Assembly: GCA_963796455.1 (NCBI GenBank)
Contig: CAWCLO010000001.1
Span: 32,001 to 96,000, forward strand
Origin: Candidatus Sulfomarinibacteraceae bacterium
GTDB lineage: Bacteria > Acidobacteriota > Thermoanaerobaculia > Thermoanaerobaculales > Sulfomarinibacteraceae
Direction: 5' to 3'
Length of the DNA stretch: 64,000 nucleotides
Translations under genes and position numbers: made by a program
In this document: positions 1 to 64,000 of the stretch, piece by piece
Layout of the letters: every line of letters starts with the position of its first letter
How positions within the stretch are numbered: the first letter of the stretch is position 1
The notes under the pieces: generated by a model
Told to the model about the DNA's origin: nothing
Database searches by the model: none
Seen by the model: the letters and a program-made list of their open reading frames with translations, nothing else

Positions 1-83
1 AAAAGGTCCACAGCGACTCGAGACAACGACAGGAGAACTATGACGCCGGCAAGGGCTACTACGAGATCGAACCGGAGGACTGA
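1..83 (+). CDS. 3' end of an upstream CDS (partial, unknown product)
   Basis: Open frame from position 3 (KVHSDSRQRQENYDAGKGYYEIEPED) ends at TGA 81-83, directly before the GTG start at 84. Confidence 0.45.
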   Translation, partial: KVHSDSRQRQENYDAGKGYYEIEPED

Positions 84-1242
84 GTGAACGCTCGACTTCT
101 GACCGCCATCGCCCTCTTGACGATCGTTTCAGGTTTCCCGGGAGCGGTGGACCCCGGGCAGGCTGACGGAGAGCTGGTCTTCATCGTCGCCGCTGACATG
201 CGGAACTTCGCGGCCGACGGCGAGTGGTCGAAAAACTTCTCCGGTGCCTGCGAGGCCGCGCAACGCCGTCGGAGCCGGGTCGTTCATGATCAGTCCCGGA
301 GATCTCGATGTGGATCCCCCATCGGCCGTCCGCGACATGATCGATGCGACCATCGGAGAGGACTACCCGTGGTATCCGGTGCTCGGAAATCACGATCCCG
401 AGTCTCCCTCGAGCATGAATTATCTTCGCGAATACAGCGCGACCGTGCCGAACATCGTCAATCACGGCCCTCCGGGTTGTGAGACAACCACCTTCTCGTT
501 CGAGTGGGCCGATAGCCATTTCGTGGTGCTCAACCAGTACTACGACGGGGCCAGGGACTGGGGCCTCGAGGGCGATATGGTGCCGGAATTGCTCGAGTGG
601 CTCGAGGCGGATCTGGCCGCCAATACCAAGAAACACATTTTTGTCTTCGGTCACGAACCGTTGATTCCGATGCCCGACATGGACAACGGGCGGCTGCGCC
701 ACCAGGGTGACTCTCTGGATGAACATCCCAAGAGCGCCTTTGCCTTCCACCAGATCATGTTGAAATACGGAGTCGACGCCTATGTTTGTGGTCACACCCA
801 CAACACCTCATACGCCAAAATCAACGGTCTGTGGCAGATCGATGCCGGCCATGCGCGAGGCCTCGAGGAGAGATCCTACGCCGATCTGATGTACGCCGCG
901 ATCGATCGGGCGATAGCAGAAGGACGGCAAGAGGGCATCGGTGAGGCAAATTCCATCAAACAGCTCTATCGGGACGACCCCTACCACATCGACTACTGGT
1001 TCAAATACCTCGGGTTGAAGGGCAAACCGGTCACCCAGACGATGGCCCAGTTTTATGACGAGTACGGCAAGGATCCCACGGCCCGAGATCGGTGGTATGA
1101 AGCTCAGATCGAGGGCAAAGGACATTCCAGATCCTCCTTCTTCAAGGTCTTTGTGACTGCCGATGAGGTCAAGGTCGAGATCTACCGTGATGATACCCAT
1201 GGCGGGCCGTATGAGCTGCGGGAGACGATTGTCCTGAACTGA
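84..1242 (+). CDS. Secreted calcineurin-like metallophosphoesterase, split by one frameshift near 260
   Basis: GGAGGA RBS before GTG 84; signal-like N-terminus and first motif (ADMR) in ORF 84..482; GD, GNHD, GHEP and GHTH motifs continue in ORF 244..1242. Confidence 0.8.
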
Positions 1243-1381
1243 AGAGAAAGGGAGCACGGGGGAAAGGGAGAAAGGGAGAGGGCACCGTTGCTTGATGCTC
1301 GATGCTCGATGCTGGATGCAGGATGCTAGATGCTGGATCCCGAGCCCGTTGCCGTTAGCGGTACCGAACGAGGGAAAGGGA
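1243..1381. repeat. Short-period repeat cluster: AAAGGGAG octamers then GATGCT(C/G) heptamers
   Basis: Directly visible. CCGAACGAGGG (~1363-1373) is the reverse complement of CCCTCGTTCGG at 2001-2011. Confidence 0.8.
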
Positions 1382-1499
1382 GATCCTCCCGGCGCTGAAT
1401 TCGCACCCATGTAAATATCACCTCCCGATGTCATCCAGTTCGAGCTCCGGCGCCTGACCCATCCCGTTGCCAGCACGACTGAAGGCAAGCTTCGGTCCC

Positions 1500-1666
1500 T
1501 TCAAGATGTCATCCTGAGCGGAGCCCCGCAGGGGGCGTAGTCGAAGGATCTATGAGACGGACCGCAACGACCTCGAGCCGCAGAACCTGCCCTGAGCGAG
1601 CAGCGCGAGTCGAACGGGTCCTTCGACTGCGCGCCGAAGGCGCTTCGCTCAGGATGACATCTTGAA
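1500..1666 (+). repeat. Palindromic intergenic element with 21-bp perfect terminal inverted repeats (TTCAAGATGTCATCCTGAGCG), copy 1
   Basis: 1500-1520 is the exact reverse complement of 1646-1666; internal hairpins; inverted second copy at 56626-56786. Confidence 0.85.
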
Positions 1667-1683
1667 CGACCGTACCGTTCCCG

Positions 1684-1792
1684 TTGCCGAATGGGTCGGA
1701 CAGTACCCAAGATGGCAGAGGGGCACGGGGGCGGAGGGGCAGAGGACCGCTCGGCATCCTCGCTATCGCTATCGCTATCGGAATCGCTATCG
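1684..1792 (+). repeat. Composite repeat (GTACCCAAGATGGCAGAGGGGC... plus CGCTAT hexamers)
   Basis: Inverted similar copy at about 41577-41652. Confidence 0.7.
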
Positions 1793-1872
1793 AGCGGCTG
1801 CTGTGGATACCGTTCCTGAAAGGGAGAAAGGGAGAACCGTACCGGAAACGTCGTTCGTGATAAGGGCAGAGT

Positions 1873-2000
1873 CTCCTCTGCTCCTCTGCTCCTCTGCTCC
1901 TCTGCTCCTCTGCTCCTCTGCTCCTCTGCTCCTCTGCTCCTCTGCTCCTCTGCTCCTCTGCTCCTCTGCTCCTCTGCTCCTCTGCTCCTCTGCTCCTCTG
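1873..2000 (+). repeat. Perfect tandem repeat (CTCCTCTG)x16
   Basis: 128 bp = 16 exact octamers, counted directly. Confidence 0.95.
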
Positions 2001-2062
2001 CCCTCGTTCGGAATCGGGATCGGGAACGGAATCCCTTGACACCGTTTGACGTTGTCTTCCAC

Positions 2063-4261
2063 GTGAATCACCGACCCGCCGCAATTGCTGCGATCGCCCT
2101 CCTTGGAGCCCTCATGACCCACGCCTCATCGACTGATACACCGCCCACCGAAAAAAACCGGCTCGCCGCATCCAAAAGCCCCTACCTGCTCCAGCACGCC
2201 GACAACCCGGTCGACTGGTATCCCTGGGGCCCTGAGGCTTTTGCAAAGGCGGTGGAGGAGGACAAACCGATCTTCCTTTCCATCGGCTATGCAACCTGTC
2301 ACTGGTGCCACGTGATGGCCCATGAGAGTTTCGAAGACCCCGAGGTGGCGGCGCTGATGAACGAAGCGTTTATCAACATCAAGGTCGACCGCGAAGAACG
2401 ACCCGATATCGACCAGGTCTATATGACGGTTTGCCAGATGATGACCGGCGGCGGCGGCTGGCCCTTGACCATCATCATGACCCCCGACAAAAAACCTTTT
2501 TATGCCGGCACCTACCTCCCCCGCGAAAGCCGCTACGGCCGGATCGGCATGATGGATCTGGTGCCACGGGTCGTCGATATCTGGAACTCCGATCGCGACA
2601 AAGTGATCGGAACCACCCAGCAGATCCTCGCCGGGCTCGAGAAAATGGAGTCGCAGTCCGCCGGAGGCGCCCTCGACCCGGCCATCATCGACAAAGCGTT
2701 TCAACAACTCGGCGGACGATTCGACAGCGCCCACGGCGGTTTCGGCACGGCGCCCAAGTTCCCCTCCCCCCACAATCTGATCTTTCTGACCCGCTACTGG
2801 CGCTCGACCGGGAATCAACTGGCCATCGACATGGTGGAACAGACTCTCGAACAGATGCGGATCGGGGGGATCTATGACCAGATCGGTTTCGGCTTCCACC
2901 GCTACTCCACCGACGCCGAGTGGCTCGTGCCCCATTTCGAGAAGATGCTCTACGACCAGGCGATGCTGGTTTCGGCGTATACCGAGGCCTGGCTCGCCAC
3001 CGGCAATCCGGTCTTCGAACGCACGGTTCGAGAAATCTCCACCTATGTGTTGCGCGACATGACATCCCCGGAGAGTGGTTTCTATTCGGCAGAGGATGCC
3101 GACAGCGAGGGTGAGGAGGGTCTCTTCTACCTCTGGACCACCGCCGAGGTCGAAGAGATCCTCGGCGCGGAAGACGCGGCCTTCGCCGACAAGGTGTGGC
3201 AGCTGACACGGGAGGGCAACTATACCGACGAGGTCAAAGGCGAAAAGACCGGAAGGAACATCCCCCACTTGAACACGAGTCATCTCGACCAGGCCCGGCA
3301 GATGAAACTCGACCTGGATGCCTTCGACCAACGTCTCGAAAAGATCCGAGCCAAACTCTTCGATGCCCGGGAAAAACGGATCCATCCGCTCAAGGACGAC
3401 AAGATCCTGGCCGATTGGAACGGATTGATGGCATCGGCCCTCGCGGTCGCCGGCCGGGCGTTTTCAGAGCCCGAATGGATCGCCGCCGCCGGCCGGGCGA
3501 CGGATTTCGTCCTCGAGACCATGCGATCGGAGGACGGCCGCCTGCTCCACCGCTATCGCGACGGAGACGCCTCGATTCCGGCCTTCCTCGATGACCATGT
3601 CTTCATGACGACCGCAATGCTCGACCTTTACGACGCCACCTTCGATGCGCGATACCTCGAACGGGCCATCCAACTGCAGCACGAGACGATCGTCCTCTTC
3701 GGCGACGACCTCCGAGGCGGATTCTTCTTTACCTCCATCGACAACGAGGAGCTGTTGGTACGACAAAAAGAGATCTACGACGGCGCCATCCCGTCGGGTA
3801 ACTCGATGGCCGCCGACAACTTCGTCCGCCTGGCTCGAATCACCGGATCGACGGACTTTCAAAAGGTCGCCGACAGGACGATCGGTGCCTTCGCCGCCGA
3901 GGCATCGCGCATGCCGTCGGCTCACAGCAACCTGGTGGCGGCGATCCAACGCGAAAAGAATCCATCACTCGAAGTCGTGATCGCCGGCGAGACCGATGCC
4001 GCCGACACCAAGGTCCTGCTCGATGTGGTGCGAGCCGGCTACCGACCGCAGACTGCCGTCCTCGTGGTCGCTCCCGGTAAGAATGGAGATGGGATCCGCC
4101 GCCTCGCGCCCTTTACTGAGAGTTATGAACAGATCGACGGTCAAGCTACGGCCTATGTCTGCCAGAATTTTGAGTGCAAGCTGCCGACGACGGATCCCGG
4201 GAAGCTCAGCGAGTTGCTCGCCGAAGCGACATCAAGTCCCAAACAACCAGAAGATCGCTGA
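2063..4261 (+). CDS. Thioredoxin-domain protein, YyaL/DUF255 (SSP411) family
   Basis: [44 protein letters not shown] and [11 protein letters not shown] motifs. Start uncertain (2036, 2063 or 2114). Confidence 0.92.
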
Positions 4262-4283
4262 TACTGGATACTGGATGCTGGAT

Positions 4284-4849
4284 CACTCTTGTCCAAGACA
4301 GAGTCTCGGATAGCGTTCAGGAACGGACCTGAAGGTGGGCCTTGGCCTAACTTCAGAGTTGTGCCCCGCTGGCTGCATCACCCAGCCCAGGCGGGAAGTA
4401 TCGGACAGCGATCAGGGGCAGCGGCAGCGAACAGTCGCCAGCGCCAGTGTTCAGTCATCAGCGTCAGCGATCAGCGGCCGGGACAGTGCACAGCACTCAT
4501 TTCTTCGGTAATCCGGCCTTGGTGGTGCGGCCGTCTCGGCCGCACGGTGGGTAGGCGAGACGCCGACACCACAGCGGCTGTTCCTTCTGTTGAACGACCC
4601 GGAGGTGATCACGCCGTCACTGCACCTGATTGCTGCACCTGATCTCTGCCTCTGATCGCTGATCCCTGTCGCTGCCCCTGTTCGCTGTTGCCTGTCGCTG
4701 ACGCTGGACACTGTCGCTGCCGCTGCAATTCGGACGCGGACGCGGACACGGGCACGGGCAACCGCGAACCGGAATTGCCAAGAACCAACCCGTAAACCAC
4801 GTGTTTATCAGTGGGGAAACTCCATGACGATCTTTTTTGGACAGCAGTG
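4284..4849 (-). mobile_element. CACT/AGTG TIR element, copy A (non-autonomous, REP-doublet core), inverted relative to copies B and D
   Basis: Ends CACTCTTGTCCAAGACAG and TCTTTTTTGGACAGCAGTG, flanked by AT on both sides inside a CTGGATG array; homologous to 25858-26715, 50605-50982 and 60868-61303. Confidence 0.8.
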
Positions 4850-4961
4850 ATGCTGGATGCTGGACTACCGCTGTCCAAATACAATTCGTCATGAGGGATC
4901 CAGGATCTAGCATCCAGTATCCAGCATCCTCTTTCCGCGGGAGCCTGTAACATAGCCCCCG

Positions 4962-7178
4962 ATGATCCAGACCCCCCTCCGCCAGCGCCTCGATCTCAGC
5001 ACGGGTTGGGAATTCGTGAAAGGCCGCGTCAGGCGAGGTTGGCTGGCCGGCAGGACCGGCGCCGGCGAGGTGGTGGATCTTCCCCACTCGTGGAACGCTT
5101 TTGATACCTACCAAGCGGGACGAAAAAGTTACTCCGGACGCGGCGCCTACCGGCGGGGCTTCGGTCTCCCCCGACCAGAGGGGGACGCCGGCATCCTGAG
5201 GCTCTACAGCGAGGGCTTCTACGGAGTCGGAGAAATCTGGATCGACGGCAAACGTATCGCCGATTTCGACGCCCAGTATCTCGGTTTCGACATCGACCTC
5301 CCAGAGGAGTTCAGCACCGGCGAACACGTCCTCGCCATCCGTCTCGACAATCGCTACCGCCCGAACGTCCTTCCGGGCAAACGAGACCCCGATTTCATTC
5401 TCCACGGAGGTGTGGCGGGCAGAGTATTTCTCGAACGAAGGACGGCGGTTCGTCTGAGCGTCAGCCAAATGGCAGTCACCAAGGAAACGGTGGATGAAGG
5501 CGGTGAGGAGCTGAGTCTTCACTGCGCAGTCGTCAATCAGACGGATCGTCCAGTCAATGGCATCGTTCGTTGGGTCGTCAGCGATCCCACCGGGTTTTCG
5601 GCCTGTGCCACTCAATCCGAGTCCTTCGAGGCCGCCGCCGCTTCACTCGGATCCGGGCTCGTCTCCGCCATCGTGTTGGATCGCCCGAAGTGCTGGTCGC
5701 CAGACTCGCCCCATCTCTATTGGGCCGAGTGCCGCCTGATCGTCGACGACATGGTGATCGATGCGGCCCGAATCCGTTTCGGAATAACCCGCGCCGAGTT
5801 TCGCCCCCGCGAAGGATTCTTCCTTGACGGCGCACGGGTCGATCTTCACGGCTGCAACCGCCACGAGGCCCTGCCTGGTTTTGGCAACGCCCTGCCGGAC
5901 GCGCTCCAGAGACGAGACGCCCACATCATGCACCAACTGGGCTGCAACTTCGTCCGTCTGTCCCACTATCCGCAGTCACCCACATTTATCGACGCCTGCG
6001 ATGAGCTGGGCATTTTGGTTTATGCGGAAATTGCATCCTGGAAGAGCGTCCGGTCGTCAAGAGGATGGCGCCGAGCCGCACGCCGCCAGATGCACGATCT
6101 CATCATTCGGGACCGCCACCACCCCAGCGTCATTCTGTGGGGAATGGGCAATGAATCGCGCTCGCGAAAGGCCTACCGGGAGCTGCGATCGATCGCGCGG
6201 GAACTCGATCCGGCGCGCCCGGTGATCTACGCCGAAAACCACCTCTACCGTGCCCGACGCGAGAAAACCATCGGCATCCCTGATGTGTGGGGTGTCAATT
6301 ATGAACTCGACGTATTGCAGGAGGCCCGCGATTCGAGCCGGCTCGAAAATGTCATTCTCTCCGAGTGCTGCAATCACCCCATGAGCATCAAGGGCGATGA
6401 ACGACAGGAACTGACTCAGGTCGCGACCCTGGAGCGAGAGTGGGAGGTGATGGACGAACATCCGTGGATCGCCGGCCACGCGGTCTGGGGCCTGACCGAC
6501 TACGCGACGGAACATCGTAATCGCTACCGCCGCCAGAACGGTCTGCTCGACGCCTGGCGGGGCCCGAAGATGGCGGCCGAACTCTTTCGCGCCCGCTATG
6601 CGGCGGCGCCCTTCGTGTCGATTTTCGTGACCCAGGAACGAGTTGATCTGCCGACCTCGAAATATCGAAAAGAGCATTCTCCCGAAATCTCGGGAGGCGG
6701 TCTCTTGCTGCACGTTTTTTCGAATTGCGAGAGTGTCCGGCTGACCCGCGACGGTTCGTATCTCGCGGTCCTCGAAGGGGCGCTGCACCACGTGGTCGAG
6801 ATCGATGATCGATTCCAGGAGATTATCGCCACCGGTTCTCGCGGCGAAGTAATGGACCAACAGGTGTATCGGCGGCACGATGCGGCGACCCGCATCGAGA
6901 TCACGACCACCGACCGGGCCACCGCCGGAGCGATCGTCACCCTCGATGTCTCGATCCGTGATCGATCGGGAGTGAAGGCCAGGAACTGGAATGGACACCT
7001 GCAAATCGCCAGCGAGGGCGATGCCCGGATGATTCCCTATACCGAGGCGGGGGATGTTCTGATGGCGCGGGGTGAAGGCCGCGCCTACCTCGAGGTCGGT
7101 CGATCCAGTGGCCTCATCATGATTCGGGCCGCCGGCGATGGGCTGGATCCGGGGTTTCTGACACTCAGCGATTCGTGA
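4962..7178 (+). CDS. Glycoside hydrolase family 2 (beta-galactosidase/glucuronidase-like)
   Basis: LPHSWN, HGCNRHE, RLSHYP, RDRHHPSVILWGMGNE (acid/base) and SE nucleophile region. Confidence 0.9.
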   Translation: MIQTPLRQRLDLSTGWEFVKGRVRRGWLAGRTGAGEVVDLPHSWNAFDTYQAGRKSYSGRGAYRRGFGLPRPEGDAGILRLYSEGFYGVGEIWIDGKRIADFDAQYLGFDIDLPEEFSTGEHVLAIRLDNRYRPNVLPGKRDPDFILHGGVAGRVFLERRTAVRLSVSQMAVTKETVDEGGEELSLHCAVVNQTDRPVNGIVRWVVSDPTGFSACATQSESFEAAAASLGSGLVSAIVLDRPKCWSPDSPHLYWAECRLIVDDMVIDAARIRFGITRAEFRPREGFFLDGARVDLHGCNRHEALPGFGNALPDALQRRDAHIMHQLGCNFVRLSHYPQSPTFIDACDELGILVYAEIASWKSVRSSRGWRRAARRQMHDLIIRDRHHPSVILWGMGNESRSRKAYRELRSIARELDPARPVIYAENHLYRARREKTIGIPDVWGVNYELDVLQEARDSSRLENVILSECCNHPMSIKGDERQELTQVATLEREWEVMDEHPWIAGHAVWGLTDYATEHRNRYRRQNGLLDAWRGPKMAAELFRARYAAAPFVSIFVTQERVDLPTSKYRKEHSPEISGGGLLLHVFSNCESVRLTRDGSYLAVLEGALHHVVEIDDRFQEIIATGSRGEVMDQQVYRRHDAATRIEITTTDRATAGAIVTLDVSIRDRSGVKARNWNGHLQIASEGDARMIPYTEAGDVLMARGEGRAYLEVGRSSGLIMIRAAGDGLDPGFLTLSDS

Positions 7179-7977
7179 TGTCGCCGAAGATCCTCTGCGA
7201 CAACTCGATCGTTTCTTCGTCGAACGCGGCAACGTACTCCGAGTCATCGATGAAGTGACGCCACCGTTCGAGGACAGCCATGTCCCGCGCCCGGTCCTGG
7301 AATTCCTGCCCCGAGAAGGAGCTGCCGCCTCCATCTGTCGAGACCTCGTCGAGCCCCCGATGCTCGTCGTCGAGCCCGAGTTCCCCGGCCTTGGCGCGGC
7401 GATAGTCGAGGTCTGAAAACCACTGATTGAAGCTGACCCTGATCGTATCCTCAGGCAAGAAGGAGGTCTCGCCGAGATACTCACGGGCGTAGACCTTCCA
7501 CTCGGTCTTGAAAAACCGATGGAGGCGGTTGCGCATCCTTCGTTTGCCGTGCCACACACTGGCAAAGGTGTTGTAGGCGTCGCGGAGCACCAGCACCGTC
7601 TGCACTTTATTGCTGGCGCCGATGTACCGCCTGGCGCCGTCGCCCAGGATGGCCTCACCCGGAACCCGCTTCAGGGGGAAGTTCTCGACGTTGGTGAGAA
7701 GGACCTCCTTGTGCATCTTCGCGACGTCGCGCCAGGAGGCTCCGGGCGGTAGCTCGACGTTGTAGAGCCGGCGGCCGGGACCGCCATATCGATCAGGATC
7801 GGTGATTCTTCGAAAAATTCTCTCGCCCCGAATCCGCACCTTGATGGGTTTGGAAAATGCGTTGTTGAGATGGAACACCTGCCGATCGAGGTTGCGCGCG
7901 ATCCAGTTGACCACGGCGTGGCCCCCGCCCCGTTTGAGGTGGTACACCCAGATCGTGAGGTCGTTGCGGTAGTTCAT
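7165..7977 (-). CDS. Hypothetical protein with sulfotransferase-like fold
   Basis: Start MNYRNDL at 7977; KRGGGHAVVNWI resembles the 5'-PSB loop and VLRDAYNTFAS the 3'-PB motif. Confidence 0.55.
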   Translation of the reverse strand: MNYRNDLTIWVYHLKRGGGHAVVNWIARNLDRQVFHLNNAFSKPIKVRIRGERIFRRITDPDRYGGPGRRLYNVELPPGASWRDVAKMHKEVLLTNVENFPLKRVPGEAILGDGARRYIGASNKVQTVLVLRDAYNTFASVWHGKRRMRNRLHRFFKTEWKVYAREYLGETSFLPEDTIRVSFNQWFSDLDYRRAKAGELGLDDEHRGLDEVSTDGGGSSFSGQEFQDRARDMAVLERWRHFIDDSEYVAAFDEETIELSQRIFGDITNR

Positions 7978-8092
7978 CTGAGGATGAGTATATCCGGGGT
8001 GCCACGTACACACTTCCACAGTTGTCAGACTGCCGCAGATCCATGGCTTCACAGATAGGGGCAACTTGGACGTGGCACCCTGAAACGCGCCT

Positions 8093-8118
8093 TGGTGGTG
8101 CAGGCGTCTCGCCTGCAC
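8093..8118 (+). repeat. Single REP-like hairpin TGGTGGTGCAGGCGTCTCGCCTGCAC
   Basis: Same unit forms the doublets at 4520-4573, 27458-27509, 50759-50813 and 61109-61163; lies just past the kinase stop codon. Confidence 0.75.
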
Positions 8119-8124
8119 AATCGG

Positions 8125-9201
8125 TCAGCGGCGAACCCGGGCGTTGCCGGCCCAGATGCTCCAGATCTGCTCCTCGTCCGCCGGTTGGGCGTAGTCCGTC
8201 AGCAGGGTCGTCACCAGGGCGCCACTCGCCCATCCGAATTGGATCCATTTCTCGGGTTCCCAGCCCTTGAGCATGGCGTAGAGCAAGCCGCCGACGAACC
8301 CGTCGCCACCACCAATGCGATCGAGGACAACGATCTCCCGCGGCTCGACTACGTGCCACTCGTCCCCCACCGCTGCGATGGCGCCCCACATATGGGCATT
8401 GGTGCTGATGACCTCGCGTAGAGTAGTGGCAAAAACCGTTGTCTCGGGGTAGGCCGCCTTCGCCCGGTCGATCATGCCTTTGAAGCTCTCGATCTTCGCG
8501 GCGAGGTCTTTGCCACCGGCTTCCGGACCCTCGATGCCGAGGCAGAGCTGGAAGTCTTCCTCGTTTCCGACCAGTACATCGGACAAGGAGGCGATCTCGT
8601 GGAAAACCTCGTGCAGCTCGTCTTCACGATTGGCCCAGAAGGTGGCGCGGTGGTTGAGATCGAAAGAAATACGGCTGCCGTGCTCTTTGGCGGATCGAGC
8701 CACATCCAGGCAGAAGGCGCTGGTCTCCGGCGACAGGGCACCGACGAGCCCCGACAGGTGCACGGCACGAACACCCTCGCTCCCGAAGATCCGATCGAAA
8801 TCGAAGTCCTTAGCGTTGAGGGTGAGTCCGACCTCTCCCGCGCGGTCGTTGTGGACGCGAGGCCCGCGTGAGCCGTAGCCGGTGTCTGCCATGTTGATCT
8901 GGTGGCGGTATCCCCAGGGCCCTCCCGGGTCGACCTCTCGACCCTCGTAGTCCATGTGGCGAGCCGCCAGGTCATCCTTGATCATGCGCGAGATCGGGCT
9001 GCCTTTGACAAAGGCCGTCAGGACCTTCACGGGCAGGCCGAGATAGGAAGAGACACTCGCCACGTTTGATTCGGCGCTGGTGACCTCCATGACAAAATTC
9101 TTGCTGCAATGGACTCCCTGGCCGTTGGACGGCGTCAGCCGAACACCCATACTTGTGGGCACCAGAAGTGCGTATCTGCTGTCTTCGCGAAAGGTGATCA
9201 T
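8125..9201 (-). CDS. kdgK: PfkB-family sugar-acid kinase (KdgK-like)
   Basis: SFDLNHRATFW, GNEED and DRIGGGDGF motifs; in a hexuronate operon. Confidence 0.75.
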   Translation of the reverse strand: MITFREDSRYALLVPTSMGVRLTPSNGQGVHCSKNFVMEVTSAESNVASVSSYLGLPVKVLTAFVKGSPISRMIKDDLAARHMDYEGREVDPGGPWGYRHQINMADTGYGSRGPRVHNDRAGEVGLTLNAKDFDFDRIFGSEGVRAVHLSGLVGALSPETSAFCLDVARSAKEHGSRISFDLNHRATFWANREDELHEVFHEIASLSDVLVGNEEDFQLCLGIEGPEAGGKDLAAKIESFKGMIDRAKAAYPETTVFATTLREVISTNAHMWGAIAAVGDEWHVVEPREIVVLDRIGGGDGFVGGLLYAMLKGWEPEKWIQFGWASGALVTTLLTDYAQPADEEQIWSIWAGNARVRR

Positions 9202-9219
9202 TTTCGGTGTTTCCTCTCT

Positions 9220-10674
9220 CTACGCCTGGTAGGTGTTCGCGGTGACATCGCCACCGTGACCGGTCCAATCGGTGTGGAAGAACTCGCCCCGCGGCCGGTC
9301 CACCCGCTCATAGGTGTGGGCACCGAAATAGTCGCGCTGAGCCTGCAGGAGATTTGCCGGCAGCCGTCCATGACGGTAGCCGTCGAAGAAGGCCAGACCG
9401 CTGGACATCGCCGGCACCGGGATCCCCATCTGCACCGCCCTGGACACAACCCTTCGCCACGCAGCCTGGGCATTCTCGACCGCCTCTTTGAAATAGGGAT
9501 CGAGGAGCAGATTGCTGAGCTCCGGGTCGTTGTCGAAGGCCTCTTTGATCTTGCCGAGAAAGGCCGAGCGAATGATGCACCCACCGCGCCACATCAACGC
9601 GATGCCACCGTTGTTGAGGTTCCAACCGTATTCTTTGGCGGCCGCCCGCATCAGCATGTAGCCCTGCGCATAAGAAATGATCTTGGCCGCGTACAGCGCT
9701 TGGCGCAGGTCATCGACAAAAGCCTCGCGGTTGCCCTCGAATGAGGCATCAGGACCGGAGAGCACCTGCTCAGCCGCCACCCGCTCTTCTTTCAATGCCG
9801 AAAGAAAACGCGCCAGCACAGCCTCGGCAATCAGGGTCAAAGGAATGCCCATTTCGAGGGCGGACATGGCAGTCCACTTCCCGGTGCCCTTTTGTCCCGC
9901 GGTATCGAGGATCTTTTCGAGCACCGGCTCGCCGTCGTCGTCCTTGAAACCGAGGATGTCCCGCGTGATCTCGATCAGATAGGAGTCCAGCTCGCCCTCG
10001 TTCCACACGGCAAAGGTCTTGTGCATCTGGTCGTGGTCGAGCCCGAGGCCCTCCTTCATCAATTGATAGGCTTCGCAGATCAACTGCATGTCACCGTATT
10101 CGATGCCGTTATGAACCATCTTGACGAAGTGACCGGCGCCGTTCTCACCCACCCAGTCACAACAGGGGGTGCCATCCTCGACCTTGGCCGAGACGGCCTG
10201 GAAGATCGGTTGAACGTGTTGCCACGCAGCCGGAGAACCACCGGGCATGATTGAGGGCCCGAGCCGCGCGCCCTCTTCGCCACCGGACACACCGGTGCCG
10301 ATATAGAGCAGCCCCTTTGATTCGACGTGGGCCGCGCGCCGCATGGTGTCGTTGTAGTTGGAGTTCCCTCCGTCGATAATGATGTCGCCCTCTTCGAGCA
10401 AGGGGATCAGGGTTTCAATGAAGTCATCGACCGGTTTGCCCGCCTTGACCAACAACATCACGCGCCGTGGTTTTGCGAGGGCGTCGACCAGTTCCTCCAC
10501 CGAATGGGCGCCGACGATCTCGGTTCCTTTTGCGTTTCCGTTCAGGAATTCGTCCACCGTCGCCACGGTCCGGTTGTAGACCGCGACCTTGAAACCATGG
10601 TCGTTCATATTCAACACGAGGTTCTGTCCCATCACCGCGAGCCCGATGAGACCGATGTCTGCCTTGTCCGTCAT
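9220..10674 (-). CDS. gnd: 6-phosphogluconate dehydrogenase, decarboxylating
   Basis: [31 protein letters not shown] and [12 protein letters not shown] motifs. Confidence 0.97.
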
Positions 10675-11975
10675 CTCTCCTCCTCCAAATGATTGCTTGA
10701 ATTCTTGATGCGGTAGAGCCGCTCTCCGGCTCGGGGGATGAGCACGATGCCTTCGTCCTCACGCCCCTCCCAGTCCTTGAAATTGACGGTCGCCGGATCG
10801 AGGTATCCAAGACCGATCGCTTCACAACGTTCGCGCGGGATACCGGTTGCCAGCGTCACACGAATACGCGCCTTCTCGACGCCGTCGATGAAGGTGCCGC
10901 CCCCCCGGAGGTGGGTCGAGTGCGCCAGTACGCCCCACGGAATGTGTTTGAAACGATCCCACTGGGCGGTGAAGTAATCGCGCACGTGATAGCCGACCTC
11001 GTCGAGGTAGCGCCCGTGCACATAAGAAATCTCCGTGATGTGGGGCGCATAGATCACCACCTCGCCGCCATCGGCGATCGCCGGTTCGAGCTTGTACATG
11101 CCTTTGGCGCCGGTCCAGATGTCGTCGTACATCTCCGGCATCACCGACAGGACCCTCTGAAAGGGCCGTTCCACCCACTCGATATCGAGCTCGGCCGAGA
11201 GTTCGGTCGCCTCCCGCCACGCCTCGTCCATATCGCCCATGAAAACGCCGTGCAGATCCTGGCCGTGCATGACCAGGGCGATGAGGCTTCTCTCCGTCGG
11301 GATGAACGATGCCGCGCGGTCGATCAGACGGCGCACCGGTGTGTCCCGGACGCCGATGATCTCCTGACTCGTGATCAGCGCTCCCACCCAGTGGGTGGCA
11401 TCGATCACTTCCTGACCGGCCACTCCCGGAACGAAGTACTTGTTGCCGCCCGAGAAACCCGCGACCTCGTGCGGGAACACGGGTCCGCAAACCAGAATAT
11501 GGTCATAGGGCCCGTTCCCCTCCGAATCACCGACGAGCTGATTGAGGCGCACATCGATAGCCATTTCGAGCATGCCGTCGCTCACTTCCGCCACCTCGCT
11601 CGCGGGGATGGTGCCGAGGGTCTCGAAGGTTTCAGGGGCTTCCCACCGGTGGTTGAAAATTCTCGATGGGCCCGCCCTGCCGTCGACCACCGTGGTCTCG
11701 AGCAATCGGCTCTTGGCCGCGTCGTCCATCGGCGGATGGGTACCGAGCGCTATCAGATAGTCGAGGGCCTCGACCCGCGACCCGATCAGATCGCCGAGCA
11801 GACCGAAGAAGCAACCGATCGGCGCCGACCGGGTGCCGTCCGGGATGATGACCAGGACCCGCCGCCCCTCGAGATCGAGGCTGCCCAGGCCTTCCGCCAG
11901 GACGTCCCGGATCTCGGTGTCGCTGAGGCCTCGTTGCGTATTGTTGGTGCTGAATACCACGGCAACGCTCCTCAA
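10671..11975 (-). CDS. LarA-family (nickel-pincer) 2-hydroxyacid racemase/epimerase, probable GntE-like mannonate/gluconate epimerase
   Basis: IIPDGTR, IALGTH and [13 protein letters not shown] motifs of the LarA family; sits between the SDR gene and gnd. Confidence 0.8.
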
Positions 11976-12754
11976 ATCGTCATCGCGGTAAAACCGCCGT
12001 CGACCCGGATCAGCGCACCGGTCACAAAGCCCGATGCCCTATCCGAAGCCAACCACACGGTAGCGCCCGCAAGCTCGTCGGCCTCGCCGAAGCGGTTCAT
12101 GGGCGTGTGCGCCATGATGGTTGCGGTGCGCTCCTCGGTCAGTAACTTCCGGTTCTGCTCGGCCGGGAAAAAGCCCGGCGCGATAGCATTGACCCGGACA
12201 TTTTGGGGAGCCCACTCGCGGGCCAGGAACTGGGTGAGGTTGTTGACACCCGCCTTGGTGACCGAGTAGGTAAAGACCTTGGAGAGCGGCGGACCGGAAG
12301 AAGCCGACGAGATGTTGATGATCGACCCGCCCTCGCCTCGCTCCACCATTTCTTGGCCGAAGACCTGGCACGACAAAAACATGCTCTTGAGATTGACCGA
12401 GATGATCCGGTCCCACTCTTCTTCGGTGATCTCGAAGAATGGAGTTCCGGAATTGATGCCGGGGGCATTGAGCACCACATCGACTCTCCCCCACACCGCC
12501 AGAACCTGGCCGAGCGCCTTCCGCAGATCCTCCTCGCTGGTGGCGTCGATCGCCATACCAAGGGCATCGACCCCGGAGACGGAGCGGATGCTCTCCGCCC
12601 TCGCGTCCGCGGCCTCGCCGTTGAGATCGAGGACAGCAACACGGGCGCCCGCCGCACCAAGCGCCTCCGCCATCGCACCAGCCAGCACACCACCGGCGCC
12701 GATCGCAACCGCGACCTTGCCGTCAAGTGAAAACATCGATTCGAGATAGCTCAT
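11972..12754 (-). CDS. SDR oxidoreductase, probable fructuronate reductase
   Basis: Rossmann GAGGVLA, YSVTK catalytic motif, VNAIAPGFFPAEQNRKLL; directly after uxaE. Confidence 0.8.
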   Translation of the reverse strand: MSYLESMFSLDGKVAVAIGAGGVLAGAMAEALGAAGARVAVLDLNGEAADARAESIRSVSGVDALGMAIDATSEEDLRKALGQVLAVWGRVDVVLNAPGINSGTPFFEITEEEWDRIISVNLKSMFLSCQVFGQEMVERGEGGSIINISSASSGPPLSKVFTYSVTKAGVNNLTQFLAREWAPQNVRVNAIAPGFFPAEQNRKLLTEERTATIMAHTPMNRFGEADELAGATVWLASDRASGFVTGALIRVDGGFTAMTI

Positions 12755-14325
12755 CCTTCTTCTCCAGTGGTCTCCGTAAAGGGCGCCGTGTGGCGCTGAA
12801 AGTGCGTCACGAGATTTTTGACATGTTGTGACTCGTGTTTTTCGAGGGCATCCAACAGGCGACGCTTGAACAGGTATTGCCCCTCGGCATCCTTCTCCGT
12901 CAGCACCCGGCCGAAGGTCACGTGGAGGATCTGGCGAGCGTCCTCGTCCTCGAAGAGAGCGGCAAGCTCGTCGTCACTGAGATCCGCCGCCGCCGGCACA
13001 CGGGAGAGCACCGCCGACACGTGATACGTGCGCCTCTCGTGTTCATAAAGCGAGCGCGAAAAATCGAGAATTTCCCGGAAGAAATCCGGCTCGCACGCGG
13101 CGATGGTTCGGAGAGCCTCGAGATAGCTGGTGCCCGCAGTCTTGACATGCACCCCGCCCCGGCCGATTTCGCCGATCACCCGGTAGACACCGAATTTGTC
13201 ACTCCCCGAGTGGATGCTGATCTTGTATGGCCCGAGCGCTTCCGCCACCGCCAGGTGTTTGATGTATTCGGCGCGGAACACCTCGAGGTCGCCCCGATAG
13301 TCGATTCCCTTTTCGAAATCACCGACAAAACGCGGTGCAAGACCCACCCAACGGACCCCGAGGCGCCGCAGTTCCGAGGCCACCAGCCAGTGTTCGAAGG
13401 GGGTCGTCACCGACGCGGTCTCATCCACCGATATTTCAACCTCAAAGGGGCGATCCCCCATCGTGGCCTCGATGTGGCGGTAGATCTTTGCGCTGTGGGC
13501 CAGTGACGCACCGTATTTGACCCAGGCCCGGAGCACCTCTTCCGACGAAGGGCCGATGGTCAGGCTCTGACCGGCCTCGATCACACCACCTGAATAGCGA
13601 CGAAGCGCATTGCCCAGCGAATCCTCGAGATCGGACCAAGGCAAACCGGTGGCAGCCTCCTGGAGCTCCGTTTCCGACATGGTGTCGGCCTCGTCGACCA
13701 CGTGATCGCCGGGATCGATGGTGAACATCGTGAAACCGGCCTCCGCCATCAGCTCCACATCGGCGGGAGTCTTGAGATGGTCTGCATCCGCTCCCCACGG
13801 ATCCTTCCACGCTTCTTCGAGTACGGCCCAGGTGGCAGCATCCATGACTTCGTCGGGCGTCCGTTCGGTTCGCTCCAACTCGCGGATCGACTGTTGCGCG
13901 AGAACGACCTTGAAGCCGCTCCCGCGGAGCGCGCGGAGATGTGCCGGTCCGGCAATACCGAGTCGGTCGCCGAGACCGAAACTGTCATCGAGACCGAGGG
14001 GCTGCGGGCGGGTCGACTCGCAGACTTTGCGCACCGCCACAGCATTGTGGTGATCCAGCTCGCCGAAGCACGCCTCGAGGCCCGCCTCGACCACCCACCG
14101 CTCGCCTTGAAACGGCGCCGCGAGCCCCGATTCCACCAGCTCGACAACCAGTAGTCGGCGTTTAGCGCCATCGTGCGCGACCATGACCGCGCCGCCGCCG
14201 GTCCAGCAGATCGAGCGTTGTGAAACTTCCACCTCCAGGCCCGACGGCAGGGTGAGCGTCTCGCGGGTCACACCATCTCCGGGTGCCAGGGTCGGTAACT
14301 GTTCGAGTTGTTGGCGAAGATTCAT
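12751..14325 (-). CDS. uxaE: Tagaturonate/fructuronate epimerase
   Basis: SFGLGDRLG, AQQSIRE, GADADHLKT, SIHSGSDKF, HVKTAGTSYLEALR and RQILHVTFG; GAAGGAG RBS before ATG 14325. Confidence 0.9.
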   Translation of the reverse strand: MNLRQQLEQLPTLAPGDGVTRETLTLPSGLEVEVSQRSICWTGGGAVMVAHDGAKRRLLVVELVESGLAAPFQGERWVVEAGLEACFGELDHHNAVAVRKVCESTRPQPLGLDDSFGLGDRLGIAGPAHLRALRGSGFKVVLAQQSIRELERTERTPDEVMDAATWAVLEEAWKDPWGADADHLKTPADVELMAEAGFTMFTIDPGDHVVDEADTMSETELQEAATGLPWSDLEDSLGNALRRYSGGVIEAGQSLTIGPSSEEVLRAWVKYGASLAHSAKIYRHIEATMGDRPFEVEISVDETASVTTPFEHWLVASELRRLGVRWVGLAPRFVGDFEKGIDYRGDLEVFRAEYIKHLAVAEALGPYKISIHSGSDKFGVYRVIGEIGRGGVHVKTAGTSYLEALRTIAACEPDFFREILDFSRSLYEHERRTYHVSAVLSRVPAAADLSDDELAALFEDEDARQILHVTFGRVLTEKDAEGQYLFKRRLLDALEKHESQHVKNLVTHFQRHTAPFTETTGEEG

Positions 14326-14335
14326 ATCGTCTCCT

Positions 14336-15631
14336 TCAGTATCCAAATAAGGATGGCAGCCAAAGGCTGAGCCACGGAACAAAAGTCACCACGATCAGTG
14401 CAACCACCATCGCCGCATACATCGGCAGGAGCGGCCGGATCACCCGCGCAATACTGGTCCCCGCCACCCCGCACCCGACGAAGAGCACACTGCCTACCGG
14501 TGGTGTGCAGAGACCGATGCAGAGATTGAGCACCATCACAATTCCGAAATGGGTCGGGTCCATCCCCAGACCGGTCACGACCGGGAGAAAGATCGGGGTG
14601 AAGATCAACACTGCCGGGGTCATATCCATAAAGGTCCCGACCACCAGCAAGATCAGGTTGATGATGAGTAGGATCACCACCGGGTTGTCGGTCAGAGCGA
14701 GCATGGCCGCGCTGACGGTCTGGGGGATGTTCTCGTACGAAAGCAGCCACGACATTGCTGTCGAGGTGCCGATGAGGAGCATGACGATGGCCGTGGTCGC
14801 CACCGTAGCGAGCAGGATCTGCGGGAGGTCGCGGACCCGCATCTCGCGGTAGAGGAACGCCAGGATCCCTGAGTAGAGAACCGCAACTGCGGCTGCCTCG
14901 GTGGCGGTGAAGATCCCGGCAACGATGCCGCCGATGACCACGAACAACAACAGCAGACTGGGAAGCGCCGAGAAGAACTTTTTGACCACCTCGCCGACTC
15001 GAAAGCTTCCGGCCACCGGATAGTGATTGCGGACCGCGACGATGCCCGCCACCATCATCAATAACAGGCCCACGAGTATTCCAGGAAGGTATCCGGCCAG
15101 AAAGAGGGCACCGATTGAGACTCCGCCCGAAGCCAGCGAAAAAACGATCAAAATGTTAGACGGCGGGATGATGAGACCGGTGGTCGCCGAGGAGATGTTG
15201 ATCGCCGCCGAAAAGTCCTTGTCGTAACCCTCTTCAACCATCCTTGGACCAACCACGCCGCCGATGGCTGAGGCCGCCGCCACAGCCGAACCGGAGATGG
15301 CGCCAAAGAGCATCGAAGCCAGGATGTGAACATGGGCGAGCCCACCCGGCAGCATCCCGATCACCGCCTTGGCAAAATCGATGAGCCGGCGAGCGATGCC
15401 GCCCCGATTCATGAGCTGGCCGGCCAAAATAAAAAATGGGATCGCCAGCAGAGCAAAACTGTCGAGACCCGTGGCTATCCGTTGCGCAACGGTAATCAGG
15501 GCAGGATCGGCTGCCATCCCGAGGAGCATCGTGACGAGCGTGCCGATCCCGATGGCAAAGGCGATCGGTACGCCGAGCAGAAGCAGCACGCCGAAAGTCA
15601 TGATCAGAATGGCGATATGGAACCAGTCCAT
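14336..15631 (-). CDS. dctM: TRAP transporter large permease
   Basis: LLAIPFF, GAISGSAVA, IIPPS and TPPVG motifs; highly hydrophobic. Confidence 0.93.
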   Translation of the reverse strand: MDWFHIAILIMTFGVLLLLGVPIAFAIGIGTLVTMLLGMAADPALITVAQRIATGLDSFALLAIPFFILAGQLMNRGGIARRLIDFAKAVIGMLPGGLAHVHILASMLFGAISGSAVAAASAIGGVVGPRMVEEGYDKDFSAAINISSATTGLIIPPSNILIVFSLASGGVSIGALFLAGYLPGILVGLLLMMVAGIVAVRNHYPVAGSFRVGEVVKKFFSALPSLLLLFVVIGGIVAGIFTATEAAAVAVLYSGILAFLYREMRVRDLPQILLATVATTAIVMLLIGTSTAMSWLLSYENIPQTVSAAMLALTDNPVVILLIINLILLVVGTFMDMTPAVLIFTPIFLPVVTGLGMDPTHFGIVMVLNLCIGLCTPPVGSVLFVGCGVAGTSIARVIRPLLPMYAAMVVALIVVTFVPWLSLWLPSLFGY

Positions 15632-16146
15632 CAGACAGTCCCACCGTCGTCGGCCGAATCACTCCCAGCACGTAGGGAGTTCCATGCCTCGGCTCCGTGC
15701 AACGCGGTATAAAACATCATCAACAAACCGGAAAGCGGTAGGGCCAGATACACAATGCCCAACGGCACCTGCAGCGCCGCTGAAGTCTGGCCGAGACCGA
15801 GGGTCAGCCACACCAGACCCACACCACCAGCGACCAGGACCGCCGCCGCAAAAACAAAGATGCAGGCCGCGATGAAAAGATCGAGGATGGCCCGGTTTCT
15901 GCCTTTCAGGAGCGCCGGCACGAGGTCGATGGCAAGGTGGATCCTTTTGCCCACCGCATAGGCTCCACCCAACAATCCGAGCCACACCAGGCTGTAGCGC
16001 GCGATCTCCTCGGTGAAAGAACTCGGATCGAGGAGCACGAATCGGGTGGTCACCTGCCACAGTACGTTGACCACCATCGTCGCCATGAGAGCGATGAGAA
16101 CCCACTCCAGACCGCGATCAACAATCCGACGCAGGCCGCGGCTCAT
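15631..16146 (-). CDS. dctQ: TRAP transporter small permease
   Basis: Four TM segments; TEEIARY and HLAID motifs; between dctP and dctM. Confidence 0.9.
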   Translation of the reverse strand: MSRGLRRIVDRGLEWVLIALMATMVVNVLWQVTTRFVLLDPSSFTEEIARYSLVWLGLLGGAYAVGKRIHLAIDLVPALLKGRNRAILDLFIAACIFVFAAAVLVAGGVGLVWLTLGLGQTSAALQVPLGIVYLALPLSGLLMMFYTALHGAEAWNSLRAGSDSADDGGTV

Positions 16147-17162
16147 GGCTTCTCCGCCACTTCGCGGATTCGCTCGATCCAGCGCCAGATTTCCGGTTGC
16201 TCTCGGTATTCCTCGATCATTGGTCTGACCGCATTTTCAAAGGGTGCCTTGTCCGGCCGGATGATCTCGATACCCGCCTCCTGGACCATGTCCAAGGCGT
16301 CTTGAGATGCCTCGGCCCAGATCAGCTTCTGATACTCAGCCGCCTGGAGCGCCGCGCGTTGGACAATATCCCGTTCATTCGGATCGAGGTCGTCCCAGAC
16401 TCTGGTGCTCATCAGCAGTACATCGGGGACCCAGGTGTGTTCGTCGAGGCTGTAGTAGCGACACACTTCGTAGTGGTGCGAAAGATAAAAACTCGGCGGG
16501 TTGTTTTCGGCTCCATCCACCACCCCCTGTTGCAGGGCGGTGTAGAGCTCACCCCAGGAGATCGGCGTCGCCGACCCGCCCAGAGCTCGGACCATCCGCA
16601 TTGCGGTGGCGCTCTCCTGAGTTCTGATCTTGAGGCCCGCCAGATCATCCGGTGAATGAATCGGAGTGTCGCGGGTGTAGAAGGACCTGCTCCCGGCATC
16701 GAAATAACAAAGGCCCCGCAACCGTGAATCCAGGCCATCGAGGAGCAGTTCTCCGCCGATGTCTCCCTCGAGAACCGCAAAGAGGTGTGCGCGATCGCGA
16801 AAGAGATACGGCAGGCTGAACACCTTGAAGGACGGGATGAAGGCCTCTGCCACGCTTGCCGAAACCTTTGTCATGCCGACAGAACCTATTTGCAGCAGTT
16901 CAACGCACTCACGTTCCGAACCGAGTTGTTCGGATGGATAGATGTCTATCCGAACGCTTCCTCGGGAGTCCTCGGCCACGATCTCCGCCATCCGCAGCAT
17001 GGCCTCGTGCACCGGGTGCATCACATCGAGACCGTGTGCAAGCTTGATGACCGTGGGCGCTCGACCACCACTGCAGCTCAGTGAGCTGAAAACCAGAACC
17101 AAGACGCAGGCGATCTTCGTCCAAATATTGCAGGCACAGGGGCGTATCGCCTGCGTCCCCAC
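16143..17162 (-). CDS. dctP: TRAP substrate-binding protein (uronate-type context)
   Basis: QLGSERE, GLKIRT and ELYTALQQGVVDGAENN motifs. Confidence 0.92.
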   Translation of the reverse strand: MGTQAIRPCACNIWTKIACVLVLVFSSLSCSGGRAPTVIKLAHGLDVMHPVHEAMLRMAEIVAEDSRGSVRIDIYPSEQLGSERECVELLQIGSVGMTKVSASVAEAFIPSFKVFSLPYLFRDRAHLFAVLEGDIGGELLLDGLDSRLRGLCYFDAGSRSFYTRDTPIHSPDDLAGLKIRTQESATAMRMVRALGGSATPISWGELYTALQQGVVDGAENNPPSFYLSHHYEVCRYYSLDEHTWVPDVLLMSTRVWDDLDPNERDIVQRAALQAAEYQKLIWAEASQDALDMVQEAGIEIIRPDKAPFENAVRPMIEEYREQPEIWRWIERIREVAEKP

Positions 17163-17936
17163 CTAGCGCTCTCCCTCTTTCGGGTAGTGCGTCCCCTTCA
17201 CCTCGATCTCCTGCGTCTCCTGGGCCCATTGGAGGTGCAAACCCATCTCCTTCCGTGCGCGTTCGACGTCGCGTGCCCGAATCGCCTGGTAGATGCCGCG
17301 ATGTTGCTCGGCCGCCTCGGGCGCATCCCGCCAGCGATCCACCGTCTTTTTCCGCTGGTCATAAAAGAGGTCAGCGACCATTTCCATGATCGCGGCCAAA
17401 AGCGGATTTCGCGCCGCCGACGCGACCGCCCTGTGAAACCGGATATCGTGAATCAGGAAACGTTGCACATCATCGATCGACGCAAACATCTCCATCACTT
17501 CTTCTGAAATGACCGCCAGTTCATCACCGCTGGCGCGTTCTGCGGCCAGACCCGCGAGATCGATCTCGATCACCCTTCGAGCCTCGAAGAGCTCATCCTG
17601 AGGAATACCGTGCAGGGCTGAGAAGAGCGACAAGGGATTCACATCCAGAACGGGAGGGCCATCGGCGACGAAGGTCCCTGCACCACGTCTGGTTTCGACC
17701 ACACCCACCGTGGCCAGAGATTTCAAGCCGACCCGGATGCTCGGCCGGCTGACCCCTATCAACCGCGCCAGTTCCCTTTCCGGCGGCAGTTTGTCGCCGG
17801 CCCTGAAATCGCCGCTCTCGATCATCCGCCGGACGTAGGCCACAACAAGCTTTGCGGCCGGTGCAGCCTCGAAGGCTGTCGAAGGCCTGCCGGTCTGGTG
17901 GGTATCTCCAACCTGTCTATTCTTTGGTCTTACCAC
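17163..17936 (-). CDS. GntR/FadR-family transcriptional regulator
   Basis: LPPERELARLIGVSRPSIR wHTH and FCD domain (DIRFH..A.N). Start placed at GTG 17936 (possibly leaderless); the ORF extends to 17972. Confidence 0.88.
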   Translation of the reverse strand: MVRPKNRQVGDTHQTGRPSTAFEAAPAAKLVVAYVRRMIESGDFRAGDKLPPERELARLIGVSRPSIRVGLKSLATVGVVETRRGAGTFVADGPPVLDVNPLSLFSALHGIPQDELFEARRVIEIDLAGLAAERASGDELAVISEEVMEMFASIDDVQRFLIHDIRFHRAVASAARNPLLAAIMEMVADLFYDQRKKTVDRWRDAPEAAEQHRGIYQAIRARDVERARKEMGLHLQWAQETQEIEVKGTHYPKEGER

Positions 17937-17972
17937 ATTCGAAAGTCTATCATCCCGATTGAGGCAAAACAA
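17924..17972 (-). promoter_or_regulatory. Putative sigma70 promoter (TTGTTT-17-TAGACT with TG extension) and FadR-type operator TGGT-N3-ACCA overlapping the GntR start
   Basis: Minus strand reads TTGTTT tgcctcaatcgggatga TAGACT ttcgaat GTG; plus strand TGGTCTTACCA at 17925-17935. Confidence 0.5.
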
Positions 17973-18111
17973 CGGCTGGAAAAATTCATCGATGATGAGT
18001 TCGGAAGATAATGATGGAAGTCATCCTCACCATCGTTGACCGATCATAATTGAACCATTGAAGGGCGTAGCAAAGTCAAATTCAGAAAACGAGGTTCATT
18101 CGACAATGAAC

Positions 18112-18130
18112 AAATTGGTCTTGCCAATTT
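18112..18130. promoter_or_regulatory. FadR-subfamily operator palindrome AAATTGGTCTTGCCAATTT
   Basis: Near-perfect palindrome matching the AATTGGT-N3-ACCAATT pattern of PdhR/LldR/UxuR-like boxes, upstream of the GntR operon. Confidence 0.65.
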
Positions 18131-18173
18131 ATCGAAGCCGAAGAGTTGACGACACCCCGCTTCTCTCACATTC

Positions 18174-19118
18174 TCAGACCACAACCCGATCTTCAATCAC
18201 CTCATTTTCGCGGACGCAGGCCCCACGAAGAATGACCGATCGGCGCACGGCTGCACCGTCACCGATGGCGCAACCCGACTCGAGATAGACCTCGGGCCCG
18301 ATCTCGCAGCCGTCACCGATCACGACTCCCGGGTCGACCCACACCGGATCGATCAAGGTTGATCCATTGCCCACCTGGTCCGGGCCGAGGTGCTTCAGAT
18401 CCGATCCTTCGGTCAGCAACCGCCGGGTCAATTGCAGAAGATCCTCCGGAGTCGAAACCTGGATTCTCCCGGTTGCCCGCACACCTGTCACCCGCCCACC
18501 GCCATCGATCAAGGCCTGGATCGCGTCCTGCAGTTCATACTCCCCCCGCGGGGAAGGTTCGACCTGAGCGACAAAATCGAGAATCTCGTTCGAGAAGATG
18601 TAGTGCGGCAAACTCACCGTCTGGGACGGGGCCTCCTCGAGGGTCGGTTTTTCCACGATCCGGCGGATAAGGTCACCGTCCAGCTCCACGACCCCACTCT
18701 TCGAAACCATCTCGGGCTCGACGTCGAGGAGGCTGAGTACGGCATCCGAAGCTGCCGTGGATTTGAGCAGATCATGCACATGGGATGAACTGATCAGACT
18801 GTCGCAAGCCGAAAGCACAAACCGACCGCCAATCAGCGGAGCCGCCAGTCCGAGGGCATGAGCCATGCCAAGTCGCTCGTTCTGGTTCACAAACTCAGGC
18901 TTGATTCTGAGCGGCCCGTGCTTCGTGAAATACCGTCTGATCGCCTGATCTTCCGGCGATACGACAAAGACAAAATCGTCGATCCCGTTTTCTACGAACG
19001 GCATCAAAGCACGCTCGACCAGTGGGCGTCCGAGCAACGGCACCATCGCCTTGCTCCTGGAATCGGTGACCGGCTTGAGGCGGGTGCCCAAACCGGCCGC
19101 GAGGATAACCGCCTGCAT
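18174..19118 (-). CDS. Sugar-1-phosphate nucleotidyltransferase with C-terminal hexapeptide repeats
   Basis: MQAVILAAGLGTRL, IVEKP and SPRGEYELQDA; start overlaps the kinase stop (TGATG). Confidence 0.88.
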   Translation of the reverse strand: MQAVILAAGLGTRLKPVTDSRSKAMVPLLGRPLVERALMPFVENGIDDFVFVVSPEDQAIRRYFTKHGPLRIKPEFVNQNERLGMAHALGLAAPLIGGRFVLSACDSLISSSHVHDLLKSTAASDAVLSLLDVEPEMVSKSGVVELDGDLIRRIVEKPTLEEAPSQTVSLPHYIFSNEILDFVAQVEPSPRGEYELQDAIQALIDGGGRVTGVRATGRIQVSTPEDLLQLTRRLLTEGSDLKHLGPDQVGNGSTLIDPVWVDPGVVIGDGCEIGPEVYLESGCAIGDGAAVRRSVILRGACVRENEVIEDRVVV

Positions 19119-20353
19119 CACTGTTCCAATCGACGGATCAAGGCCGGCCCGCCTGTTCGGCAAACGTGGAACGAAGCGCCGGCAGCCGCTTCGGGATGGG
19201 CGGCATGATATGCCTTGGAAACTTCCTCGATGATCGGCCGATCCGCCCCGGGCTCGATCAGGGCGATACAACTCCCGCCGAAGCCTCCGCCCGAAAACCG
19301 TGCTCCATAGACCCCATCCGCATTCCGCAAAAGATCAGAAAGGGTCGCGAGCTCGCTGGTACCGCTTTCGTAGTTTTGGATCGAACTGGCGCCCGAAGCA
19401 TTCATCAATTTCCCGAACCGTGAAAGATCGCCCCGGCGCCAGGCATCCACGCCACGGTTCACACGATCCTGTTCACTGAAATAGTGGGTTGCCCGGAGAC
19501 GTGCGACCCGGGGCAGTTCCGCACGGTATCGTTTGAACACCTCCGGCGAGACGTCCGAAAGAACCCCATTTCCGCTGGAAGCCTGATCATCCATCGCCAG
19601 CAGCAGCCTGGCAGCCTCTCGACACTCCTCCACACGGTCGTTGAAGCCGGAACCGGCAAGCCTCCGATCGACTCCTGAATCAGCGACCAGAACCCGAAAG
19701 TCATCTTTTGCCCCTTCCGGGCGAGCAACCTGCCCAATGGTCAGATCCGAGCAGTCGACGCAGGTCAGACGCTCGGGTTCGGCAAAGAGAATGATGCTCT
19801 GGTCGAGACGACCGCAGTCGACGCCTACGAAATCGTTCTCGGCCTGTTGCGCCAGAGCAGATACTTCTTCACGAGAAATTTCGATTTCGTTGGCGCGGGA
19901 CAACCCGAGCAGGTAGGAGATCAAGACCGCCGCTGAAGAACTGAGCCCCGCGCCCGGCAGATCGCCGCCGATCACCGCGCGGAGACCGCGTCGAAGCTCA
20001 AAATTCTGGCCGAGCACAAAAACCGCCGCCCGGAGATAGTCACCCCAGTCGCCATGCTTCTCGGAGACAGCTCGATTGAGATCAACCTCGACCGCACCCG
20101 AAAATTGGAGGCTCGTCACGCGGACGAGGGTGTCTGCAGTTGGAGCGGCGGCGAGCACGACCCCCCGGTCAATGGTCATTCCCGTGACCCGACCACCCTG
20201 GTGATCCACGTGCGCACCCAGGGGACATATCCTGAGCGGTGCCTCGGCGAGAAAGCCGTCAGACATCATTGTCGGGTGGGTGCTCGAAAAAGAGTCGACC
20301 ACCTTCCTGCGCCGTTCACTGAATTCTCCAGAGGTGTGATCTTGTGAGCCCAT
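19118..20353 (-). CDS. GHMP kinase, galacturonokinase-like (galactokinase family)
   Basis: APLRICPLGAHVDHQGG, GAGLSSSAA and GARFSGGGFGG; the substrate motif differs from GalK GRVNLIGEHTDY. Confidence 0.8.
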   Translation of the reverse strand: MGSQDHTSGEFSERRRKVVDSFSSTHPTMMSDGFLAEAPLRICPLGAHVDHQGGRVTGMTIDRGVVLAAAPTADTLVRVTSLQFSGAVEVDLNRAVSEKHGDWGDYLRAAVFVLGQNFELRRGLRAVIGGDLPGAGLSSSAAVLISYLLGLSRANEIEISREEVSALAQQAENDFVGVDCGRLDQSIILFAEPERLTCVDCSDLTIGQVARPEGAKDDFRVLVADSGVDRRLAGSGFNDRVEECREAARLLLAMDDQASSGNGVLSDVSPEVFKRYRAELPRVARLRATHYFSEQDRVNRGVDAWRRGDLSRFGKLMNASGASSIQNYESGTSELATLSDLLRNADGVYGARFSGGGFGGSCIALIEPGADRPIIEEVSKAYHAAHPEAAAGASFHVCRTGGPALIRRLEQ

Positions 20354-20621
20354 GAGACGACCCAGGATAGCCGTGCGCCCCGGGCCGATCAATTCGGCTC
20401 GCAAAAACCTCTTTTCGCGAGGCCCGAATCTGGAATAATTGCGGCGCTCGAAGGATCTTAGGCCGGAGTCGGCCCCTTTGCCGGAAAAGCCCGGCGCATC
20501 GGCATCATGGGGACATCCTTCACGCAACGCAAGGTCATCCCCATTCTCGGTGCCCTCACCATTTTTTTGGACATGAGCGTCAAGCTGCCACAGGGCTCGG
20601 CCCTGGCCGCAGCTGGAGAGG

Positions 20622-21320
20622 TTACTCCAGGTAGTCCAGAAGCGACTTGGCGGTGGCGGCGTCAGGACCGTCGGGAGAGAGCTCGAGAAACTTCATCAAG
20701 GCATTCTTGGCGCACTCGATTTCGCCCATGGAATTGCAGGTCAGTCCGAGCTGAAAATAGGCCGGTGCGAGATCCGGCTCCTGCTCGAGAATGACCTCCA
20801 ACAACGATCGCGATCCGGCCAGCAGTTGCTCGTCGAACAGCACCGTGGCGTGTTGCAACATCTCCCGTGAAACCACCTCTGGATTCACGGCCGCCAGCCG
20901 GCGCGCTGATGGAATGAGACGATCGACGTCGCCGAGCAACAGTTCGGCAAAATAGGCGGTACCGATCGCGTCGGCGTTGTCCGGCTGCAGCCGAACCAGG
21001 TTCTCGGCGGCATCGGCAGCGGTCTGGAAGTCTTCCAGTTCCATCGCCACGGCGGCCATTGCCTTTGAAGCTTCTGCAAAATCGGGATCGATCTCACTGG
21101 CCCTGCGAAAGTGTTCGAGCGCCGTCGGCATGTCGTCCAACTCGAGTGCTGCAACACCCTCGTTAAAGACAGGAATCGCCTCTTCCCGCGCCTCGTTGTA
21201 TTCGCTCTCGCCTTCAGTCGAGGGCTCCTCCTGAGCGGGAGGATCGTCGGCCAGAACCGGCGCAGCAAGCGTTCCGAGGAACATCAGGCCAATGACGGTG
21301 ATCGTGATGCGGACATTCAT
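20622..21320 (-). CDS. Secreted tetratricopeptide-repeat protein
   Basis: Signal peptide (APVLA-DD) and TPR helices ending KFLELSPDGPDA. Confidence 0.8.
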   Translation of the reverse strand: MNVRITITVIGLMFLGTLAAPVLADDPPAQEEPSTEGESEYNEAREEAIPVFNEGVAALELDDMPTALEHFRRASEIDPDFAEASKAMAAVAMELEDFQTAADAAENLVRLQPDNADAIGTAYFAELLLGDVDRLIPSARRLAAVNPEVVSREMLQHATVLFDEQLLAGSRSLLEVILEQEPDLAPAYFQLGLTCNSMGEIECAKNALMKFLELSPDGPDAATAKSLLDYLE

Positions 21321-21448
21321 GGTATGCAGAGGCATTGAATCTGACTCCTGTTCGCCGTGCATCCTACACCCGTTCATTGCAGAACGAAATCCTGCAACGT
21401 TCGAAAGTCGGTGTTGGTATTCTTTCGAATCCGTGAAAGGAGCTCAAA

Positions 21449-22165
21449 ATGAGCCTTGAAGGTCAAGTTGCGATCATTACCGGGGCGTCGAGTGGCATCG
21501 GTCGGGGTGTCGCCCGCGAGCTCGACAGTGCCGGGATGAAGCTGGTGCTCAACGCGCGTCGTCTCGACCGATTGCAGGACCTCGCGGCAGAACTCAATGA
21601 CGCACACCCTGTTGCCGGAGATCTGACCGACGTTTCGGTTCCCGCAAAGTTGATCGAAGAAGCGTTGGCTCGATTCGGTCGGGTCGATGTGGTCTTCAAC
21701 AACGCCGGAATCATGGACACTTCGGTCATCGAGACCGCCGACATCGAGCAGCTCTGCGCCAATATCCGGGTCAATCTCGAAGCTGCGGTTCGTATGGCCT
21801 ACACCTCGCTGAGACACTTCAAGTCCCAGGGGAGTGGATATCTCGTGACCACATCGTCAATCCTGGGAACCAAGGTCCGACCGACCGCGGGTGTCTACGC
21901 AGGCAGCAAGTACGGCATCGAGGCTCTGACCGAGGCTCTGCGGATGGAGGTCGCCGGCACCGGAGTCAGAGTGAGTTGTATCGAACCCGGTCTGGTCAAC
22001 ACCGAACTCCAGGACCACTTCGAGATCCACCCACGGGACATGCTCGAAATGAAAAAACCGCTCGAACCCGAGGATATTGCGAGGTGCGTGCGATTCCTGC
22101 TCGAACAGCCGCCACACGTGTCCATTCCACGGATGATGGTCCTTCCCAGCGAACAGGCGATGTAA
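21449..22165 (+). CDS. SDR family oxidoreductase
   Basis: TGASSGIG, NNAG and YAGSK motifs; AAGGAG RBS. Confidence 0.9.
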   Translation: MSLEGQVAIITGASSGIGRGVARELDSAGMKLVLNARRLDRLQDLAAELNDAHPVAGDLTDVSVPAKLIEEALARFGRVDVVFNNAGIMDTSVIETADIEQLCANIRVNLEAAVRMAYTSLRHFKSQGSGYLVTTSSILGTKVRPTAGVYAGSKYGIEALTEALRMEVAGTGVRVSCIEPGLVNTELQDHFEIHPRDMLEMKKPLEPEDIARCVRFLLEQPPHVSIPRMMVLPSEQAM

Positions 22166-22172
22166 CGGCGGT

Positions 22173-22787
22173 CTATCGTTTCGGAATCTCCAGCATCTCC
22201 AGCCGAGCGGCGAGCTGCGCCCCGTGAGCCCCCGCATCGACGTCGGTGATGATGTCGAGGATGGCGCCTTCCGAGTCGATCACAAAGGTCCAGCGCTCGG
22301 GGTACGCGCGGCCCTCATGAACCACACCATAGGCGGTGGCGACGCTTTTGTCCGGATCGCTCAAGACCGCGTAGTCGAGGTCGAGCGCCTTCGCGAAGTT
22401 CTTGTTTGTTGCAGCCGAATCGCAGCTCGCAGCAAAAAGCACGATGTCGAATTTGTCGAGGCCGGATTCGTCCGAGGCCGGGAGCTCCATCTCCCGCCCA
22501 CCCTCGAGCTCGACCATCACAGCATTGGCACGCCCGCTGCCACGCAGCGAGTCACATTCGCGGGTTCAACCGCCTGTGAATGCCTTGGGAAACCAGGCCA
22601 GGACGACAACCTCGCCACGATAATCGACAAGCCGGTGGGTCGTGCCGTCGCTTCCTGCGAGTTCGAACGCTGGAGCCGGGTCGCCGACTTTCAGTTCACC
22701 CGACTCTACAAACCCGGCAGGCAACAACAAACTGGCGACCACGACCCCAAACACAATTTTCAAAAAACCGATGCCTGCAGATCTCAT
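22173..22787 (-). CDS. Selenocysteine-containing peroxiredoxin (BCP/AhpC-TSA family) with signal peptide
   Basis: ORFs 22566..22877 and 22173..22520 are in the same frame, separated only by TGA 22568-22566, giving FPKAFTGG-U-TREC at the peroxidatic Cys position. Confidence 0.85.
22533..22551 (-). promoter_or_regulatory. Putative bacterial SECIS hairpin
   Basis: CTCGCTGC-GTG-GCAGCGGG starts 14 nt 3' of the UGA, with a G/U apical loop about 22 nt from it. Confidence 0.65.
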
Positions 22788-22930
22788 CGTTCCCCACACT
22801 CCCCTCGCACGAATGCAATGTCGAATCTTGATTGTGAGTATCTCAGCACCCCGCCCCATCCGCAATTCAAAAACCATTCGAATCAGGCAGTAGGGAACTC
22901 TTCACGAGAATGGTGGATAATGACGATCCA

Positions 22931-23536
22931 ATGACTATTCGAAGATCTGCATTCACCGTCGTCGTCTGCGTCGTCACCCTCATCCTTTGCATATGGCCGG
23001 GCTCTGCCGCCATCGCCGATGAAAATGTTGCTCAGCACAGCGAATACTCGGTGCTGTACGAGGGCCCGGAGATTCTGGCATCGGTCGGATTTCGGCAGGC
23101 AGCACACGATATGGGTGACGAATGGATGATTCTGGTCGTCCAGCTGACCGCACCACCGCAATCGGACAACGTCGATGTTTTTCGAGAAAAAATGACGCTC
23201 CGCACTCCCGACGGGCGTCGCATACCGGTGCTGACTCAAGCCGAATACCGGCAGATCTACGGCAAGATTCGCGTTCGAATCCGGCAGGCTATGAGCAATA
23301 CCCCTCCCCTGCGTCTCCGCGGCAGCTCCCAACGACCCTGTCGACAGTGGTTTCTCGAGGATCCTGCCGACGGCTTCGGCCGCGACCAGATCCCGATCAG
23401 CAGCTTTCAGGTCTGCGCCGGGCCGTTGGTTTTCCGGGTGCCCGGTAACATCCAACCGGGCCGCTGGCGGCTCGTGATCGAGCTCGAGGAGAGCATCGCC
23501 GACATCCCCTTCGAGATCGAACTCGAGGATCGCTGA
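22931..23536 (+). CDS. Secreted hypothetical protein, tandem paralog 1
   Basis: Signal peptide; shares GPE, DEW.IL.VQL, LTQAEYR and VFRVPGNIQPGRWRLVIELEES with the next gene. Confidence 0.75.
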   Translation: MTIRRSAFTVVVCVVTLILCIWPGSAAIADENVAQHSEYSVLYEGPEILASVGFRQAAHDMGDEWMILVVQLTAPPQSDNVDVFREKMTLRTPDGRRIPVLTQAEYRQIYGKIRVRIRQAMSNTPPLRLRGSSQRPCRQWFLEDPADGFGRDQIPISSFQVCAGPLVFRVPGNIQPGRWRLVIELEESIADIPFEIELEDR

Positions 23537-23568
23537 TCTTGTCCGGTGGGATCAGAATCAAACCTGAC

Positions 23569-24144
23569 GTGATCAGATCGTTGCTGGCCACCGTCGTCGT
23601 CGCCGGCATGTTGACCGTTCCGCCGGCGGCTCTCGCCGATGAACCGGTCAGCTCACACGGTCGATATGGAGTCGCCTACGACGGACCCGAACTCATTGCG
23701 GCCGTCGGCTATCATCAGGCCAATCGCGATATCGGCGACGAATGGCTGATTCTCTCGGTACAGCTGATGTCACCGTCATCCACATCCGTCAAACGAGGCG
23801 ATATTTCGCTGCGGGCCCCGGATGGCAAGCGGCTGCGTTTGCTCACCCAGGCCGAATACCGCGAGATACTCGGAACCATCCGTTCGAGAGTTCGGCGCGC
23901 GATGACCAACTCCAAACCCCTGCGTTACCTGGATGATTTCATTCGGCCGTGCGATCGCTGGTTTCTGACCGACCCCTGGCAAGGGTTCGCACACGACGAG
24001 ATCTTCCTCAACACATTCAATCTCTGTTTCGGACCGATGGTCTTCAGGGTGCCAGGCAACATCCAACCCGGGCGCTGGCGGCTGGTGATCGAGCTCGAGG
24101 AAAGCACCGCCGACATACCGTTCGTCCTCGAAGTCGACGACTGA
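23569..24144 (+). CDS. Secreted hypothetical protein, tandem paralog 2
   Basis: As above; start at GTG 23569 or TTG 23539. Confidence 0.75.
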   Translation: MIRSLLATVVVAGMLTVPPAALADEPVSSHGRYGVAYDGPELIAAVGYHQANRDIGDEWLILSVQLMSPSSTSVKRGDISLRAPDGKRLRLLTQAEYREILGTIRSRVRRAMTNSKPLRYLDDFIRPCDRWFLTDPWQGFAHDEIFLNTFNLCFGPMVFRVPGNIQPGRWRLVIELEESTADIPFVLEVDD

Positions 24145-24206
24145 GCCGATATGCGTCGCCCCGCCAGCTCGGGGTGCGTGCTACGCTCTCGCGAAAGGGG
24201 CGGGCT

Positions 24207-25766
24207 ATGGACAGAAAGCAGTCGATCGAGGCCATCACGACGTACCAAGGCTATTGGGACGTCATCATCATCGGCGGCGGCGCGACCGGGCTCGGCACCG
24301 CGGTGGACGCGGCCTCGCGCGGCTACAAGACGCTCCTGGTCGAGCAGCACGATTTTTCCAAGGGCACCTCGAGCCGCAGCACCAAGCTGGTCCACGGCGG
24401 AGTCCGATATCTACGCCAGGGCAATATTTCGCTGGTCCTCGAGGCGCTGCACGAACGCGGCCTGCTGGCCCAGAACGCGCCCCACCTGGTTCACAACCAG
24501 AGCTTTATCGTACCCATCTACGATTGGTGGGAAGGCCCCTTCTACGGCATCGGGCTCAAGGTCTACGACAAGCTCGCCGGCAAGCTCGGCATCCAGCCTT
24601 CCGAACGGCTGACCCGTGAAGAAACACTCGAACGCATTCCGACCCTCGAACCCGATGGTCTGCGGGGCGGGGTCATCTACTACGACGGCCAGTTCGACGA
24701 CTCGAGACTCGCGGTCGATCTTGCTCAGACTGCGGTGGCCCAGGGCGGCACCGTCATCAACTACATGCGGGTCGAGAGCCTGCTCAAAACCGGCGACATG
24801 ATCTCGGGCGTCGCAGCCCGAGATCTCGAGACCGACACGGTGCACGAGATCAACGGCCGTGCCGTGGTCAACGCCACCGGAGTCTTTACCGACCAGGTTC
24901 TGCAAATGGACGACCCGGATACCAAAGCGATTATCACCCCGAGCCAGGGGACCCATATCATTCTCAGTACCGAGTTCTTGTCCGGTGATACCGCCATCAT
25001 GGTGCCCCAGACCTCCGACGGCCGGGTGCTCTTTGCCGTTCCCTGGCACGACCGGGTGGTGGTGGGGACCACCGACACGCCGGTCGAACACCCGTCGTTG
25101 GAACCGCGTGCGCAGGATGAGGAGGTCGAATTCATCCTCGCCAACGCCGCGCGCTACATGGCCAAGGACCCGGCCCGATCCGACGTGCTGAGCGTCTTTT
25201 CCGGCCTGAGGCCCCTGGTTTCGGTCGGCGACGAGGACGAAACCTCGAAGCTCTCGCGTGACCACACGGTTCTGGTTTCGGCTTCCGGTCTGGTCACCAT
25301 TACCGGCGGAAAGTGGACAACCTATCGCAAGATGGCCTCCGATGTGGTCGACCAGGCGGTATTGGTTGCCGGTCTTGTTCCGACGCCGTGCGTGACCGAA
25401 GAGCTGCGGATCCACGGTTGGCTGAAACAGATCGATCCCGACGACCCGCTCTATGTCTATGGTTCGGATATTCCCCTGGTGCGGCAGATCGGTGAAAAAA
25501 AGAAGGCCCTGAAAGAGTATCTGCACGACAATCTGCCGCTTTCCGGAGTCAGGGTCGTGTGGGCGGTGCAGGAAGAAATGGCACGGACGGTGGAAGACGT
25601 GCTCGCCCGCCGGACCCGCTCGCTGCTGCTCGATGCGCGAGCTTCCATCGAGGTGGCTCCCCAGGTGGCCAAGATCATGGCCAAGCTTCTGCGCAAGAAC
25701 CGCAAGTGGCAGAAACAGCAGGTCCAGGAATACACCGAGCTGGCCCGGGGCTACATCCTCGAGTAG
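24207..25766 (+). CDS. glpD: FAD-dependent glycerol-3-phosphate dehydrogenase
   Basis: IIGGGATG, GTSSRSTKLVHGGVRYL, GLRPL and GGKWTTYR motifs; ATG 24207. Confidence 0.93.
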   Translation: MDRKQSIEAITTYQGYWDVIIIGGGATGLGTAVDAASRGYKTLLVEQHDFSKGTSSRSTKLVHGGVRYLRQGNISLVLEALHERGLLAQNAPHLVHNQSFIVPIYDWWEGPFYGIGLKVYDKLAGKLGIQPSERLTREETLERIPTLEPDGLRGGVIYYDGQFDDSRLAVDLAQTAVAQGGTVINYMRVESLLKTGDMISGVAARDLETDTVHEINGRAVVNATGVFTDQVLQMDDPDTKAIITPSQGTHIILSTEFLSGDTAIMVPQTSDGRVLFAVPWHDRVVVGTTDTPVEHPSLEPRAQDEEVEFILANAARYMAKDPARSDVLSVFSGLRPLVSVGDEDETSKLSRDHTVLVSASGLVTITGGKWTTYRKMASDVVDQAVLVAGLVPTPCVTEELRIHGWLKQIDPDDPLYVYGSDIPLVRQIGEKKKALKEYLHDNLPLSGVRVVWAVQEEMARTVEDVLARRTRSLLLDARASIEVAPQVAKIMAKLLRKNRKWQKQQVQEYTELARGYILE

Positions 25767-26120
25767 GTGCAGACGCAGCTGGACAACCATAGAGGCACAG
25801 AGAAACGGTGGCCTGCCCACCCGATGCTAGCTAGATACTGGATGCTGGATGCTGGATCACTGCCGTCCAAAACAGGTCGTCACCTGAAGTTTCCCACCTG
25901 ACAACACGTGATTTACGGGTTGGTTTTTGGCATATCCGGTTCGCGGTTGGCCCCTACCCGATCCCGAAGTACAGCGGCAGCGACAGTTGGCAGCGGCAGG
26001 TCCAGCGTCAGCGACAGTTGGCAGCGGCAGTGTCCAGCGTCAGCGACAGGAAACAGCGAACAGGGACAGCGGTCGGTGTTCAGTGTTCAGCGGCAGCGGT
26101 CAGGAGTACAGGCGACGAAG

Positions 26121-26259
26121 TGGCCACCTCCGGGTCGTTCAAAAGAAAGGGGTAGCCGGTGGGCGGCCGATGTCACGGACAGGCAAGGTGCAGGGCATCC
26201 TTGACATCGGCCACCACACCGGCTTGTGGGTATGGGCATGAACGACCCGGAGGTGACCA
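26121..26259 (+). promoter_or_regulatory. Long leader hairpin occluding the SD and start of the four-helix-bundle gene
   Basis: 26121-26141 pairs with 26239-26259 (20/21, includes GGAGGT and the A of ATG); inner stem 26154-26179 pairs with 26198-26224. Confidence 0.7.
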
Positions 26260-26612
26260 TGTCCTCAGCCGCCACGAACACCAACCTCGTTGCCCACTCG
26301 AAAGCCCTCGAAGCAGCGGGCATCGCGATCAAGCTTGTGATGAGGGTTCCGGCTCCTCTGAAGTCCATAGCCGATCAGGTAATCCGGTCGGCAAGTTCAG
26401 TCCCCGCAAACCTGGCGGAAGGTCACGGCCGATTCGGTAGAGACCGGTCGAACCACTGGAGAATCGCCTACGCCTCAGCCAAAGAGGTCGACAGCCACTT
26501 GAAGCTCCTCGTCCACGCTGGGGCGGTCAACCGGAATGGAGCCGGTGAAGCGATGAAGGCCTTCGATCAGGTCCGTGCCACGACCTGGAGGCTGCTGAAC
26601 TCGACAGAGTGA
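26259..26612 (+). CDS. Four helix bundle protein (23S rRNA-IVS / Avd-like family)
   Basis: 117 aa; DQVIRSASSVPANLAEG.GR and IAYASAKEV motifs; GGAGGT RBS at 26249-26254. Confidence 0.88.
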   Translation: MSSAATNTNLVAHSKALEAAGIAIKLVMRVPAPLKSIADQVIRSASSVPANLAEGHGRFGRDRSNHWRIAYASAKEVDSHLKLLVHAGAVNRNGAGEAMKAFDQVRATTWRLLNSTE

Positions 26613-26834
26613 GTGCTGTTGGCTGGCGCTGTCGCCGTCCCGGCCGCTGTTCGCTGCCGCTGAATCCTGTCGCTGTCCCCGACCCCTGTCCGAGACCCTG
26701 TCTTGGACAAGAGTGATGCTGGATGCCGGATGCTGAATCCGCCCACCAACCCACACCGTCGCAATCACAAAGACCCAAAGCCATCACAAACCTGCGTCGT
26801 GAGCTCCTGGAGTCGCGTGAACATCTCCGGTTTT

Positions 26835-27695
26835 GCCCACAGATCACACAGATAGACGCAGATGACAGCCATATTGCAGGGGCACAAGCGACCACTGCGA
26901 TCAACTGGCGTCCACATCTCGAGTTCTTAACGCAAAGACGCGAAGGCGCAAAGGCCACCGGACTACCGGATTCGTTTTGCCAAAATGGTTATGAACACAG
27001 AGGCGCAGAGTCGCGGAGACGCAGAGGGCTTACGACAAGAGCCCTCCGCCCGGCGAGGTCCTGGCCGCCATCCGGCAACCAGGTACCGCTGGGTAAGGAA
27101 ACCACCCCAAAAACCAGCTCTCGTCTCGGTTTCCTTACCCAACGGCCTGCGCGACCGCGCAGGCCTCGCCTCCTTCCTCCCCCTTTCTTCAATCAAGAGA
27201 GGATGTCACCGATGCAAGGCAGAACCGGCATGCCGTAGGCGTGCCGGACGGTGGGAAGCGGGGTGACTCCGAGCGCTGGCGCTCGGAGTCACCCCGCTTC
27301 TCACCGGCGACAGGCGATTCTTTGATCGCCTGTCGGTCTGCCGCCATGCTTGGCAACATTGCACAATCTCGGCAACCGCGCCTTTGCGTCTCTGCGTCTC
27401 TGCGTCTCTGCGACTTTGCGTTCTTTGGGTTCTTCGCGTTCTTCGCGGTTTCAGCATGTGCACGCGGGACGCGTGCACCACCATGGTGGTGCGGCCGTCT
27501 CGGCTGCACTTCTCCTCTGCTCCTCTGCTCCTCTGCGTTTTTCTCTGTGTTCTTCCTCTGTGTCTCTGTGTCTCTGTGGTTTTCTTGGTGGTTCAACTCC
27601 TGCGATGGATCTGCGTCTATCTGCGTGATCTGCGGGCGTTCTTCCTCCGTTGCTGCTCTCGGGTCTCTCTCTGGTGTCTCTGTGCCGCTGTGGTT
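26835..27695. repeat. Nested inverted arms of 8-9 nt tandem repeats with internal perfect hairpins
   Basis: 26835-26863 pairs with 27609-27637 (27/29); 26929-27028 with 27381-27422; hairpins 27086-27145 and 27255-27300; REP doublet 27458-27509. Confidence 0.85.
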
Positions 27696-27701
27696 CGTTC
27701 G

Positions 27702-29189
27702 TCAATCCACCCAGTTTTTCGATCGCTCGAGTGCCTTGCGCCAGCCGGCCATGAGCTCTTCGACACGGGCTCGATCCAGCTTTGGTTCGAAGACGCGGTC
27801 GATCGACCACTGCTCGGCGATCTCGTCGAGGCCGCTCCAGAAACCGACGGCCAACCCGGCCTGATAGGCCGCACCGAGTGCGGTGGTCTCGGTCACGGTG
27901 GGCCGCACCACCGGCACACCGAGCACGTCGGACTGGAACTGCATCAGGAGATCGTTGGCGGCGGCGCCGCCGTCGACCCGCAGCTCGGCAAGCTCGATTC
28001 CCGAATCCGCCTGCATCGCCTGAATGACGTCGGCCGTCTGGTAGGCGATGCTTTCAAGCGCCGCGCGGGCAATATGTGCGGATGTGCTGCCACGGGTCAG
28101 ACCGGCGATGGTGCCGCGCGCATACTGATCCCAGTGCGGTGCACCAAGCCCGACGAAGGCAGGCACCAGATAGACGCCGCCGTTGTCTTCGACCTTTTGT
28201 GCAAGCGACTGGACTTCACTCGAATCCTTGATCACCCCGAGGCCATCGCGCAGCCATTGCACGACCGCGCCGGCGATGAACACGCTGCCCTCGAGCGCAT
28301 AAGTCGTCTCGGACCCGCGCTTCCAGGCAACTGTCGTCAGGAGATTGTGCTGCGAGGGCACAGCTTCCGATCCGGTGTTCATGAGCATGAAACAACCGGT
28401 TCCATATGTGTTTTTGGCCATGCCCGGCGAAGTGCAAACCTGACCGAAAAGCGCCGCCTGTTGATCGCCGGCAATGCCGGCGATCGGGATCTTTGCCGCC
28501 AATACTTCTCCGGTGGTTTCGCCGTAGACTTCGCTCGAAGATCTGACCTCGGGGAGCATTGATCGTGGAACGCCGAGGATCTCGAGCAGTTCGTCGTCCC
28601 AATCCCCGGTGTGGATGTCGTAAAGGAGAGTTCGGGAAGCGTTCGAGACGTCCGTGATGTGCAGGCGGCCGCCGGTCATCCGCCACACAAGCCAGCTATC
28701 GATGGTCCCAAAGGCGAGCTCACCCTTTTCGGCGCGTTCGCGGGCCCCTTCGACGTGGTCGAGGATCCACCGGACCTTGGTGCCCGAGAAGTAGGCGTCG
28801 AGCACCAACCCGGTGCGATCCCGGAAGACTTCCGCCCGCCCTTCTTCCTTCAAGCGATCGCAGAAATCCGCAGTGCGCCGGTCCTGCCAGACGATGGCGT
28901 TGTAAACCGGCCGCCCGTTGGCGCGATCCCAGACCACAGTGGTTTCGCGCTGGTTGGTGATACCGATCGCGGCGATATCGCTCGCGTTCGCTCCGGAGTT
29001 GACGACCGCTTCCGCCGCAACCGCGACCTGGCTGCGCCAGATCTCTTCGGGATCGTGCTCGACCCAACCCGGAGTCGGGAAAACCTGCCGGAACTCCTTC
29101 TGGGCAACTTCCCGAACCGTTCCCGAGCGATCAAAGAGAATGGCACGGGAACTGGTCGTCCCCTGGTCGAAGGCAAGGATGTATTTCAT
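27702..29189 (-). CDS. glpK: Glycerol kinase
   Basis: [34 protein letters not shown] and KNTYGTGCF motifs. Confidence 0.97.
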
Positions 29190-29245
29190 GGAGAATCCTC
29201 CGTCAGCACGATGATACCGGTGCCGACGGAGGTCGCGAGCGTATT

Positions 29246-29365
29246 GGCTATGAGGCTATGACCGGCTGCTTCGCAGCCTGGCTATGAGGCTCTGAGGGCG
29301 ACACGAAACAGCCTCGCCACCCATTGCCGCCCCATAACCCCATAGCTTCATAGCCTCATAGCCCC
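29246..29365. repeat. Inverted octamer arms (GGCTATGA)n ... (TCATAGCC)n between adk and glpK
   Basis: Directly visible complementary tandem arms. Confidence 0.8.
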
Positions 29366-29377
29366 AAAGCTTCTTTT

Positions 29378-30091
<714 letters not shown>

Positions 30092-30738
30092 TTATTAATG
30101 CCGGGTTTTCGGGTTCCGAGACCGAAATATCGCTTCTTCGGCCCGATTTCGCCCGTCACACCCCGGTTACCGACCGTTGCCGGGAAGTTGCCGAATTCCG
30201 CCCCGCCAGCCACCAGCGGGCCCGGGCTCCACTGGGTTTTCGATCGCAAGTTGATGAAACAAGAAACTTACACGGATACCTGGATCTGGGAATCGGCGAA
30301 CCAACGCCCGAACGACGGGAACAGGCGCCGCCGCAATGTCGCGGCTGTTCCATCCGGGTAACAGACCCAAAAACACGAGAAACGTCGCAAACTCAAAGGT
30401 TTGGACATCGGAACACTCATTTACGTAACGCCGAGGTAACAATCGCTCCCCCGAGGCGACCGCAAATCACTCGTGCAATTACAAGTGATTTTTTTCACAT
30501 ATATTCTGATCCGATCGACTCATCTCACTGTAATGACTCTGCCATCACGACTTACGACCAGACCGCCCGAGAAAACCATGCCCTCTTGCTTGGACACCAA
30601 GCACAACACCACCTCGAACTGCGGCACCCATCGGTTGGCGCCCTACGTTCTCACCCCCAGCTCCCTCCCCTGCCAGAAGCTGTGAAGTGTACTGATATCA
30701 ATGGTTTTGACTATAGATAATAACCATTCTCAAAATGA

Positions 30739-30756
30739 TTGTGAAATCAGGCACAG
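30739..30756. promoter_or_regulatory. Possible Rex operator upstream of aprB
   Basis: TTGTGAA-ATCA-GGCACAG matches 11/14 positions of TTGTGAA-N4-TTCACAA, in the AT-rich promoter region. Confidence 0.4.
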
Positions 30757-30838
30757 CTCTTGCTTGGTCTTGCCACGATGAGAATTAGTGTATCTACCGG
30801 CTTACAAACCTATTGGAATTCGAAAGGAGGAACCCTGT

Positions 30839-31270
30839 ATGCCGAGTTTCGTTAATGTGGAAAAGTGTGACGGGTGTAAGGCACTCGACAAGACTGCCTG
30901 CCAACACATCTGTCCGAACGACCTCATGGTTCTCGATAAGGAGAGCATGAAGGCGTATAACCGTGAACCCGAAATGTGCTGGGAGTGCTACAACTGCGTC
31001 AAGATCTGCCCGACCCAGGCTGTTGACGTCCGTGGATACGCGGACTTCGTGCCGATGGGCGCGTCGGTCGTGCCGCTCCGCTCCACCGACTCGATCATGT
31101 GGACCGTCAAGTTCCGCAGTGGTCAGGTGAAACGGTTCAAATTCCCCATCCGCACCACGCCTGAAGGCCAGGCGGAACCCACCGGTGGCTGGAACACCGA
31201 GCCGGACCTCGAGGGTCCGGTGCTCTTCACCGAGCCGGATTCCCTCGGCTGCCCAGTGTGGACGAAGTAG
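30839..31270 (+). CDS. aprB: Adenylylsulfate reductase beta subunit
   Basis: CDGCKALDKTACQHICP and CWECYNCVKICP ferredoxin motifs; AAGGAGG RBS. Confidence 0.97.
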   Translation: MPSFVNVEKCDGCKALDKTACQHICPNDLMVLDKESMKAYNREPEMCWECYNCVKICPTQAVDVRGYADFVPMGASVVPLRSTDSIMWTVKFRSGQVKRFKFPIRTTPEGQAEPTGGWNTEPDLEGPVLFTEPDSLGCPVWTK

Positions 31271-31276
31271 GAGGGG

Positions 31277-33157
31277 ATGATGGCAAACTTCGAAACAGTC
31301 AAAGTCGAAACTGATCTTCTGATCCTCGGTGGCGGTATGGCGTCCTGCGGCGCCGCGGTTGAAGCCGCTCACTGGGCCAAGAAAAACAACCTCAAGGTCA
31401 CCATGGTCGACAAGGCCGCGGTGGATCGTTCCGGCGCGGTGGCCATGGGCCTCTCCGCCATCAACCAGTATGTCGGTCTGAAAGACGGCGACAACACCAT
31501 CGAAGACTACGTCAACTACGTGAGTCAGGACCTCATGGGCGTCGCGCGCGACGACCTTGTGGCGTCCATCGCCCGCCACGTTGACGGTTCTGTCCACCTC
31601 TTCGAAAAATGGGGTCTCCCCATTTGGCAGGCTGAGGGTGGCGGTTATGTCCACGAGGGTCGCTGGCAGCTGATGATCAACGGCGAGTCCTATAAGGTCA
31701 TCGTCGCTGAGGCCGCCAAGAACCACCTCGGCACCGACAACATCATCGAGCGCGTGTTCATCGTCGGCCCGATCATGGAAGGCGGAGTGTGCAAGGGCGC
31801 ATACGGCTTCTCGGTCCGCGAGAACAAGTTCTACATCTTCCTCGCGCGCGCCGTGTTTGTCGCCATGGGCGGCGCGGTGCACGTCTTCAAACCGCGTTCC
31901 TCCGGTGAAGGCCTCGGCCGCGCCTGGTATCCGCCGTGGAACTCCGGTTCGTCGACCTATTTCACCCTGAAGGCCGGCGCCGAGATGACCTGCCAGGAAG
32001 TGCGCTTCATCCCGGTCCGCTTCAAAGACGCCTACGGTCCGGTTGGCGCCTGGTTCCTGCTGTTCAAATCCCGCGCGACCAACGCCTTCGGTGGCGAGTA
32101 CATGGTCGAGCGGCGTGACGAGCTTCAGAACTGGAAGCCCTACGGTCTGGTGAAGCCGATCCCGGCAAACCTCCGTAACTACCTCGGCATGCTCGACGTC
32201 ATGGAAGGCAAGGGCCCGATCTACATGCGGACTGACGAGGCCATCCAGAAGATCGCCGACCAGTTTGCCGACGATCCAAAGGCCTACAAAGCCAAGATGA
32301 AAGAGCTCGAGAACGAGGCATGGGAAGACTTCCTCGACATGACCATCTCGCAGGCCATTCTGTGGGCCGCGAGTGATGTCCAGCCCGAACTGAAGTCCTC
32401 CGAAATCGCGGCCGCCGAGCCCTATTTCATCGGCTCGCACTCCGGTGCCTCCGGCGCCTGGGTGAGCGGACCCGAAGACCTTGCACCGCCCGAGTATTTC
32501 TGGGGCTACGAGAACATGTGCACCACCAAGGGACTGTTCGCGGCTGGTGATGCCACCGGCGCCTCGTCGCACAAATTCTCCTCCGGTTCCCACGCCGAGG
32601 GTCGGATCGCCGGTAAAGCCGCGGTTCGCTACCTCGTCAACGAGAACCCGCCGATGCCGACCATCGACGACGCAACGGTGGAGAATCTGAAGGCGGCGAC
32701 CTTGAAGCCCCTCGATGTCTTCGCGGAGCACAAGGACTTCACCTCGCAGACCGACGTCAACCCGAACTACATCCTTCCGAAGATGTTCATGTTCCGGTTG
32801 CAGAAACTCATGGACGAGTACGCCGGCGGCGTCGGCTCCCAGTTCACCACCTCGAAGATGCTCTGCGAGCGTGGTCTCGAACTGCTTGCCATGCTCAAGG
32901 AAGATTCCCAGTACATCGGTGCTGAGGATCTCCACGAGCTGATGCGTGCCTGGGAAAACGTGCATCGCATGTACCAGGCTGAAGCGCATGTCCGCACGAT
33001 CCTGTTCCGCGAGGAAACCCGTTGGCCGGGCTACTATTTCCGCGCCGACTTCCCCAAGCTGGACAACGACAACTGGCTCTGCTTCGTCAACTGCATTATG
33101 GATCCGGAAACGGAAGAGTGGGAGATGCTCAAACGAGACATTCTCCCCATGAGCTGA
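31277..33157 (+). CDS. aprA: Adenylylsulfate reductase alpha subunit
   Basis: DKAAVDRSGAVAMGLSAIN, WQLMINGESYK, RFKDAYGPVGAWFL, HKFSSGSHAEGR and REETRWPGYY motifs. Confidence 0.97.
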   Translation: MMANFETVKVETDLLILGGGMASCGAAVEAAHWAKKNNLKVTMVDKAAVDRSGAVAMGLSAINQYVGLKDGDNTIEDYVNYVSQDLMGVARDDLVASIARHVDGSVHLFEKWGLPIWQAEGGGYVHEGRWQLMINGESYKVIVAEAAKNHLGTDNIIERVFIVGPIMEGGVCKGAYGFSVRENKFYIFLARAVFVAMGGAVHVFKPRSSGEGLGRAWYPPWNSGSSTYFTLKAGAEMTCQEVRFIPVRFKDAYGPVGAWFLLFKSRATNAFGGEYMVERRDELQNWKPYGLVKPIPANLRNYLGMLDVMEGKGPIYMRTDEAIQKIADQFADDPKAYKAKMKELENEAWEDFLDMTISQAILWAASDVQPELKSSEIAAAEPYFIGSHSGASGAWVSGPEDLAPPEYFWGYENMCTTKGLFAAGDATGASSHKFSSGSHAEGRIAGKAAVRYLVNENPPMPTIDDATVENLKAATLKPLDVFAEHKDFTSQTDVNPNYILPKMFMFRLQKLMDEYAGGVGSQFTTSKMLCERGLELLAMLKEDSQYIGAEDLHELMRAWENVHRMYQAEAHVRTILFREETRWPGYYFRADFPKLDNDNWLCFVNCIMDPETEEWEMLKRDILPMS

Positions 33158-33173
33158 TTCCGATCTCTATTTC

Positions 33174-33206
33174 GGCCCCAGGCGCTTCGGCGCCTGGGGC
33201 CTTTTT
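33174..33206 (+). terminator. Intrinsic terminator after aprA
   Basis: GGCCCCAGGCGC-TTCG-GCGCCTGGGGCC followed by a T run. Confidence 0.8.
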
Positions 33207-33224
33207 CCCCTGAGGAATACTCTC

Positions 33225-33545
33225 TTGACCACTATTGAAAAGCCCGTATGCCCGCATTGCGATACCCAACTTCAAGCTTTCGAACTTCCCGATGCCACCG
33301 GTTATGAAGGGGAGTTCCAGTTCGCCTGCTTTAACGACGAATGCCCATACTACGTCCGGGGCTGGGACCACATGGAGTCGAACTACGCCGTCAAGGCGTC
33401 CTATCGCTTCCGTGTCGACCCCACCACCGGCAGAGGTTCGCCGCTGGCGGTTTGGTCCAAAGATGCCATCAAAGACCGCATCATCGAAGCCTCCGTCGGC
33501 AATTCAGACAACTCTCAAATTGAAGATAACGGAGGGAGCTCATGA
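33225..33545 (+). CDS. Small Cys-rich (zinc-finger-like) hypothetical protein
   Basis: CPHC...CFNDECPYY; GAGG RBS and TTG start; stop overlaps the next start. Confidence 0.7.
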   Translation: MTTIEKPVCPHCDTQLQAFELPDATGYEGEFQFACFNDECPYYVRGWDHMESNYAVKASYRFRVDPTTGRGSPLAVWSKDAIKDRIIEASVGNSDNSQIEDNGGSS

Positions 33546-34349
33546 GCACCGCCGATGCAGATCTGCCGCAATTCCTGATCGACAAGCGGCAACTCGGGGA
33601 CGGTGAGACCTTTGGTTTCACCTGCCACCCAGGAGTCCCATGTTTCAACTCCTGTTGCGCCGATATCAATATTGTTCTGACACCCGCCGATGTGCTCCGT
33701 CTCGCTCGGAACCAAGGTATGCACACCCGCGAATTTCTCGAGACCCACACGTCGAACCCGATCACAAAAGACCTCAAAATCCCGATGGTGATGCTCAAGA
33801 TGACCGACAAGGAAGGCAAGCCGTGCCCCTTTGTCGGCGAACAAGGCTGCACGGTCTACGAGGATCGCCCCTGGGCCTGCCGTATGTACCCGCTCGGTAT
33901 GGCGATTCCGCCTGCTCGCGCGGGTGAGGAGCCGGACCCGCTCTTCTTCGTGTTCGAGGACGATCACTGCAAAGGCCGCGAACAACCCGACCGCAAAAAT
34001 TGGACGGCGGCACAGTGGCGTGAAGACCAGGAAATCGACGATCACGAGGCGCTCGAAGACCGGCTTCCGCGAGCTGGTCAGCCACCCGTGGTTTATCGGC
34101 GGCCGCACCCTCGATCCCAAGCGGATGCACATGCTCTACACCGCGTGCTACGACCTCGACACCTTCCGCGCATTCGTTTTCGATTCATCATTCTGTGACC
34201 GATTCGATATCCCAACCGAGACCCTCGAAGAACTCAAGACCAACGACGAGGCCCTTCTCAGCTTTGCATTCCGGTGGCTGCGGTTCGCGCTTTTTGCCGA
34301 ACCCACCCTGCAGGTGCGGGAAGAAGAGGCCGAACGGAGAAAGAAATGA
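33542..34349 (+). CDS. YkgJ-family (CxxCxxCC) cysteine cluster protein, frameshift near 34060
   Basis: CHPGVPCFNSCC, CPF..GCTVYEDRPWACRMYP; removing one C at 34060-34061 joins it to ORF ..34349. Confidence 0.8.
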
Positions 34350-35595
34350 GCGAAGCCAAGCAGTCCGTGCTCGTCATCGGTGCCGGCATCGCTGGGATCA
34401 GCGCCGCCCTCGAGGCGGCCGAGACCGGCGCCGAGGTAGTTCTGGTGGAACGTGACCCGTCAGTCGGCGGCCGTGTCACTACGCACAAAAACTACTTCCG
34501 AAAATGTGCCCGCCCTCGTGCGGTATGGAGATCAATATCCGCCGCCTCGAGCGCAACCCGAGGATCCGCGTGCTGACAAACGCCCAGGTCACCTCTGCCA
34601 AGCAGACGGACACCGGCTGGACGGTTGACGTGGCTCGCGAACCCGCGTGGGTGAATGACAAATGCACGGCCTGTGGCGACTGCGAAAAAGCCTGCACCAC
34701 CGAGGTCGACGATCCATACAACCTCGGACTGTCGAAAGCCAAGGCGATCCGACTCCCCTTCGCCACCGCGTGGCCGAAGATCTACACCTTCGACCGCTCG
34801 GCGGTGGGCGACGACGAAGCCAAGAAGATCGCCGACGCCTGCACCTACGGCGCGGTCGATCTGGATGCCAAGCAATCCACCTACACCTTCGAGGTCGGGG
34901 CGGTGATCGTGGCCACCGGCTGGAAGCCCTATTCGATCGACAACCTCGAGCGGCTGGGCGGCAAACTCGACAACGTGATCGCCAACGTCCAGATGGAGCG
35001 AATGGCCTCTGAAACGGGCCCGACCGGCGGCATGATCCAAAAGCCGTCCAATGGTGAGGCACCGGCGAAGGTCGCCTTTGTCCAGTGCGCCGGCTCGCGA
35101 GACGTCAACCACCTCGCCTATTGCTCAGGGGTCTGCTGTCTTGCCAGTCTCAAACAGGCCACCTACGTCAAGGACCAGCTCCCCGATGCCGAGGTCACGA
35201 TGTACTACATCGACCGCCGAGCGCCCGGGCGCAACGAGGATGTCCTCGTCAAGGTCTCCGAGATCGAAGGCGTCAACCTCGTCAAGGGCAAGGTCGGCCG
35301 AATCGAGCAGAACGGCGACGGTCTCACGCTTCATGTCGAGGACGTCGAGAACGAGCGGCTCCTCGAAGCCGAGGCCGATCTCGTGGTGCTCGCCACCGGC
35401 ATGGTGCCGAACGCCATCGACGACGACCTCTCGGTCTTCACACGCAAAGACGATGATGGCTTCGTCCTCGACGACCTCGATGCCGGGGTCACGGTGGCCG
35501 GCGTTGCCCGCCGTCCGGAGGATGTGGCCGCGTCAGTCCGAGACGCGACCGGAGCCGCGGCCCGAGCCCTCGTGGCGGCCGGAAGGAGGGCGTAA
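34346..35595 (+). CDS. qmoA: QmoA (HdrA-like flavoprotein), frameshift near 34498
   Basis: VIGAGIAG FAD motif; adding one C restores YFPKMCPPSCG; FVQCAGSRD..HLAYCSGVCC. Confidence 0.88.
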
Positions 35596-37841
35596 TGGAC
35601 AAGATCGGCGTTTTTCTGTGCACCGGGTGCGGAATCGGCGACGGCATCGACACCGATGCAGTCATCGAGGCTGCCAACGAACGGGGCTGCGCCCACACCC
35701 TGACCCACGAATGTTTCTGTGCACCCGAGGGCCTGCAAGCAATCAACGGCGCGGTCGCTGAGAACGGTCTCGATGGACTGCTCATCGCTGCCTGCTCGGA
35801 ACGCGCAAAGACCCGCGAATTCAACACCCTGACCGAAGACGGCCCGTCGATGTTTCGGGTCGCCCTCCGAGACCACTGCACGTGGTCGCATGAAGCAGGC
35901 CACGAGGACACGACGATGCTCGCCCAGGACCTGGTCCGGATGGGCCTCGCCCGCATCGAGGGCATCAAGAGCATCGAACCGTTACAGGAAGAAATCAACG
36001 ACACCGTGATGGTGGTGGGCAGCGGCCGCGCCGGCCTCGAAGCCGCGCTGACGGCGGCCGGCCTCGGAAAACCCGTCGCGATCATCGAGCTCGACAACCG
36101 GCTCGGCGGGATCCTGGCCGATCAACTCTCGATCGCCCCCGAAGAACCGCCCTACGATGCACCGGTGGCCAACCCGGTGCCGAAGTTGATCGAGGAGATC
36201 TCGGGCAACGATCAGATCAAGGTCTACACCAACACCAGCATCAAGGCCATCACCGGCCAACCCGGCCAGTTCAAGGTCGAGCTTCACGGACCGGAAGACG
36301 TCGAACTGACCGTCGGCTCGATCGTCCAGGCGACCGGTGCCAAACCCTATGACGCCAACAATCTGGGCCACCTCGGCTACGGCAAGTCAGCCGATGTCGT
36401 GACCTCGCACGAGTTCGAGGCGATGCTGGCCTCTGGCAAGATCTCGTGTCCCTCGGACAACCGTACACCGCAGCGCATCGCCTTCATTCAGTGCGCCGGG
36501 TCGCGCGACGAGAATCACCTCAAGTACTGCTCGTCGGAGTGCTGTACCAACACCCTGCGCCAAATCGCCGAGGTTCAAAAGATCGAGCCGTCGATCGAAA
36601 GCGCAGTCATTCACAAGGACATTCGGACCCCAGGCCACATGGAGTACTTCTACCTCAACGTCCAGAGCCAGGCCAAGATGCTGATGACCCGGGGCGAGAT
36701 CAAGAAGGTCGAGGCCAACGGGAAGGTCTCGATCACCTCAGCGAAAGCATGCTTGGTGACAACGTGGCGGTCGAAACCGATCTGGTGGTGCTGGCAGTTG
36801 GGATGGTGCCGACGGCGGCCGACGGCGAGCTCGTCAGAGAACTCATCGACTCGCGCCATCAGGCCGAGAACTCCGAAAGCTCGCAGGTTCGTGAGACCGC
36901 GGCGGCCCGGGCCGAGGAGCTCAAGCAACACGAGGGCACCGAAATCCTCAATCTCAATTATCGCCAGGGACCGGATCTGCCGGCCCTCAAGTACGGGTTC
37001 CCCGACTCGCACTTCATTTGTTTCCCCTACGAAACCAGGCGTACCGGTATCTATGCTGCCGGCACCGTCCACGCTCCGATGGATTCCATCCTCGCCGCCG
37101 AGGATGGTCTCGGCGCGGCGATGAAGGCTGTCCAGTGCATCGAAATGGCCAAGCGGGGCGAGACGGTTCACCCGCGCTCCGGTGACAAGGCCTATCCCCG
37201 ACTTCTTCCTCCAACGCTGCACCCAGTGCAAACGCTGCACCGAGGAGTGCCCTTTCGGAACCCTCAACGAGGATTCCAAGGGAACTCCCGAGTTCAATCC
37301 TTTGCGCTGCCGCCGCTGCGGTATCTGCATGGGTGCCTGCCCCGAGCGAATCATCAGCTTCCAGGACTATTCGGTCCACATGGTCGCCGAGCAGATCAAG
37401 GCAATGGAAGTCCCGGACGAGGACGAGGAGAAACCAAGAATTCTCGCAATCATGTGCGAGAACGACGCGGTCCCTGCTCTCGAAGCTGCCGCCGCCAACG
37501 GCGCAACCTGGAACCCATGGGTTCGAATCGTCCCGGTCCGGTGTCTCGGATCGATGAACATCGTGTGGCTCGCCGAGGCGCTTTCGAAGGGTGTCGATGG
37601 CGTCATCCTCATCGGCTGCAAGTTCGGCGATGACTACCAGTGCCACTACGTCCGCGGTTCGGAGTTCGCGAATACCAGGCTCGACAACGTCGGCGAGACC
37701 TTGGAGCGGCTGCAGCTCGAATCCGAACGTGTCCAACTGGTTGAGCTTTCGCACGATGAGTTCGGTCGCGTCCCACAGATCCTCGACGATTTTGCTGCGG
37801 AGCTCGAAGAAATGGGCCCGAACCCGCTCAAGGGATTTTAG
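35595..37841 (+). CDS. qmoB: QmoB (HdrA-like plus ferredoxin plus MvhD/FlpD domain), frameshifts near 36736 and 37197
   Basis: KIGVFLCTGC, IQCAGSRD, HFICFPYETRRTGIY, CTQCKRCTEECPF and CENDA...GCKFGDDYQCH across three ORFs. Confidence 0.88.
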
Positions 37842-37859
37842 AAGGAGGAAGGAGAAGAT

Positions 37860-39047
37860 ATGGCCTCGAATCCGGTCATTCAGTCATCATCAGAATTCCG
37901 CGAGGCGTTCTTCGAGCGCGGTGGCGAGAACGCCGCCAAGTGCTACCAGTGCGCCACCTGCTCGAGCGTCTGCGAGTTGGCGCCGGCCGACGCCCCGTTT
38001 CCGCGTCGTCAGATTCTCTGGGCCCAGTGGGGCCTCGAGGATCGGCTCATCGGCGACGCCGGGCCGTGGCTCTGCCACCAATGCAACGACTGCTCGGTGC
38101 ACTGTCCCCGGGAAGTCAACCCGGGTGATGTGATGGCATCGATTCGGGCCATGGTGGTCGAGAAGTTGGCCTTCCCGGGATTTCTCGGCTCGATGGTCGG
38201 CAATGTCAAGAAGACCTGGCCGCTGCTCGTCATCACGCCCATTGTCTTCTGGTTTGTCCTCCTCTTCGTCTCACCGGTCTCGCAGAAATTCAGCCCCACC
38301 ACAATCTGCAAGCCTCATCCATCTTGGGCCAGTTCTTTTACGATCAATACGTCCCCCACTCTCTGATCTATGTCGTCAATTTCGCAGCCGTGGGCTGGGT
38401 CGGTCTGGCGCTGTTCCTCCAGGGATCGAAGTTCTGGAAGATGCTCGGCGAAAACCAGAAGAGGACCGGAACGCTGATCGGCTCTCTGATCGGCGTATTT
38501 TTCAGGATTGCCTTCCACACCAAATTCTTGGCCTGCGATCATGGCGTACCCAAACGAAGATGGGGGCATTTCCTCGTCATGTGGGGCTTTGTCGGCGCGG
38601 CCGTCACGTCGGGATTGGCGGTCGTGTTCCTCTATGGGGAAACATCTTTTTCTCGTGGTTCTTCAAGCTCCTGCCGTTCGAAACACCGGGTTACCCGGTT
38701 GAGATCACCCACTGGATGAAGCTGCTCGGTAACATCTCCGCGGTGGCCCTGGTTCTCGGTGGGCTGCTGCTGTGGATCAACCGCCGCAAGACTGGCGAAA
38801 AACTGGTCGGCGCACGACGCCGTTCGACCGCTTCTTTCTCTGGGTCGTCCTGGCCGTCATCGGAACCGGCGTGTTCACCGAAATCTTCCGGTTCATGCCC
38901 GGTCTCTCGCCGATGACTCGGGTTTGCGTCTACATCGTCCACCTTGGAGTGGTGCTCTGCCTGTTCCTCACCCTCCCCTACTCCAAATTCGCACACATTC
39001 TCTATCGCACTCTGGCAATGGCGCACGAACGCATGACCACCGACTAG
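37860..39047 (+). CDS. qmoC: QmoC (4Fe-4S plus membrane heme b subunit), frameshifts near 38270, 38638 and 38812
   Basis: CYQCATCSSVC, WLCHQCNDCSVHCPR, HFLVMWGF, KLLGNISA and LPYSKFAH across four ORFs. Confidence 0.85.
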
Positions 39048-39101
39048 GTACTGAAAAAAACAAGCCTCGTATGGGGCGCAAAAAAACAGGGAGACAACAG
39101 C

Positions 39102-40295
39102 ATGATCAAACCACACGGATCCGACACACTGAACCCGCTGTACGTGGCGGACGATGCCAAGCGCGCCGCCCTCCAAGCCGAGGCGGCGGGACTCAAGTCC
39201 ATCGTCGTCTGCTCGGCAGCCGCGGCCAACGCCGTGATGCTCGGTTCGGGTTACTTCAACCCCCTCACCGGCTACATGGATCTCGATGACGCCATGTCCA
39301 CCTCCGACAAGATGGTCACCAAAGACGGTGTCTTCTTTCCGGTGCCGGTCGTCAATGTGGTCGAGGACGCCTCCGGCATCGAGCCCGGCATGCGCATCGC
39401 CCTCAAAGACCCCAACGTAGACGGCAACCCGGTCCTCGCCATCCAGACCGTCGAAAAGGTGGACACCGCCACCGACGAGCAGATGGCCTTCATGACCAAA
39501 AAGATCTTTGCCACCGATGACATGGACCACCCCGGCGTCAACGCCTACAACACCGTCGGCAAGACCTTCATCGCCGGTCCCATCGAGGTTCTCAACTACT
39601 CGTATTTTCAGAGCGAGTTCCCCGAGACCTTCCGCACCGCCACCGAGATCCGCGAGCTCATCGAGAAAAACGGCTGGTCCAAGATCGTCGCCTTCCAGAC
39701 CCGCAACCCCATGCACCGCGCCCACGAAGAGCTCGTCCGCATGGCCATGAAGCGCGAGAACGCCGATGGCGCCGTGATCCACATGCTGCTCGGCAAGCTC
39801 AAACCCGGCGACATCCCGGCCGACGTCCGCGACGCCGCCATTCGCAAGATGGCAGAGCTCTACTTCCCGCCCAACTCGGTGGAGATCACCGGTTACGGTT
39901 ATGACATGCTCTACGCGGGTCCCCGCGAGGCTGTCCTCCACGCGCTGTTCCGGCAGAACATGGGCTGCACCCACCTCATCGTGGGCCGCGACCACGCCGG
40001 TGTCGGCGACTATTACGGTCCATTCGACGCCCAGTCGATCTTCCACGACGAGGTCCCCGAGGGCGCCATGGAGATCGCGATCTTCGAGGCCGACCACACC
40101 GCCTATTCCCGTGAGCTGGGCGAGGTCATCATGATGCGCGAAGCCCCCGAAGGCCACAAAAAAGAGTCCTTCGTCTTCCTTTCCGGCACCAAGGTTCGCG
40201 AGATGCTCGGTAACGGCGAAGATCTGCCGCCCGAGTTCGCACGGCCCGAAGTTGCCAAGATCCTGATGGGTTTCTACCAAAGCCAAAAATCATAA
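39102..40295 (+). CDS. sat: Sulfate adenylyltransferase (ATP sulfurylase)
   Basis: AFQTRNPMHRAHE, MLYAGPREA, IVGRDHAGVG and SGTKVRE...PPEFARPEV motifs. Confidence 0.97.
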   Translation: MIKPHGSDTLNPLYVADDAKRAALQAEAAGLKSIVVCSAAAANAVMLGSGYFNPLTGYMDLDDAMSTSDKMVTKDGVFFPVPVVNVVEDASGIEPGMRIALKDPNVDGNPVLAIQTVEKVDTATDEQMAFMTKKIFATDDMDHPGVNAYNTVGKTFIAGPIEVLNYSYFQSEFPETFRTATEIRELIEKNGWSKIVAFQTRNPMHRAHEELVRMAMKRENADGAVIHMLLGKLKPGDIPADVRDAAIRKMAELYFPPNSVEITGYGYDMLYAGPREAVLHALFRQNMGCTHLIVGRDHAGVGDYYGPFDAQSIFHDEVPEGAMEIAIFEADHTAYSRELGEVIMMREAPEGHKKESFVFLSGTKVREMLGNGEDLPPEFARPEVAKILMGFYQSQKS

Positions 40296-40333
40296 TCTTC
40301 ATTTTCATCGCAATACGGTCTATTGCATTTCAA

Positions 40334-40390
40334 GCCCCGCCTCACGGCGGGGCGCTTTTTTTGTCCGTGCCGCCGGCACGGACAAAAAAA
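40334..40390 (+). terminator. Intrinsic terminator after sat, overlapping a second perfect palindrome
   Basis: GCCCCGCC-TCAC-GGCGGGGC then T7; TTTTTTTGTCCGTGCCG-C-CGGCACGGACAAAAAAA at 40356-40390. Confidence 0.75.
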
Positions 40391-40449
40391 TCACGGCGTA
40401 GCTCCGAGCGAAGCCGGATCGATCCTCCCCAGCCCGCCCACATCACAAA

Positions 40450-40577
40450 CCGCAGATAACGCAGATAAACGCAGATTGTCGGGCCCGGGTAACCACCTGT
40501 AGGGGCGCCACCTGTGGCGCCCTTGGGCCATTGTGGGACCGTCGATCGGCAAGGGCGGGACAGGTCCCGCCCCGACA
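40450..40577. repeat. CGCAGAT nonamer-type array plus a GTAG-type REP doublet
   Basis: CCGCAGATAACGCAGATAAACGCAGAT at 40450-40476; GTAGGGGCGCCACCTGTGGCGCCC at 40499 with an inverted partner at 40552-40577. Confidence 0.7.
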
Positions 40578-40596
40578 GCCCGGTGAGAAGGCCCGC

Positions 40597-41457
40597 TCAA
40601 AAACGAGACAGGTACTCCACCAGGAGCTCATTGAAGCGCTCCGGCACTTCAAGATTCACCATATGCGCCACTTCTGGGATCGTCACGATTTCAGCATTGG
40701 GGTTGGCATCGGTCAGGAGATCCGCAATCTCGAGAATCCCCGGCATGTCGAGCTCCCCCACCACCACCAACATCGGGAGATCCAACTCGTCGAGACGTTC
40801 GATCGCCGGTGGATGAATCGTCCGTCCCTCCATGGTCGACTCGGCACCGTTGCGTGCCATGGCGCGAACCCGTTCCCGGACTTCGGCGTCGACCTCGTCG
40901 GGCTGCCGGTGGGGTCCATCGGTCCACGAACGTTGGAATGCCTCCACCAAGGCATCAAAATCTCCCGATTTCCACGCCGCGATCATGGCCTTGGAATTGT
41001 CCTCGAGTTCCGGTCCCGAAAAACGATATCCGCTCAGCCCCGAGCCTACCGCCACTACCGCCTGAACCCGATCCGGTTCCTCGAGCGCCATATCGATCGC
41101 CACTCGCCCACCCATCGAGAGCCCAACCAGAACCGCACGATCGATTTCGAGGTGGTCCATCAAAGCGCGAAGATCGGCGTGATCCCAGTAGGCCTCGGGA
41201 GGAAGCGCCGACCGACCGTGCCCGCTCGCGTCGTACCGCAGCACCCGGTGGTCACTCGAAAGCTCCTCGAATTGATCGTCCCACATGGTGCAATCGAGCA
41301 TGCCGCCGTGGAGCAGGATGATCGTTGGTTCGCCTTCACCCGTTATTTCGTAATAGAGACGGCTCTGGCCGAACTCGGCGTAGCCGGTTTCGAGGGGGAC
41401 TGGTGAGGCCCCACAGCCGGTGATCATCAGTACCACGACCAAAATGACAACTCGCAT
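40597..41457 (-). CDS. Alpha/beta hydrolase, probable lipoprotein
   Basis: Lipobox ITGC, LLHG, GLSMGG nucleophile and C-terminal AHMVNLE. Confidence 0.88.
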   Translation of the reverse strand: MRVVILVVVLMITGCGASPVPLETGYAEFGQSRLYYEITGEGEPTIILLHGGMLDCTMWDDQFEELSSDHRVLRYDASGHGRSALPPEAYWDHADLRALMDHLEIDRAVLVGLSMGGRVAIDMALEEPDRVQAVVAVGSGLSGYRFSGPELEDNSKAMIAAWKSGDFDALVEAFQRSWTDGPHRQPDEVDAEVRERVRAMARNGAESTMEGRTIHPPAIERLDELDLPMLVVVGELDMPGILEIADLLTDANPNAEIVTIPEVAHMVNLEVPERFNELLVEYLSRF

Positions 41458-41510
41458 CAAGCAACCCCCGAATGAGGATACGGCACCCTGGCCCGCCGGT
41501 TTTCGGAGAA

Positions 41511-41729
41511 TCCGCAGATCACGCAGATGAACTCAGATTTGAAATCGCTCCGGTGTCGATAGACACGAAGAGGTTTGCGATAGCGATAGCGATGGCTCCT
41601 CTGCCCCTCCGCCCCTCTGCCATCTTGGGTACGATCCGCACCATTCGGGAACAGGATCGGACAGAGTAGGTGGACTCCCTTTCTCCCCTTCTCCCCTGCT
41701 GCCTCTCGGGCACGGACGCGGGCGAGGGA
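41511..41729. repeat. Repeat cluster (CGCAGAT nonamers, CGATAG hexamers, CCCCTCTG and CCCTTCT units)
   Basis: Includes an inverted copy of the 1684-1792 composite repeat. Confidence 0.7.
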
Positions 41730-41730
41730 C

Positions 41731-41758
41731 AAAAAAAACGCCGGGGCGAACCCCGGCG
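41731..41758 (-). terminator. Intrinsic terminator after hppA
   Basis: Minus strand CGCCGGGG-TTCG-CCCCGGCG followed by T8. Confidence 0.85.
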
Positions 41759-41781
41759 CTGAGATTGATTGAAAGTGAACG

Positions 41782-44001
<2,220 letters not shown>

Positions 44002-44360
44002 GTGCTCCTCCTTCTGTCTTTCGACGTTTCAAACGGCATTGAGATTTAACCTCTGAATTATGGGCGCGATCTTGAGATCGTTCCTCCCCCCATATCGGTC
44101 CCGGATATGATACACAATTCAGAGCGTTTGTGAAATATCGCTCAAGCATTTTCTCGGGAATCCGGGCAATCATCCTGATAATTGAAAACAAAGCCGTTTA
44201 GGTCGTTTCTGACTGGTGGGCGGACGGCCTCATGAACGACCGCTCATATGAAAAAAGGTCAGTCGGAAAGACAAGCAGAGAATCAAAGAAAATTGATTCT
44301 CAAAATGATCGCGAAAAGCGGGAAAATCGGCTGAAAAATGTATTCAAAGGCGGTGTTGGT

Positions 44361-45614
44361 CTACTCGTAGCGAAGAGCATCGACAGGCGGGAGCCGAGAA
44401 GCCCGGATCGCGGGCCACATTCCAAAGACCAGACCGACGATGGAGCAGAAAATCACCCCTCGAACGGCCCACTCCATCGGGACATGGACCGCAAAATCGG
44501 TGAAGAGCGTGACGATGTTCCCAAGCCCGAAACCGACCAGGACCCCAATCACTCCGCCGATATTGCAGAGCACGATCGCCTCGATCAGGAATTGCAGGAG
44601 GATCGATCGTCTTTTCGCGCCGAGCGCTTTCCGGATACCGATCTCTTTGGTCCGCTCAGTGACCGAAACCAACATGATGTTCATAATGCCGATCCCGGCG
44701 ACAATCAGCGCCACCATCCCGAGCACGAAGGCCGCGGTCTTGAGCCCCGCGGTCGCCTGGTTGAACGCCCGAATCTCGGAGTCGGTGGTGAAATAGTAGA
44801 AATTGTCGCGATCGCGCGGGCTCACTCCCCTCTCAGAACGGAGAATCATCCGAACCTCGTCAATGGCGTCTTCGAGAGCGACATCCTCGAGGGATCGGAC
44901 CGTTATGAAGATCGATCGCTCAGTATTCGGATCGTCACGAGCACCATACGCCTTGAGCCAAACGGAAATCGGGATCAGGATATAACGATCAAACGGTGTC
45001 CCGGTCGCAGATCTGCGCTCTTCAAAGACACCTTGGATCTTGAACTTGCGACCGTCGATCTTGACCGTCTTTCCAATCGGATCGATGAACGGGAAGAGTT
45101 CCTGCGCGATCCCGAAACCGAGAACCGCCACGTTGCGCCCCACCACCACATCTTCTTCGGTGAGGTTGCGCCCGAGCTCGACGAGGTGGGTGTTGTTTTC
45201 GGGATATTCAGGCGTCCCTCCACAGACGATATTGTTGTTCTCCGTACTCTCATCGCGAAAACTCACCCTCGTGTTGTAGTGCCAGAGTTCAGCGCCAACC
45301 AGATCGACCATCTTCGACCGTTCGCGAATGGTGTACACGTGATCGAGAGTCAACGGGGGCCAACGAGCGATATCCCGGAAGTTGAGATCGCGATTGTCAT
45401 TGAAATTTCCGCGCGGAAACTTTTGGATCTGAAAGGTGCGATTCGAAAGCACGCTGAGCTCGGCTTCCATGGTGGTCTGGACCACCGAGACCCCGGTCAT
45501 GACGGCGATGATTGCGGCAACCCCGGCGATGATGCCGACGAGGGTCAGAATCGAGCGCAGCTTGTGCGCGCCAATCGCCGCCCAAGCCATCTTGAAGCAA
45601 TCGATCCAGGTCAT
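44361..45614 (-). CDS. MacB/FtsX-family ABC permease 3
   Basis: KLRSILTLVGI and GIMNIMLVSVTERTKEIGIRKALGA motifs. Confidence 0.92.
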   Translation of the reverse strand: MTWIDCFKMAWAAIGAHKLRSILTLVGIIAGVAAIIAVMTGVSVVQTTMEAELSVLSNRTFQIQKFPRGNFNDNRDLNFRDIARWPPLTLDHVYTIRERSKMVDLVGAELWHYNTRVSFRDESTENNNIVCGGTPEYPENNTHLVELGRNLTEEDVVVGRNVAVLGFGIAQELFPFIDPIGKTVKIDGRKFKIQGVFEERRSATGTPFDRYILIPISVWLKAYGARDDPNTERSIFITVRSLEDVALEDAIDEVRMILRSERGVSPRDRDNFYYFTTDSEIRAFNQATAGLKTAAFVLGMVALIVAGIGIMNIMLVSVTERTKEIGIRKALGAKRRSILLQFLIEAIVLCNIGGVIGVLVGFGLGNIVTLFTDFAVHVPMEWAVRGVIFCSIVGLVFGMWPAIRASRLPPVDALRYE

Positions 45615-45752
45615 GCGCCTGTCCGATCCCGTTCCCGATCCGTTTTCCGTTAGTACGTTTGAGGCAAGCTACCTCAATGAGCTAAGGAAAGCAAGATCGT
45701 GACCCAGATGGAATTACGACCATCCGCCGGGATCGGGACCGGCCCTGCAACG

Positions 45753-47006
45753 CTATTCGTATCTCAACGCTTCGATCGGCGCCAGCTTCGATGCACGAAT
45801 TGCGGGCCACATTCCAAAAATCAGACCCACCAGCGAGCAGAAGATCACTCCCCTCACCGCCCAATCCACCGGGATGTTGACCGCGAAGTCCGTGAAGAGG
45901 GTCACCACGTTGCCGATTCCAAAACCGATCAGCACACCGAAGATCCCACCGATATTGCACAGGACAACGGCTTCCATCAGAAACTGCAGAAGGATCGCCG
46001 GTCGCTTGGCTCCCAGCGCTTTACGGATCCCGATCTCACGGGTCCGTTCGGTGACCGAGACCAGCATGATATTCATGATGCCGATCCCGGCGACAATCAG
46101 CGCCACCATCCCGAGCACGAAGGCGGCGGTCTTGACACCGGCGGTCGCCTGGTTGAAGGCATCGATTTGTGAATCGCTCGTGAACCAGTGGAAGGTGTCA
46201 CGTTCACGCGGGCTCAGACCGCGGGCGGCCCTCAGCACTGATCGGGTTTCTTCCAGGGCCTCCTCGAGGGGAACACCCTGGACGGTCCGGACGGTGATGA
46301 AAATCGAACGCGGCCTTCCGTTTTCGTCGCGCTCGCCATAGAGATTCGTCCACACCGTGATCGGCATCAGGACATACTGGTCGAACTGCCCTCCCATCGC
46401 CGATGTTTTCTGTTCGAACACGCCCTGGACCGTAAATTTGTGGCCATCGACCTTGACGGTTTTGCCGATCGGATCGATGAAGGGGAACAACTCGTTGGCG
46501 ATACCGTTCCCAAGCACAACAACCCGGCGACCGATCTCGATATCTTCTTCATTCAGATTCCGTCCGAGTTCGACATAGTGGGTGTTGTTTTCCGGATACT
46601 CCGGCGTGCCACCACAGACCATCATGTTGCTTTCGGTGGACTCACCCCGATAGCCGACGCGGGTGTTGTAGTGCCAGAGTTCGGCGCCGACAAGATCAAC
46701 CGTTTTCACCCGCTCACGAATCACCTTGACGTGGTCCATGGTCAGAGGAGGCCAGCGTTGGATCTCGCGGAAATTGATGTTGCGGTCGTTGTTGAAGTTG
46801 CCCATGGGGAACTTCATGATTTGAAAGGTCCGGCTGCCCAGCACGCTCAACTCGGCTTCCATCTGGCTCTGGACGACCGAGACACCGGTCATGACGGAGA
46901 TGATCGCCGCGACCCCGGCGACGATGCCGATCAGAGTCAGAATCGACCGCAGCTTGTGCGCACCGATCGCCGACACTGCCATTTTGAATGAATCGATCCA
47001 GGTCAT
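45753..47006 (-). CDS. MacB/FtsX-family ABC permease 2 (close paralog of permease 3)
   Basis: Same motifs; starts MTWIDSFK at 47006. Confidence 0.92.
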   Translation of the reverse strand: MTWIDSFKMAVSAIGAHKLRSILTLIGIVAGVAAIISVMTGVSVVQSQMEAELSVLGSRTFQIMKFPMGNFNNDRNINFREIQRWPPLTMDHVKVIRERVKTVDLVGAELWHYNTRVGYRGESTESNMMVCGGTPEYPENNTHYVELGRNLNEEDIEIGRRVVVLGNGIANELFPFIDPIGKTVKVDGHKFTVQGVFEQKTSAMGGQFDQYVLMPITVWTNLYGERDENGRPRSIFITVRTVQGVPLEEALEETRSVLRAARGLSPRERDTFHWFTSDSQIDAFNQATAGVKTAAFVLGMVALIVAGIGIMNIMLVSVTERTREIGIRKALGAKRPAILLQFLMEAVVLCNIGGIFGVLIGFGIGNVVTLFTDFAVNIPVDWAVRGVIFCSLVGLIFGMWPAIRASKLAPIEALRYE

Positions 47007-47014
47007 AAAGGGAC

Positions 47015-47167
47015 TCCGATCGCGATTGCCGAACCCAAACGAAGCAGAGGGGCAGAGGGGCGGAGGGGCAGAGGTGTCGCGCCACAAATGGCAAGCGCGT
47101 CATCCCCTCTGCTCCTTTTCTCCTCTGCTCCTCTACCCGTTTTCGGGCTCGGAACCAGACTCGGGCA
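47015..47167. repeat. Intra-operon nested inverted arms (CAGAGGGG)n ... (CTCCTCTG)n inside hexamer arms
   Basis: Visible complementary tandem arms between two permease genes. Confidence 0.75.
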
Positions 47168-47174
47168 CGAGGTG

Positions 47175-48407
47175 CTACTCATAATGCAAAGCATCAATCG
47201 GATTCAATTTCGAGGCCCGCCAGGCGGGGATGAACCCGGAGATCAGGCCTGTCGCGACCGATACCGTCAGCGCGATAACAACAATCGGCAGCGAAACGGT
47301 TGCCGGCAGAACGAGTTTGTTGATCGCCGCGGCCACGGCGAAGGACAGGACGACGCCAATCGTCCCGCCCAACAGACAGATCATCGACGACTCGAGCAGA
47401 AACTGCTGCAGGATCGCCCGCCGCTTGGCGCCGATCGCCTTGCGGATTCCGATTTCTCGTGTCCGTTCGGTGACCGAAACGAACATGATGTTCATGACGC
47501 CGACTCCACCGACAAAGAGCGAAATCCCGGTAACCGCCATGCCGATCATCAGGACCACGCCCATGACGTTGTTGAAGGTATCGAGCAGCGTGTCCATCTT
47601 GTTGATGGCGAAGTTGTCGTCCTCGTTGGGCTGCAGGCGGCGGATCTTGCGCATCTCGCCCACCAATTCGTACTCGAAGTCGTCGAGCAAAGTGGTGGGC
47701 GGTGCCTTGACCGCAAAGGCGAAACTCCGGTTGCGCCCGCCAAACTCTTTGACAAAGGTCGTGACCGGAATGAAGACCTGGCTGTCGAAATCGGGACCGC
47801 CGAAGAAGCCCGCGCTCCCCTGTTTCTCCATCACACCGATGACTCGAAAATTGGCGCGTCCGACCTTGATCTTTTTGTTGATCGGGTCGACGTCTCCAAA
47901 GAGCTGCTCGCGCATCGTGACGCCGATGATGCAGACGTTGCGTTTGAAGGCCACGTCATAGGCGGTCAGAAAACGACCGAACTCGGGAACTGCGCTGGAG
48001 ACCAGCATATGTTTTTCGGTCGTTCCGATGACCGTCGCGTTGCTGATGACCTCGGACAGATATTTGACCGGCCGTCGAGTGTCATCCGTTGGATTGACGA
48101 TTGCCGGCGCAAGCTGACGGGACAGCTTCTCGCTGTCTTTGAGTGCCAGGTTCGGACGATTCCGGAATTGAAAGTTCCGCCCCTGGAAAAACCACGGTGT
48201 TCGCGACACATAGAGCACATCGGTCCCGAGCACCGACACGCTCTCCTTGAAGTTGTTGGCGAGCCCGTTGGCGGCGGTCATCGTCGTCACGACGGCGACG
48301 ATACCGATAATGATTCCCAGGGTCGTCAGGACCCCCCGTGCCTTGTTCGCCCGCAAGGCCGCCAGGGCGATCCGAAGCGACTCGAAGGAGGCGTAGATTC
48401 TGCTCAT
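47175..48407 (-). CDS. MacB/FtsX-family ABC permease 1
   Basis: [25 protein letters not shown] motif. Confidence 0.92.
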
Positions 48408-49093
48408 GCTGCCTCTCGCTCGGCGGTGTCGGTTTCGATCAAACCGTCGCGCAGCCGGATTTCGCGGTTGGCGTGGCGGGCGATCTCGTCCTCGTGGGTG
48501 ACGAGGATGATCGTATTGCCGTCGGCGTGAAGCTGATCAAAAACAGCCATGATCTCGGCACCCGTGGCGCTGTCGAGATTTCCGGTCGGTTCGTCTGCGA
48601 GCAGGATCGACGGCCTATTGACCAGCGCCCGAGCGATGGCGACCCGTTGCCGTTGGCCACCGGAGAGCTCGTTCGGCCGGTGATCCATTCGATCGGCCAG
48701 ACCGACCCGTTCGATCGCAGATTCAGCAAGCTTACGCCGTTGCCCCGGGCGCATTCCAGCGTAGATCAGCGGCAGTTCCACATTGTGAAAAACGTCCGAC
48801 CGTGCCAGGAGATTGAATGTCTGAAAAACAAAACCGATTTTTTCGTTTCGGATCTCGGCAAGGGCGTCTTCACCGAGGGTACTGACATCGGAACCATCGA
48901 GCACATAGCTGCCGGCAGTCGGGACATCGAGACAACCGATGATATTCATCAAGGTGCTCTTGCCGGATCCCGACGGCCCCATGATCGCGACGTATTCGTT
49001 GTCGGCAATGTCGAACGAGACCCCCTTCAGAGCGTGGACGGCAACCTCGTTCATCGCATAGGTTTTTTCAACAGATCGAAGCGCGAGCGCCAT
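48404..49093 (-). CDS. ABC transporter ATP-binding protein (MacB/LolD-like)
   Basis: [24 protein letters not shown] and [10 protein letters not shown] motifs. Confidence 0.95.
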
Positions 49094-49096
49094 TTT

Positions 49097-50338
49097 TCAG
49101 CCCTTCTCGTCGGCGTCGAGAGTCACTACCGACCCGTCGGTGAGATCTCTGCTGATCGCGCGGTAATTTCCGATCACGACCTGGTCTTCATCCCCGAGAC
49201 CGTGCAAAACCTCGATATGTGTCTCGCTCTGGATGCCGGTCTTGACCTGACGCGCCTGGGCGCGACCGTCGGCCACCACCCAAACAACCTCGACAAAGCC
49301 TTCGGAGTCGGGTTCGAATCTCGATTCCCCAGCCTCGTTTTCGGCATCGGCATCGCCACCGAGCTGATCGATGGTCCGAACGGCAACACTCTGGATCGGC
49401 ACGCTCAGACAGTCGTCGCAGACCTCGGTCACAATTTCGGCCGAGGCGGTCATTCCGGGCCGCAACTCGGCCACCGGATCGATCACCGCGACCTTGACCT
49501 CGAACTCGGTCTTTTCGTCAGTGGTTCCCTGGCCGGAGGAACGGGCGCTGTTGGCGATCTCGGTGACCCTGCCCTTGAGCTTCACGTCGGGCAGGGCGTC
49601 GACCTCGATCTCAGCCTCGTCACCGATCGACACCGCGACGATGTCATTTTCATCGATTGCCACCAGGGCTTCCATGCCCTCGAGATTGGAGATCTCCATG
49701 ATCACGTCTTCCTGGAACTGGGACCCGAGCGCGATCTCACCCACCTCTTTGTTGAGCATGCTGACCGTACCGCTCATCGGGGCGTAGATCGTGGTCTTGG
49801 CGAGATCATCGCGGGTCTGGCGGAGCGCGGCCTTGGCCTGTTCTCCCTGGTCGAGGACCGACTGATAGCGGGCCTTTTCGACTTCAGCAGCGGCATAGAC
49901 GCTGTCGAGCACCGATTGAGATTCGAGATTGCGCTCGTAAAGTTCCTTGGTGCGCTCGAAGTCCTTTTCGGCTTTGATCATGTTCTCCCGGGCGAGATTG
50001 GCGTTGGCCTGGGCAGCAGAAAGATTCGCCTCGGCGCTTTCCACGGCCGCGAGGTAACGCTCACTGTCGAGTTCGACCAAAAGGGTCCCCTGTTCGATCC
50101 AATCACCCTCTTCGACCTCGAGGCGGGTGATCTTGGCACTCACATCGGCCGAAATATTGACCTGGATCATCGGCTGGATCTTGCCGGTCGCGGTGACCGT
50201 CTGAACTACCTGTCGACGACTCACGTCTTCGATCTCGACCGCAATTCCTTCGACTCCACCGCGCCTTGACGCCAGGGTCATCCCGGCAATTACCACCACC
50301 AGGAGTACGGGCAGCCCGATCATCATTGCTTTTTTCAT
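49097..50338 (-). CDS. Efflux periplasmic adaptor (MacA/HlyD-like)
   Basis: N-terminal TM, ATGKIQP, coiled hairpin, IYAPMSG and LRPGMTA; start uncertain. Confidence 0.9.
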   Translation of the reverse strand: MKKAMMIGLPVLLVVVIAGMTLASRRGGVEGIAVEIEDVSRRQVVQTVTATGKIQPMIQVNISADVSAKITRLEVEEGDWIEQGTLLVELDSERYLAAVESAEANLSAAQANANLARENMIKAEKDFERTKELYERNLESQSVLDSVYAAAEVEKARYQSVLDQGEQAKAALRQTRDDLAKTTIYAPMSGTVSMLNKEVGEIALGSQFQEDVIMEISNLEGMEALVAIDENDIVAVSIGDEAEIEVDALPDVKLKGRVTEIANSARSSGQGTTDEKTEFEVKVAVIDPVAELRPGMTASAEIVTEVCDDCLSVPIQSVAVRTIDQLGGDADAENEAGESRFEPDSEGFVEVVWVVADGRAQARQVKTGIQSETHIEVLHGLGDEDQVVIGNYRAISRDLTDGSVVTLDADEKG

Positions 50339-50604
50339 TGTCATCACCCCACTCGAACTGTATTTTGGTTTGAAATAGCTCAACCCTCGAGGTGTCTACG
50401 TTGTTCAGGCTCAGAAGTTGCGCTCCCGCCGGAGGAACCAGAAAGGTCCGGGGGTCGCTTGCTGCTCGAGTCGGCACGAGGCTGGAGAAACATTCACGAT
50501 CGGTGAGAACAAACGAAACCCTTCGCCAAAGCGATGTCTCATCTTGATTGAGCAGAAGTGAAGCGATCTTCGACGTGCCGCCTGGGGCGCTCGCAACAGC
50601 AGAT

Positions 50605-50982
50605 TACTGTTGTCCACGAAAGTGCCTCGGACAAGGTTCAGGGGCAGCGGCAGCGACAGGGAGCAGCGATCTGTATTCGGCGTCAGCGTTCAGTCATCAA
50701 AGTCAGGGAAAAGATGCTGGGACAGCGAATAGCACTCACTTCTTCGGGGCTCCGGCCTTTGTGGTGCGGCCGTCTCGGCCGCACGGTGTGCAGGCGAGAC
50801 GCCTGCACCACAACGGTTGTTCCTTCTGTTGAACGACCCGGAGGTGGCCACTTCGTCGCCTGGACTCCTGACCGCTGCCGCCGAACACTGATCGCAGTTT
50901 CCTGTCGCTGCTTCCTGTCGCTGTCGCTGGACACTGTCGCTGCCTCTGCAATACGGGCACGGACGCGGGCAACGGCGAACCG
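50605..50982 (-). mobile_element. CACT/AGTG TIR element, copy C (degenerate, truncated)
   Basis: Decayed end TACTGTTGTCCACGAAAG; REP doublet at 50759-50813; GTTGAACGACCCGGAGGTG core; homology stops at GCGAACCG before the bcp stop. Confidence 0.7.
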
Positions 50983-50986
50983 AGGA

Positions 50987-51469
50987 TCAGCCCTTTTGGA
51001 GTTTTTGCAGACGATCCTTCACCTTTGCCGCGTGCCCTTTGGCCGAGGCTCTCTTCCAGCGATGGGCGACGCGGCCATCGGGATCGATGATCACCGTCGA
51101 GCGGATGACGCCGGTAGTGATCTTTCCGTACATGTTCTTCTCGCCCCAGGCGCCGTAGACCTCCATCACCGCGTGATCCGGATCTGAAAGAAGCCGCAGG
51201 TCGAGACCGTGTTTTTTGATGAACTCCAGATGATCGGCCGGCGAATCCGGGCTGCAACCGAGAACCACTGCATCGAGGCCGCGAAAATCGGCGATGCTTT
51301 CAGTGAACTCGCAGGCCTGCGCGGTGCAACCCGGTGTGTCGTCCTTGGGATAGAAGTAGAGGACCACCCATTGGCCCGAATACTCGGCGAGCGTCGCATC
51401 TTTTCCGCCCTGATCTTTCAGTGTGAATGGGGGTGCCGGTTCTCCGGCCTCGATTGCTGTCGCGCTCAT
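50987..51469 (-). CDS. bcp: Thioredoxin-dependent thiol peroxidase (BCP)
   Basis: LYFYPKDDTPGCTAQAC and YGAWGEKNMYGK motifs; AAGGAG RBS. Confidence 0.92.
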   Translation of the reverse strand: MSATAIEAGEPAPPFTLKDQGGKDATLAEYSGQWVVLYFYPKDDTPGCTAQACEFTESIADFRGLDAVVLGCSPDSPADHLEFIKKHGLDLRLLSDPDHAVMEVYGAWGEKNMYGKITTGVIRSTVIIDPDGRVAHRWKRASAKGHAAKVKDRLQKLQKG

Positions 51470-51643
51470 TGAAACTCCTTGTTGTGAACTCTCTTCTCTC
51501 GAATACTTCGGTCTCGCGATCGGAGCTGTTCTCTCCATCTGCGGCGCGGGCTGAACCGGAAGCCTATCGATAGCGAAAACAATTCCTAATCGGAGGAGAG
51601 GTTAGAATACCCCCACGTCCATCAGGACGGTCAACCAAGGAGA

Positions 51644-52342
51644 TTGCCCATGTCATTCCATCGCTGTGTGCGCCGCATCGCGTTCATCGCTCCGATTGCC
51701 CTCCTGCTCATCGGGTCGGCCTTTGCTGTCGAAGCACAAGAACCCGAGACGCCCGAACCCGAAAAGAATCCGGCCCTTCTCAACCCGAACCTCGCCAAGG
51801 AAACCGCCCCTGAGACCTACAAGGTCAAAATGGAAACAACCGCCGGAGACTTCATCATCGAGGTCAATCGCGACTGGGCGCCGCACGGCGCCGACCGTTT
51901 CTACAACCTTGTCAAGATCGGCTACTACGACGATGTGGCCTTTTATCGGGTCGTCCGGGGATTCATGGCCCAGTTCGGAATGAACGGCGACCCGGCGGTG
52001 ACTGCGGCGTGGAGCAACTCGAGACTCCCACCGGACAGACCGAAAAAATCCAACACAAGAGCGAAGGTGACCTTTGCGATGGGCGCCAGTCCCGACACCC
52101 GAACCACACAGATATTTATCAACTTCGGCGACAATTCGTATCTGGATGGCTCAGGTTTCGCACCCATCGGAACGGTTGTCGAGGGCTTTGAATCCGTCAA
52201 AGACCTCTACGACGGCTATGGCGAAGGTGAGCCGCGGGGCAAAGGACCCGCCCAATCCAAGTTGTACCGTCGCGGCAACCAGTACCTCAAAGGGGAGTTT
52301 CCGAAGATGGACTACATCATGACGGCAAGGATCGTGGAGTAG
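51644..52342 (+). CDS. Cyclophilin-type peptidyl-prolyl isomerase, exported
   Basis: Signal peptide; FYRVVRGFMAQFG and RTTQIFIN motifs. Confidence 0.9.
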   Translation: MPMSFHRCVRRIAFIAPIALLLIGSAFAVEAQEPETPEPEKNPALLNPNLAKETAPETYKVKMETTAGDFIIEVNRDWAPHGADRFYNLVKIGYYDDVAFYRVVRGFMAQFGMNGDPAVTAAWSNSRLPPDRPKKSNTRAKVTFAMGASPDTRTTQIFINFGDNSYLDGSGFAPIGTVVEGFESVKDLYDGYGEGEPRGKGPAQSKLYRRGNQYLKGEFPKMDYIMTARIVE

Positions 52343-52416
52343 TCTTTCGGTTCCGGATTCGCCAAAACGATCGGCGTCGCCATCGTAATTGAAGGCAGCC
52401 TAGATCGAGCGAAATC

Positions 52417-52446
52417 CGATAGCGATAGCGATGGCGATAGCGATAG
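52417..52446. repeat. (CGATAG)-like hexamer x5
   Basis: Same unit as at 1761-1792 (inverted) and 41577-41594. Confidence 0.7.
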
Positions 52447-52504
52447 CGAGAAGTGGAGTGAAATTGAAAGAGCTACCACTGTATAGTCATCACCGACGGG
52501 GAAA

Positions 52505-55500
52505 ATGACCACAGATAAAGAACACCGCGACCAGCGGGAACCGGCGAGTGACGCCGAACAGGTTCTCGAATTGGCGGCAAAACGGGGGCTGATTTCGGAG
52601 GAGGATGCGGAATCCACCATTGCCGAAGTCAGGGCCCGACTGGTGGATGCGGGTCTCTACGATGTGGAAGAACCGTCGGTCCAGATCGTGCTGCCCGACC
52701 ACCTCTTCGAGGATGGCACCCTAGCCCAATTGGCCCGTGAACTCGGTCTCGACGATGCCGATTGGCTCCGGGAACCGGCGCCGGGAAGCGCGCGTTCATC
52801 GGATCCCTTCGAGGTCTTTCCGGTCGCGAACTGGGGTCGCTACGAGTTTGTCGAATTTATCGGTCGCGGCGGCATGGGCGACGTCTTCAAGGCCCTGGAC
52901 ACAAGCCTTGGCCGACACGTGGCACTCAAGTTCCTCCGCCGCGACGATCCCGAACAGATCAAACGATTCACCCGCGAGGCCCGGGTTCAGGCCAAGGTCG
53001 ACCACGAAAACCTGTGCCCGGTCTACGAGGTCGGCGAGGTCGAAGGTCTGTCCTACATCGCCATGCAGTACATCTCCGGTGGTTCGATCAAAGAGGTCGC
53101 CGATCTTCTCAGCATCGAGGAGAAAGTGGCGATCATGGTCGATGTGGCCGATGCACTTCATGCCGCCCACCAGGCCGGGCTCATCCACCGGGACATCAAA
53201 CCCGCGAATATCCTGGTTGAACGGAATGCTGATGGCACCTGGCATCCCTATGTGGTCGATTTCGGAATCGCGCGCGAAGTGGACACACCCCACGATCTCA
53301 CGGTCTCCGGAATGGTCCTCGGGACACCCGCCTTCTGTTCACCTGAGCAGGTACGGGGCGAAATATCGAAACTGGACCGTCGAACCGATGTTTACGGTCT
53401 CGGCGCCACGCTCTATTGGTTGCTGACCGGACAGAGCCCCTATGCCGGAGCCTACCCGGAGATCATTTCCGGAGTATCCGAGAGAGACCCGACGCCACCA
53501 CACCGGATCAACCGTTCGATTCCGGTCGATCTCGAAACCATTGTTCTGAAATGCCTCGAAAAGGACCAGGACCGACGCTACGCCAGTGCCAGGGAGGCGT
53601 CGGAGGATCTGCGTCGATTCCTCGCAGGTGAACCCATCGCGGCGCGTCCGGCGGGAATTCTCTACAAGCTCGGAAAACGGATTCGAAGATACCCCGGTCT
53701 GACCGCGGTAATTCTGATCGCAGTCATCGCCTTTGCCGCACTCGGGTTCTTGAGCCTGCGGACCAATCTTCGAACCCGACAACAGGCCGCAATCGCTCAG
53801 AATCTCACCGAACAGGTCAAGGAGATCGAGGGATTTGCCCGGGTGGCGGCGATGATGCCACCGCACGACCGAAGCGCGGAACGTGAGATCATCCTGCAAC
53901 GGATGTCCGAGATCGAAAACGAAATGAACCGGATCGGTGAGATCAGCGCCGGTCCCGCCTCCTACGCTCTCGGACGCGGATATATGACCCTCGAAAATGA
54001 CCAGGAGGCCCGACGTCATCTCGAACGGGCGATCAACCAGGGCTACTCGAGCGCCGGCGTCAACTATGCCCTTGGAATGGTTCTCGGCCGGCTCTACAAG
54101 GACGAGCTCGATCTGGCACGCAGGATCGAAAACACCGAATTGCGAAGCGCCCGAATCGAGAAGGTCGAGAACGACCTCAGGGAACCGGCGCTGGCCTACC
54201 TCCGTTCAGGGAGAACCACATCTTCGGATGGTGCCGGCTACGCCGAAGCTTTGATCGCCTTCTTCGGAGGCCAACTCGAAGAGGCCCTCGCCGCAACCCG
54301 GGAGGCCTACGAGAACGAGAATTGGCTCTACGAAGCCAAACGCCTCGAGGGTGACATTCTGCTCGAGATCGGCGCCGAACGGCGCCTGCTCGGCGACACC
54401 GAGGGGGCTCTCGATGTCCTCGATGCAGCAGGACAGGCTTTCGCCCTGGCCTCCGATATCGCGCGTTCGGACCCGAGCGTCCACGAAGGCGAGTGCGCCC
54501 GCTGGACCGAGATACTGGAAATCCGAAGCCGCCGCGGCGCAGCGGTCGTGGATGCCTTCGAGCAGGCTGTGGCCGCGTGCGACCGCGCCCTGGAGATCGA
54601 TCCGAATCGCGCGGCGATCCACGAACGCCTTTCCCACCTTTACTGGCGCTGGGCGGATATCGTCAATGACCGCGGCGGCGAACCCGGTCCGTTTCTGACC
54701 CAATCCATCGCCTCGGCAGATCGCGCGATTGCCGTCGATCAATCCAGTGTTGCCGCTTATTCGACCCGCGGTGGCGCTCTCACGGTGGCGGCGCTCGGTG
54801 AGGCGGCAAAGGGTGAAGATCCTCGGCCGACTCTGAGGCGGGCCATCGAAAGTTTTGAGAGCGCAATCGAAATCGACCCCGGTGCAGTCCTCGCTCACGA
54901 CGATCTCGGTTACGCGTGGGAACTGCTGGCGCGACACGAAATGACTCGCGGAGTGGATCCGAGAAACGCTCTCGATCGCGCGACCGCATCGTTCCGGCGA
55001 GCGGCGGATCTCAATCCACGTTATGCCAACGCCCACAACAATCTCGGTATCGCGCTGTGGCGCAGGGCCGTGTACCTGATGCGAAGCGGCGGCGACCCAA
55101 GATCCACGCTGACCGAATCATTTGCGGCATTTGATGCAGCGATCGAGCGCAATCCGGACTACGCCTACGCCTACGCCAACCGTGGGCTGGCCGGCCGCTA
55201 CCTGGCCAAATTCGAGCTGTTACGGGACACTGATCCATCAGCCGCCGTCGACCGTGCCCGCAATGACCTCGGCCGAGCGCTGTCGCTCAATCCGCAGATT
55301 TTCTGGGCCTACCCGGAACGCGCAGCGGCGGAACTCCTGGCCGCACAATGGGCCATACGAAACGGAACATCACCGGCCGGCCAACTGAGTGCGGCCGCTG
55401 CCGCGGCGGAGAAAGCTCTTGCAGCAAATCCCCAGAACTCGGTCGCCTACCAGAGCTCAGCGGAAGTCCACCGCTGGCGTGCCGAGTGGCTGCTCGCCCA

Positions 55501-55765
55501 GGAGCAATCGGTGCGCTCCGACGTGATCGCCGGGCGCAGTCTGATCGAGCAGGCTCTGGCCCGCAATCCCGAGTCGGCCAACTCCAGGGTCACCGACGCA
55601 GCGCTGGCGACAATTCAGGCCTCGGCCGAAAACGACTCCGTCGTGCGCTCGGCCCTGCTGGCTGACGCCAACACCCTCCTGGACGAGGCACTCCAGATCA
55701 ACCCCCTTCTTGAACGCGAGACTGAAGCGCTGCGAGAGCGCATAAAATTTCTCGAATCCCAGTAA
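52505..55765 (+). CDS. Hanks-type Ser/Thr protein kinase with TM segment and C-terminal TPRs
   Basis: GRGGMG, VALK, HRDIKPAN, DFG and GTP..SPEQ; many TPR-like repeats. Confidence 0.93.
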   Translation: MTTDKEHRDQREPASDAEQVLELAAKRGLISEEDAESTIAEVRARLVDAGLYDVEEPSVQIVLPDHLFEDGTLAQLARELGLDDADWLREPAPGSARSSDPFEVFPVANWGRYEFVEFIGRGGMGDVFKALDTSLGRHVALKFLRRDDPEQIKRFTREARVQAKVDHENLCPVYEVGEVEGLSYIAMQYISGGSIKEVADLLSIEEKVAIMVDVADALHAAHQAGLIHRDIKPANILVERNADGTWHPYVVDFGIAREVDTPHDLTVSGMVLGTPAFCSPEQVRGEISKLDRRTDVYGLGATLYWLLTGQSPYAGAYPEIISGVSERDPTPPHRINRSIPVDLETIVLKCLEKDQDRRYASAREASEDLRRFLAGEPIAARPAGILYKLGKRIRRYPGLTAVILIAVIAFAALGFLSLRTNLRTRQQAAIAQNLTEQVKEIEGFARVAAMMPPHDRSAEREIILQRMSEIENEMNRIGEISAGPASYALGRGYMTLENDQEARRHLERAINQGYSSAGVNYALGMVLGRLYKDELDLARRIENTELRSARIEKVENDLREPALAYLRSGRTTSSDGAGYAEALIAFFGGQLEEALAATREAYENENWLYEAKRLEGDILLEIGAERRLLGDTEGALDVLDAAGQAFALASDIARSDPSVHEGECARWTEILEIRSRRGAAVVDAFEQAVAACDRALEIDPNRAAIHERLSHLYWRWADIVNDRGGEPGPFLTQSIASADRAIAVDQSSVAAYSTRGGALTVAALGEAAKGEDPRPTLRRAIESFESAIEIDPGAVLAHDDLGYAWELLARHEMTRGVDPRNALDRATASFRRAADLNPRYANAHNNLGIALWRRAVYLMRSGGDPRSTLTESFAAFDAAIERNPDYAYAYANRGLAGRYLAKFELLRDTDPSAAVDRARNDLGRALSLNPQIFWAYPERAAAELLAAQWAIRNGTSPAGQLSAAAAAAEKALAANPQNSVAYQSSAEVHRWRAEWLLAQEQSVRSDVIAGRSLIEQALARNPESANSRVTDAALATIQASAENDSVVRSALLADANTLLDEALQINPLLERETEALRERIKFLESQ

Positions 55766-55784
55766 GATCAACAGAGGAGACCCC

Positions 55785-56363
55785 ATGAGAAACCTGACCT
55801 CAGCCATAGTCATCGTCTTGGCCCTGGCGTCGCTCGGCGCCACTAAGACAAAGGCCTATGTGGATTTTGACCGATCGGTCGACTTTCAATCCCTTCGAAC
55901 CTTCGCCTACATCGATACCCTCGAAACCTCGGTCGCCGAGCAAGCACCGCCGGTCCACGAGATGATCAAGCTGATCATCGTCAACAGATTCAAAAAGGGC
56001 GGCATGCAGGAGGTCGGCGAAAACGAAAACCCCGATATCTTGATCACCTACCACACCGACACCAATCAGGCCATGCGGATGAACACCACGCTATACCAGT
56101 ACCACTACAGTGCGAATTGGTATTGGAGCCCACTGTGGGGCAGCGGGATGGACGTCTCGAGCTACAGCCGCGGCACCCTGATCATCGATGCGTGGGTCCC
56201 AAAAACCAATACCCTGATCTGGCGCGGCACCGTTATTGGAATCGTTCCAGATGACCCGAGCCCGAAGAAGGCCCGTTCGACCATTGAAAAGGCGATCGAG
56301 AAGATCGCGAAAGAGTGGAAAAAGCACCGGAACGACCCACCACCAGTGCCGCCCTCCGAATAG
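55785..56363 (+). CDS. DUF4136-like exported protein
   Basis: VDFDRSVDF..RTFAY, PDILITY and GTLIID...LIWRG pattern. Confidence 0.75.
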   Translation: MRNLTSAIVIVLALASLGATKTKAYVDFDRSVDFQSLRTFAYIDTLETSVAEQAPPVHEMIKLIIVNRFKKGGMQEVGENENPDILITYHTDTNQAMRMNTTLYQYHYSANWYWSPLWGSGMDVSSYSRGTLIIDAWVPKTNTLIWRGTVIGIVPDDPSPKKARSTIEKAIEKIAKEWKKHRNDPPPVPPSE

Positions 56364-56470
56364 CGATCGAGGGTTCAGGAGGCTGGATTGCTGCTGTCCG
56401 AGACGGCGTCACGAACAAGGGTGATGCTCAAAGACGGATGCAGCACGCACGGGCGCACGGTACGGAGTGA

Positions 56471-56542
56471 CCGCAGATCACGCAGATGAACGCAGATCAA
56501 TTCGGGACCGATAATTTGTGTTTGTCTGCGTTATCTGCAGTT
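56471..56542. repeat. Inverted CGCAGAT nonamer arms
   Basis: CCGCAGATCACGCAGATGAACGCAGAT ... TCTGCGTTATCTGCAG. Confidence 0.7.
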
Positions 56543-56625
56543 TTCCAGCCTTTGGGTGGGGGACCTGATCCCTGCACACGAGCGGTCTCCCCTTCCCACT
56601 TTCGTCAACGGGAAAGGAACGGTCC

Positions 56626-56786
56626 TTCAAGATGTCATCCTGAGCGAGGCCGTCCGACGGCCGAGTCGAAGGACCCGTTCGACTCGCGTCGCTCGCTCAG
56701 GGCAGGTTCTGCGGCCTTGGGTTTCTTCCGCGTGCGCCATAGATCCTTCGACTACGCCCTTGGAGGGCTCCGCTCAGGATGACATC
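56626..56786 (-). repeat. GATGTCATCCTGAGCG palindromic element, copy 2 (inverted)
   Basis: Reverse-complement homolog of 1500-1666, including internal segments. Confidence 0.85.
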
Positions 56787-56839
56787 GGGAGGCGACACGC
56801 GCATTGAGGAACAATTTGTGCCGGGTGGTTTTCCCTTTC

Positions 56840-57091
56840 TCCTCCGCCCCTCTGCCCCTCTGCCATGTAGGAGGTTGTAAACTCCGAACTCCGAACTCCG
56901 AACTCCGAACTCCGAATTCCGAACTGAACCCCCTCTCTCCTCCGCCTCTCGCCAATAGTGGCCATGCCGAAAATTCGAAATTCGAAATCCCAAATCCGAA
57001 ATCGATCTGGATTCCCCCTTCTCCCTTTCTCCCTTTCTCCCTTTCTCCCTTCTCCCTTTCCCCCTTTCTCCCCTTCTCCCTTTCCCCCTTT
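56840..57091. repeat. Tandem clusters CCCCTCTG, (AACTCCG)x5, AAATTCG/AAATCCG and (CCCTTTCT)n
   Basis: Directly visible; 56850-56921 has an inverted homolog at 62304-62365. Confidence 0.8.
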
Positions 57092-57192
57092 CGGGATCCG
57101 TATCCACAGCGAGGGTTCGAAAGCGATAGCGCAGGATCGTACAGAATCAAACTCCGGCGGCGTTGAGAAAACCGTGCGCTAAACTGGACTCT

Positions 57193-59682
57193 ATGGCTCT
57201 ACCGCGATTTCGCTCCAATCTCCAGGACTCGCTCGGCAAACTGGCGAGGCACGAATATCAATCGGCGGAGGAATGCGACGCCCTCCTCCAGACCCTCTTT
57301 GAAGCCCAGAACATCAAGCCCAAAGACGTGGTGTGGATGGCATTTCGCGCGGAACGACCCCTCCGCGATGCATCGGTTCGCCTCCTTCGGCGATTGCGAA
57401 CCACTGCGACGGTCAGTCAATTCGTAGCCGAAAGCAGAGGCAAATCCGAATCCTCCCTCCGCATGGCCGCCGAGATTCTCTTTGGGCTTCGCATTCCGGA
57501 CATCGAGGCATATCTCATCGCTTTGCTGAGTGCGGAGGATGAGGCGGTCCGCGATGCCACCCGCAGGTTGATTTTCGAGGCTCCGACCACCGAGTCGATG
57601 CAGACCCTTTTCTGGCGGCTTGTCGAAACCAGCCCGACCGAAGACCGCAACATCTTTCTCGAACGTCTGGCCTCCCTCGATTTCAATCCCGACTCCCTTC
57701 CACGCTGGAGTCAACTTGTATCAGACGAGGACTCGAGGGTCCGGGCGACCGCACTCCGATTCCTTGCCGACAATTGCGCGGAAGATTCCGTCGATCTGAT
57801 CGTCGACCATCTGCCACGGGTCGACTACGCGACCCAACAGCACCTCATCGAAGCCCTCAGCCGGGTCGCCCTTTCGCTCGGGCCGGGTTTTGTCGACCGC
57901 CTGCTCCCTTTGATGGCGTCGGGAGAAGCAGGCACCCGATCGGCGGTGATCAAGGTCCTGCTCAGCATGGACAACCGCCACGAATTGGTGAAGAGCTACC
58001 TCAAATTTTCGAAAACCCTCGCCGGATGGGCCCGCGATCGCGCCCTCGACTCGATGCGAGAGTTCGGCGACGATCTGGTGGAACCCACCCTCGAACTCCT
58101 CAACGACAGCGACGAGGAGATACGCGCGCTGGCGCTGGTGGTGGCAGGCTCCTTCGACGATCCTCGAATCATCCCGGCCACGATCGGTCTTCTCAAGGAC
58201 CCCGACTGGTGGCTCCGGGTGACCGCAGCCGACACCCTCGGCAGATTCCATGATGCGAGCGCCGTCGACGCCCTGATCGCGACTCTCGATGACCCGGAGG
58301 CTCGATGGTCGGCGGTCGAGGCCCTCGGCCGCATCGGCGATCCACGATCGCTGCAGGCCCTGGCCAAGCTCTTCGCCGACCCCGCACCCGAGGTCCGAAT
58401 CGAGGTCTTGCTGGCGCTGCGAAAGTTCAATCACCCGAAGATCCTCGAAGCACTGCAAAAGGTGGCGGCCACCGATCCTGACCGAAACGTCCGCAGCCGG
58501 GCCCTGGAGATCACCGAGGAGGTTGCGCGACGTGACAACACCCAGGTCGCTGATGCAGACGGCCTACGCGCCAAGGCGCTCCGAGTCGAGGCGGGAGAAA
58601 ACGAGCCGCGTCTGCACGAATTGCTCGCGCAGACTCGCAATAAGGGCGCCTCCGATTTTCACCTGGCGGTGGGTCTACCACCGATGGTTCGCGAATCGAT
58701 CCGGTTGGTTCCCATGAAGGGCGCGCCATTCTCCGCGGATGAAACCGAAAAAATGGTGCGCGAAATCCTGACCGAGGACCAACTCCGGCGTCTGGACGAG
58801 GAACAACAGCTCGATCTGTGTTACTTCGTCCCGGGGGCAGGCCGCTATCGAGGCAACATTTTTCTCGATCACAAAGGTCTGAACGCGGTCTTCCGTGTCA
58901 TACCTGAACAACCACCGACGATCGAGGAGATCGGTCTCCCCGGCCATCTCGCCGAAATCGCCTCGCACCACCAGGGCCTCGTCCTTGTGTGTGGTCCGAC
59001 CGGCTGCGGCAAGACCACCACCCTGGCGGCTCTCGTCAACCTTTTCAACGAAACACGACAGGCCCACATCATCACGCTCGAGGAACCGGTGGAGTTCGTC
59101 CACCCGTTCAAAAACTGTCTCGTCAACCAACGTGAGATCGGGGCTGACACCGAGTCCTACGCCCGGGCCCTCCGCGGTGCGCTCCGCGAAGACCCGGATG
59201 TCATCGTCATCGGAGATCTGCGCGACAACGAGTCCATTTCACTCGCGCTGACGGCCGCAGAAACCGGACACATCGTACTCGGCACCCTCAGCTCGACCAC
59301 CGCGCCAAAGGCGATCGATCGCATCATCACCAGCTTTCCCCACAAAGAGCAGCCACAGGTCCGAATCGCCCTGGCCGAATCACTCAAGTACATCATCGCG
59401 CAACGTCTCCTACCCATCCAAGGAACCCGCGAGCGGATCGCCTGCTTCGAGATCCTCATCGGCACCATGTCGGTCACCAACCTGATTCAGGACGAAAAAA
59501 CCTACCAGTTGACCTCCGCCATGCAGCTGGGCAAAACCCAGGGGATGCAGACCTTTGACGACGGCCTCCGGCGCCTGGTGCGGTCCGGCAAGATCACGGC
59601 GGAAGATGCCTACCTGCACGCGACGAATCGGGAGGAGTTCGAAGCGATGGTTTCGGAAGAATTTCTCGCGGAGAGGGGCTGA
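57193..59682 (+). CDS. PilT/PilU-family ATPase with long N-terminal HEAT-repeat domain
   Basis: About 450 aa of HEAT-like repeats, then ASDFHL, GPTGCGKTTT, LEEPVEF, LREDPDVI and AETGH. Confidence 0.85.
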   Translation: MALPRFRSNLQDSLGKLARHEYQSAEECDALLQTLFEAQNIKPKDVVWMAFRAERPLRDASVRLLRRLRTTATVSQFVAESRGKSESSLRMAAEILFGLRIPDIEAYLIALLSAEDEAVRDATRRLIFEAPTTESMQTLFWRLVETSPTEDRNIFLERLASLDFNPDSLPRWSQLVSDEDSRVRATALRFLADNCAEDSVDLIVDHLPRVDYATQQHLIEALSRVALSLGPGFVDRLLPLMASGEAGTRSAVIKVLLSMDNRHELVKSYLKFSKTLAGWARDRALDSMREFGDDLVEPTLELLNDSDEEIRALALVVAGSFDDPRIIPATIGLLKDPDWWLRVTAADTLGRFHDASAVDALIATLDDPEARWSAVEALGRIGDPRSLQALAKLFADPAPEVRIEVLLALRKFNHPKILEALQKVAATDPDRNVRSRALEITEEVARRDNTQVADADGLRAKALRVEAGENEPRLHELLAQTRNKGASDFHLAVGLPPMVRESIRLVPMKGAPFSADETEKMVREILTEDQLRRLDEEQQLDLCYFVPGAGRYRGNIFLDHKGLNAVFRVIPEQPPTIEEIGLPGHLAEIASHHQGLVLVCGPTGCGKTTTLAALVNLFNETRQAHIITLEEPVEFVHPFKNCLVNQREIGADTESYARALRGALREDPDVIVIGDLRDNESISLALTAAETGHIVLGTLSSTTAPKAIDRIITSFPHKEQPQVRIALAESLKYIIAQRLLPIQGTRERIACFEILIGTMSVTNLIQDEKTYQLTSAMQLGKTQGMQTFDDGLRRLVRSGKITAEDAYLHATNREEFEAMVSEEFLAERG

Positions 59683-59685
59683 TCG

Positions 59686-60792
59686 ATGGCCGAACACAAA
59701 CGCGTCGATCGTTTCCTGCAACTCATGAACGACCGCGGAGCCTCCGATCTTCATTTTTCGGTCGGTCGTCCACCCATGTTGCGGGTTGGAGGATCGATGG
59801 AGCAGATCCGCTATCGCACGGTGAAAGAGCTCGACTATGTCGACCTCATCAAACCCATCTCTCCTACAGCTCGCTGGCAGCAATTCGAAGAAACGGGCGA
59901 CACGGATTTCTCCTACGAACTCGAAGATGTCGGACGCTTTCGGGTCAATCTTTTCCGCCAGCAGCGTGGATCGGGCGCGGTTTTTCGGATCATTCCATCA
60001 AAGATCATGACCATCGAACAGCTCAGTCTGCCACCACAGCTGCGACGTCTGGCCGATATCCGGAGCGGCATGGTCATCGTCACCGGTCCCACCGGTTCGG
60101 GAAAATCGACCACCCTGGCAGCCATCATCGATCTCATCAACGAGACCAAGAGCTACCACATTGTGACGATCGAAGACCCCATCGAGTTCGTGCACGCCAA
60201 CAAGGAGTGTCTGATCCACCAGCGCGAGGTCGGGACCCACGCAGCGTCCTTCGCCGATGCCCTGCGCGCCGCCGGCCGCGAAGACCCCGATCTCGTCCTG
60301 GTCGGCGAATTGCGAGATCTCGAGACCATCTCGATGGCGTTGTCCGCCGCGGAACGCGGCACCATCGTCTTTGCGACCTTGCACACCAACAACGCCATCA
60401 AGACCGTGGACCGAATTATTTCGGTATTCCCAGCCGGTGAACAGGAAGGGGCGCGCAACGTCCTCGCCGAAGGCCTGCAATCGATCGTGTCGCAGCAGCT
60501 GATGCCAAAGATCGGTGGCGGGCGGGCGGCGGCGGTCGAGATCGTTTTCATGTCGCCGGCCATCTCGAATCTCATTCGGCGTGGCAAGACCCAACAGATC
60601 ACTTCACTCATCCAGGGAGGGGTGAATCAGGGCATGATCGATATGGACACCTCGATTCGCGCCCTTTACGACGAGGGAATCGTGACCGCCCAGGCGGCCT
60701 ACGACAAGGCGATCGACAAGGAATTGTTCAAGGACATCATGGACGAGGGCGGCGGAGGGGCTCCCGCAGACCAGCCACCATCGGAATCCTGA
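59686..60792 (+). CDS. pilT: Type IV pilus retraction ATPase
   Basis: ASDLHF, GPTGSGKSTT, IEDPIEF, REDPD, TLHT and AISNLIR motifs. Confidence 0.9.
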   Translation: MAEHKRVDRFLQLMNDRGASDLHFSVGRPPMLRVGGSMEQIRYRTVKELDYVDLIKPISPTARWQQFEETGDTDFSYELEDVGRFRVNLFRQQRGSGAVFRIIPSKIMTIEQLSLPPQLRRLADIRSGMVIVTGPTGSGKSTTLAAIIDLINETKSYHIVTIEDPIEFVHANKECLIHQREVGTHAASFADALRAAGREDPDLVLVGELRDLETISMALSAAERGTIVFATLHTNNAIKTVDRIISVFPAGEQEGARNVLAEGLQSIVSQQLMPKIGGGRAAAVEIVFMSPAISNLIRRGKTQQITSLIQGGVNQGMIDMDTSIRALYDEGIVTAQAAYDKAIDKELFKDIMDEGGGGAPADQPPSES

Positions 60793-60867
60793 TCTTCGGA
60801 CAGGTTTGGACGCTCGATGCTCGACACTCGATGCTCGACGCTCGATGCTGGATGCTGGATGCTGGAT

Positions 60868-61303
60868 CACTGCTGTCCAAAACAGATCGTCACCTGAAGT
60901 TAGGCAACTGAAACACGTGGTTTACGGGTTGGTTTTTGGCATATCCGGTTCGCGGTTGGCCCGTACCCGATTCCGATCCCGATCCCGAATTGCAGCGGCG
61001 GCGACAGTGTCTAGCGACCGGGTTCAGCGATCGGTGTTCAGCGGCAGCGATCAGGAGTCCTGGCGACGAAGTGGCCTCCTCCGGGTGGTTCAACAGAAGG
61101 AACAGCCGTTGTGGTGTAGGCGTCTCGCCTGCACACCGTGCGGCCGAGACGGCCGCACCACAAAGGCCGGAGCCCGAAGAAGTGAATGCTGTTCGCTGTC
61201 CCGGCCGCTGATCACTGACGCTGATGACTGATTGCTGCCGCTGACTCCTGATCTCTGTCGCTGTCCCTGTTCGTTATCCGAGAACCTGTCTTGGACAAGA
61301 GTG
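60868..61303 (+). mobile_element. CACT/AGTG TIR element, copy D (non-autonomous, REP-doublet core)
   Basis: Ends CACTGCTGTCCAAAACAG and CTGTCTTGGACAAGAGTG, AT on both sides, inside a CTGGATG array. Confidence 0.82.
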
Positions 61304-61411
61304 ATGCTGGATGCTGGATGCTGGATGCGACAAACGCATTTTTTCTGACCATCCATGTCAACCGGTGGGCGGGTAATTCGAGTATCCAGAATCTAGTATC
61401 TAGTATCCCGA

Positions 61412-62251
61412 TCACGCCCCAGGACAAACATTCGTGACAAAGTCGTGAATTGCTCGAAAGTAATCCTCTCCCCCCACCAGCCAGGTCTCGTTGTGACCCG
61501 CTCCCAGGACCTCGTGAAATAACCTGGGTTCGGAGGCCGCTTCGAAGAGTTTCCGGCCCAATTCGAAAGGCACGACCTCGTCTGTTTTTGAGTGGATGAA
61601 GAGTTTGGGGCTCGTGACGAACGGGATCTTGGCCAACGAGTTCATCCTGGTCCGGATCAAAAAGCGGGGCACAAAGGGATAATGTCTGCCGGCCATTTCC
61701 GGGATCGAGGTGAAGCTCGACTCGACGATCAATCCGGCCGCATCAACTTCCATGGCGAGATCCACCGCCACGGCACCGCCGAGTGATTTGCCAAAGATGA
61801 CCACGTCCTCCGGTCTGGTCCCACCGGTTGCAGCCACATCGTTCCACGCCGCGCGTGCATCAAGAAACAAACCCGACTCGGATGGCTTTCCTTCACTCCG
61901 ACCATAACCACGATAGCCCGCCACAAAAACCTGAGCGCCGACCCTCTGACAAAGCATCATCGCGAGCTCGGCCCGGTGGCTCAGATTGCCGGCGTTGCCG
62001 TGAAAGAAAAGAAGGACCGGATCCCTCTCTCCCCCTTCCGTGCGCCGGACCCACCAACTGTGGAGCCGGACGCCGTCGACCGCAGCATAGTTTCGATCTT
62101 CTATGACGCATCCGGTGCCGCTCGCCACCACCTCCACATCCCAAAGCCCGTCGGGGTAGCGGGTCGGGAAAAAAATCAACGAGCGTTCAAAGAGAGCCAT
62201 GAGCACGATCATGATAACGAAGCTCAGGACGGCAACGGCGAGGAATTTCAC
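61412..62251 (-). CDS. Alpha/beta hydrolase (ABHD/BEM46-like)
   Basis: FHGNAGN, YRGYGRSEG.PSE.GL, GKSLGG, DEVVP and GHN motifs. Confidence 0.9.
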   Translation of the reverse strand: MKFLAVAVLSFVIMIVLMALFERSLIFFPTRYPDGLWDVEVVASGTGCVIEDRNYAAVDGVRLHSWWVRRTEGGERDPVLLFFHGNAGNLSHRAELAMMLCQRVGAQVFVAGYRGYGRSEGKPSESGLFLDARAAWNDVAATGGTRPEDVVIFGKSLGGAVAVDLAMEVDAAGLIVESSFTSIPEMAGRHYPFVPRFLIRTRMNSLAKIPFVTSPKLFIHSKTDEVVPFELGRKLFEAASEPRLFHEVLGAGHNETWLVGGEDYFRAIHDFVTNVCPGA

Positions 62252-62262
62252 CGGCTCAGCCT

Positions 62263-62455
62263 AGCAGGGGCACGGGGAAGGGGGAAAGGGGGGACCCAGA
62301 AGGAATTCGGATTTCGGATTTCGGATTTCGGATTTAACAACTACCTATGTGGCAGAGGGGCAGAGTCCTCAGCTCGATCGGGGTGAAGGGCGGGTCTCCC
62401 CTTCTCCCATGCTCCCTTTCTCCCCTGCTCCCTTTCGGGCGCGGGTACAGGGCGG
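62263..62455. repeat. Purine/pyrimidine octamer arms enclosing (TTTCGGA)n
   Basis: G/A-rich arm 62263-62297 is complementary to C/T-rich arm 62393-62436; heptamers at 62304-62335. Confidence 0.7.
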
Positions 62456-62459
62456 GAAA

Positions 62460-62536
62460 TGGCGGGGCTAGGAGGACTCGAACCTCCGACCTTGAGTTTA
62501 GGAAACTCCTGCTCTATCCACCTGAGCCATAGCCCC
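62460..62536 (-). tRNA. tRNA-Arg (anticodon CCT)
   Basis: GGGGCTA/TAGCCCC acceptor stem, encoded CCA end, GGTTCGAG T-loop, anticodon loop TTCCTAA; 77 nt. Confidence 0.95.
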
Positions 62537-62603
62537 GCTCGGAGGAGAGCTGATGCTATTGATCCTTGTTCGTCGTGTCAATGCTCCACCGCCGGTCGCA
62601 CAA

Positions 62604-62703
62604 GGTTTGAGGTTTGAGGTCTGAGTTTGAGTTGACTGTCTTCAGACCGGTCACGAAGCCGACAGTCCGAAACTCATAACTCAAAACTCATAACTCAACA
62701 CTC
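62604..62703. repeat. Inverted heptamer arms (TTTGAGG/T)n ... (AACTCAW)n
   Basis: Directly visible between the tRNA and the upstream gene. Confidence 0.75.
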
Positions 62704-62707
62704 CTCA

Positions 62708-63787
62708 TCACTGAGGCACAGCGGCCCCGTCGACCCACAGCTTGCCGGGAAGGCACAATGCGAAGTGCAGGCCATCCTTCTCGAGGTTCGGGATCCACAG
62801 GGGCAGGCCGCGCCGCGCGGCGGCCTCGGCGAGGTGCGTCAGCAACAACCCGGCCGGCGTACCCGGGCGCAGATCCCGGGTGACCCAACCCGGAACCCTG
62901 ACCGCAGCAAGGCCGTCAGCCGCAGCCACATCGTCAATCGAGAGCACCTCTTCGACCTTGTCTGCATCGTTATTTTCGTCGATGATCCATCGGCCCCGCT
63001 CACCGCCATCCATCACCGGCCGCGCCATCCAACCGGACCCACCCCTCGCGTCTCCGTCCAATCCCCACCACCCGATGTGCTCACCGCCAGGCAATTCACG
63101 AACCGGCGAGAGGCTCCGAACGCCCGCCAGCTCCTCGGCTGGAGCATCCATCACCAGCGCACGATAGACGGCGCCGAGTACATCGTCATCCGCCGGCTGG
63201 ATCCGGGACAGGCATAGATCCGGTGTCGGCCCATCGATTCCATCCACCACTGTCTGCCAATGCAACCGGATCTGTTCCGCGTCGATCCCCTCACCAACCA
63301 CCAGTGCCGGCCACGAGACGACAGCTGGCGCGGCGCCGAGATTCAAGGAGAGATCGTGGAGCATGGTCGCGAGCCTTTGCGGCCCCAGTTGCCGCCGCCA
63401 GAACGAGAGGTCGGGAAAGCTCACCAACGCGAGCTGCGGGACCTTCAAGAGCAACGAGACCAGTGAGGCATCACCAGCCGATGGTTCCGGAGTCGTCGAT
63501 CCCGCCGCTTCCAGGGCCTCCAGGATTCCGAGGGACGAGGTCGGGAGCCAGACGGCACCTCCGACGCCAAGCCGGAGCGCCATTACGAGAGAGCCCTCAT
63601 CGGCCACGGCCGCCACCGATCGAGAGCGGTCTTCGGCGGATTCTGCGGCCATGGCTGCGATCCAGTCGGAATTCCCATCGTCGATGGCGAAACACTGCGG
63701 GCGGAAGGCGCCGCCCGCAAGAACCCCTTCGAGCACGCTGAGCGAGGCCTCGCGAACTGCGTCGCCCGGATTGCCCAGAATCCTCAT
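62708..63787 (-). CDS. Hypothetical protein (possible degenerate receiver-like N-terminus)
   Basis: Long ORF; ATG 63787 follows the acylphosphatase stop; ALRLGVGG resembles the receiver alpha4-beta5 region. Confidence 0.6.
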   Translation of the reverse strand: MRILGNPGDAVREASLSVLEGVLAGGAFRPQCFAIDDGNSDWIAAMAAESAEDRSRSVAAVADEGSLVMALRLGVGGAVWLPTSSLGILEALEAAGSTTPEPSAGDASLVSLLLKVPQLALVSFPDLSFWRRQLGPQRLATMLHDLSLNLGAAPAVVSWPALVVGEGIDAEQIRLHWQTVVDGIDGPTPDLCLSRIQPADDDVLGAVYRALVMDAPAEELAGVRSLSPVRELPGGEHIGWWGLDGDARGGSGWMARPVMDGGERGRWIIDENNDADKVEEVLSIDDVAAADGLAAVRVPGWVTRDLRPGTPAGLLLTHLAEAAARRGLPLWIPNLEKDGLHFALCLPGKLWVDGAAVPQ

Positions 63788-63788
63788 C

Positions 63789-64000
63789 TCAGCCACCATC
63801 GCGGCGGATCTCAAAACCGGCCGAGAGATCGGCGCAGGCGAGCTCGGTGGCGTGGACCGAATCGACCCTTGACCCGCGAGGTCCTTCGCCCAGGTGCCGT
63901 CGGATCTGTTCGTGCTGGTTTTCGGTTGCACGAACCAGCGCTTCGACCGACCCGTCAGTCCGGTTGCGAACCCAGCCGTTGAGCCCGAGGATCTCGGCAT
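63789..64000 (-). CDS. acyP: Acylphosphatase, 3' part (gene begins beyond the window)
   Basis: Frame from 63998 reads AEILGLNGWVRNRTDGSVE...GPRGSRVDSV...FEIRRDGG*; not in the ORF track. Confidence 0.85.
   Translation of the reverse strand, partial: AEILGLNGWVRNRTDGSVEALVRATENQHEQIRRHLGEGPRGSRVDSVHATELACADLSAGFEIRRDGG

Follow-up and report, generated by a model that had tools for sequence, protein, structure and literature searches.

How does a DNA segment that encodes no transposase come to lie, several times and in either orientation, inside tandem arrays of one heptamer? The question is raised by a 64,000-nt stretch of a Candidatus Sulfomarinibacteraceae bacterium genome (the window, meaning the whole stretch analysed). 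We consider it probable that the segments are non-autonomous IS4 derivatives, moved in trans by the transposase of a clade that targets heptamer arrays.

On re-reading, three copies were found exactly as the preliminary description had them, with 15/18 inverted matches between ends of the CACTGCTGTCCAAAACAG / CACTCTTGTCCAAGACAG type and GCTGG-AT junctions: copy A at 4284-4849 (minus strand, 566 bp, gene-less), copy B at 25858-26715 (plus strand, 858 bp, gene-bearing) and copy C at 60868-61303 (plus strand, 436 bp, gene-less). A chance origin of the end matches was rejected, as the 16-mer end pattern with one mismatch occurred 191 times vs once in a backwards control. The conserved block of ∼95 nt next to one end is real (81/97, 82/97 and 87/96 pairwise identities among A, B and C); what had been called the left end is, however, the right end of an insertion sequence (IS). 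In copy B this 18-bp right end (IRR) and the block occupy 25858-25952 (plus strand), the block aligning with the stretch from transposase stop codon to IRR of an autonomous IS; the left end, IRL (26698-26715, minus strand), is identical at 18/18 bp to that of the autonomous locus L248, and the IRR matches it at 17/18. A decayed, gene-less copy D (50605-50982, minus strand), lying outside heptamer arrays, belongs to the family as had been proposed: its interior, with a REP-like doublet, is homologous to that of the other copies, and it retains a single degenerate end, the IRL, with no IRR. Copy A appears to be a composite, some 95 bp longer through use of a more distal left end, to judge from a decayed inner left end at 4379-4398 (plus strand), presumably the one used before the extension and also displayed by L025. 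The extension holds an apparently captured REP-like hairpin (4329-4356, plus strand), whose motif is the cargo of a 311-bp form in relatives, and a second, truncated right-end remnant lies in the same array (4866-4897, plus strand).

The ends had been thought to match no described IS family; they match IS4-family elements with NF033592 transposases. Full-length ISs with these ends measure 1.34-1.41 kb, and three of them (L066, L067 and L081) have perfect 9-bp repeats. The long copy enclosing a transposase that the preliminary description suggested looking for was found in a genome of the same genus: L022, an autonomous IS of 1411 bp. Its transposase (NF033592, 251 bits against a cut-off of 115) is a single ORF with D129, D195 and E298 at DDE spacing 66/103 and the YREK motif YKDRWQIELFFKALK, in agreement with the IS4-family pattern D(60-110)D(100-150)E plus Y(2)R(3)E(6)K. 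The CA------T ends, length of 1150-1750 bp and direct repeats of 8-10 bp given for IS4Sa in Table 1 of De Palmenaer et al. 2008 (PMC2266710) are all present; by these sequence criteria of end, length and repeat, the ends are IS4-family ends with the IS4Sa signature.

The closest transposases, L022, L233, L248 and L249, form a clade with 100/100 support, whose flanks are heptamer-periodic at 8/9 readable ends vs 4/147 outside it, in a clade that is small, was taken from the query's nearest matches and has hosts that may simply be heptamer-rich. The non-periodic end belongs to a fifth member, the fragment L417, without which the count is 8/8. Of 71 IS right ends, that of L022 fits the subterminal block best (z 5.3), a match that is not unique, with the non-clade L348 scoring 42.6 vs 43.0 and L233 and L249 falling outside the top 14. 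The four intact members occupy arrays of different words (AACTCAA, AATTAAG, ACTTTAG and AACTAAG), and AAAACTC arrays of the present genome are occupied in 0/43 cases; thus none of the four is the exact mobiliser.

The high genome-wide number predicted from the window was borne out: across the 5.02-Mb assembly the profile of the end block has 136 matches at E<=0.01. Between the ends of the window copies no transposase was seen, only the PF05635 gene of copy B, in line with a non-autonomous TIR family. MIC231-type elements are mobilised in trans; the same, inferred earlier for this family, agrees with our searches, since tblastn with 14 cognate-type ORFs and a DNA search with L022 gave no match to a cognate transposase in this assembly, which is 90.5% complete. 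Such a transposase is present in only 1/25 genomes of the genus. The single DDE_Tnp_1 match in the genome (C7:291107) was rejected as mobiliser, because it lacks these ends. We also observed six Y1 transposase matches; REP-like motifs lie close to one of them, L166 (a candidate RAYT link).

The copies are not all empty: an ORF of 117 codons in copy B (26259-26612, plus strand) had been overlooked. It belongs to the four-helix-bundle family 23S_rRNA_IVP / S23p (Avd-like; PF05635, 51.6 bits; TIGR02436, 52.7 bits), with a match to PDB 2GSC (E 0.003). The genome has 58 intact copies of this passenger gene, with dN/dS 0.14; the ORF is under purifying selection. The gene is small and conserved. It is preceded by a hexamer arm of CAGCGG/CAGCGA type (25972-26110, plus strand) and a long leader hairpin (26121-26258, plus strand), predicted to pair over the GGAGGTGA ribosome-binding site (folding z -7.4; 52 pairs, 9 with two-sided change among 9 sequences), and is followed by an inverted hexamer arm of GCTGTC type (26613-26690, plus strand). 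In copies A, C and D a REP-like doublet stands instead of the gene, GTGG/GTAG-tagged in copy A (4522-4572) and located at 61111-61161 in copy C (z -5.5), where the four-helix-bundle ORF survives as its final three codons and stop (61174-61185, plus strand). In relatives the same shell surrounds other cargos. As in 23S rRNA intervening sequences (IVSs), an S23p/PF05635 ORF lies in a long stem; it does not, however, lie inside an rRNA gene, as IVSs excised by RNase III do: no rRNA gene was found in the window, where Rfam matches amounted to one tRNA, and the copies lie downstream of protein genes.

The array of copy A runs from 4260 to 4283 (plus strand) and resumes at 4850-4864, with an inverted arm at 4898-4929; that of copy B occupies 25830-25857 and 26716-26733; that of copy C 60812-60867 and 61304-61328, with an inverted arm at 61381-61407. 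Seven units of the same heptamer class form an unoccupied array at 1289-1338 (plus strand). In this genome, element ends lie <=5 bp from 42/118 arrays of the ATCCAGC class vs 3/358 other heptamer arrays, a class defined after the data were seen (a stricter rule gives 27/65 vs 18/413) and a count in which a single insertion may be scored at two arrays and in which an array grows by the duplication itself; ends were found at 1/337 octamer and 1/216 hexamer arrays. Flanks are period-7 in 43/64 clean copies vs 0.7% of random 23-mers, and the remaining 21/64 have no heptamer-periodic flank. The proposed preference for (CTGGATG)n-type arrays is therefore strong, yet not exclusive. At array insertions the AT register is fixed; in the symmetrised target, conservation spans 23 bp and AT recurs at 7-bp intervals, a periodicity that weakens further out from the junction.

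Neither at the site of copy B nor at that of copy C did relatives present an orthologous empty (CTGGATG)n array. At the site of copy C (a pilT-type junction) the element is found in 0/10 relatives over 520 nt, one contig ending after ∼100 nt; three of the relatives are compact there, and others carry either REP-like repeats or another pair of heptamers. The single orthologue of the copy B site has a GGATTTC array. Contigs of five sediment or marsh runs had no joint that bridges copy B or copy C by 31 letters per side; a 435-bp skip at copy C was rejected as an excision, having only 24 letters per side within repeat and 11 other letters between.

The preliminary description saw in the family an element of a new kind, with an AT duplication of 2 bp or a recombinase-type AT crossover core, perhaps inverting in place. 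At 40 array-flanked sites the 2-bp identity is indeed 0.90, and TIR-TIR inversions are documented for ISs (PMC3004938); a heptamer array, though, hides the length of a duplication because 2, 9 and 16 bp look alike there. Copies A, B and C are each flanked on both sides by the 9-bp repeat ATGCTGGAT (4275-4283 and 4850-4858; 25849-25857 and 26716-26724; 60859-60867 and 61304-61312; plus strand). Across 66 clean copies flank identity peaks at 9 bp (0.79), and the peak holds at 26 non-array sites (0.73 vs 0.36 in shuffles, maximum 0.44 in 1000 shuffles), where 9 bp fits better than 2; in relatives 21/26 paired elements match at 8-9 of 9 positions. The repeat is a perfect 9/9 in only 17/64 clean copies. 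Several junctions lack the AT, so that neither a 2-bp core nor a 2-bp duplication exists at every site, and the length of 9 bp fits the IS4Sa range of 8-10 bp. The AT-based mechanism is refuted for duplication length; as a whole, with ends that belong to DDE-transposase ISs, it retains hardly any probability. Copy A is indeed flipped while the direction of its flanking array is unchanged. Of the two explanations offered, independent insertion in either orientation is upheld by 20 vs 18 orientations, while in-place inversion with a shared-core crossover should leave outer TIR bases doubly swapped, as seen in 0/64 copies; crossovers at the outermost bases would be invisible to this count.

Three other readings concern the arrays themselves. 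Enrichment there could be passive: an ordinary IS4Sa transposase, preferring AT-N5-AT only loosely, would insert widely, with selection purging genic insertions and leaving the arrays as dense, harmless targets. The 21 copies with no periodic flank fit this, as do AT enrichment at both 9-mer ends in 118 end flanks from many phyla, avoidance of open frames (10/64 insertions vs 245/400 random positions) and the preference of IS50, unspecialised as it is, for clusters of overlapping targets, according to a passage of PMC1525189. Nevertheless, we hold passive enrichment unlikely: consensus 9-mer sites have a neighbouring unit at 25/26 occupied positions, while 420/1012 genomic matches, possibly mostly genic, are isolated, and same-subgroup transposases outside the clade have the few periodic flanks counted above. 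One could also imagine that insertion adds 9 bp and excision between two ATs leaves 7 bp, so that the arrays would be built by the element itself; the period is the difference between 9 and 2, and the AT-periodicity fades away from the junction. Against this, arrays occur in genomes with no end match (228, 33 and 11 matches in G015, G004 and G018), and at L382, whose genome likewise has no end match, a four-helix-bundle gene lies between mirror arms of (GATGCTG)n and (ATCCAGC)n. In the present genome 81/159 arrays have no end within 25 bp, a few of them adjoining decayed ends, and a paralogous element at C1:1067866-1068056 has both arms and no insertion. The arrays pre-exist the insertions; as their origin the footprint mechanism is contradicted and deserves next to no credence, while local addition of single units could occur. 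Finally, four-helix-bundle proteins, as putative binders, might recognise their own repeat word and bring in the IS4 transposase, the target word following the host's protein. The word does differ among hosts despite nearly equal ends, the arrays are arms of four-helix-bundle genes, as at L382, and the passenger ORF is under purifying selection; however, the passenger's own arms are hexamers, an array type occupied only once in this genome, the search of this assembly for a gene flanked by ATCCAGC arms gave none, and autonomous, gene-less and relatives' REP-carrying copies all reach arrays. Such an adaptor seems to us improbable, and we regard as a similarly long shot the closed circuit in which S23p/Avd-like proteins mark their own repeat arms and guide the IS4 clade as exchangeable targeting adaptors, the transposon thereby homing to heptamer microsatellites, with a word that follows the host's protein, and spreading a four-helix-bundle gene in return. 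No gene lay between heptamer arms in this genome's 19 inverted pairs or at 30 relatives' loci chosen by array; the TIGR02436 search was the sole route to a heptamer-armed gene (exact arms at 1/25 loci read, a related word at 2/25), and for the 93-97-bp core between heptamer arms there was no convincing match among 24 relatives.

Under the preferred reading, a non-autonomous IS4 derivative mobilised by a heptamer-targeting clade, the shell keeps both IS4-family ends, is flanked by 9-bp target duplications and likely moves in trans, by cut-and-paste. The mobiliser would be a member of the L022/L233/L248/L249 clade, lost from this genome or unassembled. The clade transposase likely recognises 7-bp-periodic, quasi-palindromic targets, and hence an element could land in either orientation inside pre-existing arrays of the quasi-palindromic ATCCAGC class. 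A 9-mer target, AT-S-C-W-G-S-AT, would recur in (ATCCAGC)n at 7-bp steps on either strand, which would make an array a cluster of overlapping targets. The arrays may descend from a second lineage of four-helix-bundle cassettes, namely from its mirror-image arms. The shell itself would have captured a hexamer-armed cassette, giving the 850-bp form, whose gene was presumably later replaced by a REP-like doublet, giving the 440-bp form; recombination probably exchanges sequence between copies.

The IS4 transposases of one small but well-supported clade thus appear to home on tandem heptamers, with the word differing by host. The clade supplies enzymes, ends and targets for work on the recognition of periodic DNA by a DDE transposase, and is a possible site-preferring insertion tool. 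Intergenic heptamer repeats are in excess in bacteria; PMC4692102 describes the literature on them as thin and, for the repeats that it studied, found no general link to mobile elements. The present finding joins this excess with the S23p/four-helix-bundle family, with 58 conserved copies on the same shell. Were the closed circuit true, the S23p family would have a first function, and a DDE transposase would be guided by a protein that can be swapped.

Among open papers (subscription journals and ISfinder lay outside the search) none was found on an IS targeting heptamer arrays or on this cassette; a related element may be named in the figure supplements of PMC2266710 on IS4Sa ends and targets. 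The family resembles IS4Sa, as characterised in the text of that paper, in its CA------T ends (with a relaxed third base), repeats, parent length and autonomous relatives with a single-ORF DDE transposase and YREK; it differs in that the window copies have no transposase. ISRm22 of Sinorhizobium meliloti, described in part of PMC1525189 as an IS4Sa member that targets REPs with a 6-bp duplication, shares with our family and other REP-targeting ISs the location within one extragenic repeat class and conserved target arms; likewise, most copies here (43/64) interrupt repeats of a single class, in a fixed register. The target is, however, a tandem 7-mer microsatellite with a 9-bp duplication, not a REP hairpin, the REP-like doublets being cargo, and its word varies among hosts within one clade. 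MIC231, the passenger-carrying IS231 derivatives and MITEs, cited in PMC2266710, have IS4-family ends around unrelated cargo and no transposase, as our copies do; here the subgroup is another, copies exceed 100, and what they carry, a four-helix-bundle cassette or REP-like doublets, is swapped between lineages. For ORF-bearing 23S rRNA IVSs, one section of PMC4990558 mentions tandem heptamers upstream of the ORF and an old idea of IVS mobility; the same S23p family inside a long stem is the likeness, while here the gene lies between protein genes, with a strong ribosome-binding site, the low dN/dS given above and an IS shell. Compared with the precedent of Tn5/IS50 for clusters of overlapping targets, in the extract of PMC1525189 noted above, the preference is here much stronger, natural, 7-bp-periodic and confined to one transposase clade. 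Since MITE/MIC elements and repeat-targeting IS4 members have precedents, we see in the family a variant and no new category.

Three intact copies of the element, A (4284-4849, minus strand), B (25858-26715, plus) and C (60868-61303, plus), and a decayed copy D (50605-50982, minus) lie where the preliminary description had placed them, and the 15/18 match that it gave for the ends was confirmed. The ~95-nt block is 84-91% identical among copies, and ATGCTGGAT is present at both junctions of copies A, B and C; copy D retains a single degenerate end and is situated outside any array. In the source assembly (5.02 Mb, 10 contigs) a profile search with the end block produced 136 hits (E<=0.01); counted from the hit list, 112 of them pair with an opposite-end hit <4 kb away. 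Both ends were clean in 66 copies; the later counts use 64, as two nested composites were dropped.

We saw that the ends, not recognized earlier as belonging to a described IS family, are of IS4 type and are shared by autonomous elements. A search with the 16-bp end, covering between one ninth and one seventh of the GTDB contigs, returned 119 matching stretches from many phyla; at eight loci the ends bounded elements of 1.34-1.41 kb, with perfect 9-bp repeats in three. The transposase at locus L022, hosted by a genome of the same genus, matches the IS4-family profile NF033592 at 251 bits; it has domains DUF4372 and DDE_Tnp_1, a DDE spacing of 66/103 and a complete YREK motif. Ends, size and repeat length fit subgroup IS4Sa as defined in Table 1 of PMC2266710. 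The transposase runs from the end with CACTCT towards the one with CACTGC; therefore, the end formerly called left is the right end (IRR). The 95-nt block aligns with the stretch of the parent IS from stop codon to IRR; among 71 right ends the best match was that of L022 (z 5.3), with an element from outside the L022 clade a close second. A cognate IS4-type transposase was not found in the source assembly.

Adjacent IS110-like and DDE_Tnp_1 transposases, unrelated to the element's ends, were located at a contig end of this assembly (C7:291075-293780). In transposases of five other loci (L066, L067, L071, L081, L100) the codons of a conserved QIWTAL motif reproduce the element's own end almost perfectly, ~250-310 bp inside IRR and in the same direction as IRR; this copy might serve as an internal site for binding or as an alternative end. 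A Candidatus Poribacteria genome (G120) carried 47 end matches and many gene-less shells of the same IS subgroup, with octamer repeats inside some ends; it gave no transposase hit.

At 40 array sites flank identity was 0.90, 0.84 and 0.76 for 2, 9 and 16 bp; these duplication lengths are indistinguishable there because the array period is a 7-mer. At 26 non-array sites identity was 0.73 at 9 bp, versus 0.60 at 2 and 0.38 at 16, and shuffled flank pairings gave 0.36 (maximum 0.44 among 1000). As only 9 bp stands out outside arrays, the 2-bp AT duplication proposed earlier is an artefact of the period. All nine positions match in 17 and eight of nine in 16 of the 64 copies; among 26 paired elements of relatives the numbers are 13 and 8.

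Ends were found within 5 bp of 42/118 arrays of the ATCCAGC class, a class drawn post hoc from the unit table, as well as of 3/358 other heptamer, 1/337 octamer and 1/216 hexamer arrays (27/65 vs 18/413 by a stricter rule); in such counts a single insertion may mark two arrays, and the duplication itself lengthens an array. A period-7 flank was present in 43/64 clean copies, versus 0.7% of random 23-mers, and absent in 21/64. The symmetrized target keeps AT at offsets -7, 0, +7 and +14 (0.59, 0.70, 0.70, 0.59), and its sequence, AT-S-C-W-G-S, is the same on the two strands, hence the even split of orientations, 20 vs 18. In-place inversion had been offered as an alternative to insertion; the double end swap that it would leave was seen in 0/64 copies. 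Rebuilt sites fell in open frames for 10/64 insertions vs 245/400 random ones. In the tail of locus L249 an autonomous copy is followed by five array units and a second right end, a repeated landing in one array.

A search with the L022 protein yielded 80 metagenome loci, with ends read at 71. L022 and its three closest relatives (88, 83 and 81%), all situated in heptamer arrays, form a clade with support 100/100 in a tree of 33 proteins of at least 58% identity. Flanks were period-7 in 8/8 cases among these four members vs 4/147 outside the clade (duplicates kept in); a fragment, L417, is a fifth member with a single readable, non-periodic flank, which makes the clade count 8/9. The left end of clade member L248 is identical to that of the window element over 18 bp. 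The array words of the clade (AACTCAA, AATTAAG, ACTTTAG, AACTAAG) and the AAAACTC arrays of the source genome, 0/43 of which were hit, count against a direct link between the clade and the window element. Left and right 9-mers were frequently discordant in metagenome contigs (perfect in 7/39), probably because multi-copy elements were collapsed in assembly. Among gene-less shells in other phyla, a minority of ends had a periodic flank (G120 2/10, G121 3/10, G119 3/4).

The arrays come before the insertions. The heptamer pattern was present in 19/24 same-genus genomes, three of these lacking an end match (heptamer-pattern matches: 228 in G015, 33 in G004, 11 in G018). In G015 a different four-helix-bundle gene (L382) is flanked by (GATGCTG)n and (ATCCAGC)n arms. 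Four further genes for four-helix-bundle proteins, each in a single copy, are present in the source genome, as are two GxxExxY genes (C4:1278094, C1:983149, C9:2726, C10:733004; L408, L409). Every one of these genes lies between mirror arms built from its own word of 6, 7 or 8 bases; the words of the four four-helix-bundle genes are also found genome-wide as gene-less arrays, in the window at 1873-2005, 29246-29370 and 52417-52449. In a ten-copy family 93-97-bp non-coding cores are flanked by mirror-image heptamer arms that reach 17 units (C10:485454-485669, C1:1067866-1068056 and eight more); the element is inserted in eight, one is unclear and one is empty, a paralogous empty site. The cores had no convincing match among 24 relatives, and the orthologous empty (CTGGATG)n sites that the preliminary description suggested looking for were not seen. 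In most relatives the convergent pilT-type/hydrolase junction (60793-61411; L206-L215) is occupied by another repeat family, and in three it is empty; it is a sink for repeats. Neighbouring PilT/T2SSE-type ATPases occupy 57163-59682 (fused to HEAT repeats) and 59686-60792; a tRNA gene at 62463-62536 (minus strand) is the sole Rfam match within the window.

As cargo, copy B carries a 117-aa four-helix-bundle ORF with a long hairpin upstream and mirror-image hexamer arms on either side. The source genome has 70 matches to PF05635, 67 exceeding the cut-off, and 58 intact copies of the copy-B-type ORF, with mean identity of 89% and dN/dS of 0.14 (shared changes 0.10, singleton changes 0.47). Across 25 copies, four-gamete conflicts increase with distance, from 0.41 up to 0.87, and the end block does not covary with the ORF. 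The element copies are mosaics; thus, the dN/dS value describes the pool, not individual copies. Among 109 paired elements <1.2 kb, 39 were of the long form and 32 were short forms with a REP-like doublet; the short form retains the first hairpin arm and the last ORF codons and, therefore, derives from the long one. We observed 63/97 matches to the doublet outside paired elements, the four-helix-bundle cassette in 19/24 same-genus genomes, mostly without these ends, and the same shell with other REP-like cargos in G008, G024, G012 and G020. Shell and cargo are separate modules, and gene-less forms spread well. At loci L004, L011, L012 and L014 (G014, G008, G017, G005) the same cassette has another shell, one with GG-type ends that in turn lies within a different heptamer array, of GAACGTT type; this shell may represent a second transposase family targeting heptamers.

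According to the account of the IS4 family in PMC2266710, the DDE transposase excises both ends and links them to target sites that are staggered by roughly one turn of the helix. Here the stagger would be 9 bp, and the enzyme would read the 9-mer with one flanking unit on either side. A quasi-palindromic heptamer array would present the required 23-mer at 7-bp intervals, in either direction and in harmless intergenic DNA; repeated landing in the same arrays would then produce nests, composites (copy A) and end remnants (4866-4897).

Identities as a 23S IVS or as a REP-inserting IS were rejected for the window element. No report of heptamer-array targeting by an IS was found in the literature searched, with ISfinder and subscription journals outside its scope. 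On all features tested the window element belongs to the non-autonomous class of the IS4 family, and it works like a MIC or MITE of that family; its repeat targeting resembles that of ISRm22 as described in PMC1525189, where a preference of IS50 for clusters of overlapping targets is also cited.

Follow-up and report, generated by a model that had tools for sequence, protein, structure and literature searches.

The element studied here is a mobile insertion cassette (MIC), likely moved in trans, and not an rRNA intervening sequence (IVS). It extends over 858 bp from position 25858 (CACT...) to 26715 (...AGTG) of the window, by which we mean the whole 64,000-nt stretch that was analysed (G000:C1:32001-96000, where G000 is the source genome, with an assembly 90.5% complete), and occupies the spacer between the convergent genes glpD and glpK. 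By mechanism this is a known type of element; its passenger is unusual and selected. We consider it probable that a cognate IS4 transposase copies this transposase-less, IS4-ended cassette in trans and that the protein of its core is dispensable for the jump.

Inverted repeats of 18 bp form the ends of the element, and a perfect 9-bp target duplication flanks it, an identical 9-mer standing on the left at 25849-25857, within a GGATGCT heptamer array, and on the right at 26716-26724. This duplication, identified from the sequence and a family-wide test, had been overlooked in the earlier reading made from the sequence only. The left IS4-type terminal repeat (25858-25875, plus strand) corresponds, in autonomous relatives, to the end downstream of the transposase gene and the right one (26698-26715, minus strand) to the end upstream of it. 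Between them follow, all on the plus strand, a left-end module common to most copies that closes with a short hexamer array, variable in length (25876-25970), a 5' arm of shuffled 6-7-mer CAGCGR repeats (25971-26105, with 10 CAGCGR within 25971-26100), a conserved covarying hairpin (26120-26261), a four-helix-bundle gene (26259-26612) and a 3' arm whose YCGCTG repeats are complementary to those of the 5' arm (26613-26697, with four YCGCTG within 26615-26690).

The element encodes no transposase; the passenger gene, its sole ORF, stands in that place. The gene is intact and encodes a 117-aa product of pI 10.3 containing QVIRSASSVPANLAEG, with an alternative in-frame ATG at 26238 that would give a product of 124 aa. 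The 117-aa ORF scores 51.6 bits against PF05635 (cut-off 33.8) and 52.7 bits against TIGR02436 (cut-off 24), carries the QxxRSxxSxxxNxxEG motif of PF05635/TIGR02436 and weakly matches Xcc0516 (PDB 2GSC, E 0.003). The sequence-only reading had described this ORF, its signature and the two arms inside the terminal repeats, all of which are present at the coordinates above; the inner hairpin, which is the conserved covarying structure, it had not singled out.

A multi-copy family in the genome and the genus

A blastn search of G000 with the element found 235 merged loci, a few elements being split in two, which together make up about 2% of the genome. They comprise 65 loci with a near-full gene, 69 gene-less loci with a REP-like cargo, 50 with a partial gene and 51 others. 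Among the 70 PF05635 matches in G000, four are unrelated paralogs. Both arms are present in 63 of the 65 near-full copies; 34 retain both terminal repeats, 25 one and six none, that is, at least one in 59/65. The proposed free-standing mobile unit is accordingly not a one-off. None of the 235 loci overlaps rRNA (rRNA motifs at C1:768636, C10:145108 and C10:143000) and the assembly has no RVT_1 match, which bears out the earlier placement of the element away from any rRNA or DGR. The copies are intergenic and enriched between convergent genes (30/65 against 384/1627 spacers, from crude ORF calls).

Multiple copies of the family occur in 19 of 24 genus relatives, with copy numbers across the genus ranging from 0 to 70; it is also present in 2/16 genomes of another family. 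It is abundant in four independent sequencing runs, and no relatives of the element were found among viral contigs. The orthologous glpD-glpK spacer of G010 measures 342 nt and lacks the element, the two sequences being too distant to define an exact empty site. No exact empty site was seen in the runs, whose contigs are short and whose joints near 25857 derive from other repeat loci.

Three gene-less copies with the REP-like cargo lie in the window. Two of them, at 4284-4849 (minus strand, C1:36284) and 60868-61303 (plus strand, C1:92868), have both ends and an exact 9-bp duplication; the third, at about 50650-50960 (minus strand, C1:82824), has eroded ends and approximate limits. The REP-like hairpin carried as cargo by the gene-less lineage occurs in the window at 4514-4557, 8087-8130, 27478-27521, 50753-50796 and 61103-61146. 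Six Y1_Tnp matches in the genome could include the transposase of these hairpins. Many internal deletions in the family start at one point of the upper stem (window 26177-26185, core positions 56-60) and rejoin within the gene at short microhomologies; one of these junctions recurs in at least seven copies and three public runs.

Other repeats were observed alongside this family. Window positions 26830-27640 hold another non-coding repeat family, about 700 nt long, with 9-mer arrays and hairpins and many genome copies at 88-94% identity. The PDDEXK_3 family, which has 9-mer arrays as flanks, gives four matches in the genome. Window positions 1577-1691 and 56601-56786 belong to a dispersed palindrome family containing GTCATCCTGAGCG. 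Elsewhere in G000 an IS occurs in three copies at 92-98% identity (C6:37096-38933, C7:279901-281563 and C7:285081-286913), with a protein that we take to be IS91-like, and a 7.2-kb duplication of 96% identity at a contig end (C10:770619-777833 and C2:1-7218) is possibly a strain haplotype or an assembly overlap. Two genes at window 30788-33157 presumably encode the adenylylsulfate reductase subunits, resembling aprB and aprA.

Ends, target sites and candidate transposases

We tested duplication lengths from 2 to 16 on 63 end pairs of G000, a set from which the focal copy is absent, and 9 bp was singled out; it replaced our first reading of a 2-bp AT duplication. The 9-bp duplication is exact in 19/63 pairs and has at most one mismatch in 34/63, compared to a mean of 1.6 and a maximum of 6 exact duplications in re-paired controls, and 29/63 pairs have two or more mismatches. 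The signal is significant in each target class, including non-heptamer sites (9/23 vs 0.6 expected). In the relative G006, 13 of 20 elements chosen for having both ends show an exact 9-bp duplication. We found AT-N5-AT flanks at 154/286 ends (genome background 0.24%) and heptamer arrays touching an element end in 101/242 cases. Insertion thus favours AT-N5-AT sites in heptamer arrays; the transposase may be the source of this preference, or insertions there may simply be tolerated.

Searching genome contigs with the end pattern revealed ORFs of 400-430 aa inside the same ends, with exact 9-bp duplications, in several phyla (L079, L080 and L112 among the matches listed). The two that were tested, L080 and L112, are IS4 transposases (NF033592 above cut-off). 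Within the genus a single autonomous element with such ends was found, in G017 (L162), itself between heptamer arrays, so that an IS4 transposase of the right kind is present in 1/25 genus genomes only. No matching IS4 transposase was found in G000 (90.5% complete) nor in 23/24 other genus genomes, including G006, though the copies of G006 are 97-99% identical and therefore young. As G000 has no such transposase, we infer mobilisation in trans by a partner missing from the assembly. The ends, size and duplication of the element fit the subgroup IS4Sa, for which Table 1 of PMC2266710 gives a target duplication of 8-10 bp; the fit concerns size, duplication length and the end signature (CA, with T at position 9) only. 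Candidate partners whose ends do not match were set aside, namely IS1380 (L035), despite a loosely similar end, and IS5/IS1182-like (L036), ISNCY (L037) and IS256-type hits.

These results make IS4-mediated mobility of the cassette the likely account. A cognate IS4 transposase, absent from the assembly, would move it in trans by DDE transposition. The IVS-like mobility proposed in the sequence-only reading gives way here, the ends and the 9-bp duplication being those of IS4-family transposition. Counter-evidence to the IS4 account is the rarity of such a transposase in the genus, with none found in G000 or in G006 despite its young copies, the lack of an exact empty site, and the fact that just 34/65 gene-bearing loci keep both ends; the lost ends and the mismatched duplications therefore require erosion or later recombination.

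The same core of hairpin and gene is also found in different ends, with 8-bp duplications, in G008, G016, G014 and G017 and at many metagenome loci. At these ISL3-ended loci (23 examined, 18 giving pairs) we found five exact 8-bp duplications and four with one mismatch, and G008 carries an ISL3 transposase with a matching end. Since the core lies inside ISL3-type ends in relatives, it has changed vehicles. A set of 114 gene rows comprises 54 with ISL3 ends, 24 with IS4 ends (eight of which are G000 rows labelled by family and not by detection), 24 with neither and 12 with insufficient flank. On a quick ML tree of the 114 genes there are two changes between IS4 and ISL3 ends, and 23 of the 24 IS4 rows sit among ISL3 rows, on a tree whose root is not inferred and which recombination blurs. 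For these two reasons we claim no direction: the core swapped between IS4 and ISL3 ends. At least two IS families may have captured a pre-existing arm-bounded PF05635 cassette, the captured core presumably consisting of the repeat arms, the hairpin that buries the ribosome-binding site and the four-helix-bundle gene.

Structure of the core and selection on its gene

The arms form a duplex at -99.5 kcal/mol, whereas 200 shuffled versions of the 3' arm give -79.0 +/- 6.1, and the fold of 25840-26740 has a z of -6.8 (20 shuffles). Arms of other copies are as good a partner as the 3' arm of the copy itself (own arm at mean rank 0.46, best in 0/54), and the sense strand pairs better in 31/54 copies. 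The arms are generic repeats. No covariation of the long arms within copies was found among 54 copies. Of the giant hairpin that had been proposed, the complementary arms and their better pairing than shuffles are upheld and within-copy covariation is lacking; the giant hairpin can therefore form, and selection for it is not shown.

The inner hairpin gives a different picture. Over 56 sequences 93.9% of its cells are paired and 28 of 56 pairs show compensatory change, with 122 compensatory cells compared to 20 in shuffled and 18-29 in slid controls, the structure being derived from the consensus, which favours the covariation score. It measures 142 nt, and its basal stem (26120-26141 with 26239-26261) buries the ribosome-binding site GGAGG (26249-26253) and the start codon ATG. 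Counts of G-U vs A-C are 30 vs 16 in the basal stem and 6 vs 27 in the upper stem, on mostly Watson-Crick pairing, and give no clear strand preference. With stems that lean in opposite directions and are mostly Watson-Crick, a DNA hairpin is as possible as an RNA one. The hairpin has no Rfam match at gathering score. A scan found no sigma-70-like promoter, although the hairpin holds two inverted TTGACA. Expression may be low, because the hairpin hides the start.

Purifying selection acts on the gene. The 63 aligned gene copies have a pairwise identity of 90%, 59 of them are intact with few frameshifts, and dN/dS over the 63 is 0.16. The ratio pN/pS is 0.70 for singletons and 0.13-0.21 for shared alleles (Fisher p 4e-9), and private changes are near neutral (70/102 nonsynonymous, expected share 0.76, p 0.10). 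Selection is thus seen on shared changes and not on private ones. Across 16 genomes the gene is conserved (uncorrected pN 0.16 vs pS 0.56). This pattern is expected if propagating lineages are selected and resident copies drift; it can also arise in a gene pool that undergoes conversion under weak host-level selection. The copies are fine patchworks with tracts visible by eye: among those of G000, linkage is lost over about 30-60 nt (r2 drops from 0.16 to 0.04 within 60 nt), and all four gametes occur in about 80% of distant site pairs, with four-gamete conflicts also in G006.

Is the protein needed for spread? Sixty-six gene-less copies share one common junction and are spread as widely as the gene-bearing ones, with both ends kept in 27 of the 69 gene-less copies. 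The protein is therefore not needed for transposition, contrary to the earlier suggestion that it assists the spread of the element. A basic Avd-like protein acting on its own RNA or DNA would produce a cis-type selection pattern. We offer as a tentative possibility that the protein favours the survival of its own core by binding the structured nucleic acid of that core. Three lines of evidence stand against a role in cis: the gene-less spread, other gene-less elements with IS4 ends, 319-388 bp long, whose hairpin cargo differs and which also lie in heptamer arrays (L062-L064, L073, L106), and a K-to-I change in 7/16 intact G006 copies.

Alternative explanations and related elements

The four other PF05635 paralogs in G000 all have their own inverted 6-8-mer arrays. 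Beyond this genome we took the 30 top-scoring PF05635 loci of the phylum, 28 of which have full flanks and two of which are near-identical. Tandem arrays on both sides were found at 23/28 of these loci, compared to 11/400 control ORFs and 1/57 shifted windows. The arrays share words in inverted orientation at 18/28 loci (5/400 control ORFs, 2/57 shifted windows) and in direct orientation at 1/28 (3/400 control ORFs). The idea that four-helix-bundle paralogs are surrounded by short repeats thus holds well outside the element. The targeted heptamer is the arm word of another PF05635 subfamily in G006 and G015 (L333, L322; variant L323; 3/28 loci). We also observed that the PF05635 genes L337, L328 and L329 have hexamer arms resembling the hexamer array of the left-end module, which hints at a third nested layer.

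These arrays raise the possibility, which we regard as doubtful, that the core is itself selfish: the protein would drive gene conversion or copying from one arm-bounded site to another, with the IS ends as a later and optional addition. The mirror arrays around PF05635 loci phylum-wide, the subfamilies each with its own word, the heptamer target that is the arm word of another subfamily, the absence of an IS end in 24/102 rows with adequate flanks or ends and the linkage decay and four-gamete conflicts described above all speak for it. High copy numbers, however, go with family-specific duplications and IS ends. Erosion, or a failure of the end patterns to detect them, may account for the rows that lack ends, and ordinary ectopic recombination can yield patchwork copies. 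We know of no catalytic activity in the PF05635 family. In its widest and equally speculative form, arm-bounded four-helix-bundle cassettes would be a widespread undescribed selfish class, in which each protein subfamily recognises its own word and hairpin and promotes copying or conversion between arm arrays; the present lineage would have hijacked two unrelated IS families and would live as a parasite on a sister subfamily's orphan arms, while those rRNA intervening sequences that carry this gene would be stranded members. Less probably, the protein would benefit its host in trans, perhaps by serving as an RNA-binding or defence accessory, and weak host selection together with gene conversion would keep the pool functional. 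The 59/63 intact copies and the conservation across 16 genomes are consistent with such a benefit, as are the PF05635 genes reported inside cas loci in PMC3936711; the near-neutral private changes, the buried start site without a sigma-70-like promoter found and a copy number of 0 to 70 across the genus argue against it.

A similarly improbable explanation is IVS-like RNA processing, in which read-through transcripts would lose the element, folded out by its arms and removed by RNase III, so that insertions do no harm. The arms do pair better than shuffles, and the Coxiella IVS, with a gene of the same family and heptamer repeats upstream, is cut out by RNase III as reported in PMC4990558. Yet the arms lack within-copy covariation and strand preference, the copies are intergenic, enriched between convergent genes and in no case within rRNA, and excision without ligation accounts for no mobility. 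Retro-mobility, with a protein that like DGR Avd recruits a reverse transcriptase (RT) in trans to the element RNA, is largely refuted and very unlikely. It draws on the homology of the family to Avd (as given in PMC10053308), on the binding of DGR RNA by Avd as a basic pentamer (as described in 10.1101/2023.10.23.563531) and on the conserved hairpin. Against it, G000 has no RT (no RVT_1 match in the assembly), an RT is present in 11/25 genus genomes with 12/12 tested being group II intron RTs, the four-helix-bundle motif is absent beside the genus RTs in the 15 loci examined, and the duplications have a fixed IS-type length. Singletons show no adenine bias (per site A 0.30, C 0.30, G 0.26, T 0.35), and DGR-type mutagenesis is rejected on the same ground. 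That the patchwork or the copy number is an artefact of assembly or polishing is most improbable. The read type behind the assembly is unknown and the copies are about 90% alike, but their flanks are unique with copy-specific duplications, their variation is mostly synonymous with few frameshifts, and the family recurs in the genus relatives and the four independent runs. The IS4-ended cassette is the preferred reading.

MIC231 is a MIC of the IS231 subgroup of IS4. Like MICs and MITEs, the element combines the lack of a transposase with IS ends, a target duplication, passenger DNA and, probably, activation in trans by a cognate transposase, as these are described in PMC3129680 and PMC2266710. 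Compared to MICs, its ends fit IS4Sa rather than IS231, about 65 gene-bearing copies occur per genome, the passenger, an arm-hairpin-gene unit, is structured in its own right and rides ISL3 ends in relatives, and the target is a heptamer array. With autonomous IS4 elements (NF033592 type, IS4Sa-like ends) it shares the terminal repeats and the 9-bp duplication; it differs in having the cassette in place of the transposase gene, with the cassette's gene reading opposite to the transposase direction. The ORF-bearing 23S rRNA IVS of Leptospira and Coxiella (S23p) resemble it in the protein family, the gene within a predicted stem, the nearby short repeats and the poor access to the start site, going by PMC4990558. 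Unlike them, the element lies outside rRNA, has IS ends and target duplications, and holds a gene under purifying selection whereas the IVS gene is decaying; it is bordered by complementary sequences as an IVS is, and it does not lie in a 16S/23S rRNA helix. The likeness to DGR Avd consists of a homologous family (PMC10053308) and a basic protein beside a structured non-coding region, and the element differs in having no RT, template repeat, variable repeat or adenine-specific change.

We found no description of the element or of arm-bounded PF05635 cassettes in the literature searched, most subscription journals and ISfinder lying outside that search. Where ORF-bearing rRNA IVS come from and what the PF05635 protein does have been open questions for 30 years, the two standing guesses, according to PMC4990558, being a transposon remnant and a mobility factor. 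Here the 858-bp unit is defined and its ends are known, the genus supplies a candidate transposase, and gene-less copies serve as natural controls; together with dozens of alleles that show selection, this makes both guesses directly testable. The abundant 6-8-mer intergenic arrays of these genomes are tied to the PF05635 gene family, and the spread of a conserved gene by an IS-ended cassette is likely a route for genes otherwise known from rRNA intervening sequences.
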